Shown: piece after piece, positions 1-64,000 of the stretch | Numbering within the stretch: position 1 is the stretch's first letter | Layout: each line of letters opens with the position of its first letter | Assembly: GCA_964350935.1 (NCBI GenBank) | Contig: CAYGLL010000001.1 | Span: 38,090-102,089 of the forward strand | DNA from: an uncultured Candidatus Saccharibacteria bacterium | Lineage (GTDB): Bacteria > Patescibacteriota > Minisyncoccia > Phycocordibacterales > CAYGLL01 | Direction: 5' to 3' | DNA: 64,000 bases | The notes under the pieces: model-generated | The model's database searches: none | What the model saw: the letters and a program-made list of their open reading frames with translations, nothing else | What the model was told of the DNA's origin: nothing | Position numbers and translations under genes: made by a program

Positions 1-28
1 TGCTGTCGTGTATAAATGAAGTAATCAT

Positions 29-1636
29 ATGCTCGAATTTTTGAAGAACAGGCGCGTTCAGTCGGGGTTTCTGGCCGCTGTTTCTATTATCGCTGTCCTC
101 GTTTTTTTTGCTGAGATCGCTGTTTTGGTGTTGTATCGCGAAACCTGGGCCGACGAGGTTTTCTCATCGTTCAAGTCGTACCTCTTACTTAAGGGCTCCT
201 TCACGCCTTTTGTGGAGAGTAATTTTGAATATTCTCCGCTCGTTATTTTCACCTTCGGTCTCGTTCAGTACTTTTTCGGTCCCAATCTCTATGCGGGACG
301 TATTCTTTCGGTTGTCTTTCTCATTCTTGCTACTGGAATTTTTTCGTATCTTTTGAAACGCCGCGCCGGGTCGTGGGGCATGGTAGCGGGGTGGGGACTA
401 CTCCTGAGCAATATACTCTTGATGGGGAACTATATCACGACCACGATGTATGCGCTTTCGTTCCTGCTTCTCATGGTACTCATCCTGATTCAGGAGAAGG
501 TTGTCCGAATAGTGCCGCAGGTTGTGCTCTCTTCAGTCGTCATTTCACTCCTCATACTCGCGCGTATCAACATGATCGCTGCGTTCATTGCGTACCTCGC
601 GTATTTGCTGATTTCAAAAGTGAAAATTCGCTATGCGTTCTTTTCGGTTGCTATCGTAGCTGTCGTTATTGTCCTCGCCTATATCCCGATCGTACGGGCT
701 AACCCTGATCTTGCGATTGCAACCATTTTGAGTCCGTTTGGGAACTTTGGCCCGCTCAAGGAGTTGCCTACTTCTCTTAAGGTCGGCGGCCAGACGATTT
801 TTCGCTTCATTGAAATTTTGAGTCTTTTTGTGCGCGAGTACTTCGGGTATTTGCTCATTGGCTTTCTCTCCGTTGTGGCGGTTTCCTACGCACACATGAA
901 AGAGAAAAAGTTTGGCCTGCTGCTCGCGGACCGCGCGTATTTTCTTGCCGTTACGCTCGCGGTCGTACTTTTAGGAACTCACTATTTTTATTGGCGCATC
1001 GTTTCAAACGTCTATTATGCAAACTACTTTATCCCGGTCATTATTTTGGTTGCAGTACTGAGTATTGCAAAAATGACTTCGCAGCGAGCACTTCTTTGGG
1101 GTGTGGTTGTCACCGTGATCGGGCTCAACGTACTTATGAATATATTTCGAACCGATGTGATTTCCGATCCGCGCGCCGAGTCTGACATTTCACGTGTCGA
1201 ACGGGGTGCGGAAGCGGTTAGGAAAAACACCAAACCGGAAGATACTATTCTTACGTTTGATAATTCGATCTACCACGTCTACCTTGCTGATCGTCGCACG
1301 TATTTTCCTCTTATGAATCGTGACTTTTTGTTCCTCAACAGCACCGACACGCCGATGGTTCGCTCGATCGGGTTTTACAATACTGAGATGGTAAAGGAGT
1401 GGCTCACCAATGATGCGGATTATCTTCTCCTCCACGCTGAACGTTGGCCGTCTTCGTTCATTCGTTCGCGCTTTTGGGGAACTGCCGAGGGGGGCCTTAT
1501 GAACGATATTAAGGTTCTTGATCAGACTATTAAGAATGATTACGAGCTGGTGGATACGGTGTACAATGTCTATCCAAGGAAGTACACTGAAGGAAATGAC
1601 GGTGGAACGCTGTTAATATATAGACGTATCAAATGA
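29..1636 (+). CDS. GT-C fold integral-membrane glycosyltransferase (ArnT/PMT-like): about 11 TM helices N-terminal, soluble C-terminal domain
   Basis: Hydrophobic multi-TM N-terminal two-thirds and a roughly 180-aa soluble C-terminus. Its stop overlaps the start of the GT2 polyprenyl-phosphate glycosyltransferase gene at 1633 (ATGA), the classic ArnC/ArnT-type pairing. Confidence 0.5.
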   Translation: MLEFLKNRRVQSGFLAAVSIIAVLVFFAEIAVLVLYRETWADEVFSSFKSYLLLKGSFTPFVESNFEYSPLVIFTFGLVQYFFGPNLYAGRILSVVFLILATGIFSYLLKRRAGSWGMVAGWGLLLSNILLMGNYITTTMYALSFLLLMVLILIQEKVVRIVPQVVLSSVVISLLILARINMIAAFIAYLAYLLISKVKIRYAFFSVAIVAVVIVLAYIPIVRANPDLAIATILSPFGNFGPLKELPTSLKVGGQTIFRFIEILSLFVREYFGYLLIGFLSVVAVSYAHMKEKKFGLLLADRAYFLAVTLAVVLLGTHYFYWRIVSNVYYANYFIPVIILVAVLSIAKMTSQRALLWGVVVTVIGLNVLMNIFRTDVISDPRAESDISRVERGAEAVRKNTKPEDTILTFDNSIYHVYLADRRTYFPLMNRDFLFLNSTDTPMVRSIGFYNTEMVKEWLTNDADYLLLHAERWPSSFIRSRFWGTAEGGLMNDIKVLDQTIKNDYELVDTVYNVYPRKYTEGNDGGTLLIYRRIK

Positions 1637-2583
1637 AACTCTCAGTAGTGGTCCCCATTTACAATGAAAAGGAGAACGTCCCCTTGTTGGTGGACGAGCT
1701 TCGGCCTGTTCTTGCGTCGGTTGCGCCCAACTCGTTTGAGATTATTGCTGTTGATGACGGATCAATCGATGGTACGCACGAGGAGTTATTGAAACAGGCG
1801 AAAAGTCATCGCGAATTAAAGGTAATTACGTTTGCGCGTAATTACGGACAAACGGCAGCTCTCGACGCTGGTCTTAAGAAGGCAGAGGGAGAAATAATCG
1901 TAACGATCGACAGTGACCTTGAGAATGATCCTCGCGATATTCCAAAATTATTGGAATTGCTGGATAAAGGATTTGATCTTGCGTCTGGTTGGAGAAAGGG
2001 TCGCTGGGAGAATCAGACTTTTTCGCGAAAAATTCCATCTATTGTTGCGAACGCTCTCATTTCAAAAGTAGGAGGAGTGAAACTTCACGACTACGGATGT
2101 ACCTTGAAGGCATACCGAAAAGAAGTAATTACGGATCTTCCACTCTATGGTGATATGCATCGCTTTATTCCGATCTACGTGAGTCGTAACGGAGGGAAGG
2201 TGACTGAAATGCAGGTTAACTATCGTCCGCGCCGTTTTGGTGCAAGTAAGTATGGTTTTTCACGCACTGGCCGCGTGTTCCTTGATCTATTTTTCATTAA
2301 GTTTGTCACGAAGTACATGAACCGTCCGATGCATTTTTTCGGAGGTCTCGGACTTTTGAGCTTGCTCGCCGGTTCCGGTTTTGGACTCTGGGCGATCATT
2401 TTAAAACTCACCGGTTTACGAACCTTTGTTTCGACGCCGTTGCCGATTCTTGCCGCGCTCTGCGTTATCGTCGCGGTTCAACTAGTGGTACTCGGCGTTG
2501 TTTCTGAAGTTTTAATGCGCATCTACTACGAATCACAGAAAAAAAATCCTTACCGCGTCAAAAGTACGGTAAATTTTTCTTAA
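1633..2583 (+). CDS. GT2 polyprenyl-phosphate sugar transferase (ArnC/GtrB/dolichyl-phosphate glycosyltransferase-like) with C-terminal TM helices
   Basis: VVVPIYNE...AVDDGSIDGT...TIDSDLENDP motifs (GT-A DxD) followed by two C-terminal TM segments. ORF from the six-frame track. Confidence 0.8.
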   Translation: MKLSVVVPIYNEKENVPLLVDELRPVLASVAPNSFEIIAVDDGSIDGTHEELLKQAKSHRELKVITFARNYGQTAALDAGLKKAEGEIIVTIDSDLENDPRDIPKLLELLDKGFDLASGWRKGRWENQTFSRKIPSIVANALISKVGGVKLHDYGCTLKAYRKEVITDLPLYGDMHRFIPIYVSRNGGKVTEMQVNYRPRRFGASKYGFSRTGRVFLDLFFIKFVTKYMNRPMHFFGGLGLLSLLAGSGFGLWAIILKLTGLRTFVSTPLPILAALCVIVAVQLVVLGVVSEVLMRIYYESQKKNPYRVKSTVNFS

Positions 2584-2587
2584 GGCT

Positions 2588-4471
2588 ATGTGTGGCATCG
2601 TCGGCTTTATCGGAAGTGGCGGCAACGAGGACTTAGACCGGATGGTCGAGTCACTTCGACATCGTGGCCCCGATGATCACGGAAGCTTTTTTAAAGATGG
2701 CGTGGCATTGGGTCAGACGCGACTTTCGATTATTGATCTTTCGCCCACGGGTCATCAGCCGATGTGGGACGAGCAAGGGAAGGTCGGCCTCGTGTTTAAC
2801 GGGGAGATCTATAATTTTCAGAAACTGCGGGCGGAACTTCTCAAAAAGGGCCATACGTTTAAAGGTGGTTCAGACACGGAAGTGGTTCTTCAGGCATATC
2901 GTGCGTACGGCAAAAAATGTTTTGAAAAGTTTGAAGGTATGTTTGCGATCGGCATTTACGACAGTCGTAGCGACGAACTCATACTTGCACGTGACCGAAT
3001 GGGTAAGAAGCCGCTGTTTTACTGCCCCTTAAAGAATGGCTTCGTGTTTGGTTCTGAAATGAAAGCACTCTTCGCTTACTCTGCGCTTCCTAAAAAGGTT
3101 AATCTTCAGGCGCTTAATAAATATCTGCAGTATGAATATGTGCCAACCCCTATGACAATCCTTGAGGGTGTGTACAAACTTGAACCGGGGTCGCTTCTCA
3201 TTTATTCGAAGCGTGGGTATGTTGTTGAAAAATACTGGAAACCCGATATGAGCGAGAAGGATATGACACTTCCCGAAGCACTCTCGCGGTTCGACGAGCT
3301 GCTTTCGGAGTGCGTGCGTGACCGACTGGTTGCCGATGTTCCCTTGGGAGTATTTTTAAGCGGTGGGATCGATAGCTCAACGGTTGCTTATTATGCGCAG
3401 AAAAATTCAACAGCTCGTATTAATACCTACTCGGTCGGGTTCCATGAAAGTGGCCGCGGCTATGATGAGTCAGCACAGGCAGAGCAGGTCGCGAAACATT
3501 TGGGGACTGATCACACGATGCGTATGGTTACGTCGCAGGACATGATCGACATGTTGCCCACCATCAGTAATTTGATTGATGAACCATTTTCCGATGCTTC
3601 GCTCATCCCAACTTTTTTCCTGTCACAGTTTGTCCGCAAGCATATCACCGTTGCGCTTTCGGGTGACGGCGCTGACGAGCTTTTCGCCGGCTATTCAACA
3701 TTCCAGGCTGACCGGTTTGCACATTGGTATGAAAAAATTCCGCAATCAATTCGTCGCGGCCTCTTTGAAATTCCTATCGAGCATCTGCCGGTAAAAGATC
3801 GTTACTTCAGTCTTGAGTTTAAACTGAAGAAATTTTTCGATGGTTTTACCGGAAGCGCCCACCATCGGCACCAACTTTGGCTCGGTAGTTTTAATCGTCT
3901 CGAACGCTCGCGATTACTTGCGCCTGCGGTGTGGGAGAAGGTGAAGAGTTTAAATGAGTTTGATGATACCGATCGCTATCTCTCGGAGTCAAAGGTGGAA
4001 GATGTGCGGAATCGAATGCTCTACGTTTATCAGCGTACCTATATGATGGATTTCGTGCTGGTTAAGGTTGACCGTGCGAGCATGGCGGCTTCACTTGAAG
4101 TGCGTTCACCATTTCTCGATACGCGTATTGTTGAGTTTGCGAACTCACTCCCGTACTCAATGAAGTTGAATGGCTTCACAACGAAATTTCTACTGAAAAA
4201 ATTGGTTCAGGACAAGTTGCCCTCAGAAATAGTCACACGGCCGAAAAAAGGTTTTGGAATCCCACTTGCGTACTGGTTGAAGCACGGGCTCAGGAGTACG
4301 ATGCACGAACTACTCGGAGAGTCGGAGCTCAAAAAGCACGGCCTCTTCAATGCAGCGGTTATACAAGAACTTGTGAGTGATCATGAAAGCGGTCGTAAAA
4401 ACAACGCTAAAAAAATCTGGACACTGATGGTTTTTCAGCTCTGGTACAACCGCTGGTTCAAACCAAACTAA
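2588..4471 (+). CDS. Asparagine synthase (glutamine-hydrolysing), AsnB-family amidotransferase
   Basis: N-terminal MCGIVGF (Ntn catalytic Cys2), SGGIDSS PP-loop, 627 aa. This family is often recruited as a sugar amidotransferase in glycan loci. Confidence 0.85.
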   Translation: MCGIVGFIGSGGNEDLDRMVESLRHRGPDDHGSFFKDGVALGQTRLSIIDLSPTGHQPMWDEQGKVGLVFNGEIYNFQKLRAELLKKGHTFKGGSDTEVVLQAYRAYGKKCFEKFEGMFAIGIYDSRSDELILARDRMGKKPLFYCPLKNGFVFGSEMKALFAYSALPKKVNLQALNKYLQYEYVPTPMTILEGVYKLEPGSLLIYSKRGYVVEKYWKPDMSEKDMTLPEALSRFDELLSECVRDRLVADVPLGVFLSGGIDSSTVAYYAQKNSTARINTYSVGFHESGRGYDESAQAEQVAKHLGTDHTMRMVTSQDMIDMLPTISNLIDEPFSDASLIPTFFLSQFVRKHITVALSGDGADELFAGYSTFQADRFAHWYEKIPQSIRRGLFEIPIEHLPVKDRYFSLEFKLKKFFDGFTGSAHHRHQLWLGSFNRLERSRLLAPAVWEKVKSLNEFDDTDRYLSESKVEDVRNRMLYVYQRTYMMDFVLVKVDRASMAASLEVRSPFLDTRIVEFANSLPYSMKLNGFTTKFLLKKLVQDKLPSEIVTRPKKGFGIPLAYWLKHGLRSTMHELLGESELKKHGLFNAAVIQELVSDHESGRKNNAKKIWTLMVFQLWYNRWFKPN

Positions 4472-4478
4472 GACTTTT

Positions 4479-6464
4479 CTAAGGAAGGCGGTAAATTTTT
4501 ACTCCGGCAACATTGTATTCGAGAATAAGGTCGGGATTGCTCAGAATCGGGTCGGCAGACCAGATTTTTTCGCGGTCGCCCCAATAAATATAATCGAGTC
4601 GGTACGGGGCATCTGGAATTTCTTTTTCAAGATAGGTACGGTAATCGTTTACCACTTTTGCGTGCTCTTCGGCGCTCCAGAGAGGGAAGAGGTATCCTTT
4701 GTTGGTGAAGATACTACCTTTCTCGCGCGCGCGGTACTGATCAGTAAAGAGAAATGAAATGCCCTCGTGGTCTTCATCTTTTGGTGGGTAGGTTTCTTTT
4801 CGCGCAAAATAACTTCCAAATGTTTCTGCTCTAACCCCCTGGATACGATTGGCGTAGGAGAATCGCTCCATAATTTCTGCGTTGGAGGCAATGGTGTCGA
4901 GACCGTCCGGCACGAAAAGTTTGTTGTGAGTAAAGTGTTTGATGAGGGTATTAGTGACGAATGAGAGGCTTGAAACAACAGAACCTTCGGGTGTATGTTC
5001 CTCGAGCCATTGAATACTTTTATCGTCTGCCTCTTCAAGCGTTGCCGTTTCCATATTGTTGAATATATATTCGCGTTTGATGGTGGCTCCTTTAGCAAAA
5101 AGTACGGCTATGGCAATGATTGAAAGAAGCGTAATAAAACGGCGTTTATCAACCCCCCATTTTTTTAGCACGAAGTACCCGGCAACTATGAGCACGAGCG
5201 CTGCCGCAATCGCAAACGCCTCGAAAGTCACCGCAGGATCTTTGGTAATCAGAGCTTTAACTGAGAGGAGAGCAGCCGCGATGAGGGAAAGAGGGATAAC
5301 TGTTTTTTTGGAGAAGAGTTGAAGACGATTTTTTAGGAATTCATATCCGAGAACAATAAAGGTGAGCGTTAACAGAAATTGTCGCGGCTTGATCCAGTGA
5401 TCTGGTTGGGGATTGAAACCGGTAATTATCTGAAAGTTATAAACAAAAAAGACGGGCAAGAGGAGTGCGGGAAAAAGGAGTGCAAAGGTGGGATTTTTTT
5501 TGCGATACAAAAGATACATGAGTACGGCGAGCCCTGTGTGTTGAGCGTAGGCAAAGAGAACCATCGGGTAGAGAAAGACATCGTATGTGTGTTCAGGGCC
5601 GATACGAGCTGAGATGTCGGTGTAGGCCGGGAGCGATGTTACTTCAAAGAAATTAATCCAGTAGGGAATTGATAGTACAAGACCGATACCAAGAATTGTT
5701 CCTATCGTTTTCGCGTCTTTGAAGCGTTTGGCGATAAGAAAAAGAATGAGTCCAATTCCGAGCGCGGCGGAGAGGTACGCCATGTAGTAGAAATAGGTGT
5801 AGAACAGAACTCCGTAAGCGACACCCGCAGCGATTGTCCAGAATCGCCGTTTCGTTTTCATCGCTTTGAAAATCAGAATAAGTGCGATGAGGAAAAGGGG
5901 AACAGTAAACAGGGGATCTTCAAAACGGTTGAAGTAGAGGCGGTACTGAGGATTGAAAAATTGGCCGAGATACCACGCTTGATAGTATTTGGTGAAGAGT
6001 GGAACGTATGCAAGGTAGCGTGGTATGAAGATCGAGAGGGAGGCGAAAATAAGTGATGCAATCCGCATACCGACAATCTCGAACGCAAGAATATAGAAGA
6101 GAATAAAAATTATCGGCGGGATAAGAAAATCAGCGAGCTCGAGTCCGCCGGTCATGCTTCCCGTTATTTTTGCGAACGACCCCAGACCATAATAGGGAAC
6201 CGGTGGTAAAAAGGCCGGTGTGTCCGCATACTCAGCTATGCTAATGTCCCCACTCGCCTTGCCGGTGAGGAACACTTCTTTTGCTTTAGGAATGCTGTGG
6301 TAGCGTTCGTCGACTCCGATCAAGGTCGGGTAATACGGACGACTTTGCTCAGAAAGAATATCCGGGAGGACGAGGTGGTGTGCGCCGTGAATAAGTGAGA
6401 CTAAAAAGGCCAGTACCACCACAACGTAGTGCTTTTTCAGGTTTTCTCGAACAGAGTTAAACAT
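4479..6464 (-). CDS. Large integral membrane protein, probable GT-C-like glycosyltransferase (multi-TM core plus about 220-aa soluble C-terminal domain)
   Basis: 661-aa ORF with more than 10 predicted TM helices followed by a hydrophilic C-terminal domain. The architecture and C-terminal region resemble the 29-1636 protein. Confidence 0.45.
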   Translation of the reverse strand: MFNSVRENLKKHYVVVVLAFLVSLIHGAHHLVLPDILSEQSRPYYPTLIGVDERYHSIPKAKEVFLTGKASGDISIAEYADTPAFLPPVPYYGLGSFAKITGSMTGGLELADFLIPPIIFILFYILAFEIVGMRIASLIFASLSIFIPRYLAYVPLFTKYYQAWYLGQFFNPQYRLYFNRFEDPLFTVPLFLIALILIFKAMKTKRRFWTIAAGVAYGVLFYTYFYYMAYLSAALGIGLILFLIAKRFKDAKTIGTILGIGLVLSIPYWINFFEVTSLPAYTDISARIGPEHTYDVFLYPMVLFAYAQHTGLAVLMYLLYRKKNPTFALLFPALLLPVFFVYNFQIITGFNPQPDHWIKPRQFLLTLTFIVLGYEFLKNRLQLFSKKTVIPLSLIAAALLSVKALITKDPAVTFEAFAIAAALVLIVAGYFVLKKWGVDKRRFITLLSIIAIAVLFAKGATIKREYIFNNMETATLEEADDKSIQWLEEHTPEGSVVSSLSFVTNTLIKHFTHNKLFVPDGLDTIASNAEIMERFSYANRIQGVRAETFGSYFARKETYPPKDEDHEGISFLFTDQYRAREKGSIFTNKGYLFPLWSAEEHAKVVNDYRTYLEKEIPDAPYRLDYIYWGDREKIWSADPILSNPDLILEYNVAGVKIYRLP

Positions 6465-6562
6465 GGCTCGAATTATACATGTATTGGTAATATTTCAAAT
6501 TGAATAAAGACCAAAAGAATGTTACATTTTCACGGTGAAATGCGGCGGGGTCGTCGTAGAAA

Positions 6563-7135
6563 TTGCTTATGAAAAAAGTAAATCTAGGTTCCGGACAGTT
6601 TAATAAAGAGGGATTTATCAACGTTGATTTTGATTCGCATACGTCACCCGACGTAGTGCACAATCTTGATGTCTTTCCATACCCATTCGAGTCAAACTCA
6701 GTTGACTATGTTGAGGCAGACCACGTGTTGGAGCACCTGAGTGATCCGTGGAAAACGATGGCCGAAATTCAGCGCATTTTAAAGCCCGGGTCAACCTGCA
6801 GTATCCGCGTCCCGCATTTTTCCCGGGGGTTTTCTCATCCGGATCACAAGCGCGGCTTTGATGTAACCTTTCCGTACTATTTCGATCCGGCATTTAAGGG
6901 CGGATATTCGGGGACTGAGCTTCAGTGCGAATCGGTTACACTTACCTGGTTTGCTCAGCCATATTTTAAGAAAACTGTTTTTTCTCCGGGGTTGTTCTAT
7001 TTTCTTACGTTTGTCGGAACACTCGTAGATTTTTTTGCATGGATCTCGCCCCCCGCATGTTCGCGTATCTGGTGTTTCTGGGTCGGCGGATTTGAAGAGG
7101 TGAGTTTTATTTTAAAAAAACCGATTAAAAAGTAA
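6563..7135 (+). CDS. Class I SAM-dependent methyltransferase (small Methyltransf_11-like)
   Basis: VNLGSG glycine-rich SAM motif, acidic motif-II region, and a conserved LKPGS... post-I region, as in the other methyltransferases in this locus. Confidence 0.55.
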   Translation: MLMKKVNLGSGQFNKEGFINVDFDSHTSPDVVHNLDVFPYPFESNSVDYVEADHVLEHLSDPWKTMAEIQRILKPGSTCSIRVPHFSRGFSHPDHKRGFDVTFPYYFDPAFKGGYSGTELQCESVTLTWFAQPYFKKTVFSPGLFYFLTFVGTLVDFFAWISPPACSRIWCFWVGGFEEVSFILKKPIKK

Positions 7136-7184
7136 TCGAATTGAGCCCTTGTTATTCAGTGCAAGAGCGACTATCATACCAAAC

Positions 7185-7640
7185 ATGATCGACGGACTTG
7201 TAGTAAAAAAAATTACCGCACACCAGGATGTTAGTGGTTTTTTCGCCGAACTTACCAAGGATGGCGAAGATTCCTACCGTGATATGAAACAGGTGAGCTA
7301 CAGCGAAACGTACCCGGGAGTTATCAAGGCTTTTCATTTACATAAGGCGTACTGGGAAAGCTGGGCTGTTGTCAAAGGAATGGCTGAGGTTGTTATTTAT
7401 GATTGTCGCGAAGATTCAAAAACGAAGGGCGAAACACAGGTTTTTGTCACCGGCGAAAAAAATATGATGTTTATCACGATTCCGCCGGGTGTTGCTCATG
7501 GTTACCGCGCGCTCGGAAATCAGGCTGTCGGTGTGATTTACTGTGCGGGTAAAGCGTACGATCCAAAAAATCCCGGTATCGAAAATATTCCCCACGATGA
7601 TTCGACGATCAACTATAACTGGAGTCGTGGAAACGGTTGA
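7185..7640 (+). CDS. Sugar-nucleotide cupin enzyme (RmlC 3,5-epimerase / FdtA-WxcM 3,4-ketoisomerase family)
   Basis: RGfHLHK...IPPGVAHGY cupin motifs. The likely start is MIDGLVV at 7185; the ORF track begins at 7149. Confidence 0.6.
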   Translation: MIDGLVVKKITAHQDVSGFFAELTKDGEDSYRDMKQVSYSETYPGVIKAFHLHKAYWESWAVVKGMAEVVIYDCREDSKTKGETQVFVTGEKNMMFITIPPGVAHGYRALGNQAVGVIYCAGKAYDPKNPGIENIPHDDSTINYNWSRGNG

Positions 7641-7682
7641 GCTTAGTATTTCACTATTTTAAAATTGTGATAAGGTTCGCGT

Positions 7683-8690
7683 ATGAAAAGCGTGCAGAAG
7701 CTTAAAGGAAAACGCGTCTTAGTTTTGGGCGGTGCCGGCTTTATCGGTACGCATCTCATTCAACGTCTCTTAACACGTGAAGATGTCGCGAGTATTGTGC
7801 TTGTTGATTCGCTCCACTCTGCACTTGGAAGCTCAACCGAAAACATCCGGCCATTTTTAAAACGTATTAACTTTATTCAAGGGGATATGGGTGATAAAAA
7901 ACTCATGGACAAACTTGTCCGTGAGGCTGATGTTATTTTCAACTGCGCCGGCCAGACATCGCATAGTTTCTCGCTCGAAGATCCGATTTTGGATACGCTC
8001 ATAAACTGTCTCGGCAACCTCACACTTTTAACCGCCATTAAGGATGCAAAGGTGAAGCCGACCGTAGTGTTTCTTTCGTCGAGTACCCTGGTGGGAAAAG
8101 CGCAGCGCGAGATTATTGATGAAACACATCCTGAAGAGCCGCTTGAAATTTATTCTGCCAACAAAGGTGTCGCTGAAAAGTACTATCGCATTTTTAACCG
8201 CGTGTATGGAATTCCAACGGTTGGCGTACGCCTCGCGAATGTGTACGGACCATTTGGAAGAGCAAAACCCTCCTTTGGCTTTATGAATTATTTTATTAAC
8301 CTCGCGAAAGAAGGGAAGCCGATAACTATTTATGGCGATGGTGGACAACTGCGTAATGTAACCTATGTTGAGGATGTGGTTGAAGCAATTATCCGTGCTG
8401 CAGGTGAGGCGAAGCTTCACGGCGGATCATTTTTTGTAACGCATCATGATCACTATACCATCAAGGAAATTGCTGAAGAGATGGTGCGCGTTTTTGAAGG
8501 AGGCTCAGTCGTGCACGTCCCGTGGCCTGACGAGCGCAAGCAGATTGAAATTGACGCGGTAAGGTTTTCCGCTGAACGTTTCCACGGTCACACCGGCTGG
8601 AAAGCAGAGCATTCGCTTAGGGAGGGCTTAGAAAAAACAAAAAAAATAATTATCGACCCGCGACTTTTCTACGGCGACGGAGACTATTGA
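7683..8690 (+). CDS. NAD-dependent sugar-nucleotide epimerase/dehydratase (extended SDR)
   Basis: VLVLGGAGFIGTHL Rossmann motif, YSANK (YxxxK) catalytic motif. Confidence 0.8.
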   Translation: MKSVQKLKGKRVLVLGGAGFIGTHLIQRLLTREDVASIVLVDSLHSALGSSTENIRPFLKRINFIQGDMGDKKLMDKLVREADVIFNCAGQTSHSFSLEDPILDTLINCLGNLTLLTAIKDAKVKPTVVFLSSSTLVGKAQREIIDETHPEEPLEIYSANKGVAEKYYRIFNRVYGIPTVGVRLANVYGPFGRAKPSFGFMNYFINLAKEGKPITIYGDGGQLRNVTYVEDVVEAIIRAAGEAKLHGGSFFVTHHDHYTIKEIAEEMVRVFEGGSVVHVPWPDERKQIEIDAVRFSAERFHGHTGWKAEHSLREGLEKTKKIIIDPRLFYGDGDY

Positions 8691-8715
8691 CAAAAATATA
8701 AATTTGGTCTATTGT
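8687..8715 (+). promoter_or_regulatory. Sigma70-like promoter, TTGACA-17-TATTGT, with extended motif gaCTATTGACAaaa
   Basis: TTGACA at 8687-8692, 17-nt spacer, TATTGT at 8710-8715. Lies upstream of the 8772 gene, which has the SD aaaggtga. Confidence 0.5.
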
Positions 8716-8771
8716 AGTTTTTGAACAAGTGCGCTCTTTGAGTGCGAAAACAACAACAGAAAGGTGACTGA

Positions 8772-9365
8772 ATGAATGCTGATCAGGTTGCGAGACTTAA
8801 TTTCGATGAACTTAAGGCGGAAGATCGGGAAGTCCTCCTTCTTAAGGCTTTCCGATGGATGCGGGCACAGAAGCGCCTGCCGTATCCCGTGTACATGGAA
8901 CGCGTGCAGACATTTCCGACTGTCTTTGTCGATGTGTTCACGTGTGTGAAGGGTCCCTTCGGTTGGGAGATTCTACTTGATGAAAGGCCAGCAAACGATG
9001 CTCATTTCGCAGGGAGACACCATGTTCCGGGTACGACAGTTATGCTTCGAGACTCATTCGAAGTTGCAAAGAATGTGACGATAGATGAATCTGTCTCGTC
9101 GGGCGCAGGGGATACCCTCAGATTCCTTGGTGTGATCAATTTTCCGAAAATGCACCGCGAGCACGCGGTAGTCATTGCATATCTGAGAATTCTTTCTCAG
9201 AAACCGGAGAAGCCTGCATCTGGTGCTTTCCACCGGCTTGCCGAGCTGCCTGAACCTTTGATCGAGCATCAGCGTCGTACCTACTTTCATCTGGTCCGTG
9301 CTGCTCTTGAATGCGGAGAACGCTGGCAGCCGATTGTGGTCGAGCTGCTCGAAGCGACTGAGTGA
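8772..9365 (+). CDS. Hypothetical protein (197 aa) embedded in the sugar locus
   Basis: ORF with a good SD. I recognise no family; it is followed by a strong terminator. Confidence 0.4.
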   Translation: MNADQVARLNFDELKAEDREVLLLKAFRWMRAQKRLPYPVYMERVQTFPTVFVDVFTCVKGPFGWEILLDERPANDAHFAGRHHVPGTTVMLRDSFEVAKNVTIDESVSSGAGDTLRFLGVINFPKMHREHAVVIAYLRILSQKPEKPASGAFHRLAELPEPLIEHQRRTYFHLVRAALECGERWQPIVVELLEATE

Positions 9366-9376
9366 TCTTTCATTTA

Positions 9377-9407
9377 AGCGCCACCGAACATTTCGGTGGC
9401 GCTTTTT
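9377..9407 (+). terminator. Rho-independent terminator
   Basis: GCGCCACCGAA-CAT-TTCGGTGGCGC perfect 11-bp stem followed by TTTTTT. Confidence 0.85.
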
Positions 9408-9423
9408 TAATTCCGTTGTTACT

Positions 9424-10359
9424 ATGAAGGTTATGAAAAAACAGACGGTCTTTATTACCGGAGCATTGGGCCATATCGGCTCGCGTTTGATACGGGAAAT
9501 TTCTGAAACAGTGGGAGAAGTTCGGATGCTCGACAATATGGAAGCAAAGCGTTTCTCGTCGCTCTATGATCTGCCGACGAACATTAAGTATATTTTTTAT
9601 GAGCAGGATATCCGCGCCGCCGACTTTGATGAGCTTTTGAAAGGTGTTGATGTGGTCATTCATCTTGCGGCACTTTCCGAGGCAGAAAAAAGTGTCGAGT
9701 ATAAAACCCTGGTTGAGGAGGTGAATATTAAAGGCCTCGACCGGGTTATTCAGGCTGCGATGAAAAACAAGGTAAAACTCATTTTTCCATCAACGACGAG
9801 CGTGTATGGTGACAAAATTCCGAAAGTTTTAGAGACAGGCGAGATCAGCCCGCAGAGTCCGTATGCCGATTCGAAGTTTCGAGGCGAAGAGATCATCAGA
9901 AGTTACGGCGGTAAAGGTTTGAAGTTTACGATCTTTCGCTTTGCAACGATTTACGGATTTTCCCCCGGCATGCGTTTTTCGACCGCAGTCAATCGTTTTG
10001 TCTGGCAGGCGGCAACTGGCCGGCCGCTTTCAGTCTGGAAAACAGCTTTGAAGCAGAAACGCCCCTATCTTTACCTAGGAGATTGTATTCAGGCGATTAA
10101 TCTCATTCTTGAAAAAAATATTTTTGAAGGTGAGGTGTACAACGTTTGTACTGAAAATACTGACGTTGAAACGGTAACCGAAGCGATTAAGGAATTTATC
10201 CCAAAGCTTGAGATCGGTTTAGTTGACTCAAAAGTTATGAATAGTTTTTCATACGATCTCATTACCGAAAAAATAACCAAGCTCGGTTTTGTGCCGAAGG
10301 GCAATCTACGCTCTGGTATTAAAGAAATGATTGATCATTTTCAAGGGCTTACAGGATAG
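9424..10359 (+). CDS. NAD-dependent epimerase/dehydratase family protein
   Basis: FITGALGHIGSRL Rossmann motif, YADSK catalytic motif. Start chosen at the ATG at 9424 (MKVMKKQ); the ORF-track start at 9298 would overlap the upstream gene and its terminator. Confidence 0.75.
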   Translation: MKVMKKQTVFITGALGHIGSRLIREISETVGEVRMLDNMEAKRFSSLYDLPTNIKYIFYEQDIRAADFDELLKGVDVVIHLAALSEAEKSVEYKTLVEEVNIKGLDRVIQAAMKNKVKLIFPSTTSVYGDKIPKVLETGEISPQSPYADSKFRGEEIIRSYGGKGLKFTIFRFATIYGFSPGMRFSTAVNRFVWQAATGRPLSVWKTALKQKRPYLYLGDCIQAINLILEKNIFEGEVYNVCTENTDVETVTEAIKEFIPKLEIGLVDSKVMNSFSYDLITEKITKLGFVPKGNLRSGIKEMIDHFQGLTG

Positions 10360-10397
10360 GTTGTTACGCTTCTCTGTTTCAGATAGTATATAGCGAT

Positions 10398-11567
10398 ATG
10401 TCTATTAAACTTTCTCCTGTTATTGATTTCGGCAAGATGCCGATTGCCAATGCCTTTTTGACTCCCGAGGAATTTTCTAAGGAATTTTTTTACGATATGG
10501 TGGTGGGTTTTGATTCCAAGACTTCTGCGATTGGACTCGTAAACACCGTGCCACCTGAAAAAATGTTCCACGACCATTACGCCTTTTTCTCGTCGACTTC
10601 GCAGTATATGAAGCGTCATTTTGCGGAGACTGCAAAAAAGTTGGAGCCATATGCTAGAAAGGGAATTGTGGTTGAGATGGGCTCGAATGACGGCGTGATG
10701 CTTGAGGCCTGGAAGGAAATGAACGTGCGTGCAATCGGTGTTGAACCTTCCAGCAACGTCGCAGCCGCCTCAAAAGCAAAAGGGCATGAAGTGATCGTTG
10801 ATTTTATGAGCGAAAAAGTTGCTGATGAAATTTTGAGCCGCGGAAAAGTGAGTGTGGTCTACGGCGCGAATGTTTCGTGTCACATTGAAAATTTTGAAGC
10901 ATATGTCAAAAATGTCGCGAAGCTCATTGGTCGGGAAGGAGTCTTCGTGTTCGAGGATCCTTACTTTATCGATATGGTTGAAAAAACCTCGTACGATCAG
11001 GTATACGACGAACATTTGTGGTACTTCACGCTCGCGTTTATTAACAACATGTTCAATCCACTTGGTTTCCATGTTTTTGATTGTGAACACATTCCAGTTC
11101 ACGGCGGAGAACTGCGCATGTACGTCGGACATAAAGATACGCATAAAATAACATCACGCGTCGGGGAGTGGGTGGTGAAAGAAAAAAATCTTGAGGGACA
11201 ACTTGAAACCTTGAAGAAGAACATCGCGCTTTCCAAAACGAAACTTGTCGATTTACTCAACGCGCTCAAAAAAGAACACAAAAAGATTTGTGGCTTCGGC
11301 GCAACCTCTAAAGGTGTCATTGTTACGAACTACTGCGGCATCGGTCCTGATCTTGTTCCATTTATCACTGACAACACGCCGATCAAGCAGGGAAAGTTTT
11401 ATCCCGGCGTTCACATTCCGATCGTGCCGCAGGAGGAGTTTAAAAATGTCGATATCGGGGTGTTATTTGCGTGGAATCATTTTGAAGAGATCGCCAAGTC
11501 ACAGAAATGGTTTACCGACGGGGGCGGCAAATGGGTGACGCATGTACCGATGCCACGAATTGTATAA
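10398..11567 (+). CDS. Sugar C-methyltransferase family protein (TylC3/EryBIII-like, C-terminal C-methyltransferase domain)
   Basis: The C-terminal ...GFGATSKGVIVTNYCGIGPDLVPFITDNTPIKQGKFYPGVHIPIVPQEE...GVLFAWNHFEEI matches the conserved C-methyltransferase C-terminal domain. The N-terminal Cys4 zinc-binding module typical of the family is absent. Confidence 0.65.
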   Translation: MSIKLSPVIDFGKMPIANAFLTPEEFSKEFFYDMVVGFDSKTSAIGLVNTVPPEKMFHDHYAFFSSTSQYMKRHFAETAKKLEPYARKGIVVEMGSNDGVMLEAWKEMNVRAIGVEPSSNVAAASKAKGHEVIVDFMSEKVADEILSRGKVSVVYGANVSCHIENFEAYVKNVAKLIGREGVFVFEDPYFIDMVEKTSYDQVYDEHLWYFTLAFINNMFNPLGFHVFDCEHIPVHGGELRMYVGHKDTHKITSRVGEWVVKEKNLEGQLETLKKNIALSKTKLVDLLNALKKEHKKICGFGATSKGVIVTNYCGIGPDLVPFITDNTPIKQGKFYPGVHIPIVPQEEFKNVDIGVLFAWNHFEEIAKSQKWFTDGGGKWVTHVPMPRIV

Positions 11568-11585
11568 GGTTTAAGACCAATTTTC

Positions 11586-12230
11586 ATGGATAACCAGAGT
11601 GAATGGCTGTTTCTCGCTAATGAGCTTTTATCGCCCGTATTGCCGCAGACATCGTTCGATGCGTTTTTTGTGCATGGCTGGGCAGATCTTCACGACGAAA
11701 TGATTGAGTTTGTTGGTGTCGCATATAAAAAATATAAACCGCGGCTGGTTCTCATAAACGGAGAAAAAGAATATGAACCAGGAAAACCAGGTGTCGAATA
11801 TTGGAAGACAGAGCTTGAAAAGCGAGGGATTCCTCGTGATGCAATTCGCGGGGCCATTCCCGGACTTCATACCCTTTACGAAGCGAAGAGTTTCTGTGCT
11901 ATTGGAGCCGCTGAAAAACTCTCTAAAATCCTTGTTATCTCAGTTCCTCAGCATGTAATTCGGGCATTTTTGACTAACGTAGGCTGGGCCTTACATGAGA
12001 AGTTGCCTTTTAGGTTTGCGGGTCGCAGTATGGCTGGGGTAGAGTGGAACGAGCCGATTAGTGTAGAGGGTCTCATGAATAATCACGAAGAGACTACACG
12101 CGTTGGCCGTTTGGTTTCCGAATGTGGCCGGATCGTTAAATATCGATCGTTGTACGAAGCGGGGGACGATAATTGCGCGATCGCATCTTTTAACGAAGGC
12201 GCAGACCATATACGAAATTTTTCAAAATAA
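11586..12230 (+). CDS. Hypothetical protein, possibly DUF218/YdcF-like
   Basis: 214-aa ORF with weak resemblance only. Confidence 0.3.
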   Translation: MDNQSEWLFLANELLSPVLPQTSFDAFFVHGWADLHDEMIEFVGVAYKKYKPRLVLINGEKEYEPGKPGVEYWKTELEKRGIPRDAIRGAIPGLHTLYEAKSFCAIGAAEKLSKILVISVPQHVIRAFLTNVGWALHEKLPFRFAGRSMAGVEWNEPISVEGLMNNHEETTRVGRLVSECGRIVKYRSLYEAGDDNCAIASFNEGADHIRNFSK

Positions 12231-12254
12231 ATTATCAGTAATTACGAAAAAGAT

Positions 12255-13004
12255 ATGCCGAAAAAAAATCCAACCATTCTCGTCACTGGCGGCAGCGGTC
12301 TCTTGGGGAGCGAGATTCGAAAGCTCGAGCCTTCGGTTATTGCTCCGACTCATGCAGAGATGGATGTTCTCGATATCGCATCTGTCGAAAAGGCGCTGAA
12401 AAAATATAAACCTCAGATTGTCATTCATGCTGCAGCTGCGATGAGGCCACCGGAGCATGAAACCGACCCCATTCCCGGACTTACCGTGAATATTCAAGGC
12501 ACGGTCAATATGGCTCGCGTGTGCCACGATCTTTCAATCCGGCTTGTCTACACATCGACCGATTATATCTACAAAGGTGATGGGCCACATCTTGAATCTG
12601 AGCCGGTATTAGGGGCGCATAAATTTGCGTGGTCAAAATTGGGTGGCGAGTGCGCGGTTCGATTGCTCACCAATTCGCTCATCCTCCGACTCTCCTTCGG
12701 CCCCGTTCCGTTTCCATGGGAGAAGGTGTATGAAAATCAGACGAACTCGAAGCTCTACGTTGATGAGATCGCTCCACTGGTGTTACAGGCTGCACTTTCG
12801 GAAGCTATCGGAGTTTTGAATATTGGCGGTCCGCGTACGACACTGGAAGAATATGCAAAACGGACACGACCGGATATAAAAACGATTCCACTGCCGGAAT
12901 GGGCGCCTCAGGATACTTCGCTTGAGCTTGGTAAAATGCGTGACACCTTGAGTATTAAGAATTTATGGTCAGTTTTGAAGCATGGGAATAAAAAAAACTC
13001 CTAG
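12255..13004 (+). CDS. RmlD-like NAD(P)-dependent sugar-nucleotide reductase (short form)
   Basis: ILVTGGSGLLGSEI Rossmann motif, YTSTDYIYKG, 249 aa. Confidence 0.55.
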   Translation: MPKKNPTILVTGGSGLLGSEIRKLEPSVIAPTHAEMDVLDIASVEKALKKYKPQIVIHAAAAMRPPEHETDPIPGLTVNIQGTVNMARVCHDLSIRLVYTSTDYIYKGDGPHLESEPVLGAHKFAWSKLGGECAVRLLTNSLILRLSFGPVPFPWEKVYENQTNSKLYVDEIAPLVLQAALSEAIGVLNIGGPRTTLEEYAKRTRPDIKTIPLPEWAPQDTSLELGKMRDTLSIKNLWSVLKHGNKKNS

Positions 13005-14112
13005 TGTGAAGGTGCGCGTGCCGTTTAATAATTTAAGCGATGCGACCGGGCGTGTTCTTAATTCCTACCTGAAAGAGGTAAAAAGTTTTTTAGGACGAAA
13101 TAACTTCATTTTGTCACCCGAGGTTTCTCAGTTTGAAAAGTCATGGGCGGCTCTCTCAGGAACGACGTTTGCAGTCGGTGTTTCATCAGGAGCTGATGCA
13201 CTTTTTCTTGCACTTTCTGTTCTTGATATTGGTCCAGGTGACGAGGTTATTGTTCCAGGAAATGCCTACAATGCGAGCGTCACAGCGATACTCCGTGTGG
13301 GGGCAGTAGCACGGTTTGCCGATATTTCACCAACGACGTTTCAGATGGATCCTGAGAAGATTTTGCCGCTCATCAACGCAAAAACAAAGGCAGTTATGCC
13401 GGTTCATCTCTATGGTAGTTCATGCGATATGAATCGCGTCGTAGCAATCGCGAAAAAACACAATCTTTTTGTTGTTGAGGATTGTGCGCAGGCTCACCTT
13501 GCGACCTGGAATGGAAAAAAGCTCGGATCGTTTGGTGATGTCTCTGCATTCAGTTTTTATCCTACGAAAAACCTCGGCGCGTTCGGAGATGCAGGCGCTC
13601 TGGTTACCTCTGATAAAAAACTCTATGAAAAACTTCTGGTGCTTCGAAATCTCGGCCAGTCGGGGCGCAATAACCACGTCGAGCTCGGCTTTAACATGCG
13701 ACTTGACCCACTGCAGGCGATTGCACTTTCACTCAAATTAAAATTTCTTAAAAAAGATACCGGTCTGCGTAGAAAGAAAGCAAAGCTCTATGGCCGCTTG
13801 ATTAAACATGCGAAGCTGAAGGTTCGTGTGCCCGTTCTTTCTCCCAAGCTTGGCTCTGTCTCGCATCTTTACGTCGTTACACTTCCACAGGGTGAGCGCG
13901 AGCGTATTAAGCAAAAAATGCTCTCCTTGGGTGTTGAGACGGCGATTCACTATCCGGTGCCGGTCTACCGTCAGCCGTTCTGGAAAGATATCGTTGATCC
14001 GTGTCCAGAGAGTGACCTTCTTGCAGATACCATTCTCTCGCTGCCGTTTTATCCCGCGCTCCGTGAATCTGATCAGCGATATGTAATAGAATCCTTACAA
14101 AAATCGTTATAA
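12982..14112 (+). CDS. DegT/DnrJ/EryC1/StrS-family PLP-dependent sugar aminotransferase
   Basis: Typical family architecture. The YPTKNLGAFGDAGALVT region carries the Schiff-base Lys, followed by ...AIHYPVPVYRQP. Confidence 0.85.
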   Translation: MGIKKTPSVKVRVPFNNLSDATGRVLNSYLKEVKSFLGRNNFILSPEVSQFEKSWAALSGTTFAVGVSSGADALFLALSVLDIGPGDEVIVPGNAYNASVTAILRVGAVARFADISPTTFQMDPEKILPLINAKTKAVMPVHLYGSSCDMNRVVAIAKKHNLFVVEDCAQAHLATWNGKKLGSFGDVSAFSFYPTKNLGAFGDAGALVTSDKKLYEKLLVLRNLGQSGRNNHVELGFNMRLDPLQAIALSLKLKFLKKDTGLRRKKAKLYGRLIKHAKLKVRVPVLSPKLGSVSHLYVVTLPQGERERIKQKMLSLGVETAIHYPVPVYRQPFWKDIVDPCPESDLLADTILSLPFYPALRESDQRYVIESLQKSL

Positions 14113-14119
14113 TTGTTCA

Positions 14120-15205
14120 ATGAAAGTACTTTTCCTGACACAGTTTGGATGGATGGGCGGTTCAAGTCGGATTCAGGTTTTGCAGTTTCTTCCGCTACTT
14201 CAGAAAGAGGGAATTGAAGCTGTCTCACGGCCGATCTACAATGACTGGTTTTATAAAATTCAGATGGGGCTTACCGATGTTCCCCATTTGTTTCGCAAAG
14301 TAACACTCGTTGTTTTTTTAGTTTGGGCACTTCTCAAAAAAATATATTACACACTCACGGCGTGGCGTTTTGCCGCTGTTGTTGTTCAGAAAGAAACCTT
14401 TCCCGCGAGTTTATTTTTTGTACTGCGCTCTACGAGCCGTAAACTTATTTACGAAATCGATGACACGATTTTTGAGATCAATCCCTTTTTAAAGCGCGGT
14501 GCTCTCGAACTAATACTCCTGAAGTATCAGGCACGGTTGTGCAAGGCTATGATGAAGCGGGCGGAGATTGTAGTTGCTGAGAACGAGTACCTCGCGAATG
14601 AAGCGCGAAAGCACAATAACAATGTCTACGTGCTTTCAGCGCCCATTGATACTGAAAAGTTTCACCCGCTGCCTAAAAAGGAAACTGCCACCGAATGTGT
14701 GGTTGGTTGGATCGGGAGTCCCTCAACGACCTATATGCTCGAGGAGATTAAAAGTGTTTTTAAACGGTTGGGTGAAAAAAATTCATCTATTATTTTAAAG
14801 ACGGTCGGCGCGCGTAAAGATTTTTCTATTGAAAAGATGAAACTAGTTGCAAAAAATTGGAGTTCAGCCGAGGAGCTTGAGGATTTAAATTCTTTCGATA
14901 TCGGTATTATGCCGTTAAACGATGACCCGTTTAACCGTGGCCGGTTGGGTTATAAAATGATTCAGTATATGGCTGTTGGGGTTCCGGTGATTGCGGCCGA
15001 TGTTGGTCTTAACCGTACGGTTGTTAACAGCGGTCAGAACGGATATCTTGTTAAGAACGAAGATGAGTGGGTTGAAAAAATTGAGCACCTCGCAACTCAT
15101 CCTGATGTGCGTAGGGTTATGGGTCTGCAGGCGCGCAAGGATGCTCTCGATCAGTATTCACTTACGTCAAAGGTTAAGGTTTATCTCGATGTATTAAAAA
15201 AATAG
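14120..15205 (+). CDS. GT4 (GT-B fold) glycosyltransferase
   Basis: C-terminal ...MPLNDDPFNRGRLGYKMIQYMAVGVPVIAADVG...NGYLV is the EX7E-type GT4 donor-binding region. Confidence 0.8.
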   Translation: MKVLFLTQFGWMGGSSRIQVLQFLPLLQKEGIEAVSRPIYNDWFYKIQMGLTDVPHLFRKVTLVVFLVWALLKKIYYTLTAWRFAAVVVQKETFPASLFFVLRSTSRKLIYEIDDTIFEINPFLKRGALELILLKYQARLCKAMMKRAEIVVAENEYLANEARKHNNNVYVLSAPIDTEKFHPLPKKETATECVVGWIGSPSTTYMLEEIKSVFKRLGEKNSSIILKTVGARKDFSIEKMKLVAKNWSSAEELEDLNSFDIGIMPLNDDPFNRGRLGYKMIQYMAVGVPVIAADVGLNRTVVNSGQNGYLVKNEDEWVEKIEHLATHPDVRRVMGLQARKDALDQYSLTSKVKVYLDVLKK

Positions 15206-15209
15206 AATT

Positions 15210-16139
15210 ATGTCGATTGCATACGAACAGGGCGCGGGGCCGGTGTGTGACCTCTGTGGCCTCGGCAATTTTACGCTGGTATATGAAGGTCTCGTGGACA
15301 CCGCGCTGCCGCTTCCGGGTGAGTTTGAAATTCGAACGTGCAATGATTGCGGTCTTGTCCGACGTACACCCGAGATGAGCGATGAAGCAATTGCGCCCTA
15401 TTACCCTCACGAGTATGTACCGTATGCAGCCGAGAAAAAATGGGTACAGGTATTGAAAAAAGTATTTTGGTCCGGAGATCGAAACCTCATCCGCCGTTTG
15501 GCGCCATCAGACGGAGTTGTTTTTGAGATCGGAAGTGCGGGAGGTGAGTTTCTTGATTTTCTGGGCAGTGATTATAGTCGGTATGGTATGGATATGGATA
15601 CCGAATGTGTCAAGCGCGGTAAAGAAAAATATGGTCTTAACCTGTTTAGTGGTAACTGCGAAACAATTTCTGTTGAGTCAATGGAACTCCCACCCGTCAA
15701 TCTTATTCTTATGTCGTATGTGCTCGAGCATTTGCACTCACCCAAACGCATGCTCGAGAAAATCCATAGGCTTCTTGCGCCCCAAGGAGTTGCGGTTATT
15801 AAAATTCCGAACTATACCTCATTCGAGCGGATGTTTTTTGGCCGCTACTGGCACAGTCTCGATATTCCGCGCCATGTGCATATTTTTACGCGTGAGTCGA
15901 TGCGGTCGTATGCTCGGAAAACAGGATTTGTTCTTGAAGAGACTCATTTTTCGCTGGTGCCCAATGACTGGATTGAAAGCATCGCCCGCTTTCTTCGCGT
16001 ACACCGCTTAGGATTGATTGCTTATTTTTTTAATTATAAAAATCCGCTGTTAGTCGCACTTTTTCTGCCGTTGTCGATTGCGGGAAAATTTTTCGGCAGA
16101 AGCCCCCGTATGACCTGCGTTTTGCGGAAAGTTGCTTAA
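15210..16139 (+). CDS. Class I SAM-dependent methyltransferase with N-terminal CxxC...CxxC zinc ribbon
   Basis: CDLCG...CNDCG zinc-ribbon Cys pairs; FEIGSAGGEF SAM motif; LLAPQGVAVIKIPN post-I motif. Confidence 0.65.
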   Translation: MSIAYEQGAGPVCDLCGLGNFTLVYEGLVDTALPLPGEFEIRTCNDCGLVRRTPEMSDEAIAPYYPHEYVPYAAEKKWVQVLKKVFWSGDRNLIRRLAPSDGVVFEIGSAGGEFLDFLGSDYSRYGMDMDTECVKRGKEKYGLNLFSGNCETISVESMELPPVNLILMSYVLEHLHSPKRMLEKIHRLLAPQGVAVIKIPNYTSFERMFFGRYWHSLDIPRHVHIFTRESMRSYARKTGFVLEETHFSLVPNDWIESIARFLRVHRLGLIAYFFNYKNPLLVALFLPLSIAGKFFGRSPRMTCVLRKVA

Positions 16140-16142
16140 TAT

Positions 16143-17051
16143 ATGGAACACGTATCCTGTGATCTCTGTGGGGGAACAAATCTAACCGAGATCGATCGTG
16201 TACCTGATCGCTATCCCGGGGCGCACGAAATGTTTTCCCTGGTGCGCTGTAGCCAGTGTTCTCTGGTGTTTGTAAATCCGCGCCCGGCTAAAGCAGAAAT
16301 AGGGAAGTATTACGGAAATGAGTATCCTTCGTTTAAACCTGCGCGAGGACTTTTTTTACGTATTAAAAAATATTTGATGAAACGTGAGGTACGGGAGATT
16401 GCGCAGCACTTCAATAAAAAAGAGATCAGTATTTTTGAAGTTGGCATGGGAAGTGGTGAGGATCTCGCACTTCTTCGTGACTATGGCGGTTTTACGGTTG
16501 CCGGAATGGATGTAAATCCAGCAGCGGTTCACGCTGCGCAACAACAGTTTAATCTCGAGTCGCACTCGGGGGAATTAGAAGAACTAAAAATGCCGAGCGA
16601 TTCTTATGATGTGGTTCGGGCAAAATATGTGGCGAGCCACGTTCATTCACCGAAACTTCTCTTCAGAGAAATTCATCGTATAGTAAAACCCCAGGGAATC
16701 GTGATGTTGTGGATTCCTAATTTCAATTCGTGGGCGCGAAAACTATTTGGTTCATACTGGGAAGGACAGGATCCGCCGCGACATCTTTTTGATTTTACCC
16801 CAGAGACGATAGGGCGATATCTCATCGAAACAGGTTTTGAACTTCAGGAGTTAACCTATAGCATGGCTCCCAATACCTGGCTTCACAGCACTCGAAATGT
16901 ACTCGCGAAGTTTTTTAAAGGAACGACTCACACAGGTAGATTACACACTCTCGGCGCGCTGTTCTTTTTACCTTTTTCTGTTGCGGCGGCACTCTTTAAG
17001 CAAAGCGATCGGATCATCATCATCGCAGAAAAAAATGATTTCATCTTTTAA
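16143..17051 (+). CDS. Class I SAM-dependent methyltransferase with N-terminal zinc ribbon (tandem paralog of 15210-16139)
   Basis: CDLCGG...CSQCS Cys pairs; FEVGMGSGED SAM motif; IVKPQGIVMLWIPN post-I motif. It is collinear with the upstream paralog. Confidence 0.65.
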   Translation: MEHVSCDLCGGTNLTEIDRVPDRYPGAHEMFSLVRCSQCSLVFVNPRPAKAEIGKYYGNEYPSFKPARGLFLRIKKYLMKREVREIAQHFNKKEISIFEVGMGSGEDLALLRDYGGFTVAGMDVNPAAVHAAQQQFNLESHSGELEELKMPSDSYDVVRAKYVASHVHSPKLLFREIHRIVKPQGIVMLWIPNFNSWARKLFGSYWEGQDPPRHLFDFTPETIGRYLIETGFELQELTYSMAPNTWLHSTRNVLAKFFKGTTHTGRLHTLGALFFLPFSVAAALFKQSDRIIIIAEKNDFIF

Positions 17052-18027
17052 AAAAAGCCGCTTGCTCGGTGCATGTGTCGGAACTGTGCTTGCGGTGGGC
17101 ATTTCGTATTTTTTATTACGAACGATCACGTTCGCCGATTTTCTCGAGAACGTACGAAGTGTAAACATTGTGTGGGTTATGGTCGGTTTTTTTCTGTACG
17201 TCGTTGCAAATAGTGCGCGCGTAAAGCGTTTCAGATTTTTAACCGAACCACAATCGCGCGCCATTTCGTTCCACAGATTTTTTTCAATTGTGTGTATCCA
17301 TAATTTTTTTAACGCGGTTATTCCGTTTCGCCTCGGTGAAGCGAGCTACCTCTATCTCATGAAACGGGAGAAGGTACTTTTCGGTGCAAATGCCGCTTCA
17401 CTTCTTGTGTCCCGCGTTCTCGATCTTGCAGTAATCTCACTGGTCTTTCTTCTTTCTCTCATTTTTATTGATCGAAGTATGTTTGCTCCGGACGTGTATC
17501 GCACTACTCTTGCATGGGTGATCGGCCTCATAGTCGGTGTCACTGCGGTTCTGATTGTCTTATACCACATTGTTTCAAAGATCACTTCGCGTGAGGGGAG
17601 AGAGAAAAAAACGCACGGCGGGTGGTTGTTTAACATTCTTGTCGATGTTCGCAGCGCGTTTATTCGTATCATTGAAGGTGGAAATCTCGGACGTCTTGCC
17701 TGTTATTCTTTGTTGGTGTGGGGGTTTGTTTTTCTCTCGGGTTTTGCCCTGATTCAGGCTCTTGGTCTTTCACTCACTCTTTCTTCCGCACTGTTTGTTT
17801 ACGCTTTTCCGGTTTTAACGAGCGTGCTGCCCATACAATTTCCGGGCGGTTTTGGAAGTTACGAAGGTCCCTTTGCGGGAGTTCTCATCCTCATGGGAGT
17901 TGCTATCGAAGTGGCAGTAAGCTCCGCTTTTATCCTTCATGTTATCGAGCTTTTATTTACCGCGTTTCTTGGTGCTCTTGGGTTGTTAGCGTATAGTATC
18001 TTTCGCCCCAAAGAAAACCATTTATAG
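17035..18027 (+). CDS. Flippase-like / lysylphosphatidylglycerol-synthase-TM-domain-like integral membrane protein
   Basis: About 330 aa with roughly 8 TM helices; start chosen at ATG 17035 (MISSFKKS), overlapping the upstream stop. The topology resembles the flippase-like domain that accompanies GT2 polyprenyl-phosphate glycosyltransferases. Confidence 0.45.
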   Translation: MISSFKKSRLLGACVGTVLAVGISYFLLRTITFADFLENVRSVNIVWVMVGFFLYVVANSARVKRFRFLTEPQSRAISFHRFFSIVCIHNFFNAVIPFRLGEASYLYLMKREKVLFGANAASLLVSRVLDLAVISLVFLLSLIFIDRSMFAPDVYRTTLAWVIGLIVGVTAVLIVLYHIVSKITSREGREKKTHGGWLFNILVDVRSAFIRIIEGGNLGRLACYSLLVWGFVFLSGFALIQALGLSLTLSSALFVYAFPVLTSVLPIQFPGGFGSYEGPFAGVLILMGVAIEVAVSSAFILHVIELLFTAFLGALGLLAYSIFRPKENHL

Positions 18028-18032
18028 GTACT

Positions 18033-19412
18033 ATGACCGACTCAGAAACACGTTTTTCCAAGCTATTTATGCGAGGGGAGTTCTCCCTCGGTTTTTGGAG
18101 TTTTGTAAAAAAGGGTGTTGGTTTTTTCGATTCTTTTTTTATTTTAAGTTCGCTCTCGGTCTACCAGTATGGTGTTTATCAGCTTCTTTTGGTCTTGTAT
18201 GCCATTTTTTCTGACATTTTTCATGATGTCTTTTCATCGGCCGTAGGAAATGATCTGACCCGTCTTATCGGAGAGAAGCGAGAGGCTGAGGCGAAAAAAT
18301 TATTTTATCAGTATGCATCATTGCGTATCGGACTTTCTATTATTCCGGCGATTCTATTCTTCTTTATTATTCCTTCTTTTTACCTTTCGACTTTGGGAAC
18401 TGAGGCAATCATCTGGCTCAAAACACTCGCGCTGTTGTTTCCGATTGAAGCTGTCTTTCGTCTGGGATTATTGCTTCTGAACCTGCGTCTAGAATTTAAA
18501 GTGGTTGCCATTCGGCCGACGCTCCAAAAAACCATTCAGCTCGGACTCATCATTATTTGTTTTTTTAGCGGAACACTCACTTTAACCACAATATTTTTCA
18601 TTCAGACCGCAACCCTGGTTATTCTCCTGCTGCTTTTGTATCGACCACTTTTTGCGGCGCTTCGACGATGGAAGGATGTCCAAGCCCACGAAATCGGCCT
18701 TCTCTCAAAAATAATTTTTGGGTATGGAAAGTGGGAAATTCCGCAACTGGCATTTAAGGACTTGATGGGGAAGGTAAACCCGTTTGTTATTAAGCTTTTA
18801 TTAAATACCGAAGCAGTTGGTATTTATGCCGTCGCAAATACGGCGATCTCAGTTCTCAAAGATCTCTTGCCCGTACGTACGCTTTCGATGCTTGTTCCGC
18901 GGAAAGTACACGACGAATTTTTCCGAAACAATCTCTTTTTCTTTGGAACGAAATACTATATTCTTGCGGCCCTGGGCGTTGCGCTTTTCGGTGCCGTGAC
19001 CTACCCCATATTTATTTCGGTATTCTTCCCTAAATTTGCCTCGTCGCTTCCCGTCTTCTATGTTTTAGTGCCCTCAATTGTCATTTTCGCTGGAGTAAAG
19101 CTTCTGAGCATTTTATTGTTGGCGCGCCGCCGACAGCGTTTTTTGTTTATACAGTCAATGATTGATAATATCATCCAGATCACCCTCATGTTCATTCTTG
19201 CGCCGAAGTTTGGGTTAATTGGCTTTGCCGCAGCGATTGTCGGCGGCGATTTATTGCTCCAGATACTACGCTACGCATATCTACGGCGCACCGGTTTCGT
19301 ACCCGCGTTTCCTGTCGATATCTTCTTTAACTTTCAAGCCGAAGAGGATCGGAAAGTGCTCACGCTCATTCGGTCTAATCTCTTCAAGTTTTTGCGCATT
19401 AAAGGCGCGTAG
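18033..19412 (+). CDS. Wzx-like polysaccharide/oligosaccharide flippase (MOP superfamily, polysaccharide biosynthesis protein)
   Basis: 459 aa with about 12-14 TM helices and a typical hydrophobic periodicity. Confidence 0.65.
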   Translation: MTDSETRFSKLFMRGEFSLGFWSFVKKGVGFFDSFFILSSLSVYQYGVYQLLLVLYAIFSDIFHDVFSSAVGNDLTRLIGEKREAEAKKLFYQYASLRIGLSIIPAILFFFIIPSFYLSTLGTEAIIWLKTLALLFPIEAVFRLGLLLLNLRLEFKVVAIRPTLQKTIQLGLIIICFFSGTLTLTTIFFIQTATLVILLLLLYRPLFAALRRWKDVQAHEIGLLSKIIFGYGKWEIPQLAFKDLMGKVNPFVIKLLLNTEAVGIYAVANTAISVLKDLLPVRTLSMLVPRKVHDEFFRNNLFFFGTKYYILAALGVALFGAVTYPIFISVFFPKFASSLPVFYVLVPSIVIFAGVKLLSILLLARRRQRFLFIQSMIDNIIQITLMFILAPKFGLIGFAAAIVGGDLLLQILRYAYLRRTGFVPAFPVDIFFNFQAEEDRKVLTLIRSNLFKFLRIKGA

Positions 19413-19417
19413 CTATT

Positions 19418-20824
19418 ATGAATGCATCTCCTAAAGTAATTCTTGTTCCTGTCACCAGCAATTTCTTTGCGCGTAACTTTTTGCGCACCGAGGCGCTTTC
19501 TATCTTGAAGGGCCAGAGGGAAGTGCGTCTTGTTTTTTTAGTACCGAAAACCCAGCTTGATCATTATCGATCGACGTATCCGTTCGACAATGTCGAGTTT
19601 GATGTACTGCCGGAAATTGTTCGTACCGCAGCGAGCGAAATTTTCTTCACCTTTCTAGAACGATCAAGTATACACAGCTATCGCGTGAAGGCTGATGCGA
19701 AGGTCACCTTCTTTCGCGGATCAAGACGTGTGTCTAAACTTCAGTATTTGAAACGCGCTCCAGTCTACGTCTATAAGCGTTTTTTATATGCTCTAGGTTC
19801 ATTAGGGAAGCCGTGGCGCGGGCTGGTAAGGCGTATCTACGGCGCGTATCCGCGGAATTTTTTCAATGATATTTTTCAAAAGCACTCCCCGAGCTTGGTG
19901 TTTTGCCCAACGATGGTTTGGAGCGAGGAATATTGCCTTTTGCGCGAAGCTAAGCGCCGTGGCGTGCCGTCAGTTGGAATGGTATTTAGTTGGGACACCT
20001 TTTTCAGCAAGACTTTTTTAAGATTGCACCCCGACACGCTTGTGGTACAGACTGACATGATCAAGAGCCAGGCAGAAAAGCTCGGCGATTTTACGGGCGA
20101 GATCAGGGTAACGGGTGTTTTGCAGTATGATCTCCACTTCACCAAAAAAGATTTTCTCCCGCGGGCAGATTTTTTGAAAAAACTTGGCGGTGATCCTTCG
20201 AAAAAAATTATTCTGTATGCGCTTTCAGGCAAAGCAGGGCTTGAGGCAGATATGGCCGCTCTGGTCGCGCTTGCTGAAGCCGTACAGAAGGGAGAAATTA
20301 CGACCCCGGTTCAAATTCTGGTCCGACCGTATCCCCGCTATGATTTTAAAGAAAAAACTATTCACAATATGAAAGAAAAGTATGGCGTACTGGTCGAGGC
20401 CTCAACCACTGCAATCGGCGATGGTAGTGGCTGGGAAATGGACGAGCGCTCGATTGAATTTTTGGAAAATAGTTTGTACCACAGTGATGTGGTCGTCTCG
20501 ATGTACTCGACTTTTTTTATCGAGGGGGCAATTTTCGGGAAACCCCTGGTTGCCGCGGCTTTCGATTATCCTACGGAGCGTCCGTACTTCGATTCAGCTA
20601 AACGTTTTTTTGAACTCTGGGATCATCTCCATATTCTTAAGAGTTACCGCGGAATTGCTCTAGGGACAACGCGCGAGCTGTTTCTCAAAGAAATTAACAC
20701 GGCACTTCGCGGGGAGGATTCCTATAAAACTGGCCGCGAGGAAATTGTTATGGCACAATGTCAGTTTAAGGATGGAAGGTCAGCTGAGCGCCTCGCCACC
20801 GTGATTGTTAACGCGGTAGAGTAG
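19418..20824 (+). CDS. TagB/TagF-like CDP-alcohol (glycero)phosphotransferase family protein, paralog 1
   Basis: GT-B-like protein ending in the family-typical ...QCQFKDGRSAERLATVI C-terminal motif (DG[KR][AS]xER). Confidence 0.55.
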   Translation: MNASPKVILVPVTSNFFARNFLRTEALSILKGQREVRLVFLVPKTQLDHYRSTYPFDNVEFDVLPEIVRTAASEIFFTFLERSSIHSYRVKADAKVTFFRGSRRVSKLQYLKRAPVYVYKRFLYALGSLGKPWRGLVRRIYGAYPRNFFNDIFQKHSPSLVFCPTMVWSEEYCLLREAKRRGVPSVGMVFSWDTFFSKTFLRLHPDTLVVQTDMIKSQAEKLGDFTGEIRVTGVLQYDLHFTKKDFLPRADFLKKLGGDPSKKIILYALSGKAGLEADMAALVALAEAVQKGEITTPVQILVRPYPRYDFKEKTIHNMKEKYGVLVEASTTAIGDGSGWEMDERSIEFLENSLYHSDVVVSMYSTFFIEGAIFGKPLVAAAFDYPTERPYFDSAKRFFELWDHLHILKSYRGIALGTTRELFLKEINTALRGEDSYKTGREEIVMAQCQFKDGRSAERLATVIVNAVE

Positions 20825-20847
20825 TTTCATAGAACGCAGATTACGGC

Positions 20848-22242
20848 ATGCAACACATTTTTCTAACGCTTTCGAATAGGGCGGTGTACCGCAATTTCTT
20901 CTTTTTTCCGAAGAGCTTTTTTTATACGCTCTGTAAAACAGCGAAAGATAAAAATTTTAAAGTTATTGTTCTGGTTGAGGCAAAAGATGTTCCTAAATAT
21001 CGCGAGCAGATCAAGAGTGAGATTGGCCTCCATTGCGATATCGAAGGTGTTGAGGTAACGATACCTGTGACTCGCCTCGGTAAACTATTCTATTTTTTCT
21101 ATTCTTACCTTATTTACACTGACACAACGAAACTACTTGCGACATTCGGTACGCGTCCTGATGAGCCGCCGGCGGGCGGAAAGCGTTATCTTCAGCCTCT
21201 CAAATGGCTTATTTCACGCACGTTCGGTTTAATTCCTCCCATAAAGACGAAACTTGTTCCCTGGCTTTTCATTCGTATATATTCGGATAAGCGGCCGTTT
21301 CAGACGCTGTTCAAAAAATATTCACCGAAACTTATTTTCACGTCTCACCTCTACGGGTGGTTCGATCAGACGCTTCTTGCGGAAGCGAAGCGCCAGAAAG
21401 TAAAAACCCTGGGCATGGCCGCAAACTGGGATCACCTGGATAAATATTTTCTGCCGCTTCATGTCGACACTTTTGTAGCTCAGAGTAATGAGAGAATTGA
21501 TCCGGCGATGCGGTATCAAAATTATTCACGCGATTCAGTTGTTATCTCAGGCTACCCGCATTTTGATTTCATTACGGAACGCTCGTATGTAATCTCGCGC
21601 GCCGATGTGTTAAAGAGCCTCTCGCTTCCACCCGATGCAAAATTTATTCTCTATGCATCTGGCAGCACCTATTGCCCTGATGAGCCTGAGGTTATCGGAG
21701 AAATAATTAAATGGATCGAGGCCGGGGTGTTCGGCAGTAATGTTTATCTTCTGGTACGGCCCTACTTGGGCGGCCGTGGCAAAGATCGTGAGTTTGACGA
21801 GGAAAAATTTAATACGTTTGAACAGCATCCGCGGGTGAGGTTTTACCGCAAAGATTTTTGGGCAGATCTTAACTTCGGCATTGAGTTTATGAATATTCTT
21901 CGTCAGGCTGATGTAGTAGTGGCAATCTTCACCACTATGGCTCTTGAAGCGGTGGTGCTCGACCGCCCTGTTGTTGCCGTGGGTTTTGATGGCTTTCGCA
22001 TACGGCCGTTCCGTCGTTCGGTCAGACGTTTTGAGCTCTTCGTTCATTTTCAACAGGTACGCAAAACAGGTGCGATGCAGACAGCGCGAACGTTCCCCGA
22101 GCTTCAGAATATGATCAAAGAGAATATCGACAATCCGACGCTTAAGGCTAAGGAGCGGGCGGTAATGAGGGAGTTTATCGCGGGGCCGCTCGACGGGAAG
22201 GCATCGGAGCGAATTACTAAGGTTATAACAGATAATTTGTAA
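20848..22242 (+). CDS. TagB/TagF-like glycerophosphotransferase family protein, paralog 2
   Basis: Collinear similarity to 19418-20824 (compare ...AEAKRQKVKTLGMAANWD with ...REAKRRGVPSVGMVFSWD); C-terminal DGKASERITKVI motif. Confidence 0.55.
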   Translation: MQHIFLTLSNRAVYRNFFFFPKSFFYTLCKTAKDKNFKVIVLVEAKDVPKYREQIKSEIGLHCDIEGVEVTIPVTRLGKLFYFFYSYLIYTDTTKLLATFGTRPDEPPAGGKRYLQPLKWLISRTFGLIPPIKTKLVPWLFIRIYSDKRPFQTLFKKYSPKLIFTSHLYGWFDQTLLAEAKRQKVKTLGMAANWDHLDKYFLPLHVDTFVAQSNERIDPAMRYQNYSRDSVVISGYPHFDFITERSYVISRADVLKSLSLPPDAKFILYASGSTYCPDEPEVIGEIIKWIEAGVFGSNVYLLVRPYLGGRGKDREFDEEKFNTFEQHPRVRFYRKDFWADLNFGIEFMNILRQADVVVAIFTTMALEAVVLDRPVVAVGFDGFRIRPFRRSVRRFELFVHFQQVRKTGAMQTARTFPELQNMIKENIDNPTLKAKERAVMREFIAGPLDGKASERITKVITDNL

Positions 22243-22245
22243 TAC

Positions 22246-22887
22246 ATGCAGTGGGAAGATTGGAAAGAAAAAGATGGCAGCAAGATTGTTGCAGGCGGAA
22301 AGGCTTCAACGCTTGCGGTGAAGTTTGCTCCAAGTACCACGGCGCAGCTTTTAGATATTGGAAGCGGTAATGGGCTTTTCATTCAGGCGATCAGCTCATC
22401 GTCACTTTCCATTACTGCCGCTGACCTCGATAATTTTCTTTCACCTGAGGCCGGAAAGCGCAGTAGCGCGTTTGTAAAACTTAATATTGATGAAGCGTGG
22501 CCGGTGGCGAATGCTTCGGTTGATATGATCACCATGTGGAATGTGCTTGAACATGCCGAGAATCCGGCGCATGTGTTGCGAGAAGCCGATCGAGTACTTC
22601 TCCCGGGCGGTGTCTTTATTTTCTCAATGCCGAATATTTTCAATCTGAAAAATCGCCTCTATTTTTTACGTACAGGAGAAATGAGACGCTTTCGCGGAAC
22701 GAATAGCCACATCGCGATTCTTACCGCGACCGTTTTAAAGAAATTGTATAAAAAGTACTTTGAGTGTCTTGAGGTTGGGTACGCCGCAGTGGACAGGGTG
22801 TGGGGAGGAGGTGTGGTACAGAAAATACTCCCTGAAAACCGTCTTTTCGGTCATACGATTTACTACGTTCTTAAAAAGAAGCCATAA
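22246..22887 (+). CDS. Class I SAM-dependent methyltransferase
   Basis: LLDIGSGNG SAM motif; LLPGGVFIFSMPN post-I motif; paralogous to the minus-strand gene at 24549-25313. Confidence 0.6.
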   Translation: MQWEDWKEKDGSKIVAGGKASTLAVKFAPSTTAQLLDIGSGNGLFIQAISSSSLSITAADLDNFLSPEAGKRSSAFVKLNIDEAWPVANASVDMITMWNVLEHAENPAHVLREADRVLLPGGVFIFSMPNIFNLKNRLYFLRTGEMRRFRGTNSHIAILTATVLKKLYKKYFECLEVGYAAVDRVWGGGVVQKILPENRLFGHTIYYVLKKKP

Positions 22888-22898
22888 TCGCGGGTCTA

Positions 22899-22927
22899 TT
22901 GTCAATTACTCGCCAAGCGTGTATTGT
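22899..22927 (+). promoter_or_regulatory. Promoter TTGTCA-17-TATTGT with extended motif ggTCTATTGTCAAtt
   Basis: Found upstream of the NeuB-like gene; it shares the CTATTG(A/T)CA extended -35 with four other sites. Confidence 0.4.
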
Positions 22928-22974
22928 AACGATTTGTCGGGTGTCGGAGTTTACTTTCTACACAGAGAAAAAGT

Positions 22975-24519
22975 ATGGCCCAAACAAATACGCGATTTGA
23001 TTTCAATAACCTCTTCACCTTTGAGATGGCTAATAACCACCAGGGAGATGTTTTGCATGGAAAAAAAATAGTTGAGGCGATGTCGAAGATTGCCAAGGAG
23101 TTTAACATTCGTGCTGCGGTAAAACTTCAGTTCCGTAATCTCGATACTTTCATTCACCCTGACTATCGAAAGCGCACCGATGTAAAACACATTCCACGTT
23201 TTCTCTCGACCGAACTTTCTAAAAAAGAATTTAAGACACTTGTTGACGCTGTTCGCGAAGAGGGGCTCTTTACCATGGCAACTCCTTTTGATGAAGTTTC
23301 AGTAGATTTTTTAACTGACCTTGGCGTTGAAATTATTAAGGTTGCAAGTTGCAGTGCCCACGACTGGCCGCTCTTGGAAAAAATTGCAGCAGTCGGAAAA
23401 CCGGTTATTGCATCCGTCGGAGGACTCACGCTTCCCGAAATTGATCGCGTGGTAAGTTTCTTCGAACATCGTGGAACTGATTTTGCACTTATGCACTGCG
23501 TTGCGGTTTATCCGACACCGTCTGAAAAACTTTCACTCGAACAGATTGCTCTCATGAAAGAGCGTTACCCGCAGCTTACCGTTGGCTTTTCAACTCACGA
23601 GCCGCCGGAAAATACAACCGCAATCGCGCTCGCATACGCTAAAGGCGCTCGCATCTTTGAAAAGCATGTCGGTGTTCCCACAAAAACAATTACGTTAAAT
23701 TCATATTCGGCAAACCCGGAACAAGCTCGCGCGTGGGTCGCTTCGTTTGTCGAAGCGGTTAAATCAATCGGTGAAGGAGAGCGGGTGATTGAAGAGGCTG
23801 AACGTGTCGACCTCAAATCTCTGATTCGCGGTGTCTACGCAAGGAAGCCTATTAAAAAAGGTCAGAAACTCAAAACGTCAGATGTATTTTTCGCCATGCC
23901 GTTTCAGGGAGATGAACAGATGAAGAGCGGTCGTTTTCGTGAAGGATTCGTGGCTGATAAAAATTATAAGAAAAACGAAGCATTGAATCGTTCGATTGAG
24001 CCCGTGCGGCCTACCAAAAAAGACATTGTGTACGGAACGGTCCGGGAGGTAAAAGCGATGTTAAACAAAGCACGCATTCCGCTCTCGCATGATTTTATGG
24101 TTGAGATCTCGCACCACTATGGATTGGAGAAGTTCAACGAAACCGGCTGCGTCATTATTGATTGTGTGAATCGTGAGTACGCCAAAAAACTCATTATTCA
24201 GTTACCCGGTCAGTTTCATCCCGTTCACTACCACAAACTTAAGGACGAAACGTTCCAGGTTCTCTCAGGGAGCATGGTTGCCAATATCGAAGGAAAGGAA
24301 CGTACGCTCTATCCTGGAGACACGCTGTGGGTTCCACGTGGAGTGTGGCACAGCTTCCACAGCGATACCGGGGTTATTTTTGAAGAGATTTCAACGACTG
24401 CATATGACATGATGGGCGATTCGTATTATGTCGACAAAAAAATTGCCGCAACACCGCGTGAGGTTCGCAAGACAAAACTTAATAACTGGGGACGCTACCA
24501 GTTTGAAAACGAGGAGTAA
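22975..24519 (+). CDS. NeuB-family nonulosonic (sialic/legionaminic/pseudaminic) acid synthase with SAF domain and extra C-terminal cupin domain
   Basis: FEMANNHQGD (AEIGxNHnG-like) TIM-barrel motif, SAF region (IKKGQKLKTSDVFFAMP), and a roughly 150-aa C-terminal cupin (GQFHPVHYHKLKDETFQVLSG...GDTLWVPRGVWHSF). Confidence 0.75.
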   Translation: MAQTNTRFDFNNLFTFEMANNHQGDVLHGKKIVEAMSKIAKEFNIRAAVKLQFRNLDTFIHPDYRKRTDVKHIPRFLSTELSKKEFKTLVDAVREEGLFTMATPFDEVSVDFLTDLGVEIIKVASCSAHDWPLLEKIAAVGKPVIASVGGLTLPEIDRVVSFFEHRGTDFALMHCVAVYPTPSEKLSLEQIALMKERYPQLTVGFSTHEPPENTTAIALAYAKGARIFEKHVGVPTKTITLNSYSANPEQARAWVASFVEAVKSIGEGERVIEEAERVDLKSLIRGVYARKPIKKGQKLKTSDVFFAMPFQGDEQMKSGRFREGFVADKNYKKNEALNRSIEPVRPTKKDIVYGTVREVKAMLNKARIPLSHDFMVEISHHYGLEKFNETGCVIIDCVNREYAKKLIIQLPGQFHPVHYHKLKDETFQVLSGSMVANIEGKERTLYPGDTLWVPRGVWHSFHSDTGVIFEEISTTAYDMMGDSYYVDKKIAATPREVRKTKLNNWGRYQFENEE

Positions 24520-24534
24520 AGGTGTAAAACAAAA

Positions 24535-24565
24535 AAGAGTGCCACCAATCAGGCACTCTTTTTTA
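24535..24565. terminator. Bidirectional intrinsic terminator between convergent genes
   Basis: AAGAGTGCC-ACCAATCA-GGCACTCTT 9-bp stem flanked by an A-run and TTTTTT. It overlaps the stop codon of the minus-strand methyltransferase gene. Confidence 0.75.
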
Positions 24566-25313
24566 ATACATAGCACACACGACGGCCAAACCACTCGCTG
24601 CGGGGAAGTACCTTCAGATGTTTCTTAAATTTCTTTCCGGTAATGTGCCTCAGGAGCGACGCGATTCTGCCCCAGAAAGGAAGCGAGCCGGTCTGATAAA
24701 TTGTTTCAACAAGTTCAAATTCAGTCGCGTATGTTTTTTCAAGTGTTGATCTCGTAAGGAAGAGAAGGTGGTTATTATCGCGCGTCCAGGGCGGCATATT
24801 CCCGGTTAAAAAATATTTTGCCCGGAAAGTGATGTTGTAGGGTGACGGTACTGAAAAGGTAAAGATACCTCCAGGTTTTAAGATACGCTTTGCTTCGCGC
24901 ATGATAAAAAAAGGATTCTCCAAGTGCTCGATTGTTTGGAATGCACAAACGAAATCAACGGAAGAATCGGGAAGGGGAATGCGTTCGAAATTGATGTCGA
25001 TCTTTAAAAACTCAATACGCTTCTTAGCCTCGTCCGAAAGATAGGAAACAATATCGGCCCCGTACATTTTTTTAAAGTAGTCGGGCTCTGAAAGCAGAGC
25101 TGCTCCTGATCCGCAACCTATATCAAGTGTGGCAGTATAGGGAGGATTCTGAAGATAGGTGGTAAGGATGTGTTCGTAGGTGCCGTCGGCAATTGTCCAG
25201 GGAACCATGCCTTCGATCTTGTGGTACGCAATGTCTTTCTCTTTTGCCTCAACTGAGGAGATGTATTTCACAGGGGCTAGAATATCAAGATTTAGGCAAT
25301 TTTCAAAGAACAA
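24549..25313 (-). CDS. Class I SAM-dependent methyltransferase (paralog of 22246-22887)
   Basis: LDIGCGSG SAM motif; ILKPGGIFTFSVP post-I motif; C-terminus ...RRVCYVLKKSA parallels ...HTIYYVLKKKP of the paralog. Confidence 0.65.
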   Translation of the reverse strand: MFFENCLNLDILAPVKYISSVEAKEKDIAYHKIEGMVPWTIADGTYEHILTTYLQNPPYTATLDIGCGSGAALLSEPDYFKKMYGADIVSYLSDEAKKRIEFLKIDINFERIPLPDSSVDFVCAFQTIEHLENPFFIMREAKRILKPGGIFTFSVPSPYNITFRAKYFLTGNMPPWTRDNNHLLFLTRSTLEKTYATEFELVETIYQTGSLPFWGRIASLLRHITGKKFKKHLKVLPRSEWFGRRVCYVLKKSA

Positions 25314-25363
25314 GAAAGTTGTGTTATTAAACAGTCTCGATTAGAGTTGTAACCATACTAGTC

Positions 25364-26722
25364 ATGAAAACAGTCTTTGTCTCAATCCTTTCCGGTATTG
25401 AAGCTAAGAGTATTTTGCGTACCAATGTGGTGGCGCGGATACTTGAACGGGAGGGCACCCGCGTCGTCCTATTAGTTAAAACGGCTGAGCGCGCCGAGTT
25501 TTATAAAAAGGAATTTCACCACGGGCATCTTGTCTATGAGGTCATCGGGCCGGAAGGTTTTTCACGCTTCGATCCGTTTATGGAATGGTTGAAGCACTAT
25601 CTTGTTAACACGAAAAGCCAGAAACTGTATCGACGGCTTGCTTTTCTTGAAAACAAAAATATTTTTGCGTATGTCTCAAGCTCGGTTTTCTCCGGTATTG
25701 TTTCAAATCGATTTTTTCGTAGTCTTTCAAGGTGGTTTGACCGTTTTGTAGTCCGCGATCACAACTTCGACGGTCTTCTTGAAAAGTATAATCCTGACGC
25801 TATTTTTCTTGCCAACCTTTTTGATCCACGGGAAATCAGCCTTTTGCGCGGGGCCCGAATAAGAAAAATTAAAACCATAGGATTTATCAACTCGTGGGAC
25901 AAAATTACGGCAAAGGGGTTTGTACGACTACTGCCTGATACACTGATTGTTCCCAATGATATTGTTAAAGACGAGGCGCTTCGCTACGTTAACATTTCCG
26001 CTTTGCGAATAGTTGTTTCCGGACCGCCGCAGTACGACACTTATTTTAATAGGGAAGGAATTGAGAGCCGCGAATCATTTTTAAAAAAAATTCACGCTGA
26101 TTCTTCGAAAAAACTCATTGTCTTTGCCCCGATGGGGTTGGCATTCAGCAACTCTGACTGGCAGGCGATTGATTACCTGCATGAAGTGATTGAGGGCCAT
26201 TTTAAAAATGATGCCGAGCTCCTCGTGCGTTTTCAGCCGAACGATTTTTTCGGTGATGAGGGTTTCAAAACACGCCCGTGGCTCAGGTTCGATCTTCCGG
26301 GCACCCGTTTTACCACAACGCGCGGCGTTGACTGGGATATGACGACTGACGATTTGATACATTTGAAAAACACACTTCACCATATGCATATGCTGATTTC
26401 GTACGCGTCCTCAATTGCGATTGACGCGGCCATTTTTGATAAGCCGGTGATTAACATTGGTTTTGAATTGCGTGATGATCAGTCGCCTCTCAAAACACCC
26501 ACCCTGCGTTACACCACCGCACATTATTCTAAGGCGCTTGATACGGGCGGTATTTTTTTGGCAACGACAAAAGAACATTTGATTGAGAAGATTCGAACCT
26601 ACCTCTCTGATCCCGCGACTGATGCCGGCGGGAGATCCCGATTGGTACAGGAACAGTGCTCGTTTACCGACGGAAAAGCCGGAGCGCGAATTGCAGAATC
26701 TATCCTTTCATGCCTACAATGA
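25364..26722 (+). CDS. TagB/TagF-like glycerophosphotransferase family protein, paralog 3
   Basis: Collinear with paralogs 1 and 2; C-terminal QCSFTDGKAGARIAESI motif. Confidence 0.55.
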   Translation: MKTVFVSILSGIEAKSILRTNVVARILEREGTRVVLLVKTAERAEFYKKEFHHGHLVYEVIGPEGFSRFDPFMEWLKHYLVNTKSQKLYRRLAFLENKNIFAYVSSSVFSGIVSNRFFRSLSRWFDRFVVRDHNFDGLLEKYNPDAIFLANLFDPREISLLRGARIRKIKTIGFINSWDKITAKGFVRLLPDTLIVPNDIVKDEALRYVNISALRIVVSGPPQYDTYFNREGIESRESFLKKIHADSSKKLIVFAPMGLAFSNSDWQAIDYLHEVIEGHFKNDAELLVRFQPNDFFGDEGFKTRPWLRFDLPGTRFTTTRGVDWDMTTDDLIHLKNTLHHMHMLISYASSIAIDAAIFDKPVINIGFELRDDQSPLKTPTLRYTTAHYSKALDTGGIFLATTKEHLIEKIRTYLSDPATDAGGRSRLVQEQCSFTDGKAGARIAESILSCLQ

Positions 26723-26735
26723 TCGTTATCTCACT

Positions 26736-27980
26736 ATGAACCAGCCACTACCACCTAAACGAAAAATTTGTGTCGTGAACGGAAAGCGTGGCGGTTTTAA
26801 CGCGCTTCTTCCCACCATGCGTGCGATCGATCAGTCGCCCGATCTTCTACTCCAGGTGGTGCTCACCGATATGCATCTTTCAAAGCAGTTTGGTCATACA
26901 CTCGACTATGCCAAGCGTTTTATCGATATCTCAAAAACCGTTCCTCTGAATCAGGCCGGTGATACACAGATTGATCGCATTCACGCGCTCTCGCGGGGTT
27001 TGGCGGGTATTGCAGATGCGTTTAATGAACTTAAGCCGGATATCGTTCTTTTGCTCGGAGACCGCTCAGAGACGCTTATAGCCGCTTTTGCAGCGGTTCA
27101 GCTGAAGATACCGGTTGCCCATATACAAGGGGGGGAGGTGTCGGGGAATCTTGATGAGATTCATCGCCACGCCATTACCAAACTTTCGCATATTCATTTT
27201 ACTGAAACAGAACTTGCACGTCGTCGAGTTCTTGAGCTCGGTGAAGAAATCTGGCGCGTGCATCGCGTAGGTGCTCCTTACATTGATTTTATTAATCTCA
27301 GACTATACACACCAAAAGAAGAGGTTCGGAAGAAATTCAACATGGGTTCCGATGAGAACTTTATTCTGGTGCTCCAGCATCCGGTCACCACTGAGCCTGA
27401 GAAGTCGAATGCTCATATGAAAGAAATTCTTGCGGCTGTTAAAGAAACTGGTTTAAAAGCGATTGTGGTCTACCCGTGTTCAGATCCCGGTTATCAGGGA
27501 ATCATTGATGCGATCGAAGAAGAAAAAAATAATCCCGAGATTTCGATTTACAAAAATATTCCGGCGGAAGACTTTATCGGATTGCAGGCCGCAGCGTCAG
27601 TTTTTGTCGGAAACTCAAGTGCGGGTGTGTATGAAGCGCCGTACCTCAAGTGTCCTTTTGTAAATGTCGGCCGTCGACAGATCAAACGCGAGCGCGAGAA
27701 CAACTCGATCGACGTTTCTCCCACCAAAGAATCAATCGCGGCGGGAATTCATAAAGCTCTTCACGACGAATCATTCAGAAAATCTCTCGAAACTGTTTCG
27801 TTTGTGTACGGCGACGGCACTGCATACCGCAGTATCGTCAACGTGCTTCGAAAAATTCCACTGGGACGACGTTTGTTTGAAAAGCGTCTCACCTACATGA
27901 GTACCCGCCGCCGTCTCTATAATCGCTATATAAAAAGGTACGTCGATCTTCTTCGTCGTTTAAAACCGTCGAGAAAATAG
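26736..27980 (+). CDS. UDP-N-acetylglucosamine 2-epimerase, hydrolysing type (NeuC-like)
   Basis: ICVVNGKRGGFNALLP...LLLGDRSETL...HIQGGEVSG...HRHAITKLSHIHF motifs of the UDP-GlcNAc 2-epimerase family. Start set at ATG 26736 (MNQPLPP); the ORF-track start at 26583 overlaps the upstream gene. Confidence 0.7.
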   Translation: MNQPLPPKRKICVVNGKRGGFNALLPTMRAIDQSPDLLLQVVLTDMHLSKQFGHTLDYAKRFIDISKTVPLNQAGDTQIDRIHALSRGLAGIADAFNELKPDIVLLLGDRSETLIAAFAAVQLKIPVAHIQGGEVSGNLDEIHRHAITKLSHIHFTETELARRRVLELGEEIWRVHRVGAPYIDFINLRLYTPKEEVRKKFNMGSDENFILVLQHPVTTEPEKSNAHMKEILAAVKETGLKAIVVYPCSDPGYQGIIDAIEEEKNNPEISIYKNIPAEDFIGLQAAASVFVGNSSAGVYEAPYLKCPFVNVGRRQIKRERENNSIDVSPTKESIAAGIHKALHDESFRKSLETVSFVYGDGTAYRSIVNVLRKIPLGRRLFEKRLTYMSTRRRLYNRYIKRYVDLLRRLKPSRK

Positions 27981-27996
27981 TTTTCCTTACATACAA

Positions 27997-28027
27997 AAAA
28001 TACCCACTATTGACAGGGTATTTTTTG
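27997..28027 (+). terminator. Rho-independent terminator with a -35-like TTGACA in its loop
   Basis: AAAATACCC-ACTATTGACA-GGGTATTTT followed by TTTTTTG. The loop carries cACTATTGACAggg, which doubles as a candidate -35 for the SQD1-like gene. Confidence 0.7.
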
Positions 28028-28127
28028 TATGTAATCTAACGTCTATGTCTGAAACACTATCACTACGGTAGGGGTTTCAGTTGGTACAGCTCTTTACAAT
28101 AACAACCAACAACAAAGGAACAATAGA

Positions 28128-29345
28128 ATGAAGATTATGATCCTGGGCGGCCTCGGTTATTTGGGCCATCCCACCGCACTGCATTTCTCTAATCGCGGCC
28201 ATGAAGTCACGATTGTCGATAACGACATCAAACGTCATTGGGAGTCTCAGGTAGGAGCCCAGCCCCTGTTTCCGATTCCGTTTCCGCTTCAGCGGCTTGA
28301 GCGTTGGAGGCAGGTGCGGCCGAACGCTGCTCCAATCAAGTTTTTCGCCTCGGACATCGCGAAGCATTACTCGAACATGGACGACATCATGCGGCAGGTT
28401 ATGCCGGATGTGATCATTCACTACGCTGAGCAGCCCTCAGCGCCGTTCTCGATGATCTCGCCGTCCCGCGCCGCGGAGACATTCACCAACAACTGCGTGG
28501 GGACTCTTTTTCTTCTCCATGCAATGAAAAATCATTGTCCCAATGCTCACCTGGTGAAGCTGGGGACGATGGGTGAGTACGGTACCCCGAACATTCCGAT
28601 CGAAGAAGGCTGGATCGAGATCGAGCACAAAGGCAAGAAGGATCGGCTACCGTTCCCGAAAATGCCCGGCTCGTTCTATCACGCCAGCAAGGTTGCTGAC
28701 TCGACCTTTATCGAGTTCACCTGCCGTGCGTGGGGAATCCGTGCAACTGACCTCAATCAGGGTGTCGTCTACGGAGTCTCAACTGAGGAAACTGACCTCC
28801 ATCAGGAACTCACTACCTCGTTCCACTACGATTCCTGTTTCGGGACGGTTCTGAACCGGTTTATCGTTCAGGCAGTCATCGGTCATCCGCTTACCGTTTA
28901 CGGTGACGGCGGACAGACTCGCGGCTTCCTGAACATCAGGGACACCATTCAGTGCGTTGAGATTGCAGTCAATAATCCTGCTGGTATCGGTGAGTTCCGA
29001 GTCCTGAACCAGTTCACTGAGATTTTTTCGGTGAAACAGTTGGCTGAAATGGTTGCCCGTGTCGGCGAGAAAGAACTTGGATCGTCAGTTAAAATCAAGT
29101 CGATCCCGAATCCTCGTGTTGAGAAGGAGGCGCATCTTTACGATGCGGCGAACAGCGCTTTCTTTGCTCTCGGGCTCAATCCAGTCTTACTCACCGATGA
29201 GGTGATCGCGTCCATGATCTCTCGCGTTGAGAAGGCTCGCACGAACATTCAGGCTTCGGTCATTCTGCCGCAGACGAAGTGGCGGCAGAAGCGCGAGCTT
29301 CGGCCTGCGACCGCTATGGTCACCGGCGGCGGTGATACAATCTGA
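28128..29345 (+). CDS. UDP-sulfoquinovose synthase (SQD1/SqdB/Agl3 family)
   Basis: MKIMILGGLGYLGHPTALHFS...VKLGTMGEYGTPNIPIEEG...FYHASKVADS...GIRATDLNQGVVYGV...GHPLTVYGDGGQTRGFLNIRDTIQCVE matches the conserved SQD1/SqdB signature blocks I recognise. The gene is monocistronic, bracketed by terminators at 27997 and 29369, and GC-richer than its neighbours. Confidence 0.7.
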   Translation: MKIMILGGLGYLGHPTALHFSNRGHEVTIVDNDIKRHWESQVGAQPLFPIPFPLQRLERWRQVRPNAAPIKFFASDIAKHYSNMDDIMRQVMPDVIIHYAEQPSAPFSMISPSRAAETFTNNCVGTLFLLHAMKNHCPNAHLVKLGTMGEYGTPNIPIEEGWIEIEHKGKKDRLPFPKMPGSFYHASKVADSTFIEFTCRAWGIRATDLNQGVVYGVSTEETDLHQELTTSFHYDSCFGTVLNRFIVQAVIGHPLTVYGDGGQTRGFLNIRDTIQCVEIAVNNPAGIGEFRVLNQFTEIFSVKQLAEMVARVGEKELGSSVKIKSIPNPRVEKEAHLYDAANSAFFALGLNPVLLTDEVIASMISRVEKARTNIQASVILPQTKWRQKRELRPATAMVTGGGDTI

Positions 29346-29368
29346 GACCTTTGTTGGTGGTTGGTGCA

Positions 29369-29399
29369 ACCGCCCTTGCGAAAGCAGGGGCGGTTTTTT
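29369..29399 (+). terminator. Rho-independent terminator
   Basis: CCGCCCTTGC-GAAA-GCAGGGGCGG (one G-U pair) followed by TTTTTT. Confidence 0.8.
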
Positions 29400-29415
29400 C
29401 TTGCGAACGTGTCTA

Positions 29416-29444
29416 TTGACAAAATCTAATATTTGGTCTATTAT
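29416..29444 (+). promoter_or_regulatory. Sigma70-like promoter TTGACA-17-TATTAT with extended motif gtCTATTGACAaaa
   Basis: Perfect -35, 17-nt spacer, TATTAT -10, about 50 nt upstream of ATG 29494. Confidence 0.55.
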
Positions 29445-29493
29445 ATTCCTCAGTTGTTTTTCGAAAAACCTTCAACCAAAGAAAGTTCTCACT

Positions 29494-30153
29494 ATGAAAG
29501 AACGTCAATTAACCGCTGAAGATCAGGTGTTTCTTGCAGTTCTGCCGATTTCGACAAATGAAAAGAAAGTCATTGAAGCCTGGTGGAAATTGGAGGAACA
29601 CAAGGTTAGTCCCACCCGGACACAGTTAAAAAAGTATTACCTGTGGGTCGGGTACGAGATTCTTTTGTCACTCGTGTTTTTCATCTCCGTTCTTTTTCCT
29701 GAATCCCCGGCAATGGTGCTGGTGTCGAAGATTGCTCTCGTATGCGTATGGGTGAATGCCGCGTGTTATTTCCTTTTGAGTACGGGGGGCATGCTCTACG
29801 TTAACTATTTAACAAAAAATGGGGACGAGTGGATTCTCTTCAATGTGTACCTGCGCAAAGATAATCTGCAGGAGTTGGTGAGGTATTTCACACCGGTCCG
29901 GATAGCTATTTGCGCCACCCATCTTTTGTTGGTGATTTCTCTTCTGGTTGCGGGGCATGTTCTCATTGCCACGGTCACTGCTTTCGTGCTCTTCCTGATA
30001 TACGTTGTGTACGGGTGGGTGCACCGGCAATTCATACGGAATGTTCTCAAGGAGTTTGCCAGCCACCTTGATGCTACGCTCGAAGCCATGAAAAGGTCGT
30101 GGATATGGCATAGAGAGTCGAGGATTGCTGATGAGTCTGAGGTGTGTAAGTAG
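29494..30153 (+). CDS. Hypothetical integral membrane protein (219 aa, about 4 TM helices)
   Basis: Start chosen at ATG 29494 downstream of the promoter. The ORF-track start at 29227 lies inside the SQD1-like gene and its terminator. Confidence 0.45.
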   Translation: MKERQLTAEDQVFLAVLPISTNEKKVIEAWWKLEEHKVSPTRTQLKKYYLWVGYEILLSLVFFISVLFPESPAMVLVSKIALVCVWVNAACYFLLSTGGMLYVNYLTKNGDEWILFNVYLRKDNLQELVRYFTPVRIAICATHLLLVISLLVAGHVLIATVTAFVLFLIYVVYGWVHRQFIRNVLKEFASHLDATLEAMKRSWIWHRESRIADESEVCK

Positions 30154-30160
30154 TTTTAGA

Positions 30161-30192
30161 CCCCGTTTCGCATTGCGGAACGGGGTTTTTAT
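30161..30192 (+). terminator. Rho-independent terminator (loop motif TTCGCATTGCGG)
   Basis: CCCCGTTTCG-CATTG-CGGAACGGGG followed by TTTTT. Confidence 0.75.
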
Positions 30193-30346
30193 TATTCAAA
30201 AAAAGAATTTGCAAAATAGTGTACTTGCAGAAAGTTTTTAATTGAGAGCCTGATTGAACGTCAACCAAATTAGTTTGTCATGTCTTGTGGTTTGAGGTCA
30301 GTGTGTTAGGCTACAAGTAGTAGGTTACTAACATAAACAATTTTTC

Positions 30347-31162
30347 ATGAAAAAAAATATAGGCATAGGATTGGTGTGTGTGATTGCCTTGAGTTGTGTT
30401 GTTGGCGTTGCTCGTGCACATCATGCATGGGGTCCGTATCACTGGGCGCGCACAACGCCAGAGTTTACTCTTAAATTAGGTGACAGCGTATCTTCAAACT
30501 GGGATTTGTATCTTCAGACTGCGTCGGGTGATTGGAACCAGTCATCGGTTTTGAACACGGTTATTGTGCCAGGTCTTAATATCAATCGACAAAAAACATG
30601 CCGAGCCGTTGCAGGTCGGGCAGAGATTTGTAATGCAAAGTATGGAAATAATGGTTGGCTCGGGATCGCTTCGATCTGGGCGTTGGGAGATCACATAACT
30701 CAGGGGACAGTAAAAATGAATGACACGTATTTTGTCACTCAGACCTATAACAAGCCGGCGTGGAAAAATTTAGTTTTATGTCAGGAGGTCGGACACTTAT
30801 TTGGTCTCGATCACCAGGATGAAAATTTCAGCAATACTCCTTTGGGAACTTGTATGGATTACTCCAATGATCCTACACTCAATCAACATCCTAATGCGCA
30901 TGACTATGAGATGCTCGAAACGATCTATGCCCATCTTGATGGATCAACGACTGTTGCACAAACACCTCTCCAGAATCCGCAGGTCGGAGCATCAGTTTCA
31001 GACGACCCGCAAGGGTGGGGAAAAGAAATTCGCCGATCACGTGATGGTCGCGCATCACTCTATGTGCGCGAGTTCGCCGGAGGAGAACGCATGTTCACCC
31101 ACGTCTTTTGGGCAGATGAAAATCAGGGACGAGGAAAGGGTTCCACCCCTCACAATCGTTAG
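30347..31162 (+). CDS. Secreted metzincin-type zinc metalloprotease
   Basis: N-terminal signal peptide (MKKNIGIGLVCVIALSCVVGVARA), HEVGHLFGLDH (HExxHxxGxxH), and a downstream CMDY Met-turn-like motif. Confidence 0.6.
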   Translation: MKKNIGIGLVCVIALSCVVGVARAHHAWGPYHWARTTPEFTLKLGDSVSSNWDLYLQTASGDWNQSSVLNTVIVPGLNINRQKTCRAVAGRAEICNAKYGNNGWLGIASIWALGDHITQGTVKMNDTYFVTQTYNKPAWKNLVLCQEVGHLFGLDHQDENFSNTPLGTCMDYSNDPTLNQHPNAHDYEMLETIYAHLDGSTTVAQTPLQNPQVGASVSDDPQGWGKEIRRSRDGRASLYVREFAGGERMFTHVFWADENQGRGKGSTPHNR

Positions 31163-31212
31163 CACCCGGTATCTTCTGAAACAAAGTACGGTGTGATAAG
31201 GTTGTATACGTC

Positions 31213-32130
31213 ATGAGAATTATTGTCACGGGCGGATCGGGATTTATCGGTTCGCATCTCATTGAAGAGTTGGTTGCACACGGTCATCAGGTTTTTTCTG
31301 TTGATGTGCGCGACCCGCTTTCAAAGGTGAAAGGCGTTACGCATACAACTGGAGATATTTGCGACCATGAAACGCTCACTAAAACATTTGCCAGTTTTAA
31401 ACCTGATGCTGTTGTCCATCTTGCCGCACTCCCGTCTATTCAGCAGTCAATCAAAGAGCCTCACGTTTCGCTCCGTACGAATGTAGCCGGAACCTATTCA
31501 GTAATTGAGGCAGCGCGATCATCAGGTGCTTCGCGCGTTGTTTTTGCTTCATCAGCCGCAGTTTACGGCAAGACGACGGAAGAGATGAAAGGAAAACCCA
31601 TTTCAGAAAGTGTGGCGCTTCAACCGTTGAATCCATACGCTTTGGCAAAAAAAATGGGTGAAGAGTTTATGCGAATGGCAGCTGACGAAAAATTGTGGAA
31701 ATCAATCGATGCTGTGTCGTTACGCTTTTTCAATGTGTACGGTCCGCGCAAACGCCGCGACTCGCCGTATCGAACGGCAATCGAAACGTTCACAGAAGTG
31801 TGGAAAGAAGGAAAGCCGTTTCCCATTTTTGGCGACGGAACCCAGCGTCGTGATTTTATATTTGTTAAAGATGTTGTCCGGGCCTTGCGTTTAGCGGCTG
31901 AGCGAACAGAAAAGTTTAAAGGCGAGATTATAAACATTGCGTATGGTAAAAACTTTTCCGTTATTGATGCGGCAAACTTTATCGGCGGTGAAACACATCC
32001 CAAAGATTTTTTACCGGCACGACCCGGCGAGATTAAAGAGTCTTTAGCCGATACCTCCAAGGCAAAAAAACTTTTAGGCTGGTCGGCGGAAGTTTCGTTT
32101 AAAGACGGGTTACAGGAATTAAAAAAATAA
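31213..32130 (+). CDS. NAD-dependent epimerase/dehydratase (UDP-sugar 4-epimerase-like)
   Basis: IIVTGGSGFIGSHL Rossmann motif, YALAK (YxxxK) catalytic motif. Confidence 0.8.
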   Translation: MRIIVTGGSGFIGSHLIEELVAHGHQVFSVDVRDPLSKVKGVTHTTGDICDHETLTKTFASFKPDAVVHLAALPSIQQSIKEPHVSLRTNVAGTYSVIEAARSSGASRVVFASSAAVYGKTTEEMKGKPISESVALQPLNPYALAKKMGEEFMRMAADEKLWKSIDAVSLRFFNVYGPRKRRDSPYRTAIETFTEVWKEGKPFPIFGDGTQRRDFIFVKDVVRALRLAAERTEKFKGEIINIAYGKNFSVIDAANFIGGETHPKDFLPARPGEIKESLADTSKAKKLLGWSAEVSFKDGLQELKK

Positions 32131-32132
32131 TT

Positions 32133-32822
32133 ATGCAGGTTGTCATTTTAGCCGGAGGAAAAGGCGAGCGGTTGCGGCCACTCACCAACAATATCCCCAA
32201 ACCTATGATAGAGGTTGGAGGAAAGCCGATACTTTTTCATATCATTGAGGCATTGCCACAGGAGATCACTGAGGTGTATGTGGTTGTCGGATACCACGGC
32301 GATGTTATCGAGAAAGCTTTTGCAAGCTACAACAAAGGGGGTAAAAAAATAATGTGCGTGAAGCAGGGAATCGAGAACGGTACGTTTGCAGCGCTTCAAA
32401 CTGTCGAGAAATTTTTGAAGGGAAGTTTTCTGGTTTTAAATGGAGATTCTTTATACTCAAAACCAGATCTTAAAGAATTATGTAAAAATTCGCTTTCAAT
32501 TTTGGTTCGTCACGAAGACTGGCCATCAGAGAGAACCGCTGCCTGTTTTTTTGACGAGAAAATGAATCTGAGTTCGATTCACGAGAAGGTTCCAAATTTA
32601 AAATATGAGTACGCCAATTGTGGTGCCTATGTTTTAACGCAGGCGATTTTTAGCGAGCCGATTACGCGTGGTCCTTCAGGTGAATCGTGGCTTTCGGCAA
32701 TGGTAGGAACACTTGCAACTAAGTCTTCGGTTCAGGGCGTGGTGGCAAAACAGTACTGTACCATTACTTCGATTGAAGATATTAAATTTTGCGAAACGGT
32801 GATTGCAAAATTTGACAAATAA
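32133..32822 (+). CDS. Sugar-phosphate nucleotidyltransferase (NTP_transferase family, short form)
   Basis: VVILAGGKGERLRPLTNNIPKPMIEV signature. Confidence 0.75.
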   Translation: MQVVILAGGKGERLRPLTNNIPKPMIEVGGKPILFHIIEALPQEITEVYVVVGYHGDVIEKAFASYNKGGKKIMCVKQGIENGTFAALQTVEKFLKGSFLVLNGDSLYSKPDLKELCKNSLSILVRHEDWPSERTAACFFDEKMNLSSIHEKVPNLKYEYANCGAYVLTQAIFSEPITRGPSGESWLSAMVGTLATKSSVQGVVAKQYCTITSIEDIKFCETVIAKFDK

Positions 32823-32896
32823 AATTTTTGTATTAGATTCAGAACAGAATATAAGGAGGTTGTAGTTTACAGCTGTAGCAAACGAAAGGGTTCTGA

Positions 32897-33505
32897 ATGA
32901 AAGAAAAATTACTGAATGCTCCTCAGTCAAAACTTGTGCTGGGTAAAGCAACGCCGGTTTATCAGGGGCCATTTATCACAGTCTCGAAAGTTCCTTTTAA
33001 AAAGAGAAAAAAGGGGAAGGAGGGTGTGTGGGAGGTGGTAACTCGCACGAACTCTCACGGGCCCACGGTGGCAATTGTTGGCGTCACACCGGACCTCAAT
33101 GTTGTTCTGGTGCGGGAGTACCGCATTCCGCTTAAACGCTGGGTGATCTCATTCTGTTGTGGGGCGATCAACGAAGATGAACAGGATTTTGACGCTGCGC
33201 GCCGCGAACTTCGAGAAGAGACCGGGTACGTTGTTCCGGAAAGAAAGATCACGAGGCTTTTCGAAGGTCCCTTCAGTCCGGCGCTTGGCCCGGACTCCAT
33301 GGCGGTTTTCGCAGGATTCAATGCTGTTTACGAAGGCATAAACTTTCGTGATCACGCTGAAGACATCGAGACCATTACGCTTCCCTTGGCAAGCGCTATG
33401 GACGAGCTCCTTGAGGTTTCGCACAAGGTCGCCGTTGATGTGAAAGTTTACGGAGCCCTTGCACGTATTTCACGCATCCTCGCTCGCAAGAGTTTGCTCG
33501 AGTAG
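32897..33505 (+). CDS. NUDIX hydrolase
   Basis: Nudix box GAINEDEQDFDAARRELREETGY (Gx5Ex7REUxEExGU). Confidence 0.8.
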   Translation: MKEKLLNAPQSKLVLGKATPVYQGPFITVSKVPFKKRKKGKEGVWEVVTRTNSHGPTVAIVGVTPDLNVVLVREYRIPLKRWVISFCCGAINEDEQDFDAARRELREETGYVVPERKITRLFEGPFSPALGPDSMAVFAGFNAVYEGINFRDHAEDIETITLPLASAMDELLEVSHKVAVDVKVYGALARISRILARKSLLE

Positions 33506-33514
33506 TTGGTTTGT

Positions 33515-33546
33515 AGGAGCGCCACTCTGTAGCGCTCCTTTTTCTT
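33515..33546 (+). terminator. Rho-independent terminator
   Basis: AGGAGCGC-CACTCTGTA-GCGCTCCT followed by TTTTTCTTTT. Confidence 0.8.
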
Positions 33547-33583
33547 TTGAAATTTTGTTTGCGGTGCTAGAGTTATACTTACT

Positions 33584-34297
33584 ATGGCAAACAAACCAGA
33601 AGTGCTGGCGACGGTGACTGCGCGCGGCGGATCAAAGCGCATTCCAAAAAAGAGCATCGTGCCGCTTTTAGGAAAACCCTCAATGGTGTGGGTTTTGGAG
33701 GTGCTTAAGAAATCAAAAACAATAACGCGCATAATTGTTGATACCGATGATGAAGAAATGGCTAAGGTGGGGAGAGCGGCCGGGGCTGAGATCCCGTTCA
33801 TGCGACCTAGGGAACTCGCCAGTGATTCCGCAGGACACCTCGCAGTTTTAAAACACGAACTCGAATTTTTTAAAGAAAAAGAAGGATACGTACCAGACGC
33901 AGTTGTGTTGATTCAGCCGACATCGCCACTCGTTGAAGCCGCTGACATTGATGCGGCAGTTGAACTCCTACTCAAAGAAAATCTCGACTCTGTGGAAACG
34001 GTTTTTGAGGTTGCAACCATTTTCCATCCCTATCGTGTTCGTGCAATTGATGAAAAAGGGGAGACCGGTTTTTTTATGCCGAAAGAGCGCGCGGAGGCGA
34101 TGAAAACCGGCGTCTGGCCAAAAATGTATGCAGTTGATGCAGTATTTTGTTTTAAGCCAAACAATCTCTACGAGTATGGAACAATTCAGGGCAAAAAAAG
34201 TAAGTCGGTCATCATACCGCGCGAGAAAGCTTGTGACATCGACGATCCCGCAGATATTGCGATTGCCGAAGCTCTGCTCAGAAAATTTAAATCATAA
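33584..34297 (+). CDS. Acylneuraminate (nonulosonate) cytidylyltransferase, NeuA/CTP_transf_3 family, copy 1
   Basis: ATVTARGGSKRIPKK...QPTSPL motifs. Confidence 0.75.
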   Translation: MANKPEVLATVTARGGSKRIPKKSIVPLLGKPSMVWVLEVLKKSKTITRIIVDTDDEEMAKVGRAAGAEIPFMRPRELASDSAGHLAVLKHELEFFKEKEGYVPDAVVLIQPTSPLVEAADIDAAVELLLKENLDSVETVFEVATIFHPYRVRAIDEKGETGFFMPKERAEAMKTGVWPKMYAVDAVFCFKPNNLYEYGTIQGKKSKSVIIPREKACDIDDPADIAIAEALLRKFKS

Positions 34298-34333
34298 AAG
34301 CAGTAAGAACTCTTATATTAACTCCTCGGTTCG

Positions 34334-34361
34334 GAAATAAAAGCGAAGACGCTTTTATTTC
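34334..34361 (+). other. Perfect 12-bp stem-loop (GAAATAAAAGCG-AAGA-CGCTTTTATTTC) in the intergenic region
   Basis: Read directly from the sequence. It may terminate the NeuA-like gene or belong to a small structured RNA. Confidence 0.5.
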
Positions 34362-34525
34362 ATACCACAGGGGTACCCCTAAAGGGACTTCCCGTTTTGT
34401 GAACAAAACGTAGGTCGCTTCTTGTTTGATAAATCAAACTAATGTCGCACCACAAGAGTGCTTCCAATTTCTACACTCGCCTTGCTCGTAAGAAATTTAG
34501 TCGCTCACTCTACATCGCTAATAAA

Positions 34526-34557
34526 GAAAAAACCGCCCCGAATTAATTGGGGCGGTT
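34526..34557 (-). terminator. Rho-independent terminator for the minus-strand DMT gene
   Basis: On the minus strand: AACCGCCCC-AATTAATTC-GGGGCGGTT followed by TTTTTT. Confidence 0.8.
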
Positions 34558-34562
34558 TGCTG

Positions 34563-35498
34563 TTAAAGAGCAATTAAGATTGTGCCTATGACAATCACGA
34601 TGCTTCCGATAAGGCGCAGCAGCGTGTTTTTCTCTCCCAGAAACCAGGTAGCGAAAAGGATAACCCAGAAGACTTGTGTCCTCCTCAGTGCTCCACCGTA
34701 CGGGGCGATGCCGTACAGAAACACAGCGTTTTGAAACGCAACGCCGATACCCATGAGAATTCCAACGAGAAACACAACGCCAAAGTGTTTCTTATCGTGT
34801 CCGTGCCAGCGCCCCCGAAGCGATGAGTGAATCCAGATTGCAAGAGCGACGAGTGCAAAAACTGCTCCGCTAAAGAATGACGGATTCGATGCCAGTGTCG
34901 CGAGCTTGTCGAAGTTGATCGCGATTGCACCAAGCCATGCGACGGCAAGCGCCAATCGCGCACCCGTACTTTGAGTCATACGCCACAACGGTGCCCCAAT
35001 CCATGCGAGGGTGTGGTGCCATGACAAGGGCGTTGATCGAGCAACCAGCCCGGGAAGTTTCACTTCCTTACCTTTGAGGTAGAGGATATAGGCGCCGAGT
35101 GCAATGAGGCCGATACCGATTCGCCCGTAGAATGTGGGCCATTCGCGAAGAATCAAGAAGGACATGACAATCGCGATTGCCGGCTGGGCGGTTGAGAGGG
35201 GTAAGACAATTGAGGCATCTTCCAGTTTGAGAGCTTTGACGTTCCAGAACTGAATCAGGATGTTTAAGGCAACGGAGACGAAGAAGGGTAGCCAGAAGGT
35301 AACAGTTAAATGAGGGACTCCACTTACGATAAGGCTTCCGATAATTCCGCTTGTCGCAGCACCCATCATTGAAGCAACGGTGACAACGTCCTCGTGAACA
35401 CCGAGGTGCTTTACAAACTTAGCCCTGAGAGTATTTTGAATTCCCGCAATGAAACCTCCAATGATACCAACGACAAGCATTGATTGAGTCGAGGTCAT
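34563..35498 (-). CDS. DMT-superfamily (EamA-like) transporter
   Basis: 311 aa with about 10 TM helices and two EamA-like repeats (for example ...ASIVLPLSTAQPAIAIVMSFLIL). Confidence 0.6.
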   Translation of the reverse strand: MTSTQSMLVVGIIGGFIAGIQNTLRAKFVKHLGVHEDVVTVASMMGAATSGIIGSLIVSGVPHLTVTFWLPFFVSVALNILIQFWNVKALKLEDASIVLPLSTAQPAIAIVMSFLILREWPTFYGRIGIGLIALGAYILYLKGKEVKLPGLVARSTPLSWHHTLAWIGAPLWRMTQSTGARLALAVAWLGAIAINFDKLATLASNPSFFSGAVFALVALAIWIHSSLRGRWHGHDKKHFGVVFLVGILMGIGVAFQNAVFLYGIAPYGGALRRTQVFWVILFATWFLGEKNTLLRLIGSIVIVIGTILIAL

Positions 35499-35545
35499 AG
35501 TTTTTAAGGAACATACTGTGGATCAAATTATCACGAAAAATTGTA

Positions 35546-35574
35546 TTGTCAATGTTAAGCTATCGTGGTACGAT
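35546..35574 (+). promoter_or_regulatory. Promoter TTGTCA-17-TACGAT with extended motif gtATTGTCAAtg
   Basis: Found upstream of NeuB copy 2; a second -10-like TATACT lies 10 nt before the ATG. Confidence 0.35.
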
Positions 35575-35636
35575 GTCGCTTGTATTAAAAACGCAGGAAC
35601 AGTGGTTGTAATCAACATCCTGCATATACTAAAGAA

Positions 35637-36668
35637 ATGAAATCGAGCAAGGTTAAATTAGGTTCAAAATGGGTTGGCGACGGAGAGCCGGTCTATATTA
35701 TTGCCGAAGGCGGCCTCACTAACTGGGGTGAATTAAAGTTGGCCAAAAAACAGGTTGACGCGTCGATGGCTGCAGGGGCCGACTGCGTAAAGTTTCAGGC
35801 ACAGACGACCGAAGAATTGGTTTCAAGAAAAGTTGATCCCTACTGGTTTAAGAGGCTCAAATATAAGGAGCTTTCGCATGGCGAACTCAAAAAACTCTGG
35901 GACTATGCCTCAGTTCGAAATATTGACTGCTTTATCACCGCTCACACTGATGTTGATCTTGATTTTCTCGACAAAGAATTGAATGTGCCCTTTTTGAAGG
36001 TTGGTTCGGGTGAATCAATGAATGAGCGATTTTTAAAAAATGTTGGTTCACGCAAAAAGCCCGTGGTGGTTTCGTTGGGTCTTCATTTAAACAATGCTGA
36101 GGTTAAAAAGACTATCTCAACTCTTGAAAAGGCGGGGGCACAGGGAATCGTTATTTTACATTGCAATACGGTCTATCCAACGCCTCCCGCAGCGAATCAC
36201 CTGCGCCGCATTTCAGAACTCAAAAAACTTTTTCCAGAGTATCCGATCGGCTATTCAGATCACACCGTCGGGAATCACATGGTTCATGCAGCGATCGCCT
36301 TAGGTGCGACAGTTATTGAAAAGCATCTTTCATTTGATGTGACTGATAAGCGCTCGTTTGATTGTCCCGGATCGTGCACCCCGGATACCCTGCAAGATCT
36401 GGTTAAAGAGGTTCGTGAGATCGAAGCGGCGCTTAAAGATCCAGGTAAAAAGCGTATTGAAGTGGTTATAAATGCACGAAAGTGGGCACAACAATCAGTT
36501 GTTGCAAAGGCCGATATTCCAAAGGGAACCAGGCTTACCGCTTCAATGTTTTCATTCAAGCGACCCGGAGTTGGGCTGGGACCTGAAGAAACAACAAAGC
36601 TTCTTGGCAAAACGACTAAACGAAAAATTACAGCCGACGAATTAATTCTGAAAAAAGATGTTCGCTAA
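35637..36668 (+). CDS. NeuB-family nonulosonic acid synthase, copy 2 (with SAF domain)
   Basis: VYIIAEGGLTNWG...CVKFQ TIM-barrel signature and SAF domain (IPKGTRLTASMFSFKRP). Confidence 0.75.
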   Translation: MKSSKVKLGSKWVGDGEPVYIIAEGGLTNWGELKLAKKQVDASMAAGADCVKFQAQTTEELVSRKVDPYWFKRLKYKELSHGELKKLWDYASVRNIDCFITAHTDVDLDFLDKELNVPFLKVGSGESMNERFLKNVGSRKKPVVVSLGLHLNNAEVKKTISTLEKAGAQGIVILHCNTVYPTPPAANHLRRISELKKLFPEYPIGYSDHTVGNHMVHAAIALGATVIEKHLSFDVTDKRSFDCPGSCTPDTLQDLVKEVREIEAALKDPGKKRIEVVINARKWAQQSVVAKADIPKGTRLTASMFSFKRPGVGLGPEETTKLLGKTTKRKITADELILKKDVR

Positions 36669-36697
36669 AAACACCCCCATAAAGTACGGGGGTGTTT
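36669..36697. terminator. Bidirectional terminator between convergent genes
   Basis: AAACACCCCC-ATAAAGTAC-GGGGGTGTTT. Confidence 0.75.
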
Positions 36698-36699
36698 GC

Positions 36700-37158
36700 T
36701 CAGGGTGATTTCATCGAGGAACGAATTTTATCCCGCTCTTTGCTAACGAATCCAAGAATTTTTGAGACGTCGCCCTCGGAGGGTTGAGATTTGAACTTTT
36801 GAAGCCGCCTGATTGCATATTCGTACACAGCGAGGGCAACCGTACGTGTACCCTCAGCCGACTTTTCAGTCTCCGCGAAACATGCTGCTACCTGCTGATG
36901 GGCACGGTAGATGGCCCACGCTTCTTTCCGCTCGGCGAACTCATCTCCGGCTATGTTTCGGGTGCTCTCTGCTGAGCACGTGAGGAGTGTATGGAGAGAA
37001 TGGCGCAGGTTCGTGTTTGAAATCTGATCAATGTTTGTGTGGAGCAGGTTGATCGCAGCGTTTGTTGAAACAAACGCTTTCACTTTCTTTTCTGCAGCAG
37101 TGGTGGTGGAAAGTGTGACAATAACTAAGAAAAAAACGCGAAAAACGAGCGTATTCAT
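36700..37158 (-). CDS. Small secreted hypothetical protein (signal peptide)
   Basis: 152-aa ORF with the hydrophobic N-terminus MNTLVFRVFFLVIVTLSTTTAA. Confidence 0.4.
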   Translation of the reverse strand: MNTLVFRVFFLVIVTLSTTTAAEKKVKAFVSTNAAINLLHTNIDQISNTNLRHSLHTLLTCSAESTRNIAGDEFAERKEAWAIYRAHQQVAACFAETEKSAEGTRTVALAVYEYAIRRLQKFKSQPSEGDVSKILGFVSKERDKIRSSMKSP

Positions 37159-37239
37159 AACGTGAGTCGGGTAACTATTTTCTTATCCCAACGTATCACG
37201 TTCTATTTCTGAAGTATAGCCGACCGTTTTTTGATAACT

Positions 37240-37266
37240 AAAACACCCTGTCGCGGAGGGTGTTTT
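37240..37266. terminator. Hairpin terminator (AAAACACCCT-GTCGCGG-AGGGTGTTTT) at the 3' end of rfbB
   Basis: Perfect 10-bp stem; it overlaps the rfbB stop codon. Confidence 0.6.
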
Positions 37267-38242
37267 ACGCATGTGCGTGTCGTTTTTTGTAAAAGTTTAT
37301 TTTTCGCCGAATTCCGTCTTCAAATTTCACCTTAGGTTTCCAGCCTAGTTCGTCGCGAATTTTAGAAATATTCATGGCGTAGCGGAAATCATGGCCGGGT
37401 CGGTCGGTGACCCACTCGATGTGGGATTTGTCCTTTCCCAGTATCTCGAGAAGTGTGTGAGTAATTTCAAGGTTATTTTTTTCACATTCTCCGCCGACAT
37501 TATAGATCGATCCAGGTTTTGCTTTATGGAAAACGAGATCAATCGCTTCGACATGATCATCAACGTATATCCAGTCGCGGATATTTTCACCGGTTCCGTA
37601 CAGTGGGACTTTTTCATGCCGCAAAAGTCTGGTGATAAAGAGGGGAATCAGTTTGGAAAGATCCTGCCGCGGCCCATAATTATTTGAACAGCGTGTAATG
37701 ACGACCGGCACACCATATGTTTCAAAGTACGAAAGAACTAAGAGGTCGGCGGCAGCCTTTGATGCACTGTAGGGACTTCGCGGGGCAATCATGTTTTCTT
37801 CAGTAAAGGCGGGGTCGTCTTTTTTGAGCGAGCCGTATACCTCATCAGTTGAGATCTGGTAGTAGCGATTAATATCGAATTCACGTGCAAGGATAAGCAG
37901 GTTGTGTGTGCCCGCTACGTTAGTTTCAACAAAAATAGACGGAGATTCGATACTTTTATCCACGTGGCTTTCAGCGGCGAAATGAATGATGTCGGTTGGT
38001 CGAAGTTCGTTAAATATTTTTCTGAGTTGTTCGAGGTCGCGTATGTCAGCGTTAACAAAAAGATAGTTCGGTCTCTCGTGTATCTCAACATTGCTTAGGT
38101 CTCCCGCGTATGTTAAAAGATCGAGGTTGATGAAGTGGTATTCAGGATAACGCGGTACGCAGGTATTAAGATAGTTGCTTCCTATGAAGCCTGCGCCGCC
38201 GGTCACGAGTATTGTTCGCGCGTAGTTATTTTTTCTTGCCAT
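37265..38242 (-). CDS. rfbB: dTDP-glucose 4,6-dehydratase
   Basis: ILVTGGAGFIGSN, YSASKAA, a CSNNYGP-like motif and the overall RmlB pattern. Start chosen at MARKNNYA (38242); the ORF track extends to 38308. Confidence 0.8.
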   Translation of the reverse strand: MARKNNYARTILVTGGAGFIGSNYLNTCVPRYPEYHFINLDLLTYAGDLSNVEIHERPNYLFVNADIRDLEQLRKIFNELRPTDIIHFAAESHVDKSIESPSIFVETNVAGTHNLLILAREFDINRYYQISTDEVYGSLKKDDPAFTEENMIAPRSPYSASKAAADLLVLSYFETYGVPVVITRCSNNYGPRQDLSKLIPLFITRLLRHEKVPLYGTGENIRDWIYVDDHVEAIDLVFHKAKPGSIYNVGGECEKNNLEITHTLLEILGKDKSHIEWVTDRPGHDFRYAMNISKIRDELGWKPKVKFEDGIRRKINFYKKRHAHA

Positions 38243-38966
38243 ACTTTTTGTGCATATGAATGGCCGCAGCAAGAAGGCTGTCAGGCGTGCCGATGTCAAA
38301 CCACGCATCCTTTAAAATAAGCGCCCGGAGAGTTCCTTCTTTAACGTAGCGGTTGTTCACATCGGTGATTTCCAATTCGCCGCGGTCAGAGAGTGTTTGC
38401 CCCTCAAGTTTGGCAAAGACGCTGTTGTCGTAGATATAGAGTCCGGTGACTGCGAGATCGGAATCGGGTCTTTTTGGTTTTTCCGTGATTTTTTTAACAC
38501 GGCCGCGTTTGTCGACTGAGGCAACGCCAAAACGCTCTGGATCTTTAACTTTTTTCAGAAAAACCGTCGCGCCACTTTTAAAGTTTTTTACGATGTCACT
38601 AAAATCATCTTCAAAAATGTTGTCGCCCAGGTGAAGTGCGCATGAATCATCTCCAATGTAGTCGCGCGCAATGTGGAGGCCGTAGGCGATTCCTGAGGGC
38701 ACATTTTGAATTCCATACACGACCTGAATCTGTGTTCCCGTGCGTTTTGAGATGAAGTCTTTTCCTGAGCCGATGAGGCGCACAAAGTGGTCAATCGACT
38801 GAGGCGACGTAACGATCATGATGCGGTCAATGCCCGCGTTAACGAGTGTTTGTACCGCGTGATAAATGACCGGTTTGTTATAAACCGGAAGGAGGTGTTT
38901 GTTGACTGCAAGCGTTAAGGGGTGGAGGCGCGTGCCGCTTCCCCCGGCTAAAATGATGCCTTTCAT
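38226..38966 (-). CDS. rfbA: Glucose-1-phosphate thymidylyltransferase-like nucleotidyltransferase
   Basis: MKGIILAGGSGTRLHPLT signature. Start chosen at 38966, preceded by AGGATAGGAAAG; its 3' end overlaps the rfbB start. Confidence 0.75.
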   Translation of the reverse strand: MKGIILAGGSGTRLHPLTLAVNKHLLPVYNKPVIYHAVQTLVNAGIDRIMIVTSPQSIDHFVRLIGSGKDFISKRTGTQIQVVYGIQNVPSGIAYGLHIARDYIGDDSCALHLGDNIFEDDFSDIVKNFKSGATVFLKKVKDPERFGVASVDKRGRVKKITEKPKRPDSDLAVTGLYIYDNSVFAKLEGQTLSDRGELEITDVNNRYVKEGTLRALILKDAWFDIGTPDSLLAAAIHMHKKYGKKK

Positions 38967-38988
38967 AAGCTTTCCTATCCTAGTATTT

Positions 38989-39005
38989 TTGACCTCAGGG
39001 GTCAA
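38989..39005. promoter_or_regulatory. Perfect inverted repeat TTGACC-tcagg-GGTCAA in the divergent promoter region
   Basis: Reads as a -35 hexamer on both strands; on the minus strand it is followed 17 nt later by TAGGAT. It may be an operator. Confidence 0.3.
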
Positions 39006-39087
39006 TGTAACGTGAGGCTTAAAATAGGCTGGTAATGCGGATCGGTGAGGACCTCAGCCGTGATATAATCGGGCTCATTCAACAAAT

Positions 39088-39831
39088 ATGCAGAAGGAAA
39101 TTTACGACAATACGGTTAAGATTCAGGAGAAAAACTGGTGGTACAAAACACGGCGAGATATTATCACCGATCTTTTGCGTGATGAGTTTCCGGCAGGACA
39201 GAACCGTCGCGTGCTTTCTGTTGGCTGTGGTGTCGGCTGGGAAATGAAATTTATTTCACGATACGGTGAGGCGTACGGTATTGATCCGAGTCCTACGGCG
39301 ATTGAGTATTGTAAGGAAGCCGGGATAAGTAAAAATCTTTTTGTGTCAGGAGCAGAAAAGCTGCAGTTCGAAGATACTTTTTTCGATGCAGTTTTTATTC
39401 TCGATGTTCTTGAACACGTTGAACGTGATGAGGCGGCTCTCACTGAAATTTATCGTGTGTTAAAACCCGGCGGCATTTTGGTACTCACCGTTCCCGCGTT
39501 TCCACTGCTGTGGACCAAGTCTGATGTGCGCGCTCACCATTTCAGGCGCTATACCCGTTCGAGTTTAAAACAGGAAATTGAAAAAAGCGGATTCAGGATA
39601 AAACGACTTTCGTATTTCAATATGATTCTCCTACCCTTAATTGGCGGTATCAAACTGCTCACGCGTTTTTACGAACCGGCGTTTGTAGAAGGGAAGGAAG
39701 TCAGCCAGCCGAATCCGGTGGTGAACTGGATGCTTTACCATATTTTTAAACTCGAAGTTTCGTGGCTTGCCCGTTTTAATCTGCCCCTCGGAATCTCTCT
39801 TCTCGCAATTGCCCGAAAGGAAACCAAATAA
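39088..39831 (+). CDS. Class I SAM-dependent methyltransferase
   Basis: VLSVGCGVGWE SAM motif; VLKPGGILVLTVP post-I motif. Confidence 0.7.
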   Translation: MQKEIYDNTVKIQEKNWWYKTRRDIITDLLRDEFPAGQNRRVLSVGCGVGWEMKFISRYGEAYGIDPSPTAIEYCKEAGISKNLFVSGAEKLQFEDTFFDAVFILDVLEHVERDEAALTEIYRVLKPGGILVLTVPAFPLLWTKSDVRAHHFRRYTRSSLKQEIEKSGFRIKRLSYFNMILLPLIGGIKLLTRFYEPAFVEGKEVSQPNPVVNWMLYHIFKLEVSWLARFNLPLGISLLAIARKETK

Positions 39832-39914
39832 TTTTTTATTCGACTGGTTGACAAACTTCAACTTTAGTGTATTTTTCGTTTTAGATACAAATCCGGAAAA
39901 CGAAAGGAACGTAC

Positions 39915-40604
39915 ATGATACCGAAAGTGATTGGTTTTGACTTTGACGGAGTGATTACAGTTGCGGGCGAGAGGGCAAAACAAGTGGGGTGGAGCGTCCT
40001 TCTCATGGAGCTAGTGGCCGAGGGACACCCAAAAAATCTGCCGGAGGTTTTTGCAGCCGAGCAGGAACGGTTTGTCGGTAAAAATGCCGTCGTTAAAGGT
40101 GATCGATATGACATTCTCTGGGGAATGTGGCGTGGGCTTAATTACCCGGGAGAAAAATGTTGTACGTTGGTTAATGAGTGTGCTTGGCGCTACGACAGTA
40201 TTACCCGAAAACTCATCGTTGAGTCTGGCGTCCACCCCTCAACTCATCTCGCACTTCAAAACTGGAAGAGGAAAGGGATTCCGCTCTACATCATTTCAGC
40301 AACGCCGGAAGAAGCGCTTGTGCAAAGTGTCCGGGAACTTTCGCTCGAAGGGTTCGGCTTCACTAAGATTCTGGGTTTTCCCAAAAAGAAACCCGATCAT
40401 CTGCGCGAGATCATTGCGGAGAAGAGGATTCAGTCCGGCGAACTTCTTTTTATCGGTGACTCTTCCGGCGATTACAAAGCGGCACAGACTGTGCAGTGCG
40501 GATTCATCGGGGTTGGAAATGAGTTCAATCAGTGGACCACTCAAAGCCAGCCATTTCCGGTTGTACGGTTGCTAACAGAGATTGATACTGTGGTAGGTCT
40601 CTAG
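39915..40604 (+). CDS. HAD-superfamily hydrolase (probable sugar-phosphate phosphatase)
   Basis: Motif I VIGFDFDGVIT and a C-terminal GDSSGD motif IV. Confidence 0.65.
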   Translation: MIPKVIGFDFDGVITVAGERAKQVGWSVLLMELVAEGHPKNLPEVFAAEQERFVGKNAVVKGDRYDILWGMWRGLNYPGEKCCTLVNECAWRYDSITRKLIVESGVHPSTHLALQNWKRKGIPLYIISATPEEALVQSVRELSLEGFGFTKILGFPKKKPDHLREIIAEKRIQSGELLFIGDSSGDYKAAQTVQCGFIGVGNEFNQWTTQSQPFPVVRLLTEIDTVVGL

Positions 40605-40615
40605 TTCTTTTTTTT

Positions 40616-40646
40616 AGCCGCTTCGCATTGCGAGGCGGCTTTTTGT
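40616..40646 (+). terminator. Rho-independent terminator (loop motif TTCGCATTGCGA)
   Basis: AGCCGCTTCG-CATTG-CGAGGCGGCT followed by TTTTTG. Confidence 0.8.
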
Positions 40647-40687
40647 TTGTTACGCTTTGCGTTACTTAGGAGTTGTAATATCTATCT

Positions 40688-41776
40688 ATGGCAATCAAGG
40701 TAAAAATTGTCGGGGCGGGATCAATCGGTAATCATCATGCACAAGCCTCGCGCGCACGCGGTTGGGACGTAACTGTTATCGATATGGATCCAAAAGCACT
40801 GGAGCGCATGAAGACCGATATCTATCCAAAGCGTTATGGAGCATGGGATGAAGCTATTAAACTTTTTGAAGCGGGGAAGGAGCCACAGGGCGGATATGAT
40901 GTAATCTACCTTGGTACGCCGCCACACGTGCGCATGAAGGTTGCTGTCGATGCGTTAAAAGAAGATCCGAAAGTTTTGCAAATGGAAAAACCAGCCGCAC
41001 CGCCGACACTGGAAGGTCTTAAAGAGTTTGTTGCTGAACTGAAGAAACACCCGAATACCGCAGTCATCGTCGGCTTCAATCACATTGTTGCTCACAATAC
41101 GGCGACGGTGCACCGGCTTATCAAAGAGAATCAGTTGGGTAAGTTACTCTCGATCGAAGCCGGCGTACGAAGCCATTGGGAGAATATTTTCAAAGCGCAT
41201 CCATGGCTCAAAGGGCCGCAGGACACCTATCTTGGTTATTGGAAAAAGGGAGGTGGTGCGGGCGGTGAGCATTCCCACGCGTTGAATCTGTGGCAGCATT
41301 TTGCGCATGAACTCGGCGCTGGGCGTGTTTCTGAGGTTCAGGGAATGTTTGATTACATTACTGAAAATGGTGCGGAATATGATCGGCAGTGTTTATTGAA
41401 TTTGAAAACTGAGAATGGTTTGTACGGTCGCGTTATCCAGGATGTTTTGACACAGCCGAAGAAAAAATGGGTTGAGCTTCAGTTCGAAAAAGGTTCAATT
41501 GAGTGGTGGAACGATGTCACTAAAACGACTGACGAAGTGATCGTAAATGTGCGCGGGAAGGATCCGCAGAAAGTTATTATTGAGAAAACACGTATCGAAG
41601 AGTTTGGGAAAGAGGCCGAACATATTGAAGATCTGGTTTCTGGAAAAATAAAAATTAGTGATTCGCCGATCCGCTTTGAACGCGGTATGGAAACCTCAAT
41701 TGTTTTGGGAGCTGGTCATGAATCTCATGCCAGTGGGAAAACAGTGAGGGTTGATTATTCTGTACTACTAAAGTAG
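40688..41776 (+). CDS. Gfo/Idh/MocA-family NAD(P)-dependent oxidoreductase
   Basis: KVKIVGAGSIGNHH N-terminal Rossmann motif; 362 aa. Confidence 0.65.
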   Translation: MAIKVKIVGAGSIGNHHAQASRARGWDVTVIDMDPKALERMKTDIYPKRYGAWDEAIKLFEAGKEPQGGYDVIYLGTPPHVRMKVAVDALKEDPKVLQMEKPAAPPTLEGLKEFVAELKKHPNTAVIVGFNHIVAHNTATVHRLIKENQLGKLLSIEAGVRSHWENIFKAHPWLKGPQDTYLGYWKKGGGAGGEHSHALNLWQHFAHELGAGRVSEVQGMFDYITENGAEYDRQCLLNLKTENGLYGRVIQDVLTQPKKKWVELQFEKGSIEWWNDVTKTTDEVIVNVRGKDPQKVIIEKTRIEEFGKEAEHIEDLVSGKIKISDSPIRFERGMETSIVLGAGHESHASGKTVRVDYSVLLK

Positions 41777-41778
41777 GT

Positions 41779-42495
41779 ATGAACGTTTTAGCCATTATTC
41801 AGGCACGCGGAGGTTCAAAGGGAATTCCGGGAAAAAATATTAAGCTCTTGTGCGGCAAACCTTTAATTGCGTGGACAATTGAAGCGGCGAAAAATGCGAA
41901 AACGGTAACACGGGTTATTGTTTCAACTGACGACGAGGCGATTGCCGAGGTATCAAAAAAGTATGGAGCTGAGGTTCCATTTTTACGTCCAGCAGAGTTT
42001 GCAACCGATGGTGCCAAGAGCATCGGTCTTCTTGAGCACGCGCTTAATTTTTTGAAGGAGAAAGAAAATTACGAAACCGATGTTGTGGTTCAGTTGAAGC
42101 CGACTAATCCATTACGCACGAGTACTCAGATCGACCAGTGCGTCGAGTTGTATCAAGAGAGTGTCGATCTTGATGCGGTTATTACGGTCGTGAAAGCACC
42201 TGTTCATCCTCTTAAAACCTGGAAGTTTGAAGGTGAATCGCTCCAACCATTTGTACCAGAGAATGTATTCGGCATCAAAGAAGCAGCCAAAACCCCTCGC
42301 CAAAAACTTCCTGAAGCCTACGGAAACAACTCCTGTGTCCATGTGATTAATCCCAAAACCATTCTTGAAAAACATTCGTCGATTGGAACACGTGTGAAGG
42401 GTGTCGTACTTTCGCGCGAGGACTCAATCAACATCGACGAACCGATTGATTTTGAGATTGCCGAGTTATTACTTAAAAAACGCCTCGGAAAATAA
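41779..42495 (+). CDS. Acylneuraminate (nonulosonate) cytidylyltransferase, NeuA/CTP_transf_3 family, copy 2
   Basis: AIIQARGGSKGIPGKN...KPTNPL; collinear with copy 1 at 33584. Confidence 0.75.
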   Translation: MNVLAIIQARGGSKGIPGKNIKLLCGKPLIAWTIEAAKNAKTVTRVIVSTDDEAIAEVSKKYGAEVPFLRPAEFATDGAKSIGLLEHALNFLKEKENYETDVVVQLKPTNPLRTSTQIDQCVELYQESVDLDAVITVVKAPVHPLKTWKFEGESLQPFVPENVFGIKEAAKTPRQKLPEAYGNNSCVHVINPKTILEKHSSIGTRVKGVVLSREDSINIDEPIDFEIAELLLKKRLGK

Positions 42496-43110
42496 ATGAA
42501 AACTCGATTTATATTTATCCGTCACGCTCAAAGTGTCGCCAAAGAATTGGGCATTGTGCAGGGTGATGGTGCGTCAACTCCTCTTTCAGCTTTGGGTAAA
42601 GAACAGGCTGAAAAACTGGGCAATAGTTTTAAGTCAGAAAAATGTGATCGATTGTTTGCCTCGACCTCGGTGCGCGCCGTTGAGACTGCGGCCCAGATTA
42701 AAAAATTTCATGCACCGGTTCTCTATGAAGAGATCAGGGAACTTCACGAGCGCTCAAAAGGTGAGGCGGAGGGAATGAAACAGGAGGAGTTTGAAAAAAA
42801 ATATCCGGAAGTACTTGAAGCATGGGGGAGGGAAGAAGATCCGCGACCTGCGGGGGGCGAGAGTTTTGAGGATGTTGAAAAGCGCGTGATGCCGATTATT
42901 GAACGCCACCTCAAAGAATATGCGGGACAAACCCTCGCCTATGTCATCCACGGCAACGTTATCCGTGTTATTTTGGGAGCGATGCTTGGAATCCCTCCGG
43001 CTAAGCGTAACAGATTGGTTCAGGATTATTGTGCTGTAAATATCGCGGAATTCGATACCGCAAAGGGCCGCTGGAAGATTATCGCAAGTAATCGGGATGT
43101 CATCTCCTAA
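42496..43110 (+). CDS. Histidine phosphatase family protein (phosphoglycerate-mutase-like)
   Basis: FIRHAQS (RHG-type motif) near the N-terminus; 204 aa. Confidence 0.65.
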   Translation: MKTRFIFIRHAQSVAKELGIVQGDGASTPLSALGKEQAEKLGNSFKSEKCDRLFASTSVRAVETAAQIKKFHAPVLYEEIRELHERSKGEAEGMKQEEFEKKYPEVLEAWGREEDPRPAGGESFEDVEKRVMPIIERHLKEYAGQTLAYVIHGNVIRVILGAMLGIPPAKRNRLVQDYCAVNIAEFDTAKGRWKIIASNRDVIS

Positions 43111-44212
43111 TAAAAAAACAACACCGGTGGCTCTTTTCGATCCAGTCGCCTTTTTAAAAGAACAGTATGGTTTTTCCGTTCGCGATGTCCGGCCTCCGGA
43201 TGGAAAGGCAGACTCAAGTCAGGTTTTTATTGTGACAACCGAAGAGGCTGGCGAGGTTGTTCTCAAGGCGTCGTTCTGGTATCAGGGTTTTGCGAAAAAT
43301 CCGATCGAGGCACTAGAAACGGTTTACCAAACTATTCATGCTCTTGCTGAGCGAGGGCTTCCGATTCAGCGAGCATATAAAAATGGGGCTGGAAGATTTG
43401 TTTCTGACGTCGAAGGGATTCCGTGGGTTACGCTAACCTACTTTTCAGGAAAGCCGTTTAGTGGAACCGAAGAAGAGTTTGCTGCTACCGGCAAAGCGCT
43501 GGGACTTTTTCATAAGACGGGCGCTGCTTATTTAAATGAGGTTCCCCCAATGCGGAAGGCGATAACTGAAAAAGTTCCCGTCGAGAAACCGTACGAAGAA
43601 TCCCGAGATTTGTATCTAACGAAAGGCTTCCGTGAACTTTTGGAGAAACCCCACATTGGTTGTGGAAATGGGAGTGTGTGTGACGTTGTGCGGCAAGCAA
43701 TTCCGTTGATCGATGAAACAATTACATTTATAGATTCTTCATTCAAAGAGGTCGGATCCTTAACCGCAAGCATCTTGCATAATGATTTTAGTCACGCGAA
43801 CGGCCTTTACCACGAGGACGGCAGTTTCGGGGGGTTTCTTGATGCCGATCAATTGGGTGTAGGGCCGGCGGTTTTTGATATCGGGAACACTCTCGCATCG
43901 TTTGCAACTGAATTTTTAAAAAAAGGAACAGTAAAAGAGTTAGAAATCCGAGTGGGACTCTTTCTTTTACAGTATCACTCGGTGTGGCCGCTCCGGGAAA
44001 AAGAATACGCGCTCATCTTAGCTGCGACACAGAGGTGGGATATACAGCGTGTACTGCGCACGATGCGCCGGCATCATTTCGAGGACAATCGTCTCCCGGA
44101 TCTTGTTCCAAAGGTTTCTAGTCGTTTTTTACCGCGCATTAAAGGTATAAAAACCTGGTTTGCTTTTCTGACCCCCCACTGGATTGAGAAGACGCTTTCG
44201 ATCAAAAATTAA
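43097..44212 (+). CDS. APH/choline-kinase-like small-molecule (sugar) kinase
   Basis: ILHNDFSHANGLY (HxDxxxxN catalytic loop) and FLDADQLGVG (metal-binding Asp). Confidence 0.55.
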   Translation: MSSPNKKTTPVALFDPVAFLKEQYGFSVRDVRPPDGKADSSQVFIVTTEEAGEVVLKASFWYQGFAKNPIEALETVYQTIHALAERGLPIQRAYKNGAGRFVSDVEGIPWVTLTYFSGKPFSGTEEEFAATGKALGLFHKTGAAYLNEVPPMRKAITEKVPVEKPYEESRDLYLTKGFRELLEKPHIGCGNGSVCDVVRQAIPLIDETITFIDSSFKEVGSLTASILHNDFSHANGLYHEDGSFGGFLDADQLGVGPAVFDIGNTLASFATEFLKKGTVKELEIRVGLFLLQYHSVWPLREKEYALILAATQRWDIQRVLRTMRRHHFEDNRLPDLVPKVSSRFLPRIKGIKTWFAFLTPHWIEKTLSIKN

Positions 44213-44243
44213 AAAAGCCCGGCTCAACTTTGTTGAGCCGGGC
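44211..44243 (-). terminator. Rho-independent terminator for the minus-strand membrane-protein gene (hairpin shared with the convergent plus-strand gene)
   Basis: GCCCGGCTCAAC-TTT-GTTGAGCCGGGC perfect 12-bp stem; the U-run follows only on the minus strand. Confidence 0.8.
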
Positions 44244-44251
44244 GAAATGAA

Positions 44252-45388
44252 TCAGCCTTTGAGTGTAATCAAGAAGAGTCCTAGAATCACGGTCATGGCC
44301 GTGAGGATGCGGACAAACTTTTCTTGCGGTGTGCCGCCCTCGCGGAGAACATAGATGCCATAGAACGCTCCAAACACCACTGAAACGCGCTTAATGGCGA
44401 GGTAGTAATTCACGTTATGGCCGTAGAGTGTGGTGTTCATGATGAGAATGATCGCCGCGTAGACGATCCCCATCAGGAGAAATGTCCGGCGGTAATTTCT
44501 GAAGACAAACGAAACGCGCTCCCAACCTCCTTCAGCAAGTGTCCAGCCCATACAGATCAAAAACACTACGAAAGGGACAATGATACCGTGAAGGAAAGGA
44601 TTTCCCGCATCAACTGCCACTTTGTCGAAGTTGACCGCAACGCCGGCGATAACCGTGGATATTGCTCCGGTTAACACCGGGTGATGAGCAAACCAGTCTC
44701 CCTCGGGTGCGCCTTCGGGCGTTTTCTTTTTGGCCAGAAATCCATTTGCAGCAATTGCAATTACGGTGATGACGATTCCGATGAATCCGAGCGTACTTAC
44801 CGTCGGGCTCGTTATTCCCGAGCCGCTTCCGACGAGCGCGAACGCAAGATAGGAAAGCGGAAGAGAAATGATCGGAACCAGACTCTGTGTCGTTGAGACG
44901 AGCGAAACATCGCCGTAGCGCAGCGCTTTGGTAAAGAGGTAAAAAATGAAAACATTCAAAACCCCCGATCCCACGGTTGCCCACCAGAAGTGAACACTCT
45001 TAATCTCAAAAGTAACCTGGCGACCAAAGAGAAGAGGCGAGATAAGAATTCCTCCGAGGCCGACGATGAGCGCCACTAAGGGGTAATAACCCATCAGCGT
45101 TTCGTGATCCTTCAGCTTGAGTCCGGGATTCTCGAGAAGTCGAGGGTCGTTTCCCTTAGGGAAAAGATCTTTTGCCATCGGTTGAAAGAGAAATCCGGTT
45201 ATCATTGCCCCCAAGAGAAGGAGGCCTGTCCACCAGAGGTTTTCGCGTGATTCCGTGGTAATCACCCCTGCATATTTGATTACACCGAGAAAAAGAGCCC
45301 AGATGAAAAGTGCAGTGATGACAGTCGTTTTTCGTGATTGTTGGTTCATGTAGTACGTAGTCGCAGTATTCTTATCAGTATAATGCAT
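44252..45388 (-). CDS. DMT/EamA-like integral membrane transporter (paralog-like to 34563-35498)
   Basis: About 10 TM helices. ...VSLVSTTQSLVPIISLPLSYLAF and ...NFDKVAVDAGNPF parallel motifs in the other DMT protein. The true start may be the internal Met MNQQS. Confidence 0.45.
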   Translation of the reverse strand: MHYTDKNTATTYYMNQQSRKTTVITALFIWALFLGVIKYAGVITTESRENLWWTGLLLLGAMITGFLFQPMAKDLFPKGNDPRLLENPGLKLKDHETLMGYYPLVALIVGLGGILISPLLFGRQVTFEIKSVHFWWATVGSGVLNVFIFYLFTKALRYGDVSLVSTTQSLVPIISLPLSYLAFALVGSGSGITSPTVSTLGFIGIVITVIAIAANGFLAKKKTPEGAPEGDWFAHHPVLTGAISTVIAGVAVNFDKVAVDAGNPFLHGIIVPFVVFLICMGWTLAEGGWERVSFVFRNYRRTFLLMGIVYAAIILIMNTTLYGHNVNYYLAIKRVSVVFGAFYGIYVLREGGTPQEKFVRILTAMTVILGLFLITLKG

Positions 45389-45447
45389 TAAAAATTTATT
45401 GTGTCAAAACGTGGCCTTTTTAGACGATCTGTCATAAAATACCCGTT

Positions 45448-47835
45448 ATGAATAAATTTTTACGCTACTTTATCGTGGGTGGTGCGTTAGCGACACTGTT
45501 CCTTCCACTTCTTATTAGCGACTCTATATTTTTTCCGTTCATTTCAGGTAAGAATTTTCTTTTTAGAATCATTGTAGAGCTCATGCTCGCCGCCTGGGTT
45601 CTTCTCATGCTGCGTATGCCTGAGTATCGCCCGCGCTCATCGCTTATTTCGCGTGCGCTCATTCTCTTTATCACCATTCTCACGCTTGCTGATATTTTCG
45701 CCATGAATCCCTACAAGGCATTTTGGTCAAATTTTGAGCGTATGGAAGGTCTCATTGGTTTTTTGCACCTTCTCGGATATTTCTTTGTAGTGAGTTCGGT
45801 CATTCGAACTGAAAAATTGTGGGGAATACTCTTTCATACTTCTATCGGCGTGAGCCTCTTTACCTGTCTCTATGCGTCGCTTCAGATCGGCGGAGAGCTC
45901 GCTATTAACCAGGGAGGTGTACGTGTTGATGCAACGTTTGGAAATGCTATTTATCTTGCCGTATATCTTTTGTTTCATATATTTCTTGTCAAAAAACGTG
46001 TCTACGGACCTAAAGAAATTTTCAAGAGTGTCATGTTGGGTAGCGCTATGTTTTTGATCTATTACCTTGTCCGCGTCAGTTCAAGTTCGATCGAGGCGCA
46101 TCGTATTGGCGTCATCCTCTCTCTTTCGTCACTTGCCGCACTTCTTCTTTCAGGATATGCGCTTCAAACAAGTAAGGAGCGCGTGCTTAAACTCTTGCGT
46201 ATCGTGTTCGAGTGGCTCCTCATTATCTTTTACGTTGTGGTCATTTTCTACACAGCAACCCGAGGTGTGATTGTCGGCTTGGGTGCTTCCCTTATAGTTC
46301 TTGCCGTACTTCTTCTACTGGCTCCCGAAAACGAATCACGTCGCGTGTATCGGAAAATTGGCGGTGGAATTCTTCTCCTTATTATACTTGCGGGCGCCTC
46401 TTTCTTTATGTTCCGTGATGTCCCCGCGATCCGGAATCACCATGTGTTTGGGCGCCTGGCCTCCGTTTCTATTACCGGGGACGATGCAACGGCACGCTAT
46501 CGTGTGTGGGGAATGGCGTTTGAAGGTTTTAAGGAACGCCCGATCCTTGGCTGGGGTCAGGAAGGTTTCAACTACGTATTTAATAAGTATTACGATCCGA
46601 AAATGTACGCGCGTGAACAGTGGTTTGATCGCACGCACGATGTGTTTCTCGACTGGTTGATCGCCGGTGGCATCTTTGGTCTCTTGAGTTATCTCTTTAT
46701 CTACTTTGCACTGCTGCGTCGTGTCTGGAAGGCGCCTCGCGGGACACCTGAAGACAGAGAAGCCTACACACTTTCATACGTGGAGAAGGTGGTGCTTACA
46801 GCTGTTGTTACCGGTTACTTTATTCAAAACTTCTTTGTTTTCGATAACCTGACGAGCTACATCGTATTCTTCATCCTTCTTTCCTACGTTCACTTTGTTA
46901 CCACCTCAAGGTTAAGGGTGGCAGAGCGCGTAAGTGAATTCAATACCGTCACGCATCAGCTTGTTCCAGCACTCACCGTTGTGCTTCTTGTTTTCGCACT
47001 CTATTTCTTTAACGTGAAGCCAATTATGGCGGGACAAACGCTTATCGCGGCGTTGCAGCAGTATCCGATGACTCAAAATGGTGAAGGTGGGCCAGCGAAA
47101 AATTTGGAACTGTTTAAGAAAGCACTTTCGTATAATACGTTTGCTGCAAGCGAGATTCGCGAACAGTTGGCGCAGGTTGCAACTACCATTTTCCAGGCAA
47201 AGGATGCGCCAGAGAGTCTGAAGACAGCTTACTTCGAGGTCGGGTACAACGAGCTCAAGGCTCAATTGGAGCAAACTCCTGAAGATGCGCGCTATCATTT
47301 ATTTATGGGTGTTTTCTTAAATGCAGCGGGACAGTATCAGGAAGGTGTGAGTTATCTCGAGAAGGCGCTTAGTTTTTCACCCACCAAGCAAACAATAATG
47401 TTTGAGCTGGGTACGAGTTACCTCAACGGCGGCGACTATGAAAAGGCTCTCGCGGTATTCAAGAAAGCATTTGAACTTGAACCGGCATTCAATGATGCCC
47501 GCATTATCTATGCGTTGGGTGCGGTCTATGCGAACAAGCAAGATCTTGCGGACAGTATTTTGATAGACGGTTTCGGAACAACTCTCGTGAATGATTCACG
47601 TTTGATGCAGGCCTACGCTAACAAGAAACAGTTTCCACGCTTGATTGAAATATATAAAAATCTGTTAGAGAAACAGCCGAATAACACTGATCTGCACCTG
47701 AGGCTCGCCGGCGCGTATTACCAAAACGGGCAGCGCGCGCTTGCTATAGCGCAGATACGCAAAGTAATTGAGATTGATCCAAATCTCAAGGAACAGGGCG
47801 AACAATCAATCAAAGAAATTCAGGAAGGGAAGTAA
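45448..47835 (+). CDS. O-antigen ligase/polymerase-like (Wzy_C) membrane protein fused to C-terminal TPR repeats
   Basis: Multi-TM N-terminal 500 aa with a large periplasmic loop, then C-terminal TPR-like repeats (...YEKALAVFKKAFELEP...). Confidence 0.7.
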   Translation: MNKFLRYFIVGGALATLFLPLLISDSIFFPFISGKNFLFRIIVELMLAAWVLLMLRMPEYRPRSSLISRALILFITILTLADIFAMNPYKAFWSNFERMEGLIGFLHLLGYFFVVSSVIRTEKLWGILFHTSIGVSLFTCLYASLQIGGELAINQGGVRVDATFGNAIYLAVYLLFHIFLVKKRVYGPKEIFKSVMLGSAMFLIYYLVRVSSSSIEAHRIGVILSLSSLAALLLSGYALQTSKERVLKLLRIVFEWLLIIFYVVVIFYTATRGVIVGLGASLIVLAVLLLLAPENESRRVYRKIGGGILLLIILAGASFFMFRDVPAIRNHHVFGRLASVSITGDDATARYRVWGMAFEGFKERPILGWGQEGFNYVFNKYYDPKMYAREQWFDRTHDVFLDWLIAGGIFGLLSYLFIYFALLRRVWKAPRGTPEDREAYTLSYVEKVVLTAVVTGYFIQNFFVFDNLTSYIVFFILLSYVHFVTTSRLRVAERVSEFNTVTHQLVPALTVVLLVFALYFFNVKPIMAGQTLIAALQQYPMTQNGEGGPAKNLELFKKALSYNTFAASEIREQLAQVATTIFQAKDAPESLKTAYFEVGYNELKAQLEQTPEDARYHLFMGVFLNAAGQYQEGVSYLEKALSFSPTKQTIMFELGTSYLNGGDYEKALAVFKKAFELEPAFNDARIIYALGAVYANKQDLADSILIDGFGTTLVNDSRLMQAYANKKQFPRLIEIYKNLLEKQPNNTDLHLRLAGAYYQNGQRALAIAQIRKVIEIDPNLKEQGEQSIKEIQEGK

Positions 47836-47977
47836 AAACAGTTGTTTAAGGCGGAACAAGCCCGTCTATTGACTAAAATCCATTTTGTGATAGTTTTTGC
47901 CTGCCTATGAGTGTGGGCATTTTGGTACTTCGACATAAACAAGCCGGCTAAAGCTGGCACAACAGAAAGGTAGTTGA

Positions 47978-49009
47978 GTGAAATATACATTCGTAGCGTG
48001 TGACGTAAGTCCCACGAATGCATTTGTCGCCCTTGCAAGTCAGCTTGATGCTGAAGGGCACGAGGTGAAGGGTGTTTCTGGAAAAGATGGTTCGACAAAG
48101 CTTCAGGTCATGGATTACATTTCGGGCGCGGACTTCCTTATTGTCGGAATGTCTTCGACCGAGGAATTGGCTGCATCAGAACTTTTGGCCTTGAATCAGG
48201 CTCGTGCGAAAGGTGTTCGTTACGGTTTCTTCTCCGACATGCGCGGATGCTGGCGGGGACGCGAGTATTTCCATACGTTCTACGCTGATGCCTCACTTCT
48301 CTTCGTCACGAGGCCGGACGAAGCCGAGGAAGCGCAAAAGTCGTTTCCAAACGCGAAGGTTATTGCCGTCGGCCACCCGTCCCGAGAGTCTGACATGATG
48401 CCTACGACCACGCGGGACGAGGTTCGCTCCAAGCTGGGAATTGCCCACGACACGATTGTGCTTCTCTGTGCCGGTGTGAAGAAGCCCGAGTTCAACTTGA
48501 CGCTTCTTAAAGCCGCGCAGAATGTCGCAATCGCTTTGCGCTCTCAGCGAACCGTTCGGGTAGTGTTCTCACCGCACCCCAAAGACGAAACTTCTCAGGA
48601 ACAATACCGGGATGTGTTTGATCACGGCGTTTCGATCTTCGCCGATCCCAAAGAGTGGAAGTCGGTGAATTTGCTCCCTGGAGCGGACATGCTTCTCAAC
48701 ACCATGACGTCGCTCTTTTACGAAGCGTCGTCCCTGCGTATTCCGAACGTCTGCTACATGCCGGACAACGTCGCAGCACGCCGCAAGGAACTTCTGGGTA
48801 TTGCTGACCCGCCGGAAGAAAAGGAAGGCACGATGCTCGTAGCGCGCTCACCAGAAGAGCTCTCGGGACTCGTTTCACTTCTCTGTTATCCGGGGAGTGA
48901 AGTCCTGGCCGCACTTCGTCGTGAGCAGGAACTCCAGTACGGAACTCCCCAGCCGGCAGGTACCGCGGTCCGTCTCATGGTCGAGGCGATTGCGTCGATC
49001 ACGAAGTAA
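47978..49009 (+). CDS. Hypothetical protein, possibly GT-B-fold; GC-richer than flanking genes
   Basis: 343-aa ORF with clear codon bias but no confidently recognised motifs. Confidence 0.3.
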   Translation: MKYTFVACDVSPTNAFVALASQLDAEGHEVKGVSGKDGSTKLQVMDYISGADFLIVGMSSTEELAASELLALNQARAKGVRYGFFSDMRGCWRGREYFHTFYADASLLFVTRPDEAEEAQKSFPNAKVIAVGHPSRESDMMPTTTRDEVRSKLGIAHDTIVLLCAGVKKPEFNLTLLKAAQNVAIALRSQRTVRVVFSPHPKDETSQEQYRDVFDHGVSIFADPKEWKSVNLLPGADMLLNTMTSLFYEASSLRIPNVCYMPDNVAARRKELLGIADPPEEKEGTMLVARSPEELSGLVSLLCYPGSEVLAALRREQELQYGTPQPAGTAVRLMVEAIASITK

Positions 49010-49023
49010 TCAGTTCATTATCT

Positions 49024-49057
49024 GCGCCCAAACACTCCGGTGTTTGGGCGCTTTTTG
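49024..49057 (+). terminator. Rho-independent terminator
   Basis: GCGCCCAAACAC-TCCG-GTGTTTGGGCGC perfect 12-bp stem followed by TTTTTG. Confidence 0.85.
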
Positions 49058-49118
49058 CATGGTATTTAGGATATTGACGTTTTTGCCAATTATGGTAGTT
49101 TCAGGATGAATATGAACA

Positions 49119-50207
49119 TTGAAAAAAATCAACAAAAGGCTCAGTATGACGCTCGTTCCTGATCGCTACGCTATCTTTAAGAAGGTGATCGAATCTATTA
49201 AAGGAAGTTGCTCGATTATCCTTTCTCAGGTTGACCCGGATGCCCTAGCGGCGGCGTTCGCCCTCGCTGATCTCATCATGGGTTTGTCTCCCTCGACCAA
49301 AATCAAATTTTTCTACGGTGGTGCAATCGGTCATCCGCAAAATCAGACGCTCTTCAACAAGTTTGACCTGCAGGGACGTCTGCGCCCGATGAAGCAATTC
49401 AGTGAGGCAGATAACAAAAATGTCATGCTAGTCGACTCGTCGTCTTTGAAAGATGGCCGTCTGGGACTTCAGAGCTTGAAGATTGATCCGATTATCGTCA
49501 TTGATCACCATCGTGACGGTGACGTCACCGAACGAGATGGAACATTCGTTTGGATTGACACCGAGGCTGGAGCTGCTTCGACCATGCTTGTCGAACTTAT
49601 TCAGGCGTCTCTGCTTCCACTCACGTTCGATACCCCGATGGTGCCGTCCCTTCTTGCCGTTGGTATTTACACAGACACTCACGGATTAATTCACTGTTCG
49701 GCACGTGACCGAAGTGCGTACGGCGTTGTCGCCGACATAGTCGGTGCTAATGAACTGAGCCAGTTGTTTCAGTTCCCATTGCCGGCATCGTACTTCGAAA
49801 ACGAAGCGAATGCGTGGTCGAATCGAAAGATTGAGGGCGGGAGATTAGTCACGTATCTCGGAGTCATCCGGCCGGATCAGGGTGATGATCTGTCGACAAT
49901 CGCTGACAAGTACATTCGGATGCCGAATGCGAGCTTAGTTATTGTCTGGGCTCTGGTTCAGTTAGATGGCGAAAAGGCCGTTGTCCGGATCAGCGCGCGC
50001 AGCACTGATCTATCGCTTCCGCTCGGGGCATTTCTTCGGGAGTGTTTTCCTGAGGCATCTTCCGGAGCCAAACTTACCTCGGATGGTGTTGGAATTGGTG
50101 GGGGAACGATTCAGGTTGACTTCGGACCTTTCCTCATTCCGGAAACCAGATCTGAGGCAGTACAGCTCGCGGCAAAGTACGTTTTGACAAGGGTTTTTGC
50201 GGCCTGA
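49119..50207 (+). CDS. nrnA: DHH/DHHA1 phosphoesterase (NrnA-like nanoRNase/pAp phosphatase)
   Basis: VIDHHRDGD (DHH motif) and a C-terminal GIGGG (DHHA1 GGGH-like) motif. Confidence 0.7.
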   Translation: MKKINKRLSMTLVPDRYAIFKKVIESIKGSCSIILSQVDPDALAAAFALADLIMGLSPSTKIKFFYGGAIGHPQNQTLFNKFDLQGRLRPMKQFSEADNKNVMLVDSSSLKDGRLGLQSLKIDPIIVIDHHRDGDVTERDGTFVWIDTEAGAASTMLVELIQASLLPLTFDTPMVPSLLAVGIYTDTHGLIHCSARDRSAYGVVADIVGANELSQLFQFPLPASYFENEANAWSNRKIEGGRLVTYLGVIRPDQGDDLSTIADKYIRMPNASLVIVWALVQLDGEKAVVRISARSTDLSLPLGAFLRECFPEASSGAKLTSDGVGIGGGTIQVDFGPFLIPETRSEAVQLAAKYVLTRVFAA

Positions 50208-50223
50208 AACTGCAAAAACCTTA

Positions 50224-50253
50224 CGGCGCCTGGGTAAAACTAGGCGCCTTTTT
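50224..50253 (+). terminator. Rho-independent terminator
   Basis: GGCGCCT-GGGTAAAACT-AGGCGCC followed by TTTTT. Confidence 0.7.
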
Positions 50254-50257
50254 AATA

Positions 50258-50286
50258 CTTGACTTTTGGGATAAAGGCTGATAAGG
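50258..50286 (+). promoter_or_regulatory. Orphan promoter TTGACT-17-TAAGGT
   Basis: Sits between two plus-strand terminators with no downstream ORF. Confidence 0.45.
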
Positions 50287-50292
50287 TACACA

Positions 50293-50364
50293 GTGTGAGT
50301 GCCTAACACAAGTTGTTAGACACAAACGAATGTCTGCGAAACGCCCCTCTTCGGAGGGGTTTTT
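50293..50364 (+). ncRNA. Candidate small RNA (about 72 nt) running from the orphan promoter to a UUCG-tetraloop terminator
   Basis: A predicted TSS about 7 nt after TAAGGT; internal hairpins CTAACA-CAAGT-TGTTAG and GACA-CAAACGAA-TGTC; a terminal CCCCTC-TTCG-GAGGGG hairpin followed by TTTTT; no ORF. Confidence 0.4.
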
Positions 50365-50372
50365 CGTTTCTC

Positions 50373-50416
50373 CGCGAGTAAAAAAATCACCCTATCAAGG
50401 GTGATTTTTTTACTCG
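50373..50416. terminator. 44-nt perfect palindrome (20-bp stem GCGAGTAAAAAAATCACCCT / AGGGTGATTTTTTTACTCGC, loop ATCA): bidirectional terminator abutting the rpsA stop
   Basis: Read directly; the A-run and U-run lie inside the stem arms. Confidence 0.75.
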
Positions 50417-51565
50417 CTACTTCTTTTCAGTTTTTACCGCGTTTTGGAATGAAAGTGCCATCTTCTGTTCCTTAGGGTCAAACAAACTGATCTTAAAGGG
50501 ATAAGTTTTACCGAGTTCCAGGGAATTACGAAGTTTTTCTTCGGTTCCAAACTCAGAGATGTGAACCAATCCCGCGACTCCTTCCTCGATTGAGGCGAGG
50601 GCGCCGTGTTTGTTGAATTTAATGATGATACCTTGCACCAAATCGTCTTTCTTGTATTTCTTTTCTGCTTCGCGCCACGGATTCGGCTTGAGTGCCTTGA
50701 TTGAGAGGGAAATCTTGCCGTCCTTGATCTCGATCACTTTAACGCGAACTTTGTCGCCGACTTTGAAATGCGCGCGTGGGTTTTCAACGAGTGCCCAGTC
50801 AATTTCAGAGATGTGAACGAGTCCTTCAAGATCGTCTTCGAGTTTGACGAAGATGCCGAAGTCGACTGCGCCCGTAACCTCTCCCTGAACCTCATCGCCG
50901 ACAGAATATTTCTCAACGATCTTAACACGATCTTTTTGGTCAGGGTTTTTCTCAGAGAAGATGAGTTTTCCTTCTTTAGGGCTGATGGAAAGAATCATAA
51001 CCGAGATTTTGGTGCCGACAAGCTTTTTCAATTCCTCAAGAATTTTATCTTTGTCACCATCGGGAACGCGAGGGTAGTGTTCGGCTTTGAGCTGTGAAGC
51101 GGGGAGAAAGCCCTGAATTCCCTGCCACTCGAGGATAAGTCCTCCTTTGTTTGCTTCGCGAACCGGAATATCGAGGAGCCGCTTGTCTTTAATAGCTTCC
51201 TCGGCTTCGCCCCAGATAAGAGCCTGGCGAGCCTCTTTGAGAGAAAGTTCAATGTAACCCTCTTCGCCCTCGGTATCGACAACTTTAGCGGAGATGATGT
51301 CGCCGATGTTAATTTTCTTAATAATGTCGCGTGCGTTTCCGAATTCGCGACCGAAAATCATACCGGTGCCGTAGGGAGAAAGATCGACAAAAACAGCCGA
51401 CGGTTCAATCCCGATGACTGATCCTTCAACCAGACTTGCCAACGTCGGAGGGTTGCCGGATGCCGCAATGATGCGTGACATCGGGTGCTCCTTTTTTGCT
51501 TTAAGCGCTTCGTCGCTCTTTTCGTCTAGGATGACGACGGGCTCTTTTACTGCAGTAGTACTCAT
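50417..51565 (-). CDS. rpsA: 30S ribosomal protein S1 (short four-S1-domain form)
   Basis: Repeated S1 motifs (GDIISAKVV, GDEVQGEVTGAVDFGIFVKL, GDKVRVKVIEIK, GLVHISE). On the minus strand, the -10-like TATTAT sits 4 nt upstream of the ATG. Confidence 0.8.
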   Translation of the reverse strand: MSTTAVKEPVVILDEKSDEALKAKKEHPMSRIIAASGNPPTLASLVEGSVIGIEPSAVFVDLSPYGTGMIFGREFGNARDIIKKINIGDIISAKVVDTEGEEGYIELSLKEARQALIWGEAEEAIKDKRLLDIPVREANKGGLILEWQGIQGFLPASQLKAEHYPRVPDGDKDKILEELKKLVGTKISVMILSISPKEGKLIFSEKNPDQKDRVKIVEKYSVGDEVQGEVTGAVDFGIFVKLEDDLEGLVHISEIDWALVENPRAHFKVGDKVRVKVIEIKDGKISLSIKALKPNPWREAEKKYKKDDLVQGIIIKFNKHGALASIEEGVAGLVHISEFGTEEKLRNSLELGKTYPFKISLFDPKEQKMALSFQNAVKTEKK

Positions 51566-51789
51566 GCGTATAATAAAAAATACAGAAGTTCCGGAAATGA
51601 CAGTCGTGGCGGGAGATTTCCAGGGTTACTTTCTGCGTGGGTCTAATAATTGCCTTAAATCGTAAGGGCGTTAACAACGATCCTACAACAGGCAGTGGTA
51701 ATGAGTATACTCAGATTCTCTATTTTGACAACTAGAGAAGCGCTTCGAAAAGAGGCCGTGAAATAAGAAGGTATGCTATACTTTTTTGC

Positions 51790-52422
51790 ATGATTATTAC
51801 GAATCACGGCCTAGAGTTTTTCCGCGTTCAGTTTGGCGATATCATTATTGCAACCAATCCGCCGGGCAAAAAGTCGGCTTTTAAAGGTCCGCGTTTCGGT
51901 GCTGATATCGTTCTCACCTCCATGAATCAAAAAGATTTTGACGGGGCAGAGGATCTCTCATTTGGCAACCGAAGCCCGTTTGTTATCAATGGGCCCGGAG
52001 AGTATGAAATAAAAGATGTGGTGGTTCGAGGGTTCGCTTCAACCTCGGCGTATGGCGGCGAAGAGCGCGTTAATACCATTTACACGCTCGGACTCGAAGG
52101 TATGCAAATTGCTTTTTTGGGTGCGATTGGAAAACCGGAAATTCCCACTGATGCTAAAGAGGCATTTGATTCAATCGATATTCTCTTTGTGCCGATTGGG
52201 GGTGACGGTGTTCTTTCGGCAAAAGATGCCTACAAGCTCGCACTCACCATTGAACCAAAAATTATTATTCCGATGCACTACGGAGCCGCGGGAGATAAAG
52301 GAGCGCTTCAGAGTTTTCTCAAAGAGGCGGGTGCTAAAGATGAGGGGCTCGATAAGTTGACCTTAAAGAAAAAAGATCTTGAAGGAAAGGATGCAGATGT
52401 GGTCGTGCTTAAGGTGGTGTAA
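51790..52422 (+). CDS. MBL-fold metallo-hydrolase-like protein (UPF0173-like, degenerate metal motif)
   Basis: 210 aa, ...ADIVLTSMNQKDFDG in place of HxHxDH, and a conserved C-terminal ...IIPMHYG. Confidence 0.5.
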   Translation: MIITNHGLEFFRVQFGDIIIATNPPGKKSAFKGPRFGADIVLTSMNQKDFDGAEDLSFGNRSPFVINGPGEYEIKDVVVRGFASTSAYGGEERVNTIYTLGLEGMQIAFLGAIGKPEIPTDAKEAFDSIDILFVPIGGDGVLSAKDAYKLALTIEPKIIIPMHYGAAGDKGALQSFLKEAGAKDEGLDKLTLKKKDLEGKDADVVVLKVV

Positions 52423-52434
52423 GGTTTTCCTTTC

Positions 52435-52812
52435 ATGGCTGATTTTTTAGACAAGTTGCGCGAGAAGCCAACACACACGCGGAAAATTATTGCATTTAGC
52501 ATTGCCGCGGGCATTGTACTTGTCGTTTTTGGTTTCTGGATTGCAAACATAGGTTCAGTTTTCACCGCAGAAGATTCAACGGTTGATACGGTGAGCGGGG
52601 CTTCTCCTTTAAACGCATTGGGGAACGATTTGGCTAAAATCATGGGGAGCATTAGAGACGGTGTGGACGGTATAAGGCAGGAATTTTCAGATTCCGTCAA
52701 CAATGCGTCTTCGACACCGGATGTCGCCACATCAACGCCTGAGGATCAAAATCCCTTGGAAAATGAGGCTCAAAATGATACACTAGACTCATATGGCGGA
52801 GAAGGAAACTGA
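52435..52812 (+). CDS. Small membrane-anchored hypothetical protein with an acidic, S/T-rich C-terminus
   Basis: 125-aa ORF with one TM helix ([22 protein letters not shown]). Confidence 0.4.
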
Positions 52813-55255
52813 TCAAAAAAGCGCCCCACCAGGCGGTAATTTTATTTCTCGCGACATCACTGTCGAGATGAAGGAGTCGTATCTCGACTATGCAATGTCG
52901 GTTATTACCGCGCGCGCGCTTCCCGATGTTCGTGACGGATTGAAACCGGTTCATCGCCGCATTCTTTTTACGATGCATGAAATGGGACTCACCGCATCAT
53001 CTCGTTTCAGAAAATCCTCTGCGGTTGTTGGAGATGTGATGGGAAAGTATCACCCGCACGGTGATGTGGCGATTTACGATACATTGGTAAAACTCGCACA
53101 GAGTTTTGGCATGCGCTACCCCCTGGTGTGGGGCCAGGGAAACTTTGGATCAGTTGACGGAGATCCTGCAGCCGCCCCCCGCTACACCGAGGCGAAGATG
53201 ACCAAGCTTTCAGGTGAGATGCTCAAAGATCTTGAAAAGGAGACCGTGAACTGGAGCACCAACTACGATTCAACAAGAAAAGAACCGACAGTACTTCCTG
53301 CTGCTGCGCCAAATCTTCTCTTAAATGGGACGTTGGGTATCGCCGTTGGTATGGCGACAAACATTCCGCCGCACAATTTGCGCGAAGTCGCCGACGCAAC
53401 CGCCCACCTCATTGATAACCCTGACGCAACGATCGCTGATCTTCTTCAGTTCATCAAAGGGCCAGATTTTCCAACGGGGGCTATTGTCTATAATGAAAAG
53501 GAGATTCAGCACGCATATTCAACGGGTCGCGGCCCGATGGTGGTGCGTGGCGAGGCGGAAATTGTTGAGGAGAAGCGGGGCGCGTTTCAGATTGTTATTA
53601 AGTCACTGCCATTTCGTGTTAACAAAGCCGAGCTTATTATGGCGATTGCGGACTTGGTTCGTGAGAAGAAGGTGGAAGGAATTAAAGGGCTGCGCGATGA
53701 GTCGGCTAAAGATATCCGAATCGTTATCGATTTGAAACAGGGCGCTTATCCTGAGAAAGTCCTCAATTTTATATACAAGCATACTCAGCTCGAAGATACG
53801 TTCCATTTAAACCTCGTTGCTCTTGTCCAGGGCGTCCCCCAAACACTTTCCCTGAAGAGCGTGCTCGAAGAATTTATTGCACATCGTAAAGAAGTGGTAC
53901 GCCGCCGCACCGTCTTTGACCTCAATAAAGCTAAAGACCGCGAGCACATTTTACTTGGTTTGAAAAAAGCGCTTGACCACATCGATGCGATCATCAAGCT
54001 TATCAAGAAATCCGCTGACGCACCGACGGCGCACAAGAATTTGATGAAGGAATTTAAGTTTTCTGATCGGCAGGCAACCGCAATTTTGGACATGCGTCTC
54101 CAGAAACTTGCCGGCCTCGAGCGTAAAAAGATTGAAGATGAACTTAAGGCTGTTCAGGCACTGATCGAGGAGCTCGATAGTATTTTGAAGAGCACTAAAA
54201 AGATTACCGGCATAGTCAAAACTGAACTTGGCGAGGTACGAGAAAAATATGGTGATGATCGGGCCACGAAGGTTATTAAGCACGGCGTTAAGGCATTTTC
54301 CGAGGAAGATTTGATTCCTGACGAAGAAAGCGTATTGGTGTTGACCAAAGGTGGTTATGTCAAACGTACCAATCCCGAAGAGTATCGCAAACAGAAGCGC
54401 GGCGGTGTGGGCGTTGTTGATCTGGATACTAAAGAAGAGGATTTTGTCTCGATTTTCCTTACCACGACGAATCATAGCGATCTCTTGTTCTTTACCGACA
54501 AGGGTAAGGTATATCAGATTAAAATGTATGAAATTCCGGAAGGGAAACGTGCGACGCGCGGAAAATCGATTATGAATTTCCTCTCGCTTTCAGCTGACGA
54601 GCGCGTTACCTCAGTGTTGCCAATGCCTAAAGATATTAAGAAAGGTTCAGATCTTTCGGTGTTTATGCTCACCCGCGAAGGAACCGGAAAGAGGGTCGCC
54701 GCCGAAAGTTTTCATGATGTTCGTCGCAGTGGTTTGATCGCGATTAAACTTTCTTCAGGCGACGAACTCATATCAGCCTGCTTTACAGAAAAAGGCGACA
54801 CGATCTCAATTGTTTCAGCAAAAGGTCAGTCAATTAGATTCAAAGAATCGGATATTCGCGAGATGGGCCGCAACGCCGGCGGTGTGCGCGGTATTCGTCT
54901 GGGAAAGGGTGATCGCGTGATCAGTTCTGATGTTATTAAGAAAGATGGCAAAGACGCGGCGCTTCTCGTGGTCTCGACAAACGGCTACGGTAAGAAGACC
55001 TCCATTGATGAATATAAAATTCAGAAGCGCGGCGGCTCGGGTATTAAAACTGCCAAAGTAACGCCCAAAACCGGCGAACTCATGATTGCGCAGGTGGTCA
55101 CTCCTGAATTTACTGAGGTTGTCGCCATTTCAAAAAAGAGCCAGGTTATTAGAACCGATCTTTCGGGAATCTCTGAGCTTGGCCGCCAGACTCAGGGCGT
55201 ACGCATTATGAAACTGCGCGATGGTGATTCAATCGCTTCGTTTGTGTGCCTCTAG
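52793..55255 (+). CDS. gyrA: DNA gyrase subunit A
   Basis: [44 protein letters not shown] (catalytic Tyr), and C-terminal beta-pinwheel repeats. Confidence 0.95.
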
Positions 55256-55346
55256 GTCACTTCTCGGGCCTGATTTCCACACAAGTCTTTGATTTCTAGT
55301 GATATACTGAGAATGCCGAGTAGTGGTGGCATTTCTTTTGTAATTA

Positions 55347-55877
55347 ATGTTTTCTGATCCCCAACAAAATCTCTCCCAGGCGGGAATTGGCGAGGGTATG
55401 TTCGTAGCCGATATTGGCTCCGGATCAGGTTTTTATTCCTTGGCGGCAGCGCGCATGGTGGGGGATAAAGGCCGTGTTTTTTCAGTTGATATACAAAAGG
55501 AGTTACTGCAAAAATTAAAAAACACTGCTCAGGCGCAACGTTTGTTTAATATTGAGATTGTTTGGGGAAATGTTGAAAAGCTTGGCGGGACAAAGATTCG
55601 TGACGCCTCGATCGACTTTGTTCTTGTTTCAAACATACTTTTTCAGATCGAACAAAAAAAGGATTTTGTGAGAGAGGTGCGAAGGATTTTAAAACGAACC
55701 GGAAAGGCGTTAATAGTTGACTGGTCAGATTCGTTCGGTGGCATGGGTCCGCAGCCCGAGTTTGTATTTTCCGAGGCCGATGCTAAAAAATTGTTTGAAG
55801 ACGGTGGTATGCATGTCGAACGATCCATTTTGGCTGGCGATCATCACTACGGTTTTGTGGCTCAACAAGGAGTATGA
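55347..55877 (+). CDS. Class I SAM-dependent methyltransferase
   Basis: VADIGSGSGFYS SAM motif; GKALIVDW post-I motif. Confidence 0.65.
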   Translation: MFSDPQQNLSQAGIGEGMFVADIGSGSGFYSLAAARMVGDKGRVFSVDIQKELLQKLKNTAQAQRLFNIEIVWGNVEKLGGTKIRDASIDFVLVSNILFQIEQKKDFVREVRRILKRTGKALIVDWSDSFGGMGPQPEFVFSEADAKKLFEDGGMHVERSILAGDHHYGFVAQQGV

Positions 55878-57160
55878 AAGATTTAAATAAATTTCAGTTT
55901 GTGGTGATGGGAATTTTCATTTTTGCAGCGCTTGCTGCGGTGGTTATCTTTGCGACGACCAAAGCTCGTCCTTCGGGACAGGTGACTCTCGGTCCCGTTT
56001 CAGTATGGGGCGAGCTCAATGAGCGCACGTTTTCCGACTTTATCAATCGGGTCAATGATCAAATTCAAGATAAAACGCAGTTCGTTAACATCCGTTATTT
56101 TCAAAAAGATCCTGCCACTATTCACGATGAGCTTCTGGAAGCAGTTGCTGACGGGAGTGCGCCGGATATCATCATCCTTCCCCACGATTACATCGGAAAA
56201 TACTCACGAAGGATATTTTTGATACCCTATGAAACTATTTCCGAGCGTGCATTTTCAGATTTATTTACTGAGGGTTCTGAGATTTTCAAACTGCAGGGCG
56301 GTATTGCCGGCGTACCTTTTGCCGTCGACCCTTTGGTTATGTACTGGAATCGCGACATTTTTACCAACGCAAATATTTCCCAGCCTCCAGCTACGTGGGA
56401 CGATTTGAGCGATTTGGTCAAAGTGCTCACCATTAAGGATAGGGATTTTAGGATAGAACAAAGTCTTATCGGTTTGGGAGAGTATAGAAATATTGATCAC
56501 GCCAAGGCAATCTTAAGTGTACTCGCTCTTCAGCGCGGGTCACTTATTACACAGCTACAAGCTGGAAATGCAATTGTAGCGTCATTCGGCTCAGGCCTTG
56601 AAGATGCGCTTTCGTTTTACACCGCATACGCTGATCCGAGCTCGAATTACTATTCCTGGAACCGGTCGCTTCAGTCGTCAAAGGAACAGTTTTTACTCGG
56701 CAAATCAGCTCTCTACATTGGCTTCGGAAGTGAGGCGTTGGAGCTTCGTCAAAAAAATCCGAACCTCAACTTTGATGTAGCGGCGTTGCCGCAGGTAAAA
56801 AATGCTCCGCGCCGCCTTACCTACGGTACGATCTATGGTTTTTCAGTGCTCAGGACTTCGCCCCATATTGCAGATGCGCTTGGCACCATTTGGAAATTGG
56901 CGAGTTCGAATGCGGCACAGGCATGGACACAAATTTCAAATCTTCCGCCCGTTCAGCGCTCGCTCTTAGGCCAACAATTACCCGACCGGTTCGGTACGCT
57001 TCTCAACCAGTCGGCACTTATTGCAAAGGCGTGGCTTGATCCGGATCCTGTTGAAACAGACGGAGTGTTCAACAATCTCATTGAATCTGTTACGTCCGGA
57101 AAGCTTAGTGTCGATCAGGCTCTTATGACCGCAACGAATGAAATTAACGCAATACGGTAA
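55874..57160 (+). CDS. Extracellular solute-binding protein (ABC transporter family 1, sugar-binding type) with N-terminal membrane anchor
   Basis: N-terminal TM/signal segment followed by a ...DIIILPHDYIGKY...GVPFAVDPLVMYWNRDIF... SBP_bac_1-like pattern. Confidence 0.65.
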   Translation: MKDLNKFQFVVMGIFIFAALAAVVIFATTKARPSGQVTLGPVSVWGELNERTFSDFINRVNDQIQDKTQFVNIRYFQKDPATIHDELLEAVADGSAPDIIILPHDYIGKYSRRIFLIPYETISERAFSDLFTEGSEIFKLQGGIAGVPFAVDPLVMYWNRDIFTNANISQPPATWDDLSDLVKVLTIKDRDFRIEQSLIGLGEYRNIDHAKAILSVLALQRGSLITQLQAGNAIVASFGSGLEDALSFYTAYADPSSNYYSWNRSLQSSKEQFLLGKSALYIGFGSEALELRQKNPNLNFDVAALPQVKNAPRRLTYGTIYGFSVLRTSPHIADALGTIWKLASSNAAQAWTQISNLPPVQRSLLGQQLPDRFGTLLNQSALIAKAWLDPDPVETDGVFNNLIESVTSGKLSVDQALMTATNEINAIR

Positions 57161-57578
57161 AATTATGGAAAAACTAGTTGTATTTTGTTCGTCAAAAAAA
57201 TCTCAGTACCTTATACTTTTAGTTGTGGGACTTATTGTTTTTCTCGCACCGCTTCAGACAAGTTTTGCCCAGATTTCACAAGGAATTATACCCTGTGGTA
57301 CAACCTCGACTCATCCAGAGTGTACCTTCGATGATCTAGTTACGCTGGTGACGAATGTTATTAACTATCTTATTCTTGTTTCAGCTCCGATTGCCGCTAT
57401 TATGTTTACGTATGCCGGAATGCTCTATCTGACTGCCGCGGGTGACACCGGTAAAATAAGTAAGGCACACGGCATTTTTTGGACAGTGTTTATCGGGTTT
57501 CTGATTGTTCTTGCTGCATGGTTGATTGTGAAAAGCATCAGTGTATTGGTAACGCCGGATTATCGAGCTACTACATAA
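57138..57578 (+). CDS. VirB2/TrbC-like T4SS pilin-family small protein, paralog 1 (signal peptide plus two hydrophobic helices)
   Basis: Likely start at MEKLVVF (57165). Signal peptide ends ...SFAQ-I; the mature core ...PIAAIMFTYAGMLYLTAAGDTGKISKAHGIFWTVFIGFLIVLAAW matches the other paralogs. Confidence 0.55.
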   Translation: MKLTQYGKIMEKLVVFCSSKKSQYLILLVVGLIVFLAPLQTSFAQISQGIIPCGTTSTHPECTFDDLVTLVTNVINYLILVSAPIAAIMFTYAGMLYLTAAGDTGKISKAHGIFWTVFIGFLIVLAAWLIVKSISVLVTPDYRATT

Positions 57579-57591
57579 TATCTATAAATTT

Positions 57592-57984
57592 ATGAATCTT
57601 AGAAAAAAAATAGTCGGCGCAGCCATCGCAGCATCACTCCTGCTTCCGATTCTCAGTTTCGCGCAGATCGTTGTTCCCAATCCACCAGCTCCTCCGGGAG
57701 GTAGAATCCAGATTAATAATCCCCTCGGCGGCGGAAATAACAACAGCACGCTTGATGGGTTTGTCACGCGTATCTTAAACGAGGTTGTCGTACCAGTCGG
57801 TGCGATTATACTTGTCATCGCAATTATCTACACTGGTTTTCTCTTTGTAACGGCTCAGGGGAACCCCGAAGATCTCAAAAAAGCAAAGAATGCCTTCTTT
57901 TACACGCTCATCGGTGGCGCAGTGCTTTTAGGAGCTTCTGTACTTGCTCAGCTTATTTCGAATACCATTCAGTCACTTCGATGA
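57592..57984 (+). CDS. VirB2/TrbC-like T4SS pilin-family small protein, paralog 2
   Basis: Signal peptide ...SFAQ-I; core IIYTGFLFVTAQGNPEDLKKAKNAFFYTLIGGAVLLGA. Confidence 0.55.
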   Translation: MNLRKKIVGAAIAASLLLPILSFAQIVVPNPPAPPGGRIQINNPLGGGNNNSTLDGFVTRILNEVVVPVGAIILVIAIIYTGFLFVTAQGNPEDLKKAKNAFFYTLIGGAVLLGASVLAQLISNTIQSLR

Positions 57985-58343
57985 CACACCGTCTTTTTCG
58001 AATTTTCATTGGAATTGGGGTACTTGTACCACTTTTTGCTGCTGCTCAGATTACACCCTCAACAACCCCGACAACGTTTGCTGGTCTTGTGGGAATTTTC
58101 TTGAACATCATCAGTCTCCTTATTCCGCTTGTTGCGGGTCTTTCGTTCATTGTTTTTCTCTGGGGTCTTTCGCGCTTTATTATTTCAGCGGGGGATGAGA
58201 AAGCTCGCACGTCTGGAAAACAACTGATGATCTGGGGCGTTATTGCTTTTTTTGTCATGTCATCGGTGTGGGGGATCGTGATTGTGGTTGCAAATACCTT
58301 CGGTTTTCGGGTTCTTTTGCCACTCCTTCCAATTCCAGTTTAG
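57981..58343 (+). CDS. VirB2/TrbC-like T4SS pilin-family small protein, paralog 3
   Basis: Signal peptide ...AAAQ-I; core FLWGLSRFIISAGDEKARTSGKQLMIWGVIAFFVMSSVWGIV. Overlaps paralog 2 by 4 nt. Confidence 0.55.
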   Translation: MTHRLFRIFIGIGVLVPLFAAAQITPSTTPTTFAGLVGIFLNIISLLIPLVAGLSFIVFLWGLSRFIISAGDEKARTSGKQLMIWGVIAFFVMSSVWGIVIVVANTFGFRVLLPLLPIPV

Positions 58344-58361
58344 ACGCGGGTTTTAGAAAAT

Positions 58362-58724
58362 ATGAAAAATTCTTTTTTAAAGATAGCCGGACTCGGATCG
58401 CTGTTAGTGCCAGTGCAGGTTTTTGCCCAAATAACCCCATTTAACCCTGCGTGTATTAATGCCCGCGGGATAATCGTTTATCTCTGCGCATTGCTTAACG
58501 TAGTAAATTTAGCTATTCCTGTTGCCTTCGGCATCGGTGTCATCTGTTTTCTCTATTCAGCCATGAAATTTGTTATGAATGCTGAAAATGACAAGGAGCG
58601 CGATTCTGCGAAACAAAGCCTGCTCTGGGGAATTGTGGCACTTTTTGTTGGTTCTGCTCTCTGGGGATTGGTCCAAATTGTCGCGTATACGTTCAATGTG
58701 TATCAAGGCGGGACGATCTACTAA
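58362..58724 (+). CDS. VirB2/TrbC-like T4SS pilin-family small protein, paralog 4
   Basis: Signal peptide ...VFAQ-I; core FLYSAMKFVMNAENDKERDSAKQSLLWGIVALFVGSALWGLV. Confidence 0.55.
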   Translation: MKNSFLKIAGLGSLLVPVQVFAQITPFNPACINARGIIVYLCALLNVVNLAIPVAFGIGVICFLYSAMKFVMNAENDKERDSAKQSLLWGIVALFVGSALWGLVQIVAYTFNVYQGGTIY

Positions 58725-58850
58725 GGAGGAATTTGAGCCAATTTTTTATCCACAATAGGATTTTTGAGTTGTATAGAGAAGTGCTATCATTTTAAGCATA
58801 GTGAATATAAAAAAAGGTCGTTGATTTCATTAATTATTTAATTTATTTAG

Positions 58851-59252
58851 TTGATTATGAAAAAAATTTCAGCAAAACTTGCCATTCTCGGTGCAGCTTT
58901 GTTGCCGGTAATTGCATCTGCTCAGCTTACTACTGGTGGTGCAACTCCTAACTTTAGCTACGTAAACGGTGTTTTGAACGGAATTCGTGATGTTCTTGGT
59001 CTTTTGACCCCGATCATCTTTGCAATTGCGATCCTCTACTTCTTCTGGGGATTGGCAAAGTTCATCATGGCCGCTGGCGATGATGAGGCTCGCGCAACAG
59101 GAAAGAAGATCATGTTGTGGGGAATCGTCGGTATCTTCGTTATGACAGCAGTCTACGGTTTGGTACAAATTCTTGCTAACATTGTTGGTACCAACTCACA
59201 GGCTACGATTACGTTGCCCGCTATCCCTAATAGCACGGCTACATCACGTTAA
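58851..59252 (+). CDS. VirB2/TrbC-like T4SS pilin-family small protein, paralog 5
   Basis: Signal peptide ...ASAQ-L; core FFWGLAKFIMAAGDDEARATGKKIMLWGIVGIFVMTAVYGLV. Confidence 0.55.
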   Translation: MIMKKISAKLAILGAALLPVIASAQLTTGGATPNFSYVNGVLNGIRDVLGLLTPIIFAIAILYFFWGLAKFIMAAGDDEARATGKKIMLWGIVGIFVMTAVYGLVQILANIVGTNSQATITLPAIPNSTATSR

Positions 59253-59303
59253 ATTTAGCCTTGCCAGTACAACTTTCACTATTAACGACCTTTTAAGAGT
59301 AAA

Positions 59304-59570
59304 ATGAGCGTGTTGTTGAGAAAAATTGATCAATTTATTCTCAACCCGCTCATTTTGCTTGGTTTTGCAGTCGCACTTCTTTATTTTTTGTGGGGAATAT
59401 ACAAATTTCTTGCAAACAATGAGAGCGATGAGGAACGCGAGATTGGGAAACGCAATATGTTCTGGGGTATTATCGGAATGGCAATAATGGTGTCCGTTTT
59501 CGGAATCATCAATGTCATTCTCGGAACATTTGGGCTGACACCACCAACAATTCTTCAAGGTCTCATTTAA
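59304..59570 (+). CDS. VirB2/TrbC-like pilin-family protein, paralog 6 (core only, no signal peptide)
   Basis: 88 aa: FLWGIYKFLANNESDEEREIGKRNMFWGIIGMAIMVSVFGII. An in-frame stop upstream rules out a longer N-terminus. Confidence 0.45.
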   Translation: MSVLLRKIDQFILNPLILLGFAVALLYFLWGIYKFLANNESDEEREIGKRNMFWGIIGMAIMVSVFGIINVILGTFGLTPPTILQGLI

Positions 59571-59580
59571 GAGAAAGTTC

Positions 59581-59609
59581 AAAAAACGCCCACCGGGGCG
59601 TTTTTTGTT
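59581..59609 (+). terminator. Rho-independent terminator ending the pilin array
   Basis: AAAAAACGCCC-ACCG-GGGCGTTTTTT. Confidence 0.85.
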
Positions 59610-59623
59610 TGTTAAGTCGTTTT

Positions 59624-59662
59624 ATTAAAAGAAAAAGCGCCTCGCGAGTGACCGCGAGGCGC
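59624..59662 (-). terminator. Rho-independent terminator for the minus-strand NfeD-like/SPFH operon
   Basis: On the minus strand: GCGCCTCGCG-GTCACT-CGCGAGGCGC followed by TTTTTCTTTT. Confidence 0.8.
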
Positions 59663-59672
59663 TGTGTGCCGA

Positions 59673-60482
59673 TTAGATCGGCTTGAAACGAATCTTCATG
59701 GTGAGTCTCCGGCCGGGTTCCCCCGACATAAAACTCATGATTTCGTTTTTGCTTTCAAACCTTGTTACGGGCTTCAAAGCTTCTCCTTCGTCTGATTTCA
59801 CAACCTTCTCCACAACATCGCCGCCCGCTTTTCGGGTCACTTTGTAGACGACGCCTGGCCGTCCGCCAATTTCGTTGATCTTCACAAAGTAGATGGTGCC
59901 GTCAGGCTCATCCAGTGTGCCAATCAAGGACTCTCCCTCAGGAATGCTGACTGGATCGCTCCAGACACCGTACTCAAGGGAGAGTTTCAGAGGCTCTCTC
60001 GGATCCACTGTGCTGTAGGTTTTCGCCGTAGCAGCACGAGCAGTTGAGGGGAAATCGGGGATATTGAACGTACCCCGATTTCCCCAGTACGAGAGTACCA
60101 GCATCGTGAGTATAGCGGCCGAGAAGACCTTTCCCCACGACTTTCCATGCTGAACGAGAAGTATGCAGACGAGGAGCACGACCGGAGTCCACCAGAAGAG
60201 GTTCCCGATGGATTTCCAGGTTGTGAACCACGCCGGCTGAATCTCGTTCATAAGGAAGAGAAGTAGGCTGTACCCGACGATGAAGGCGAGGGTGGAGCCT
60301 AGTTTTGAGAACAGGCGTTTGATGCCCGCTCCGCTCACGGTGATCCAACCAAGCGATTGACGTATTCGTGCGCCGGCATAAATGCTGACGACGACGATGA
60401 GTCCGATGAGGAAGAGGCCGCCGAGTCCGAGAATGACTGCTCGGAAGAAGCTCGGGAGTGAATTAAACCATTCCATACTCAC
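59673..60482 (-). CDS. NfeD-like membrane protein (TM N-terminus plus C-terminal soluble beta-rich domain), partner of the upstream SPFH protein
   Basis: 269 aa with 4-5 N-terminal TM helices and a hydrophilic C-terminus; it overlaps the SPFH gene stop by 4 nt (operon). Confidence 0.4.
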   Translation of the reverse strand: MSMEWFNSLPSFFRAVILGLGGLFLIGLIVVVSIYAGARIRQSLGWITVSGAGIKRLFSKLGSTLAFIVGYSLLLFLMNEIQPAWFTTWKSIGNLFWWTPVVLLVCILLVQHGKSWGKVFSAAILTMLVLSYWGNRGTFNIPDFPSTARAATAKTYSTVDPREPLKLSLEYGVWSDPVSIPEGESLIGTLDEPDGTIYFVKINEIGGRPGVVYKVTRKAGGDVVEKVVKSDEGEALKPVTRFESKNEIMSFMSGEPGRRLTMKIRFKPI

Positions 60483-62131
60483 TTTCCTCCTTTCTTAGGA
60501 TCACCACCAGGCGGTTTTTCATCGGGCCGACTCACATCTTCACCAATTGTTGTGAGCTGACCACCAATTGCTCGGAGACCAGACAATTTTTCGAGTGCTT
60601 CGGCTTGGCGAATCAGAACCCCCAAGCGTCCGTGAGCGGCGATCGGTTCGTACTCAGCAGCAACCGCTTCTCTGCGGGCAAGTGCGATCCTCTTAATCTT
60701 CTTTCCTTCCTGCTCACCCTCGTACTCTTTAGTCAGAAGGTTCCCGTAGGTCCCTGTGGGATTCAAGGCGTGGATTTGAAGGAGGTTGATCTTCACACCA
60801 AACCGATTCTCGATTTCCTCGAGCCGTGTACGAATCCGTCGATCCTCCATGAGGATTTCCGGAGCAGTCACCGATTTGTCTTCCGCACCGGTCTGGAACA
60901 GTTGTTCAATGTCGTGCGCTCCAACAAATACTCGAAGGGTTGCCTCGAGCTGGCTGGTCATGGTTTCGAGCCATTTCTGGACCCTGAAGAGGGCATCTGG
61001 TGGCGTGATGACCTGCGTAGTGAGCGCGAGGTCAACATGCACCGGAATACCTTGTTTGGTCTCGACGTCTTCGAGGGTTGCCACATAGACGTCGGGTTGG
61101 ACCAGAATGTAGTCGAGATCTTTGAAGTTGGTTACCTTGGTCCGTTTGACGGGGCCCAGGGCTTCCTTACCCACTTCACGCACTGGTTCTGTTCCACGAT
61201 AGGCAACTTGTTCAAGTGAGGTCCACTCAAACTTATAGGTATGAACCGTGTAGAACGGAGGAATCCCAACCCAACGCAGACCCTTGATGAAGCCTAACAT
61301 TTTGATGGCCCAACTGTACCAGGGTTTCTGGAGGTTTTCAGGTCTCTCTTCTTCCCGGGCTTTCCAGAATCGAACGGCCGGTTTGAGCGTACCAAACTTT
61401 TTGGCATCGGTCGGGTGTGGATCGAAGTTCTGTTCCTCGCGATGACCTGTAGTTCCGGATCTGCAACTGTCCATCCGTACCCACTTGTCAGGTACAACCT
61501 GCCAGTCACGGATACGAACTTCGCGAAACTCCATCGTTGTTTTGGTGTCAGCGATGAATTTTCGAGTGAATCTGAAACGGACTGCAGGCCCACCCACAGT
61601 CACCGGATAAATGTCATCCGATTCGGGGATTTTCACCTCGAGTGTTTCTCCCATGCGAGCGAATTTGTGTCCGCCATAGGACATGATCATTCGGTGAAAC
61701 TGTCCGTTCCGCATGACTGCCTTTGCCTGACCTTCCTTCACAATGGTGAAGAAGAGGTTGCGAGGCGGACGAGAATCGTCTTTTGCCCGAGGACCTGCAA
61801 GCGAGTAGGCGATGAGCGCCACAAGAAGCATGTTTCCCAGAACGAGGGCGGCGATGACGAGTGTTGCCACTACGATTGTGGAAAGTGGCTGCAGGAGAAG
61901 TGTGTTCAGAAGACCACGAAGATAGCCGTTGAAGGCGAATCGGTCCAGAAGAACGATTGCCACGACGAGTAGTACTCCGATGATCCACGAACGATACTTT
62001 CTGAGCCAGCTCCAGTTCCGTCCACCACCGTTTTGATTGGTTGGTGTCAGGGGTGTGGGTGTCGGGGGCGGTCTTTGCGGACCCCCTCCCGAACTTCCTC
62101 CCGTAGGAGGTCGAGGTACGTCGATTTTCAT
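60479..62131 (-). CDS. SPFH/band-7 (stomatin/HflK-C-like) domain membrane protein with Pro/Gly-rich N-terminus
   Basis: N-terminal low-complexity region (PRPPTGGSSGGGPQRPPPTPTPLTP), a TM region, and a C-terminal SPFH-like block (...IPVHVDLALTTQVITPPDALFRV...LRVFVGAHDIEQLF...RIRTRLEEIENRFGVKINLLQIHALNP...) followed by a coiled coil. Confidence 0.6.
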   Translation of the reverse strand: MKIDVPRPPTGGSSGGGPQRPPPTPTPLTPTNQNGGGRNWSWLRKYRSWIIGVLLVVAIVLLDRFAFNGYLRGLLNTLLLQPLSTIVVATLVIAALVLGNMLLVALIAYSLAGPRAKDDSRPPRNLFFTIVKEGQAKAVMRNGQFHRMIMSYGGHKFARMGETLEVKIPESDDIYPVTVGGPAVRFRFTRKFIADTKTTMEFREVRIRDWQVVPDKWVRMDSCRSGTTGHREEQNFDPHPTDAKKFGTLKPAVRFWKAREEERPENLQKPWYSWAIKMLGFIKGLRWVGIPPFYTVHTYKFEWTSLEQVAYRGTEPVREVGKEALGPVKRTKVTNFKDLDYILVQPDVYVATLEDVETKQGIPVHVDLALTTQVITPPDALFRVQKWLETMTSQLEATLRVFVGAHDIEQLFQTGAEDKSVTAPEILMEDRRIRTRLEEIENRFGVKINLLQIHALNPTGTYGNLLTKEYEGEQEGKKIKRIALARREAVAAEYEPIAAHGRLGVLIRQAEALEKLSGLRAIGGQLTTIGEDVSRPDEKPPGGDPKKGGK

Positions 62132-62299
62132 AGGTTTGTTCTTTCGTCGGTATATGTTGTGTTCCGTGCCCTAAAAAGGGTTTGGGAACGTGGTTGTGTG
62201 TCAAAAATCTACGGCCTTCAACAAGACCGTTTTCTGTCGAGAATTCTATCACGAATTAACTATAAAGTCAATGACTTGAAATGGCCCTAAATAAGGCTT

Positions 62300-62980
62300 T
62301 TAGAGGGTCTTTCTCGAGAGAAACTCGAGGCGAAGTTTTATAAGAAAAAAGAGGTTCTTAAAGCCGTGTTTGATGGGCGAGAGTTTTGAAACACCGCCAC
62401 GGGGATGGTAGGGGATGTGGTATTCGGCAAAGGTTAAGTGGGGATGCTTTGCTACACGGATTTTAATCTCTTCAGAGACCGGCATGTCGTTACTTACGAG
62501 TTTGATCTGTGAGAGTACATCGCGTTTGAAAATCCACATTCCTGATTGTGAGTCCTTCAGTTTAAGACCGAAAATAATATTGGTCCAAAAAGTTAAAAAC
62601 CAATTTCCGAAAATGCGGGTGAATGACATCGACTTTTGTTCAAGAGGAAAACGGTTCGCGGAAATGAAGTCAAGTTTATTACGTTGAAGTTCGCTGAGGA
62701 TGGGGATTATTTTGTCGGCTGGGTACTGCCCGTCGCCGTCGAGCGTCACAATGTAGTCGCCTCGCGCGTTCATGATGCCGGTTTTCATAGCATATCCGTA
62801 CCCTTGTCTTTGCTCGAGAATCACAACAGCGCCGAGACTTGCGGCAATCTCCGCGGTTCTGTCGGTCGAATTATTGTCGACGACCACAATTTCATCTACC
62901 CCCTTAGGTAGCGAAGCGATGACTCCTTTGATCGAGACCTCTTCGTTGTAACAGGGAATGACGACAGAAAGTTTGTTCAT
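62300..62980 (-). CDS. GT2 glycosyltransferase (dolichyl-phosphate-sugar synthase-like, soluble form)
   Basis: LSVVIPCYNEE...VVVDNNSTD...VTLDGDGQYP (DxD) motifs. Confidence 0.8.
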   Translation of the reverse strand: MNKLSVVIPCYNEEVSIKGVIASLPKGVDEIVVVDNNSTDRTAEIAASLGAVVILEQRQGYGYAMKTGIMNARGDYIVTLDGDGQYPADKIIPILSELQRNKLDFISANRFPLEQKSMSFTRIFGNWFLTFWTNIIFGLKLKDSQSGMWIFKRDVLSQIKLVSNDMPVSEEIKIRVAKHPHLTFAEYHIPYHPRGGVSKLSPIKHGFKNLFFLIKLRLEFLSRKTL

Positions 62981-63093
62981 AGATGGATAGTTGAAGAGGG
63001 TTTCCGGAATCTTTCACCGGCAATGAGTATGTGTTAACGTAGGGTAGTATATCATCATTTCTGATCCGAAATGAGACCCAACGTTACCTCATT

Positions 63094-64000
63094 ATGAGCA
63101 GCGAAAAAAAAGTTTTAGAGTTGTCGAGGCCTTCTCACGTTGTCTCAGTTTTGGTTTTTCTCTTTTTTTTCTGTGTGTACCTTTCAATTCAGTTTTCGGG
63201 AATGCAGTTTTCTTCTACTGATGATCCTGCATATCACGTCGCTCATTCGTATGAATACGTTTCAGGTCAGAAGATTGATTTTCCGATTTTCTCGACATTG
63301 AATGATCGCCCGGTCGACATGTACGTAGGGTATCACTGGTTCGAGTCTCTTTTTATGAGGTTGTTTCCTGAAGGCGGTCCGCGATCAAAACTCGCGGGAG
63401 CAAAAGTGTATCACTCATTTTTAGCTGCACTTTTTTTTCTAGCCTTTTTTCTGGTGTTGCATGCGCTGATTCGTTACGGAAAACCCAGTCTTACCGAATC
63501 GTATGTAACCCGTTTTGCGATTGGGGCAAGCGCGTTTCTTTTTCTTGCTTCGACCATTTTTGCATATCGCATGTACCTCTATCGTCCGCACGTTGTTTCA
63601 GTTACGCTAGTTTTTTTGGTTTTCTACTACGCGCTTCGTGGTAAGAAGATGCCAATATTTTTGTTGTCTGCCGCCGCACCTTTTTTCTACTCGTTCTCGT
63701 TTATGGTTCTCATCCCGACGTTTTTATATGCCTTTGGTCGCGCCCTCTATTTCAAAGTAAAGTTGATAAGCCGTGAAAGTTTTACGCCGTTTCTTGTGTC
63801 GCTTGGTGGTTTGATTGTAGGGATTTTAGTGCGGCCTGATTCGTTCAACTACCTCTACAACGCCTACTATGTAAATTTGCGCTTGATGTTCAATCTCCTG
63901 GCTCGTATTGTTCCTGAAGCCGGAGAGCTCCATTATGCGACGTGGAACCCAAAGGATTTTATTCTGATTTTGCTCTTTATCATTATTTTCTTTTCCTATT
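63094..64000 (+). CDS. Partial integral membrane protein (multi-TM, GT-C/ArnT-like), truncated by the window end
   Basis: I translated by hand from ATG 63094: the frame stays open for more than 300 codons to position 64000, with repeated hydrophobic segments. It is absent from the ORF track because no stop falls inside the window. Confidence 0.5.
   Translation, partial: MSSEKKVLELSRPSHVVSVLVFLFFFCVYLSIQFSGMQFSSTDDPAYHVAHSYEYVSGQKIDFPIFSTLNDRPVDMYVGYHWFESLFMRLFPEGGPRSKLAGAKVYHSFLAALFFLAFFLVLHALIRYGKPSLTESYVTRFAIGASAFLFLASTIFAYRMYLYRPHVVSVTLVFLVFYYALRGKKMPIFLLSAAAPFFYSFSFMVLIPTFLYAFGRALYFKVKLISRESFTPFLVSLGGLIVGILVRPDSFNYLYNAYYVNLRLMFNLLARIVPEAGELHYATWNPKDFILILLFIIIFFSY

Follow-up and report, generated by a model that had tools for sequence, protein, structure and literature searches.

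A Patescibacteria surface-sugar gene cluster with two recurring cassettes for putative unusual ulosonic acids

Results

A genuine gene cluster for surface sugars, about 48-49 kb long and made up of recurring cassettes (Table 1), lies in the window that we consider, a 64,000-nucleotide stretch of DNA from an ultrasmall bacterium of the Patescibacteria (CPR). The best overall explanation, which we hold at a probability of about 0.55, is one contiguous glycan-biosynthesis island whose cassettes recur shuffled in related genomes: cassettes A and B would each provide an ulosonic acid, variable cassette C would provide a C-methyl-branched amino-6-deoxyhexose, and the other genes would transfer and export the product. 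The gene families, conserved neighbourhoods, domain fusion and active-site motifs described below are observed directly.

A large, dense surface-glycan locus, almost entirely on one strand and with minimal gaps, had been predicted at 6563-47835. The HMM families and the layout bear this out: the range is 95% coding, with 35 of its 41 ORFs on the forward strand and six on the reverse, and most family assignments hold apart from individual exceptions given with the genes. The locus reaches further left, at least to the window end (position 29 or earlier), and probably further right through 47978..49009, whose homologues adjoin CMP-transferase genes in two related contigs (L026, 31%; L171, 29%). 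It is not a chimera, because its gene order is repeated in independent assemblies. Both the order TagF2-MT4-NeuB-MT5-TagF3 and the run EamA...NeuB-SAF...RmlB-RmlA-MT-HAD-GFO-CMPt-HisPhos-APH-EamA-Wzy_C-unknown-DHH are found in separate ENA and Logan assemblies, most modules occur together on the related MAG contig L003, and the GC content is even across the locus (0.44-0.50). The glycan had also been called undescribed for its lineage. That lineage is Patescibacteria, in which comparable loci are found repeatedly; the best relatives of the NeuB-cupin protein and of TagF3 are in Paceibacteria/Parcubacteria MAGs.

Table 1. Genes of the locus. Scores are in bits, with model cut-offs in brackets; features at 29-6464 lie left of the predicted range.
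Feature	Position	Strand	Evidence
GT-C-like polytopic membrane protein	29..1636	+	~9 hydrophobic segments; L003 homologue 38% identity
GT2, C-terminal TM helices	1633..2583	+	PF00535 109; two TM segments
AsnB-type glutamine amidotransferase	2588..4471	+	PF00733 346; TIGR01536 505 (267)
Second GT-C-like polytopic membrane protein	4479..6464	-	~9 hydrophobic segments; L003 ORF 41% identity
Class I SAM methyltransferase MT1	6563..7135	+	PF08241 39; homologues L003 58%, L026 54%
RmlC/CapF-type cupin (NDP-hexulose epimerase or isomerase)	7149..7640	+	PF00908 62; TIGR01221 47 (156)
Extended SDR 1 (dehydratase, epimerase or reductase)	7683..8690	+	PF01370 163
Protein without family	8772..9365	+	no Pfam match; PDB-sequence matches chance-level, best E = 0.03
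Extended SDR 2	9424..10359 (probable start; ORF opens 9298)	+	PF01370 135, from ORF residue 51
TylC3-type NDP-hexose C-methyltransferase	10398..11567	+	PF08421, PF13489, PF08484 (141 bits)
Protein without family	11586..12230	+	no Pfam or PDB match; same neighbour order in ENA contig L166
Short RmlD-like reductase (SDR)	12255..13004	+	PF04321 90, N-terminal half of model
DegT/PLP sugar aminotransferase	12982..14112	+	PF01041 331
GT4 glycosyltransferase	14120..15205	+	PF13692, PF00534
Methyltransferase MT2	15210..16139	+	PF13489 71
Methyltransferase MT3	16143..17051	+	PF13489 76
Flippase-like, LPG_synthase_TM family	17035..18027 (ORF opens 16897)	+	PF03706 115; TIGR00374 64 (43)
Wzx-like flippase	18033..19412	+	PF13440 24 (23); at least 10 hydrophobic stretches
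TagF/TarL-superfamily GT-B transferase TagF1	19418..20824	+	PF04464 26; BFO_1060 family 40 (200)
TagF/TarL-superfamily GT-B transferase TagF2	20848..22242	+	PF04464 30; BFO_1060 family 34
Methyltransferase MT4	22246..22887	+	PF13489 62
NeuB-family synthase with D-lyxose/D-mannose-isomerase-like cupin (A, core)	22975..24519	+	PF03102 153; PF07883; PF07385
Methyltransferase MT5	24549..25313	-	PF08241 72
TagF/TarL-superfamily GT-B transferase TagF3 (B, first gene)	25364..26722	+	PF04464 38
NeuC-type hydrolysing NDP-HexNAc 2-epimerase (B)	26736..27980 (ORF opens 26583)	+	TIGR03568 362 (236)
SQD1/SqdB/Agl3-family enzyme, "Pro101" type (B)	28128..29345	+	436 to Arabidopsis SQD1 (1QRR), full length
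Small polytopic membrane protein	29494..30153	+	hydrophobic segments; no significant Pfam match
Secreted protein, degenerate metzincin-like motif	30347..31162	+	N-terminal hydrophobic signal-like segment
GalE-like SDR (4-epimerase or 4-reductase) (B)	31213..32130	+	PF01370 214; TIGR01179 170, under cut-off
Sugar-1-phosphate nucleotidylyltransferase (B)	32133..32822	+	PF00483 77; L168 same position, 46% identity
NUDIX hydrolase (B)	32897..33505	+	PF00293 51; L168 same position, 45% identity
CMP-ulosonic acid synthetase 1 (B)	33584..34297	+	PF02348 81; PseF model 139 (206)
EamA/DMT transporter	34563..35498	-	PF00892 70
NeuB + SAF synthase (B)	35637..36668	+	PF03102 190; PF08666; TIGR03569 253 (400)
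Small protein without family	36700..37158	-	no significant Pfam match
RmlB, dTDP-glucose 4,6-dehydratase	37265..38242 (gene call, 325 aa; to 38308 at widest)	-	TIGR01181 421.6 (365)
RmlA-like glucose-1-phosphate thymidylyltransferase	38226..38966 (to 39005 at widest)	-	PF00483 197; TIGR01207 242 (361)
Methyltransferase MT6	39088..39831	+	PF08241 84
HAD-IA phosphatase (A)	39915..40604	+	PF00702 49
GFO/IDH/MocA oxidoreductase (A)	40688..41776	+	PF01408, PF22725
CMP-ulosonic acid synthetase 2 (A)	41779..42495	+	PF02348 95
Histidine phosphatase, His_Phos_1 (extended A)	42496..43110	+	PF00300 155
APH-fold kinase (extended A)	43097..44212	+	PF01636 55
EamA-like transporter	44252..45388	-	PF00892 32; L004 homologue 53% identity
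Wzy_C membrane domain with C-terminal TPR domain	45448..47835	+	PF04932 67 (32); TPR families
Protein without family	47978..49009	+	no Pfam match; recurs beside ulosonic-acid cassettes

NeuC, the two NeuB synthases and the two CMP-transferases are all confirmed by HMM, and by synteny the genes for nonulosonic acids fall into two conserved groups, cassettes A and B. The two separate NeuB/CMP-transferase pairs imply two different ulosonic acids, one of the two readings that had been proposed. Neither pair resembles a legionaminic, pseudaminic or acinetaminic acid set: the scores of the two synthases and the two CMP-transferases are all far under the Neu5Ac/Pse equivalog cut-offs. Further against such a set, no acetyltransferase family is matched among the ORFs scanned and no dehydratase/aminotransferase pair accompanies the NeuB/CMP-transferase pairs; we also count against it the rarity of NeuC near the NeuB-cupin gene (given below).

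We turn to cassette A. Its NeuB is part of a 514-aa fusion protein that has a cupin domain and lacks a SAF domain. The best PDB sequence match is 3G8R (307 bits), with NeuB/PseI at only 75-80 bits; on these scores the barrel is assigned to the 3G8R subfamily, far from NeuB/PseI. The cupin domain matches PF07385 at 29.6 bits (gathering cut-off 20.8), and the top Foldseek matches of its structure model (pLDDT 89) are the D-lyxose isomerases 2Y0O and 7NZO/P/Q, mannose and fructose complexes included (TM 0.65-0.70 across the entire domain). All 42 sequences compared share the motif HxHxxKxE and a later, distal His. Natural fusions join NeuB-cupin to CTP_transf_3 (P0096) or to PF01467 (P0114).

We counted neighbours in 55 loci whose flanks extend for 4 kb or more. 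Within 4 kb of NeuB-cupin, a CMP-transferase occurs in 50 of them, GFO in 25, TagF-like genes in 16, HAD in 13 and NeuC in only 2. HAD follows NeuB-cupin in many related loci, and the His-phosphatase and APH genes adjoin cassette A in L004, L010, L019, L023 and L030. Here the NeuB-cupin gene stands 16 kb apart from the remaining cassette A genes, which had been read as a "kinase/phosphatase salvage module" (39915-44212). The HAD, GFO, CMP-transferase, His_Phos_1 and APH genes are indeed present, but a free-standing salvage unit is rejected: relatives place HAD, GFO and the CMP-transferase, with or without the His-phosphatase and APH genes, directly beside NeuB-cupin, so that this segment is the displaced half of the NeuB-cupin cassette. 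No close solved or characterised homologue of the GFO and APH proteins was found.

Cassette B consists of genes for a TagF-like protein, NeuC, an SQD1-like enzyme, a GalE-like SDR, an NTP-transferase, a NUDIX protein, a CMP-transferase and NeuB-SAF; the NTP-transferase and the NUDIX protein had been overlooked. GCA_007376285.1 has exactly the same order, TagF3-NeuC-SQD1-GalE-NTPt-NUDIX-CMPt, with 45-68% identity. TagF3 adjoins NeuC in L003, L014, L168 and L171, and the GalE-like gene follows the SQD1-like one in L003, L014, L081, L082 and L168. The two genes between them here are insertions relative to related loci: the small membrane protein is absent there in L003 and L168, and the secreted protein has a weak Reprolysin_5 match (E = 1.3e-3) with the motif QEVGHLFGLDH.

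No other element of the locus is as unusual as the homologue of SQD1 (UDP-sulfoquinovose synthase), which the original prediction had also missed. It keeps the GTMGEYG and YHxSK motifs, and Thr145, Tyr182, His183 and Lys186 are conserved. Its clade, however, has Pro in place of Arg101, the residue whose mutation in Agl3 (R101A) inactivates the enzyme (PMC4388408). The clade also differs at SQD1 positions 229 and 231, where the changes co-vary, and the protein scores under the NCBIfam equivalog cut-off (NF041015, 433 bits vs 575). Sulfite addition may be lost in this clade; no sulfite-generating gene is found in the window. We also inspected the neighbours of the homologues recovered in an independent metagenome scan that started from SQD1. 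Of the 13 closest (53-61% identity), eleven adjoin a gene for NeuC, NeuB or a CMP-transferase, with gaps often of 4-90 bp, and the two without such neighbours lie on contigs of 2-3.5 kb. Most of the more distant homologues stand beside GalE-like and GT2 genes or other SDRs; one more of these (L117) has NulO neighbours.

For the dTDP-deoxysugar branch of cassette C, the predicted RmlA, RmlB, cupin, RmlD-like, DegT and C-methyltransferase proteins are all found, but a 3-amino sugar is not favoured because the highest-scoring models for the DegT protein are C4-aminotransferases (PseC 200 bits, WecE-type 193 bits; both under their cut-offs). Cassette C also includes SDRs; the best NCBIfam model for extended SDR 1 is dTDP-glucose 4,6-dehydratase (130 bits, under cut-off).

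The three predicted TagF-like proteins pass the PF04464 cut-off (22.1 bits) at 26-38 bits, but TagF-like polymerisation is weakly founded. They are distant GT-B enzymes: the match to TarL/TagF is limited to the C-terminal nucleotide-binding part, the N-terminal part weakly matches a Tannerella Pse/Leg transferase family, and the TagF3 structure model (pLDDT 93) is a generic GT-B. There is no TagD/TarI/TarJ-type (CDP-polyol) gene in the window. Some relatives have a TagD-like gene beside NeuB-cupin, and ulosonic-acid genes are lacking within 7 kb of three of the five TagF3 homologues that we sampled.

The GT4, Wzx-like, flippase-like and Wzy_C-TPR proteins are confirmed in the predicted range; AsnB, GT2 and the two GT-C-like proteins exist but all lie left of 6563. 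The GT2 resembles a polyprenyl-phosphate sugar synthase. The "GT-C" label has no Pfam/HMM or PDB-sequence match, the hydrophobic segments being its sole evidence. Wzy_C is the O-antigen ligase / O-oligosaccharyltransferase / polymerase family, and the Wzy_C-TPR gene stands beside cassette A in L001, L002, L006, L009, L026 and L037. Two EamA transporters had gone unnoticed. The richness in methyltransferases is real, but of the eight or more expected only seven are detectable within 6563-47835 (MT1-MT6 and the C-methyltransferase); the eighth, at position 55347, is on the far side of gyrA. No initiating phosphoglycosyltransferase is found among the ORFs scanned.

Discussion

All substrates, all products and the acceptor in the following scheme are ones that we infer. 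The product of cassette A is probably a Kdn-like, non-amino ulosonic acid. The metal-dependent cupin domain would convert a ketose (fructose or a phosphate ester) to a manno-configured aldose, as a D-lyxose/D-mannose isomerase might, and the NeuB barrel would condense this aldose with PEP to the Kdn-type acid. Removal of phosphate would fall to the putative HAD phosphatase and/or the His-phosphatase, modification of the sugar to the GFO oxidoreductase, and activation of the product to CMP-transferase 2. A precedent is the Kdn capsule locus of Serratia marcescens, which has neuA and neuB and no further sialic-acid gene, and whose NeuB carries an additional sugar-phosphate isomerase domain (PMC9000132). 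Two observations count against the proposal for cassette A. About half of the NeuB-cupin loci lack HAD and GFO. The substrates of D-lyxose isomerases are unphosphorylated sugars, which makes any roles of the HAD, His-phosphatase and kinase in cassette A less certain.

Cassette B probably makes a C9-modified Neu5Ac-like sugar, possibly a sulfonated one. Its NTP-transferase would make an NDP-HexNAc; the SQD1-family enzyme would then change C6 of this sugar, and the GalE-like SDR might act on its C4. NeuC would release a free ManNAc-type sugar, NeuB-SAF would condense it with PEP, and CMP-transferase 1 would activate the product, whose C9 group would be a sulfonate if the SQD1 chemistry is kept and deoxy if it is not.

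The three GT-B enzymes and the GT4 would transfer the activated sugars onto a carrier, and the six methyltransferases besides the C-methyltransferase would decorate them. The Wzx-like and flippase-like proteins would export the product, the GT2 and the two GT-C-like proteins may add sugar outside the membrane, and the Wzy_C-TPR protein would polymerise or ligate the product. The cassettes may also serve several different glycans and not one.

Two of the cassettes, with enzyme combinations that we did not find described in the literature, predict unusual sialic-acid-like sugars.

Layout and integrity of the locus

The original prediction described a dense surface-glycan locus at 6563-47835. The observation is largely right, but its interpretation needs revision with respect to a supposed salvage module, the type of nonulosonic acid (NulO), the TagF-like enzymes, the boundaries and the number of methyltransferases (MTs). 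The range is tiled by 41 ORFs of at least 150 aa, 35 on the plus strand and 6 on the minus strand, with a coding density of 95% and an even GC content (0.44-0.50). We scanned every ORF with Pfam and NCBIfam HMMs, and most of the families called earlier (RmlA/B, several extended SDRs, a GT4, NeuB, CMP-transferases, NeuC, DegT and others) agree with this annotation. The two PEP-condensing synthases of the NeuB family score 153 and 190 bits against PF03102 (cut-off 22), the two CMP-ulosonic acid synthetases score 81 and 95 bits against PF02348 (cut-off 22.6), and NeuC, a hydrolysing UDP-GlcNAc 2-epimerase present in a single copy in cassette B, scores 362 bits against TIGR03568 (cut-off 236). The inventory was incomplete, however, and had overlooked a full-length homologue of SQD1, a sugar-1-phosphate nucleotidylyltransferase, a NUDIX protein and two EamA transporters. 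Where eight or more MTs had been counted, we detect seven within the range, and the eighth lies past gyrA.

The dense locus stands, but its limits do not. AsnB, a GT2 and both GT-C-like proteins fall to the left of the start, and the locus therefore extends to the window edge. On the right-hand side, a 343-aa protein is probably part of the locus and may be an unrecognised component of ulosonic-acid loci; DHH, S1, MBL and GyrA genes follow it. The ORFs at 8772, 11586, 29227, 36700 and 47978 give nothing usable in Pfam (E up to 5) or in PDB sequence searches, and a tRNA scan finds none. The coordinates of the features are collected in the table.

Features of the glycan locus and its surroundings, in window coordinates
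Feature	Position	Strand	Remark
GT-C-like protein	29-1636		left of the predicted range
GT2	1633-2583		left of the predicted range
AsnB	2588-4471		left of the predicted range
GT-C-like protein	4479-6464	-	left of the predicted range
RmlC-like cupin	7149-7640	+	163 aa
NeuB copy 1 (NeuB-cupin fusion)	22975-24519		cassette A
TagF-like 3 (TagF3)	from 25364		cassette B
SQD1-like protein	28128-29345		cassette B
Two inserted ORFs	29494-31162	+	between SQD1-like and GalE-like
NeuB-SAF	35637-36668		cassette B
HAD, GFO, CMP-transferase 2, His-phosphatase, APH kinase	39915-44212		cassette A
343-aa protein	47978-49009	+	no family match; homologues adjoin CMP-transferase genes in two related loci, L026 (31%) and L171 (29%)
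Class I methyltransferase	55347-55877		just past gyrA
Solute-binding protein	55874-57160		before the pilin-like genes
Five T4SS-pilin-like genes	57138-59252	+	tandem paralogues, 120-146 aa; PF18895, TrbC/VirB2
GT2	62300-62980	-	PF00535, 102 bits; near the right window end, well outside the locus

The next question is whether such a locus could be an assembly chimera, an objection that the original prediction had raised against itself. The order TagF2-MT4-NeuB-MT5-TagF3 (TagF2 being the second TagF-like protein) and a 17.5-kb stretch from EamA and NeuB-SAF through the DHH gene are both reproduced in separate ENA and Logan assemblies. A contig of a related MAG (L003) carries the modules together, namely the GT-C-like, MT, Wzx, NeuB-cupin, HAD, CMP-transferase and GFO genes as well as the TagF-like, NeuC, SQD1-like, GalE-like, CMP-transferase and NeuB-SAF genes. 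Samples under the ENA accessions ERZ27247828 and ERR3094294 carry this contig. The objection therefore fails, the even GC content also speaking against a chimera, and the locus is real. As to lineage, the closest relatives of NeuB copy 1 among one-genome-per-species GTDB contigs belong to Paceibacteria, Parcubacteria and other Patescibacteria MAGs (59-67% identity), and every named homologue of the third TagF-like protein is from Patescibacteria.

A NeuB synthase fused to an isomerase-like cupin

NeuB copy 1 is a 514-aa fusion in which a cupin domain takes the place of the SAF domain. Its TIM-barrel part is nearest to an uncharacterised "SpsE" structure (PDB accession code: 3G8R, 307 bits) and distant from NeuB of N. 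meningitidis and from PseI (75-80 bits). The cupin domain scores 29.6 bits against PF07385 (gathering score 20.8), a sum to which no individual stretch contributes enough to pass alone, and the same family is annotated on most of 120 NeuB-cupin homologues among the matches listed. It aligns with the D-lyxose isomerase of B. subtilis (PDB accession code: 2Y0O), the N-terminal helix included. Across 42 sequences there is no variation in the metal ligands and the lysine (H89, H91, K94, E96 and H130 in domain numbering), which form the HxHxxKxE motif and a distal His; presumably the lysine has the role known from the D-lyxose isomerase family. In a structural search with the model of the domain (pLDDT 89), the best 10 Foldseek matches are all D-lyxose isomerases (2Y0O, 7NZO/P/Q, 3KMH/3MPB), with TM scores of 0.65-0.70 over 166-182 columns for 2Y0O and 7NZO/P/Q. 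We predict from these resemblances that the domain is an aldose-ketose isomerase.

To place the fusion in its context, the window proteins were compared with 80 loci encoding NeuB-cupin relatives, which span Patescibacteria, Bacteroidota, Salinisphaera, Lachnospiraceae, Elusimicrobia, Myxococcota and others. Neighbours were counted in those 55 loci that extend 4 kb or more to each side, considering genes no more than 4 kb from NeuB-cupin. A CMP-transferase is found in 50 of these 55 loci, a GFO oxidoreductase in 25, a TagF-like gene in 16, a HAD in 13 and NeuC in just 2. In 5 of the loci compared, a His-phosphatase and an APH kinase directly follow the cassette A genes. The window does contain the run of HAD, GFO, CMP-transferase, His-phosphatase and APH kinase genes that had been taken for a kinase/phosphatase salvage module, 16 kb away from the fusion gene. 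The same genes are syntenic with NeuB-cupin in the relatives, so what was called a "salvage module" is the rest of that NeuB's cassette, moved away from its synthase gene. Natural fusions exist as well, of NeuB-cupin to a CMP-transferase (protein P0096) and to a PF01467 cytidylyltransferase (protein P0114). Four related loci, all of the CPR, have a small TagD-like gene between the CMP-transferase and NeuB-cupin; outside these four, the apparent gap for a small gene at this place is an artefact of partial alignment.

D-Lyxose isomerases interconvert fructose and mannose, and xylulose and lyxose, and the substrates of NeuB-type synthases are manno-configured aldoses. This chemistry, and the fact that NeuC is nearly absent from the loci, point to a non-amino, Kdn-type ulosonic acid that cassette A would make from a ketose. 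The roles of the HAD (of type IA, phosphoglycolate-phosphatase-like), the His-phosphatase, the kinase and the GFO protein are guesses, and NCBIfam, Pfam and PDB sequence searches find no characterised close relatives of the four.

Several features of cassette A have counterparts in known systems. A phosphatase gene accompanies the synthase in the Bacteroides pathway, as it does here. The Kdn capsule locus of Serratia marcescens, a direct precedent, has neuA and neuB without other sialic-acid genes, and its NeuB bears an extra sugar-phosphate isomerase domain of another fold (PMC9000132), so that both systems combine a NeuB-family synthase carrying an added isomerase domain with a CMP-transferase, and do so without NeuC. 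The added domain of the Serratia protein is a TIM barrel of the COG1082 type, whereas that of cassette A is a cupin of the D-lyxose/D-mannose isomerase family. Cassette A further differs from the known Kdn systems in that its HAD is not KdsC-like, in the addition of GFO, His-phosphatase and APH kinase genes, and in that its product is a predicted one. A large phylogenetic survey mentions environmental NeuB proteins lacking the SAF domain and does not mention this fusion (PMC8208679), and no paper on NeuB with a cupin or with a lyxose isomerase was found in the literature searched. The fusion is present in many phyla, cultured Runella, Salinisphaera and Lachnospiraceae included.

An SQD1 paralogue in NeuC/NeuB operons

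We turn to cassette B, in which TagF-like 3, NeuC, the SQD1-like gene, two inserted ORFs, a GalE-like gene, an NTP-transferase, NUDIX, CMP-transferase 1, EamA (on the opposite strand) and NeuB-SAF follow one another. The same order through CMP-transferase 1, without the two inserted ORFs, is found in a Parcubacteria assembly (GCA_007376285.1) at 45-68% identity, and parts of it recur in five related loci (L003, L005, L014, L019, L030). The inserted ORFs, missing from that place in L003 and in another related locus (L168), encode a small polytopic membrane protein and a secreted protein whose metzincin-like motif is degenerate (QEVGHLFGLDH, the first His replaced by Gln).

The SQD1-like protein matches Arabidopsis SQD1 (PDB accession code: 1QRR) over its full length with 436 bits and is about 57% identical to plant SQD1. 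It keeps the GxxGxxG motif, Thr145, Tyr182, His183 and Lys186 (motifs GTMGEYG and SFYHASK) as well as the equivalents of Glu147/Tyr148, the pair implicated in dehydration. Its score against NF041015 is 433 bits, with an equivalog cut-off of 575, and it reaches 28 bits against the LegB model (cut-off 475). The association with NulO genes was checked apart from the NeuB-based sample by scanning metagenome contigs with the SQD1-like protein. Among the 13 closest homologues (53-61% identity), 11 have NeuC, NeuB or a CMP-transferase as an immediate neighbour, in varied orders and with gaps down to 4 bp, and the two that have no such neighbours are contigs of 2-3.5 kb. More distant homologues mostly occur with GalE-like and GT2 genes or with other SDRs, one of them (L117) also having NulO neighbours.

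One substitution complicates the comparison with SQD1. At position 101 the window protein reads AEQPSAP where SQD1 and Agl3 have EQRSAP, and the R101A variant of Agl3 is inactive, for which no reason is given (PMC4388408). Proline occupies this position in all 18 of the NulO-linked homologues; of 87 aligned sequences, 39, SQD1 among them, are of an Arg type and 48, with the window protein, are of a Pro type. Two more SQD1 positions change along with position 101, namely 229 (Arg to Ser) and 231 (Asp to His). The NeuC beside the SQD1-like gene forms, with its NeuB, an orthologue group of its own, about 64-66% identical among loci, while other NeuC/NeuB pairs there reach 30-37%. By these sequence criteria the Pro-type clade is a distinct paralogue, whose substrate, and possibly nucleophile, may differ from those of SQD1. 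Compared with SQD1, SqdB and Agl3 of Sulfolobus acidocaldarius, the enzyme shares full-length homology and the catalytic motifs but has Pro101, the changed positions 229 and 231 and a score under the cut-off, and its context is NeuC, NeuB and CMP-transferase rather than the glycosyltransferase of a sulfolipid or an N-glycan.

The homologues outside such operons fall into two further contexts. Arg-type homologues in twelve loci (L106, L128, L129, L131, L134, L139, L147, L149, L152, L153, L157, L159) are followed, in fixed order, by a GalE-like SDR and a DPM1-like GT2, which suggests a polyprenyl-phosphate-sulfoquinovose route and not the classical sqdB-sqdX sulfolipid pair. Pro-type homologues without NulO neighbours (L103, L112-L116, L118, L119, L122-L124, L127, L136, L138, L143, L146) are flanked by one or two extended SDRs and at times by AsnB, an uncharacterised context.

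The legionaminic pathway of Campylobacter jejuni consists of PtmE, LegB, LegC, LegH, LegG, LegI and LegF. Cassette B resembles it in having an NTP-transferase, a C4/C6 SDR, a NeuC-type 2-epimerase, a NeuB-type synthase and a CMP-transferase, and differs in having no aminotransferase or N-acetyltransferase and in that the SDR is the SQD1 paralogue, not LegB. For cassette B we predict a Neu5Ac-like acid with a modification at C9. We tentatively propose, with a probability of about one in four, that this sialic-acid-like sugar is C-sulfonated, as 9-deoxy-9-sulfo-Neu5Ac or one of its epimers. The dedicated SQD1-paralogue clade would add sulfite at C6 of an NDP-HexNAc, the co-evolved NeuC, NeuB and CMP-transferase would pass the 6-sulfo sugar on to a CMP-activated, doubly anionic NulO, and the sulfonated acid would be displayed on the surface of Patescibacteria. 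No paper linking a sulfoquinovose synthase with a nonulosonic acid was found in the literature searched.

The dTDP-sugar branch

The genes named earlier for a dTDP-deoxysugar branch are all present. RmlB scores 421.6 bits against TIGR01181 (cut-off 365), RmlA reaches 242 bits against a cut-off of 361 and 197 bits against PF00483, and the C-methyltransferase has the TylC3-type architecture of PF08421 plus PF08484 (the latter at 141 bits). RmlA/RmlB lie about 25 kb away from, and on the opposite strand to, the block of cupin, SDR, C-methyltransferase, RmlD-like and DegT genes. Nothing in the NeuB-cupin loci corresponds to the cupin, the C-methyltransferase, the GT4 or either unknown ORF of this left-hand block, whose other genes have sporadic, low-identity matches only; the block looks like a variable cassette. 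The 3-amino-dideoxyhexose that had been proposed as its product is not favoured. DegT scores best against C4-aminotransferase models, and a 4-amino sugar is therefore at least as likely as a 3-amino one.

The branch shares RmlA, RmlB, a cupin, the PF08421 plus PF08484 C-methyltransferase, DegT and an RmlD-like protein with the pathways of dTDP-branched sugars of the TylC3/TcaB9 type. It differs from them in the distance of RmlA/RmlB, in belonging to a cell-surface locus instead of an antibiotic cluster, and in the 2,3-dehydratase, which was not found in the locus. The RmlC-like cupin has two further matches, to PF14667 (46.7 bits) and to the cupin at the C-terminal end of the WbcJ reductase model, and may therefore be an epimerase domain of the CapF/WbjC type, not a classical RmlC.

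TagF-like transferases, assembly and export

Three TagF-like proteins had been predicted to polymerise the glycan. Their PF04464 matches pass (26, 30 and 38 bits against 22.1, with the model covered partially), but neither the equivalog scores nor the search for CDP-polyol supply genes in the window bears out TagF-type polymerisation. The N-terminal halves weakly match the BFO_1060 family of NCBIfam, and two of the three proteins have faint TarF or TarL matches in their C-terminal parts, with 20-22 bits against cut-offs of 550-1000. A profile of the TagF-like family matches TarL (PDB accession code: 8VA1) with 31 bits over the last ~115 residues only. The model of TagF3 (pLDDT 93) is a GT-B fold whose best 50 Foldseek matches are UDP-GlcNAc 2-epimerases and GT4 enzymes. 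The TagD motif GxFDxxHxGH is not found in any frame of the window, and neither PF01467 nor IspD is the best match of any ORF scanned. A strict tie between this family and ulosonic-acid genes is ruled out, as two of five independently sampled TagF3 homologues are in ulosonic-acid loci and three are not.

The pseudaminic and legionaminic acid transferases of Tannerella and TagF/TarL are both cytidine-nucleotide-dependent GT-B enzymes. The window proteins share the GT-B fold with the BFO_1060/Tanf_01245 family and with TagF/TarL and match both weakly, but score well under the curated cut-offs of the two families and have generic GT-B neighbours. The BFO_1060 family comprises the Tannerella forsythia transferases of these acids, whose genes lie in nonulosonic-acid loci and whose sequences include a TagB-like domain (PMC5420450). 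We conclude that the TagF-like proteins are a Patescibacteria-specific branch of the GT-B transferases of cytidine-nucleotide type. As CMP-ulosonic acids are the only cytidine-activated donors encoded in the locus, they are the likeliest donors; polymerisation of a teichoic-acid-like kind is a less likely possibility. A TagF3 homologue also occurs on another contig (L170, ENA ERZ27284378 k139_87659), between a heptose-like module (SIS_2, transaldolase, NTP-transferase) and a second module (AMP-binding enzyme, PP-binding carrier, ACPS, acyltransferases, formyltransferase), and is followed by a second TagF-like gene. The arrangement suggests a locus for an acylated or aminoacylated wall polymer in another Patescibacterium.

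For export, the Wzx-like protein is borderline (PF13440, 24 bits against 23). A 795-aa protein combines Wzy_C (PF04932, 67 bits against 32) with TPRs, recurs beside cassette A in several relatives, and may act as polymerase, ligase or O-oligosaccharyltransferase. The label GT-C given earlier to two proteins is compatible with their topology, about nine hydrophobic segments per protein and a soluble C-terminal part; neither protein has a Pfam match at E up to 5 or a match to a PDB sequence. No initiating polyprenyl-phosphate phosphoglycosyltransferase matches among the window ORFs scanned, and it may sit elsewhere in the genome. Past gyrA, the five tandem T4SS-pilin-like genes are preceded by the solute-binding protein and the class I methyltransferase, and their products are possible acceptors for the glycan. 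A further GT2 stands near the right window end.

Alternative readings

The sulfonated acid has to be weighed against two other uses of the SQD1-like enzyme. It could be an ordinary UDP-sulfoquinovose synthase that supplies a separate building block, as for the N-glycan of Sulfolobus or for SQDG, its adjacency to NulO genes arising from the clustering of glycan genes only. With the catalytic residues kept, its identity to plant SQD1 exceeds the ~40% of Agl3, a proven synthase, and GT4, GT2 and TagF-like transferases are on hand in the locus. We nevertheless consider this unlikely: the closest homologues are lodged among NeuC, NeuB and CMP-transferase genes in several orders, with minimal gaps and no conserved glycosyltransferase adjoining, Arg101 is Pro in the clade, the accompanying NeuC/NeuB genes are an orthologue group of their own, and the canonical Arg-type homologues have another conserved neighbourhood (GalE-like plus GT2). 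If, alternatively, the Pro101-type enzyme adds no sulfite and acts as a 4,6-dehydratase or forms a 5,6-ene, reduction of its product by the GalE-like SDR would give a 6-deoxy-HexNAc and finally a sulfur-free 9-deoxy-Neu5Ac-like acid. The loss of an arginine that is essential in Agl3, with the co-varying positions 229 and 231, would fit such an enzyme, as would the additional SDRs flanking other Pro-type homologues, the release of UDP-glucose-5,6-ene by Agl3 without sulfite, the lack of a sulfite source in the window and a logic that parallels LegB-LegG-LegI minus amination. It is a doubtful reading all the same, given the retained equivalents of His183 and Glu147/Tyr148 that are typical of SQD1 and the high overall identity to it; the locus already has ordinary 4,6-dehydratases, which are common enzymes, and an SQD1 paralogue doing the same job needs a reason.

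At the level of the whole locus, the original prediction read the two NeuB/NeuA pairs as making two amino-type NulOs (legionaminic, pseudaminic, acinetaminic), joined to the dTDP-sugar by TagF polymerases and with the run at 39915-44212 serving salvage. The two pairs are indeed present, with NeuC, DegT, SDRs and three PF04464 matches above the gathering score, the TarL match and the TagD-like gene beside NeuB-cupin in some relatives lending this some further credit. The assignment to those sets is not supported, however, as the Neu5Ac and Pse equivalog cut-offs are all missed widely: the synthases score 150 and 253 bits against NeuB_NnaB (cut-off 400) and 136 and 185 against PseI (340), the CMP-transferases score 139 and 151 against PseF (206), and the LegB, LegC and PseB/PseC models all stay under their cut-offs. 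Neither NeuB adjoins a dehydratase/aminotransferase pair, the sole DegT sitting in the dTDP cassette, and no acetyltransferase family, N-acetyltransferases included, has a match among the ORFs scanned. With the supposed salvage genes syntenic with NeuB-cupin in relatives, no TagD, TarI or TarJ motif in the window, the low TarF/TarL scores and no TagF or TarL among the best 50 structural matches of TagF3, we consider this reading unlikely. A real possibility, if well short of an even chance, is that the super-locus is an island of several independent systems (a wall polymer, a protein O-glycan, a lipid-linked glycan) and not the source of one decorated glycan. The cassettes occur apart and in varied combinations in relatives, the left-hand dTDP genes are poorly matched in NeuB-cupin loci, and the two flippase-type proteins, the Wzy_C-TPR protein and the GT2/GT-C pair belong to different assembly logics; against this stand the tight, almost single-strand organisation and the splitting of cassette A, whose interleaving with the other cassettes suggests co-regulation.

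Implications

As a kind of locus, this is a glycan biosynthesis island, which is already known. Two recurrent arrangements within it, the cassette of the NeuB-lyxose-isomerase fusion and the Pro-type SQD1 paralogue in NeuC/NeuB operons, are ones that we have not found described, and both are also seen well outside this genome. With their tiny genomes and a life attached to host cells, Patescibacteria have a biology in which the cell surface is central, and about 48 kb given to surface sugars is a considerable outlay for a genome of this size. No paper describing the surface glycans of Patescibacteria was found in the literature searched. The NeuB-cupin fusion would by itself take a ketose to a Kdn-type acid. 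If the prediction for the SQD1 paralogue is true, a sulfonated member would join the sialic acid family. Nonulosonic acids would then gain a new chemical class, and the reaction that forms sulfoquinovose a new role in biology.

Follow-up and report, generated by a model that had tools for sequence, protein, structure and literature searches.

Could a short motif that recurs in front of several transcription units of a surface-glycan locus mark a regulon with a factor of its own, or is it part of the ordinary promoters of the lineage? We addressed this in a window of 64,000 nucleotides (the whole stretch of DNA analyzed) from a Parcubacteria/Paceibacteria genome, whose encoded GyrA is ~70–74% identical to proteins of Paceibacteria/Taylorbacteria MAGs. 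A sequence-only reading of this DNA had listed five sites with an extended -35 motif and suggested a common transcription factor or an ECF-type sigma that would co-regulate the surface-glycan genes. All five (S1–S5 below) are indeed present, together with a sixth, S6, that this reading had missed.

Site S1 (8684–8715, plus strand) consists of CTA followed by TTGACA (8684–8692), a 17-nt spacer containing TTTGGTC, and a TATTGT -10 box (8710–8715). The TGA stop codon of the upstream epimerase gene (7683–8690) falls inside its -35 box. The site precedes the gene for a 197-aa divergent NUDIX-like protein (8772–9365), which is followed by a terminator (9376–9404); a sugar-modification operon starts past that terminator, at 9424. 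Site S4 (29413–29444, plus strand; CTA and TTGACA, 17-nt spacer, TATTAT) begins 17 nt past a terminator (29368–29395) and leads into the gene for a 219-aa ORFan membrane protein (29494–30153), whose only homologue was itself, and then a further terminator (30158–30188). S1 and S4 are identical at 28 of 33 bases, with weaker similarity for ~20 nt further upstream, and no copy of this 33-nt module was found besides the two. The spacer element that had been described as common to two sites is the 11-mer TTTGGTCTATT, which reaches into the -10 box and is exact in both (8703–8713 and 29432–29442, plus strand); it is absent from the other sites and belongs to the duplicated cassette. The two sites represent the same promoter cassette in duplicate.

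Site S2 (22896–22927, plus strand) combines CTA and TTGTCA with a 17-nt spacer and TATTGT, includes the 9-nt palindrome ATTGTCAAT, and lies upstream of a NeuB-cupin gene (22975–24519). Site S3 (28007–28037, plus strand; 27987–28037 with its hairpin) carries CTA and TTGACA, a 16-nt spacer and a weak -10 box, TAATCT (28032–28037), which matches TATAAT at three of six positions. The earlier placement of this site (28006–28037) inside a terminator loop was correct: a perfect 19-bp inverted repeat (27987–28005/28016–28034) forms a terminator-style hairpin (-24.2 kcal/mol, z -7.4), the extended -35 box lies in its 10-nt loop ACTATTGACA, and the -10 box overlaps the end of the 3' arm. Downstream is the gene for a 405-aa epimerase (28128–29345). 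Site S5 (35525–35574) can be read on both strands of a divergent intergenic region with a palindromic -35 region, ATTGTCAAT (35545–35553). Its plus-strand reading (35543–35574: GTA, TTGTCA, 17 nt, TACGAT) lacks the C of the prefix and points to NeuB at 35637, whereas the minus strand gives the better promoter, with a perfect TTGACA (35552–35547), 16 nt and TGa-TAATTT (35530–35525) leading to an EamA transporter gene (34563–35498). The additional site S6 (47866–47896, plus strand) reads GTCTATTGACT (GT, CTA, TTGACT), with a 16-nt spacer and TGa-TAGTTT; a leader hairpin with a U-tract comes next (47898–47925), and the site lies upstream of a GTG-start, 343-aa gene of unknown function (47978–49009).

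The six sites have a common layout. All are intergenic and on the plus strand, 47–90 nt from the downstream plus-strand start codon, and all combine a TTGACA, TTGTCA or TTGACT -35 box (six of six matches to TTGACA in S1, S3 and S4; five of six in S2, S5 and S6) with a 16–17-nt spacer (17, 17, 16, 17, 17 and 16 nt from S1 to S6) and a TAnnnT -10 box. A TGn extended -10 element is found at S5 and S6, and terminators flank S1, S3 and S4. In a generic promoter scan, S1 (10/12) was the top promoter-like site in 8–28 kb and S4 (11/12) in 28–48 kb; S2 and S5 reached 9/12, a score equally frequent in shuffled sequence, and S3 was not called. The same grammar, TTGAC(A/T), TG at -15/-14 and TAnnnT, emerged when 128 upstream TTGAC sites from 80 loci of related Paceibacteria were compared. 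The six sites look, on sequence grounds, like group-1 sigma-70-type promoters and not ECF promoters. In the window as a whole, TTGACA is under-represented (19 observed vs. 41 expected), and TTGACAA/TTGTCAA occurs in seven intergenic segments vs. only three times in coding sequence. This depletion of TTGACA from coding sequence is a likeness to canonical sigma-70 promoters.

What sets these sites apart is the prefix, which is more than a chance feature. CTATTGWCA has four exact matches in the window vs. 0.69 expected, all intergenic and on the plus strand, and at least four were reached in only 1 of 100 shuffles. An unbiased k-mer count likewise placed CTATTGAC, GTCTATTG, ATTGACAA and TTGACAAA in four intergenic segments each and never in coding sequence, which for CTATTGAC means zero occurrences in ~58 kb. 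CTA precedes 5 of the 21 intergenic TTG[AT]C[AT] boxes in the window, compared with 9 of 563 in the background set (the 80 related loci, 1.25 Mb), giving a binomial P of 1.7e-5 and a family-wise P of ~4e-4 over the 64 possible prefixes. When S1 and S4 were merged as one event, P was 2.6e-4, or 0.017 after Bonferroni correction. The lineage background rate of CTA before -35 boxes is 1.6–2.4%, and the usual weak preference in the relatives is for T-rich prefixes such as TTT and TAT.

Conservation in the closest relatives was seen at two of the promoters. At the orthologous promoter of S6, CTATTGACT is retained in loci L001 and L166; together with TGTGATA, it is the only conserved block across the window and these two loci, while the spacer and flanks are scrambled (P ~0.02 from background column identity). 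At the orthologous promoter of S2, L167 and L168 carry CTATTGACA-16-TAAAGT, and L171 has the 10-mer CTATTGTCAA at the same position on the opposite strand. On the other hand, the orthologous S2 promoters of L166, L169 and L173 have no CTA, the prefix is lost at the orthologous site in L165, and it is absent from more distant relatives. The prefix statistics and the conservation at orthologous promoters bear out the claim that the three bases before the hexamer are conserved beyond what sigma-70 needs, with S5 reading GTA.

We consider it somewhat probable, from the sequence, that the motif is an extended form of the -35 element, specific to the clade, on ordinary group-1 sigma-70-type promoters and not a separate regulon signal. 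The sites would be housekeeping promoters that each serve a transcription unit of their own, most of these units being insulated by terminators, and in this organism and the relatives nearest to it some of the promoters would have a -35 element extended upstream as CTA-TTGAC(A/T), often followed by A. The CTA would then be part of the promoter itself, and the RNA polymerase holoenzyme may recognize it jointly with the -35 hexamer, through sigma region 4 or a contact next to it; alternatively, it may be read by something bound in fixed register with the hexamer. We infer from the sequence that transcription starts at these sites, and the identity given here to the CTA-contacting factor is likewise putative. 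A promoter element is suggested because the orientation of the motif and its distance to the -10 box are constant, nothing further is conserved upstream of CTA, and the downstream genes are functionally unrelated. The loss of the prefix at the orthologous sites in L165, L166 (S2), L169 and L173 counts against it, and we know of no established base-specific sigma-70 contact three bases upstream of the hexamer. By our tally, the -10 boxes of the CTA promoters are no weaker than those of promoters lacking it, so that there is no sign of compensation.

Compared with the canonical group-1 promoter (TTGACA, 17 nt, TATAAT, optional TGn), the hexamers, spacing, orientation and start-codon distance are alike; the difference is the CTA 5' of the hexamer, over-represented and conserved in a narrow clade. 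UP elements and the proximal alpha-CTD subsite are polymerase-read strength elements 5' of the -35 box, as the extension would be. UP elements are A/T-tract sequences at roughly -38 to -59, whereas the extension here has 3 nt, contains a C and abuts the hexamer. The flanks 5' of CTA (acggaga, cgcgggt, ataccca, aacgtgt and agcccgt) are GC-rich and unconserved and hold no A/T tract, and a UP element was rejected.

Is the motif tied to glycan genes? Glycan-related units at 32897, 39915, 34563 (minus strand) and 44252 (minus strand) have TTGACA promoters without CTA, and the prefix is also lacking from the promoters of a ribosomal S1-like gene and a conserved small RNA. Conversely, the genes that follow the motif are heterogeneous (NUDIX-like, NeuB-cupin, epimerase, ORFan membrane protein and unknown protein). 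Of the proposed promoter motif before glycan-locus transcription units, the promoter-like character and the separateness of the units stand, but not the specificity for glycans, and co-regulation of surface-glycan genes is not supported, given the ORFan behind S4, the 343-aa protein behind S6 and the four glycan units without the prefix. Only a subset of the promoters in the window carries CTA, a pattern that would also fit a regulon.

It is conceivable, if less probable than an ordinary promoter element, that CTATTGAC(A/T) is a putative site or half-site of a clade-specific transcription factor overlapping the -35 box, either a repressor or a class-II-type activator, whose small regulon would take in several glycan units. 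The prefix occurs at only about a quarter of TTGWCW promoters, with the family-wise significance given above, S1 and S4 share additional spacer sequence, and promoter motifs that are specific to a lineage and linked to a transcription factor reportedly have a precedent (PMC6873888). The palindrome at S2 and S5 and the inverted 10-mer in L171 point the same way, as orientation independence suits a protein site more than a polymerase contact; however, that inversion could be chance, TTGACA followed by ATAG being a short coincidence. The palindrome is present at those two sites only; elsewhere the right half-site matches CAATAG at two to four of six positions. S1, S3, S4 and S6 show no clear dyad or direct-repeat symmetry, and the lack of conservation 5' of CTA, the mixed set of downstream genes and the glycan promoters without the prefix also speak against such a site. 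Regulator sites that overlap the -35 box, as with the class II activators CRP/FNR at -41.5 and the pho boxes of PhoB, likewise extend it in a subset of promoters. In those cases the site is an 18–22-bp dyad or direct repeat and usually stands in for a poor -35 box, whereas the conserved block here measures 9–10 nt, is for the most part asymmetric and includes a -35 box that already fits the consensus, for which an activator would be unneeded. No sigma or DNA-binding Pfam domain (Sigma70_r2/r4, HTH) was found in the scanned ORFs, which are all but a few of those in the 64-kb window, with 26583–27980 left out as regards HTH; four scanned ORFs (214, 152, 125 and 112 aa) match no family. The search for a cognate regulator gene was thus negative among the scanned ORFs. 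Slightly more doubtful still is a broader proposal, in which CTATTGAC(A/T) would be recognized by a factor peculiar to the clade, either a small regulator that binds DNA or a second paralogue of the sigma-70 family, and this factor would control a defined set of terminator-insulated single-gene cassettes along with glycan units.

Shared ancestry combined with coincidence is an unlikely source of the whole pattern, with S1 and S4 as a recent duplication and the other CTAs functionless, arising by chance or by neutral hitch-hiking beside a constrained hexamer. The similarity of S1 and S4 and the several relatives without the prefix agree with it, and -35 flanks are also kept between the window and L001 at promoters without CTA (CA-TTGACT, 62271/19527; AC-TTGACT, 50259/7427). 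Nevertheless, the enrichment survives the merging of S1 and S4, the prefix is kept in L166 despite a randomized spacer and flanks, it is found at a different orthologous promoter in L167, and CTATTGAC is missing from coding sequence. Very improbable is a set of promoters read by an ECF-type or other sigma-70-family paralogue dedicated to envelope and glycan genes. ECF promoters, which often serve envelope functions, likewise have an extended, highly conserved -35 element, and the -10 boxes here are non-consensus (TATTGT twice, TAATCT and TAGTTT). Yet the -35 and -10 sequences differ in kind: ECF promoters typically have an AAC-type -35 and a CGT-type -10 element, neither core is present at these sites, and we rejected an ECF regulon. 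The hexamers and 16–17-nt spacing are those of the group-1 promoters of the lineage, and TGn, present at S5 and S6, is a feature of groups 1/2. An ECF sigma usually controls its own expression and is encoded together with regulators, anti-sigma factors or targets (PMC7826278), whereas the scanned ORFs of the window yielded neither a sigma nor an anti-sigma gene.

For the glycan locus itself, the understanding is unchanged: it is divided into short units that terminators and promoters of the ordinary kind delimit. The grammar of promoters in Patescibacteria/CPR has hardly been studied; the only CPR transcription-start data set that we found is from Nanosynbacter, a Saccharibacterium (PMC12641261), and we found no promoter or regulon literature for the Paceibacteria lineage. 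A clade-specific three-base extension of the -35 element would aid promoter and operon prediction in such genomes, and would be a pointer either to some feature of the RNA polymerase sigma subunit that is particular to the lineage or to a small regulon. If a clade-specific factor were the true explanation, sequence alone would have sufficed to define a regulon in a lineage of uncultivated Paceibacteria.

All five promoter-like sites with an extended −35 box that the sequence-only reading had claimed are present at the positions it assigned them. Anchored on the −35 hexamer, these are S1 (8684–8715; CTA TTGACA, a 17-nt spacer and the −10 box TATTGT), S2 (22896–22927; CTA TTGTCA, 17 nt, TATTGT), S3 (28007–28037; CTA TTGACA, 16 nt, TAATCT), S4 (29413–29444; CTA TTGACA, 17 nt, TATTAT) and S5 (35543–35574; GTA TTGTCA, 17 nt, TACGAT), all on the + strand and each with a + strand start codon 47–90 nt downstream. 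The spacer element said to be common to two of them, the 11-mer TTTGGTCTATT, is exact at S1 and S4. Furthermore, a one-mismatch search found a sixth site absent from that reading, S6 (47866–47896; GT CTA TTGACT, 16 nt, TGa-TAGTTT), upstream of a GTG-start gene of 343 aa.

Could the three bases upstream of the hexamer have arisen by chance? On four independent counts, the extended −35 motif is more than chance. CTATTGWCA was found 4 times in the window versus 0.69 expected, on the + strand and intergenic in all cases. TTGACA itself was depleted (19 found versus 41 expected), the outcome that selection against spurious promoters produces. In an unbiased enumeration of intergenic k-mers, the window's most intergenic-specific words were TTGACAA/TTGTCAA (7 intergenic segments versus 3 coding occurrences) and CTATTGAC, GTCTATTG, ATTGACAA and TTGACAAA, each in 4 intergenic segments; coding sequence, where an equal frequency would have spoken against the motif, held 0 occurrences of these last four words. 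The lineage background comprised 1.25 Mb from 80 loci of related Paceibacteria, each anchored on GyrA; their upstream TTGAC sites show TTGAC(A/T), TG at −15/−14 and TAnnnT, and the three bases preceding the hexamer have no preference for C, T and A. CTA preceded 5 of the 21 intergenic TTG[AT]C[AT] boxes in the window compared with 9 of 563 in the background relatives (binomial P 1.7e-5; family-wise P 4e-4 over all 64 prefixes).

The GyrA gene of the window (52793–55255) has its best named relatives, 66–74% identical, among Paceibacteria, Taylorbacteria and other Parcubacteria MAGs, and on this marker the window (G+C ~46%) is assigned to an uncultivated Patescibacteria (CPR) bacterium. Pfam scans show a large glycan biosynthesis locus over most of 0–47 kb, with sugar epimerases and dehydratases, many methyltransferases besides a C-methyltransferase, an aminotransferase, cytidylyltransferases, two NeuB-type synthases, NUDIX and glycerophosphotransferase-like proteins, EamA transporters and one Wzy_C/TPR protein. 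At 57138–59252, five small tandem genes match the T4SS_pilin/TrbC family, an array kept in the related contigs L001 and L165.

We compared orthologous promoters in moderately close contigs, namely L001 and L165 (GyrA 88% and 79% identical to the window), L166 and L167/L168 (NeuB-cupin 77% and 76% identical), and L169, L171, L172 and L173 (NeuB-cupin 67–73%). The promoter orthologous to S6 retains CTATTGACT and the extended −10 box TGTGATA in L001 and L166; its spacer and the flanking sequence on either side have diverged. Judged by how often the remaining aligned columns are identical, joint retention of the three extra columns by the three lineages has P ~0.02. L165 (TAA-TTGACT) and L169 (TAC-TTGCAA) are without CTA. 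The orthologous S2 promoter reads CTATTGACA-16-TAAAGT in L167/L168 and is CTA-less in L166, L169 and L173. As CTA is kept at some orthologous promoters and lost in others, these comparisons assign it to a narrow clade (the window, L001, L166 and L167, all 46–52% G+C) and not to Paceibacteria at large; a general lineage feature was rejected, the 80 background loci having no CTA preference. A metagenome scan with the 405-aa epimerase encoded downstream of S3 yielded only loci of ≤61% identity, none with the motif and of no use for footprinting.

What reads the CTA? The hexamers and spacing of the sites, their match to the lineage-wide grammar and the TGn of S5 and S6 identify them as predicted housekeeping sigma-70-type promoters. 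The ECF-type sigma proposed in the sequence-only reading does not hold, as both boxes are of the wrong sequence type. Nor does the context fit: autoregulation is typical of ECF sigmas, as is a gene position next to their targets or anti-sigma factors (PMC7826278), and the window ORFs scanned with Pfam contain no sigma or DNA-binding domain. An alternative sigma factor is very improbable. A duplication that produced S1 and S4, with coincidence at the other sites, is also improbable, if less so, and both explanations rank below those in which polymerase or a regulator reads the CTA. S1 and S4 do closely duplicate each other, sharing 28 of 33 bases over the stretch CTATTGACAAAA to TATTRTA, with a weaker likeness continuing ~20 nt upstream and no other copy of the module in the window or fetched loci except in same-strain contigs; merged as one event, they leave the CTA excess at P 2.6e-4 (0.017 after Bonferroni correction).

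We somewhat favor CTA as a polymerase-intrinsic extended −35 element, because the conserved block is short, lacks symmetry, keeps one orientation and one distance relative to the −10 box, is preceded by nothing conserved and is tied to no single function. Less probable is a regulator site that overlaps the −35 box; it would explain why no more than a subset of promoters have CTA, why S2 and S5 contain a partial palindrome and why L171 has an inverted copy. In L171, the 10-mer CTATTGTCAA lies on the opposite strand at 9952–9966, upstream of the orthologous NeuB-cupin gene; it reads GATAGTTGACAATAG on the + strand and gives TTGACA-17-TATTAA. The suggested co-regulation of surface-glycan genes is weakened, since the genes behind S4 and S6 are non-glycan or unknown and the glycan-related units 32897, 39915, 34563- and 44252- have CTA-less TTGACA promoters. 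A glycan regulon conserved across relatives was rejected, because L169, L171, L172 and L173 have similar loci with no CTA promoters. A 13-nt palindrome CTATTG-W-CAATAG is poorly matched in its right half at most sites. Other candidates were rejected: compensation for weak −10 boxes (−10 match not different between CTA and non-CTA promoters) and an RNA-level element (neither Rfam hit nor tRNA in the window). The direct repeat of GTCTATTG at 25-nt spacing, across the −35 and −10 regions of S1, S2 and S4, is best read as coincidental TATTG in both boxes, because it is missing at S3, S5 and S6 and in the orthologues.

S1 and S4 rank first among promoter-like sites in their respective 20-kb scans (10/12 and 11/12 matches), each ahead of one small gene ending in a strong terminator. 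The genes are not paralogues, having no mutual similarity. S1 would drive a 197-aa protein of a small family (Pfam NUDIX match in 9 of 30 members), with no similarity to the NUDIX gene at 32897. The strong terminator behind it (9376–9404) separates this NUDIX-like gene from a 13-kb sugar-modification operon starting at 9424. Because the 58-nt gap before the operon has no promoter-like site, the operon may depend on read-through, with the terminator as an attenuator. The S4 gene (29494–30153; terminator 30158–30188) encodes a 219-aa predicted membrane protein with no homologue but itself among 5.8 billion proteins; a search with ORFan P0121 returned only same-strain contigs of 2.6–5.2 kb. Samples ERR3094294 and ERZ27247828 contain this strain. 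This gene has a strong terminator on both sides and the region's strongest promoter-like site ahead.

A perfect 19-bp hairpin (−24.2 kcal/mol, z −7.4) has the S3 motif as its loop and is built like the genome's other A-tract/U-tract bidirectional terminators (e.g., 50374–50417), with the −35 box within the loop and a weak −10 box overlapping the end of the 3′ arm. No other candidate promoter precedes the epimerase gene downstream, which makes a promoter embedded in the terminator plausible here. S5, which has no C of CTA, lies between divergent genes and has the palindromic core ATTGTCAAT; it reads TTGTCA-17-TACGAT towards NeuB and a perfect TTGACA-16-TGa-TAATTT on the opposite strand, towards an EamA transporter gene. 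Directly after the S6 −10 box, a short hairpin and T-rich run (47898–47925) are kept in four lineages (L001, about 4955–4985; L166, about 17690–17720; L165, about 5890–5925) with pairing-preserving changes (CTCAC/GTGAG, GTCAC/GTGAC, ACTCAC/GTGGGT), possibly as a leader attenuator or protein site.

The window has further elements of note. A candidate small RNA of ~75 nt (50259–50370, +; L001 7427–7540), between a DHH gene and an S1-domain gene, comes with a promoter (TTGACT-N17-TGa-TAAGGT) and a terminator (CCCCTCTTCGGAGGGG, then U5) of its own. It is nearly identical in L001, with a compensatory terminator-stem change (CCCCTC/GAGGGG versus CCCCAC/GTGGGG). It contains no ORF and matches neither a tRNA nor any Rfam family above threshold. 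A region at 51566–51740 (−; L001 8696–8930, −) holds the TTGTCA-16-TATACT promoter of a ribosomal-protein-S1-like gene and its ~140-nt leader, possibly autoregulatory, with ACGCAGAAAGTAACCCC and GGAAC.TCTGT.TTTTT conserved across four relatives. Four TTGACA boxes, at 45407(−), 45992(−), 50184(+) and 54363(−), are preceded by ACGT(T)(T)(T) (e.g., gtacgttTTGACA, ccacgttTTGACA); only 45407 is intergenic, and the prefix may be chance.

The sites are ordinary promoters in kind, and no earlier description of their three-base upstream extension could be found. In the literature searched, Nanosynbacter alone among CPR has a promoter set, and its elements are canonical (PMC12641261); literature matches to the motif string were unrelated oligonucleotides only. 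Promoter and operon prediction in these genomes can make use of the CTA extension, which may also offer a handle on a lineage-specific sigma contact or a small regulon.

Follow-up and report, generated by a model that had tools for sequence, protein, structure and literature searches.

Three TagF-related paralogs without the TagF catalytic histidines: candidate nonulosonate transferases of a Candidatus Saccharibacteria bacterium

Patescibacteria are ultra-small bacteria, and the genome studied here belongs to this group (Parcubacteria). In the window, the 64,000-nucleotide stretch of DNA from an uncultured Candidatus Saccharibacteria bacterium analysed here, three genes (P1, P2 and P3, table 1) encode TagF-fold proteins that lie among genes for nonulosonate biosynthesis. 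We consider it probable that P1–P3 are membrane-associated CMP-nonulosonate glycosyltransferases, an uncharacterised branch derived from TagF; their most likely role is to add sugars akin to sialic acid to a glycan of the cell surface.

The three ORFs are intact and all lie on the forward strand. As the preliminary description had proposed, the proteins are mutually collinear paralogs: they share 26–29% identity (27–29% in a MAFFT alignment), and pairwise BLASTP matches P1 to P3 over the full length (E = 3e-45), P1 to P2 at E = 2e-31 and P2 to P3 at E = 1e-27. Each passes, weakly, the gathering cutoff (22.1 bits) of PF04464, Glyphos_transf (table 1). None matches Capsule_synth in the same Pfam search. 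The proposed TagF fold (Glyphos_transf superfamily) holds, and P1–P3 do not belong to KpsC/KpsS.

How close is the relationship to the teichoic acid enzymes? Compared by hhalign with seven genuine TagF-like sequences, the family gave probabilities of 98.8–99.3%. It has in common with TagF/TarL the motifs G-x-P-x-x-D and A-P-(T/M), the (D)YSS...KP nucleotide loop and the DG..S.ER helix, and the homology is genuine. A C-terminal DG(K/R)(A/S)xER(I/L) had been claimed for all three. This holds for P1 (DGRSAERL) and P2 (DGKASERI) but fails for P3, whose DGKAGARI has Ala where Glu was claimed; the corresponding motif of S. aureus TarL is DGRSSERL. Like TagB, TarF, TagF and TarL, P1–P3 combine a GT-B fold with these nucleotide-loop and C-terminal motifs and with an insertion, a basic, aromatic-rich helical segment (residues 66–145; 17 Lys plus Arg against 4 Asp plus Glu in P1) that is consistent with monotopic attachment to the membrane, as seen in TagF/TarL.

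Table 1. Positions in the window of P1–P3, their motifs and the neighbouring genes.
Feature	Position	Strand	Remarks
LPG_synthase_TM family membrane protein	16897–18027	+	upstream in syntenic locus L004 too
Wzx-type flippase candidate (Polysacc_synt_3)	18033–19412	+	recurs in related loci
P1, TagF-fold GT-B paralog	19418–20824	+	468 aa; Glyphos_transf 26.2 bits
P1 S191-W192-D193 loop	19988–19996		
P1 V-R303-P-Y305-P	20321–20335		Tyr at second catalytic His site of TagF/TarL
P1 C-terminal motif	20771–20794		
P2, TagF-fold paralog	20848–22242	+	464 aa; furthest diverged of the trio; Glyphos_transf 30.2 bits
P2 N193-W194-D195 loop	21424–21432		
P2 V-R304-P-Y306-L	21754–21768		
P2 C-terminal motif	22192–22215		
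SAM-dependent methyltransferase	22246–22887	+	between P2 and NeuB-cupin
NeuB-type ulosonate synthase + cupin (lyxose/mannose-isomerase-like) fusion	22975–24519	+	Pfam NeuB 1.5e-44, Cupin_2
SAM-dependent methyltransferase	24549–25271	-	sole minus-strand gene within block
P3, TagF-fold paralog	25364–26722	+	452 aa; commonest Patescibacteria subfamily; Glyphos_transf 38.0 bits
P3 S177-W178-D179 loop	25892–25900		
P3 V-R289-F-Q291-P	26225–26239		
P3 nucleotide loop S349-S350...D354	26408–26425		P3 also has H387
P3 C-terminal motif	26669–26692		
NeuC, hydrolysing UDP-GlcNAc 2-epimerase	26775–27980	+	directly 3' of P3; TIGR03568 361.9 bits, cutoff 235.9
SDR epimerase/dehydratase	31213–32130	+	matches below equivalog cutoffs
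Sugar-1-phosphate nucleotidylyltransferase	32133–32822	+	229 aa; matches below equivalog cutoffs
CMP-ulosonate synthetase 1 (CTP_transf_3)	33584–34297	+	PseF-like
Nonulosonate synthase, NeuB-SAF type	35637–36668	+	
HAD phosphatase	39915–40604	+	rest of NeuB-cupin module
GFO/IDH/MocA oxidoreductase	40688–41776	+	rest of NeuB-cupin module
CMP-ulosonate synthetase 2 (CTP_transf_3)	41779–42495	+	rest of NeuB-cupin module
Wzy_C (O-antigen ligase/O-oligosaccharyltransferase superfamily) + TPR fusion	45448–47835	+	

If P1–P3 stem from TagF stock, what has become of its catalytic residues? In three MAFFT modes and in hhalign, TarL H433 (TagF H584) aligns with Y305 of P1, Y306 of P2 and Q291 of P3, and no conserved N-domain His was found among 165 Patescibacteria members of the family. 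None of P1–P3 has either of the two catalytic histidines that are invariant in the family; unlike TagB, TarF, TagF and TarL, they possess neither a W-H-G catalytic base nor a leaving-group His of the K/R-x-H(-P) type. Since both are essential in TagB, TagF and TarL, the phosphodiester transfer suggested earlier is unlikely, and the label of TagB/TagF-like CDP-alcohol phosphotransferase must be given up.

The N-domain W-H of TagF has most likely been replaced in P1–P3 by an invariant W-D. In TarL, W299-H300 lies on the loop after β15, and P395 of A-P-T lies between β18 and β19; two strands lie between the W-H strand and the A-P-T strand. The AlphaFold2 models of P1 (a GT-B fold, pLDDT 94.1) and P3 (pLDDT 93.4) both have exactly two strands between the strand preceding S-W-D and the YAPM-type strand equivalent to that of A-P-T. 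Sequence-only aligners put the TagF W-H-G within a predicted helix, 14–21 residues before S-W-D, and for this reason the equivalence rests on strand counting, not superposition. Foldseek returned generic GT-B neighbours alone (TM about 0.5–0.58), the best being UDP-GlcNAc 2-epimerases, with no sialyltransferase among the best 50.

The close relatives of P1–P3 all come from Patescibacteria/CPR MAGs. P1 has about 60 Patescibacteria orthologs (37–49% identity). An exhaustive search with P2 gave 1270 50%-identity cluster representatives at E ≤ 1e-10, its own orthologs reaching 49% identity, and P3 matched 457 proteins at E ≤ 1e-5, with 44–58% identity among the 120 matches listed. Among Patescibacteria members, P3 D179 and R289 are each kept in 165 of 165 sequences and W178 in 160 of 165; the strictly invariant polar residues, in P3 numbering, are D179, R289, D225, D436 and R442. 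A whole-library search found W-D in 144–145 of 145 aligned representatives, accompanied by R-x-H-P in 91 of the 142 aligned at that position, and the entire proteobacterial clade carries GSWDQPTT with R(C/P)HP.

This usual combination of W-D with R-x-H-P recalls the way in which bacterial sialyltransferases pair an Asp with an HP motif. According to Freiberger 2007, as cited in PMC5420450 and PMC7439481, GT-B sialyltransferases employ an N-domain Asp as catalytic base and the His of a C-domain HP motif. P1–P3 themselves lack that HP histidine. The bacterial GT-B sialyltransferases and polysialyltransferases (CAZy GT38, GT52, GT80) use a CMP-sugar-acid donor, and genes of the wider P1–P3 family lie inside neu operons as neuS does. 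The likeness is one of function and motif only, with no detectable sequence homology to GT38, GT52 or GT80; the family HMM gives negative scores for both NeuS and NeuE of E. coli K1.

The closest curated family points the same way. BFO_1060 (NF046086) is the top NCBIfam match of P1 (E = 2e-10) and the top curated family for P1–P3 and every relative with any match (E down to 1e-16), at 34–58 bits, far under the model cutoff of 200. Its namesake belongs to a Tannerella forsythia gene set whose knock-outs (Tanf_01245/TFUB4_00887) no longer carry the terminal Pse or Leg derivative but still have the CMP-sugar pool (PMC5420450), and the family includes pseudaminic/legionaminic acid transferases with genetic support. 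Like P1–P3, the Tannerella proteins are TagB-like members of GT-B whose genes accompany those for nonulosonate biosynthesis. They differ in length (a model of ~365 positions against 450–470 aa with an ~80-residue basic helical insertion) and in their reported DXD, D/E-D/E-G and HP motifs (PMC5420450), the HP histidine being missing at the aligned position of P1–P3. Adjacency and a TagB domain are in themselves no proof of NulO transfer: B. subtilis SpsB has a TagB domain and is encoded next to legionaminic acid genes, yet Leg display does not require it, its deletion leaving spore-surface Leg unreduced (PMC7439481).

What donors does the window offer? The CMP-nonulosonate genes said to be adjacent are indeed there (table 1). 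The only cytidylyltransferases are the two CMP-ulosonate synthetases, which accompany two NeuB and one NeuC; the remaining nucleotidyltransferases are of RmlA-like or sugar-1-phosphate types. The SDR protein and the 229-aa nucleotidylyltransferase are candidates for early legionaminic-type steps. NeuB-cupin, HAD, GFO and CMP synthetase form a conserved module next to P3 orthologs. In this genome the last three are separated from NeuB-cupin; in four related loci (L004, L076, L081, L089) the module is unbroken and lies directly against the P3 ortholog. The flippase candidate ends 5 nt ahead of the P1 start. The Wzy_C-TPR protein, of a type found in 20 of 80 related loci and also at the end of L004, is a candidate for the enzyme that ligates or polymerises the finished glycan at the periplasmic face.

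The linkage recurs elsewhere. NeuB, NeuC or a CMP synthetase lies within 10 kb in 65 of 80 Patescibacteria loci from GTDB. Among the 45 long loci, those spanning 18 kb or more, 40 hold at least one of the three, 36 at least two and 25 all three, and 115 of the 125 genes so counted point in the same direction as the family gene. Homologs directly follow NeuB...NeuC–CMP synthetase on a plasmid of Rhizobium sp. WL3, occur in the order NeuB–NeuC–homolog–CTP_transf_3 in a Rickettsiales MAG and another contig, and share a cluster with neu genes in Polaromonas. The linkage is kept in four phylogenetically distant groups.

Might P1–P3 nevertheless transfer another activated group, such as a UDP-, GDP- or dTDP-sugar (heptose, deoxyhexose, sulfoquinovose) or a CMP/CDP-linked phosphonate or Kdo, the neu linkage reflecting one large glycan locus? 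We regard this as unlikely. In its favour, the window also holds dTDP-sugar (RmlA/B/C/D-like), aminosugar, C-methyl and sulfoquinovose-synthase-like enzymes, with just two other recognisable glycosyltransferases nearby (GT1 at 14120, GT2 at 1633). No NulO gene lies within 10 kb in 5 of the 45 long loci and in Giovannonibacteria L002, each with three paralogs; L002 holds heptose-type genes instead, and there and in L006, L032 and L050 the paralogs adjoin heptose or NTP_transferase genes. A WHG-type relative in Segatella adjoins phosphonate genes, which shows the superfamily to be plastic in donor. The commonest arrangement, three paralogs with one NeuB and one CMP synthetase, counts on this side too, a single NulO pathway serving three proteins; it also favours different acceptors or linkages over three different donors. 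Against other donors stand the proteobacterial homologs, in or beside neuB–neuC–neuA with no other unusual donor pathway adjacent, the closest curated family, which is one of NulO transferases, and a conserved C-terminal half homologous to a cytidine-nucleotide site, in a window whose only encoded cytidine donors are CMP-ulosonates.

That P1–P3 are classical TagB/TarF/TagF polyol-phosphate transferases, building a teichoic-acid-like polymer with CDP-glycerol or CDP-ribitol supplied by genes outside the window, is very improbable. Patescibacteria are regarded as monoderm, the presence of three paralogs is reminiscent of TagB/TarF/TagF, and the PF04464 matches and the motifs common to TarL would fit. 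Cps7A, a genuine glycerol-phosphate transferase, has Tyr at the first His and keeps the second (PMC11666461), so loss of the first does not in itself exclude phosphotransfer. But P1–P3 lack both, and their genes have neu linkage and no CDP-polyol pathway nearby. The reported absence of TagD, TarI and TarJ from the window was borne out by profile searches: no ORF matched PF01467, IspD was just a weak secondary match on other nucleotidyltransferases, a real TagD query found nothing at E < 1e-4 among all window ORFs (phmmer), and the best tblastn match had E = 0.19. A small TagD/RfaE-like HxGH nucleotidyltransferase does occur, but in only 3 of the 80 related loci, and there it forms part of the NeuB-cupin module. 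The proposal of a donor other than a CDP-polyol stands, a nonulosonate being the best-supported reading.

That P1–P3 are no transferases, but epimerase-like enzymes with a GT-B fold, or subunits that serve the glycan assembly complex as a non-catalytic scaffold, is hardly credible: the best Foldseek neighbours are epimerases, a few proteobacterial relatives have weak precomputed PF02350 matches and the TagF dyad is lost, but TM ~0.55 at 12–14% identity indicates a common fold only, P1–P3 have no Epimerase_2 match in a window with a true NeuC, and the five invariant polar residues point to active-site selection.

We return to P1–P3 as nonulosonate transferases. The scheme we infer, including donor, role of the Asp, stereochemistry and order of action, would be as follows. 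Cytoplasmic, membrane-associated GT-B enzymes of TagB/TagF stock would have retained the cytidine-nucleotide-binding C-terminal half and changed their catalytic chemistry. The donor would be a CMP-activated nonulosonic or related ulosonic acid supplied by the neighbouring NeuB, NeuC and CMP synthetases. The invariant Asp of (S/N)-W-D may activate an acceptor hydroxyl on a lipid-linked glycan, which would attack C2 of the sugar acid; the invariant Arg on the V-R-x-x-P strand and the Ser-Ser/Thr loop would stabilise the departing CMP, as would, in most relatives, the His of R-x-H-P. By analogy with TagB and TagF, successive and distinct transfer steps by the three paralogs are plausible, and they may serve different acceptors or linkages, with roles such as priming, extension and capping. 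Once flipped by the Wzx-like protein encoded next to P1, the product would pass to the Wzy_C-TPR enzyme.

Do P1, P2 and P3 belong where the preliminary description placed them, among the TagB/TagF-like enzymes? The three ORFs it reported are indeed collinear paralogs, all on the plus strand. Their mutual identities in alignment are 27–29%, and BLASTP gives E values of 3e-45 for P1–P3 (over the full length), 2e-31 for P1–P2 and 1e-27 for P2–P3. The search that it proposed against the Pfam model Glyphos_transf (PF04464) gave a match, weak and over only part of the model, P1, P2 and P3 scoring 26.2, 30.2 and 38.0 bits, all above the gathering threshold of 22.1 bits. Capsule_synth (PF05159; KpsC/KpsS, GT107) gave no match to P1–P3 at E ≤ 0.01, and their identity as KpsC/KpsS β-Kdo transferases is therefore rejected. 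The C-terminal motifs of P1 (DGRSAERL), P2 (DGKASERI) and P3 (DGKAGARI) stand at the position of DGRSSERL in S. aureus TarL. When the family was compared with the sequences of seven bona fide TagF-like proteins encoded on annotated plasmids, among them a Listeria TarL-like protein (W299–H300, K-M-H433-P) and S. epidermidis TarF, the profile–profile probability (hhalign) was 98.8–99.3%. The relationship to the TagF superfamily is therefore real and, judged by sequence, P1–P3 are members of it by descent. Residues 66–145 form a basic, aromatic-rich helical insertion without a transmembrane segment, compatible with a monotopic membrane enzyme that uses a lipid-linked acceptor. Foldseek searches of the PDB with the AlphaFold2 models of P1 and P3 returned only generic GT-B neighbours (UDP-GlcNAc 2-epimerases, MshA), with TagF at rank 37 for the P3 model, a result that does not discriminate between the hypotheses on these proteins.

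If P1–P3 descend from the TagF superfamily, have they kept its catalytic residues? TagB, TagF and TarL have two invariant, essential histidines: H300 of TarL (H444 of TagF), stacked on W299, is the catalytic base, while H433 (H584 of TagF) is the proton donor to the CMP leaving group (PMC10901376). This C-domain histidine, in contact with the phosphate of the donor, is absent from all three proteins; hhalign and three MAFFT modes agree in placing Y305 of P1, Y306 of P2 and Q291 of P3 in its column. No conserved histidine occurs anywhere in the N-domain among 165 family members. In the register of the sequence aligners, W-H-G falls on the non-conserved Ala-Arg at 164–165 of P3, 14–21 residues upstream of S-W-D, in a stretch predicted by AlphaFold2 to be a helix. 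We set this register aside because it clashes with the strand numbering of TarL. There the W-H loop comes after β15, and the A-P-T motif has its P395 between β18 and β19; two strands therefore separate the W-H and A-P-T strands. Exactly two strands lie between the strand preceding S-W-D and the A-P-T-equivalent strand in the models of P3 (pLDDT 93.4) and P1 (pLDDT 94.1). From this matching strand count we infer that W-H has been replaced by W-D. Of the TagB/TagF-like identity, then, superfamily descent stands, but P1–P3, with both histidines absent, lack the catalytic features by which TagB/TagF-type phosphotransferases are defined. Loss of the histidines from all three proteins was the very observation that the preliminary description had named as refuting its assignment.

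How general is the W-D loop? Among 165 members from 80 GTDB Patescibacteria loci, D179 and R289 (P3 numbering) are invariant; 160 have W178, 157 have P292 and 146 have H387, and in the C-terminal helix R424, D436, G437 and R442 hardly vary. The column of the TagF histidine holds P in 62 of these proteins, Q in 50, H in 35 and Y in 7. At E ≤ 1e-10 an exhaustive search with P2 gave 1270 cluster representatives (50% identity). Of the best 149, 145 align at this loop and 144–145 of these keep W-D, and the histidine column, aligned in 142, holds H in 91, Y in 39 and P in 6. Throughout the proteobacterial clade GSWDQPTT and R(C/P)HP are strictly conserved. With the histidine column rich in H and W-D conserved, an Asp plus an HP-type His is the state in which the family is most often found. 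P1–P3 come from lineages in which the HP-type His has been lost as well, and for it the invariant Arg two residues upstream would be the obvious substitute.

Clustering resolves several subfamilies. The usual trio comprises a P3-type protein, an HP-retaining type and a third type; P1 and P2 of the window fall in rarer subfamilies. Among the matches listed, the close homologs of P1 and P3 are all from Patescibacteria (Parcubacteria-type) MAGs, namely Sungbacteria, Vogelbacteria, Giovannonibacteria and Paceibacterota. The W-D branch, which counts 1270 or more clusters at 50% identity, is annotated almost entirely as ‘hypothetical’ or ‘CDP-glycerol glycerophosphotransferase’. Some representatives from the P2 search (P0305, P0309, P0321, P0324, P0325, P0330 and P0336) are 843–944 aa long; several members of this length match the query in two stretches and look like tandem two-domain transferase fusions.

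Which activated donors could the locus supply? P1–P3 lie within a plus-strand glycan locus that exceeds 40 kb, whose features are collected in the table. Searches of the 64-kb window with Pfam, with phmmer (query, a genuine TagD of a Phaeobacter plasmid) and with tblastn gave no TagD, TarI or TarJ, in agreement with the preliminary description. A CDP-sugar donor from the minus-strand nucleotidyltransferase–dehydratase pair was rejected, for the pair is RmlA-like plus RmlB (dTDP-glucose 4,6-dehydratase; 421.6 bits, cutoff 365) and not a CDP pathway. The only cytidine-activated donors of the window are therefore CMP-ulosonic acids. In five related loci (L004, L019, L076, L081 and L089) a fixed module, consisting of a CMP synthetase, in some cases a small HxGH nucleotidyltransferase, NeuB–cupin, HAD and GFO, abuts the P3 ortholog; in the window its parts lie about 15 kb from each other. 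The cupin domain is lyxose/mannose-isomerase-like, and the module may follow a Kdn-type route that starts from a sugar phosphate.

The glycan locus and other features of the window, in order
Feature	Position (nt)	Strand	Size (aa)	Remarks
ORF	29–1636			no Pfam match
Amidotransferase	2588–4471			asparagine synthase-type
ORF	4479–6464	−	661	no Pfam match
dTDP-sugar-type SDRs, C-methyltransferase, DegT aminotransferase				
GT1, two methyltransferases, LPG_synthase_TM protein
Wzx-like flippase				ends 5 nt before P1
P1	19418–20824	+	468
P2	20848–22242	+	464
Methyltransferase
NeuB–cupin fusion	22975–24519
Methyltransferase		−
P3	25364–26722	+	452
NeuC				directly after P3; TIGR03568, 362 bits, above cutoff
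UDP-sulfoquinovose-synthase-like SDR	28128–29345			just downstream of NeuC
ORF of unknown function	29227–30153			no Pfam or NCBIfam match
ORF of unknown function	30347–31162			no Pfam or NCBIfam match
SDR, sugar-1-phosphate nucleotidyltransferase, NUDIX protein
CMP-ulosonate synthetase, NeuB-SAF
RmlA-like protein and RmlB	37265–39005	−
HAD, GFO, second CMP-ulosonate synthetase, histidine phosphatase, kinase
Wzy_C–TPR fusion	45448–47835		795	O-antigen ligase/O-oligosaccharyltransferase superfamily
ORF	47978–49009			no Pfam match

Several other genes of the locus deserve mention. The sulfoquinovose-synthase-like SDR is strongly similar to UDP-sulfoquinovose synthase (433 bits to NF041015, under the cutoff of 575) and is present in 8 of the 80 related loci, one of which (L004) also carries a PAPS_reduct gene there; this gene content is a hint that the glycans may contain a sulfonated sugar. 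A Wzy_C–TPR protein stands at the edge of 20 of the 80 loci, and L097 has an LPG_synthase_TM–Wzy_C fusion. The 661-aa ORF has a 663-aa counterpart at the same position in L004, and the two ORFs that follow the SDR have none in the 80 loci. The amidotransferase, together with at least seven SAM methyltransferases (one of them a C-methyltransferase) spread across 6563–39831, implies heavily tailored sugars.

Is the association with nonulosonate (NulO) genes peculiar to the window? NeuB, NeuC or a CMP synthetase lies within 10 kb of the family gene in 65 of the 80 Patescibacteria loci. Where the locus is at least 18 kb long (n = 45), at least one of these genes is present in 40, at least two in 36 and all three in 25. 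They are co-oriented with the family gene in 115 of 125 cases, and the median distance from the family gene to the nearest of them is 1.4 kb. A NeuC immediately downstream, as in the window, is not the general rule, being found in only 9 of 74 loci. The loci carry one family copy in 28 cases, two in 18, three in 32 and four in 2, and the long ones most often combine three paralogs with a single NeuB and a single CMP synthetase.

The strongest neighbourhood evidence comes from relatives outside Patescibacteria. A plasmid of Rhizobium sp. WL3 carries, in this order, genes for NeuB, KpsF, a glycosyltransferase, NeuC and a CMP synthetase, and immediately after them that of a full-length family member, WP_147885260.1, which scores 205 bits against the family HMM. 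A Rickettsiales MAG and one further contig have the order NeuB–NeuC–homolog–CTP_transf_3, and in Polaromonas sp. YR568 the homolog lies within a NulO gene cluster. The slot occupied by the W-D homolog in these neu clusters is that of the sialyltransferase gene in neu operons, neuDBACES of E. coli K1 for example.

Two of the plasmids examined hold further genes of interest. Upstream of neuB in Rhizobium sp. WL3 (L094:2946–8795) are four consecutive ‘hypothetical’ genes encoding 450–510 aa; for three, the family HMM gives weak matches (E 1e-6 to 5e-10) that lie mostly in the C-terminal DG..G.R helix, and these genes may be additional paralogs that have diverged strongly. On the Segatella copri plasmid NZ_CP085933.1 (L011:5161–6354) a W-H-G-type TagF-like gene directly follows aepX, aepY and a phosphonoacetaldehyde reductase gene; this neighbourhood points to a member of the classical branch that may transfer phosphonate, and is an example of how plastic the TagF superfamily is in its donors.

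How does the W-D family compare with transferases already known? Its best curated match is NF046086 (BFO_1060 family glycosyltransferase), at E values of 1e-8 to 1e-16; the scores of P1 (40.1 bits), P2 (34.0), P3 (36.8) and their relatives (up to 57.9) are far below the curated cutoff of 200 bits. Like P1–P3 and their relatives, the BFO_1060 family of Tannerella Pse/Leg transferases is encoded together with a CMP-nonulosonate pathway. BFO_1060 is among the Tannerella forsythia genes aligned with Tanf_01245 and TFUB4_00887, which encode TagB-domain proteins; their deletion removes the terminal Pse/Leg derivative while the CMP-sugar persists (PMC5420450). A precedent for nonulosonate transfer by a TagB-like protein thus exists already. 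Two cautions apply to such a reading of P1–P3. SpsB of B. subtilis is TagB-like and adjoins Leg genes, and is dispensable for Leg display (PMC7439481); Cps7A, a PF04464 glycerol-phosphate transferase, has Tyr at the position of the first histidine and keeps the second (PMC11666461).

At the level of motifs, the commonest state of the W-D family resembles the pairing of Asp with an HP-type His that PMC5420450 and PMC7439481 cite for bacterial sialyltransferases. The GT-B sialyltransferases (GT38/GT52/GT80) combine an Asp base with an HP-motif His; all W-D members have an invariant Asp, while an HP His stands in 91 of the 142 representatives aligned there and in the proteobacterial clade but is missing from P1–P3. 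No GT-B sialyltransferase of these three families appeared in the Foldseek top 50 for the P1 and P3 models. As to E. coli K1, neither NeuE (DUF6716) nor NeuS matches the family HMM significantly (NeuS, −2.2 bits), and both were rejected as relatives. The teichulosonic-acid (Kdn polymer) cluster of Streptomyces coelicolor proved wrong as a carrier of a TagF-like gene: it has the NeuE-like SCO4879, NeuA (SCO4880) and NeuB (SCO4881) (PMC3479208). We found no literature joining nonulosonic acids with a glycerophosphotransferase or with Patescibacteria.

What, then, do P1–P3 transfer? We consider it probable, with moderate confidence, that they are glycosyltransferases that use CMP-nonulosonate, or a related ulosonate, and act on a lipid-linked glycan that is later flipped and ligated. 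The main rival, that the locus, great as its diversity is, supplies them with a different activated donor, seems to us unlikely. Classical transfer of polyol phosphate, the activity of the superfamily's namesakes, is very unlikely: both histidines are lost, TagD, TarI and TarJ were not found in the window, and TagD-like ORFs lie in only 3 of the 80 related loci, in each case inside the NeuB–cupin module.

Beyond the assignment of P1–P3 to CMP-nonulosonate transfer, we entertain, tentatively, a broader possibility: that the W-D/R-x-(H)-P branch is a missing major family of bacterial Leg/Pse/Kdn-type transferases or polymerases, and that the recurrent Patescibacteria trio are the primer, extender and polymerase of a phosphate-free, teichoic-acid-like sugar-acid polymer built on a lipid carrier. 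Were this true, such a polymer would stand in functionally for wall teichoic acid, and the enzymes that build it would have arisen from those of teichoic-acid synthesis.

Much less is known of the transferases of Leg, Pse and related acids than of the enzymes that synthesise these sugars (PMC5420450, PMC7439481). The W-D family, large, widely distributed and mis-annotated, is a concrete candidate for them, and its signature is simple: W-D replaces W-H-G, with R-x-x-P in addition. Well over a thousand protein clusters are probably misnamed ‘CDP-glycerol glycerophosphotransferase family protein’. What is new is how large and broad this distinct branch is, that it forms trios in Patescibacteria, that the catalytic histidines have been lost and that it has tractable proteobacterial members. 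Rhizobium sp. WL3, Polaromonas sp. YR568 and Herbaspirillum are culturable and have the gene within or next to a neu cluster, so that a knock-out is feasible. The finding bears also on the composition of the envelope of the ultra-small Patescibacteria, which is relevant to their attachment to host cells.
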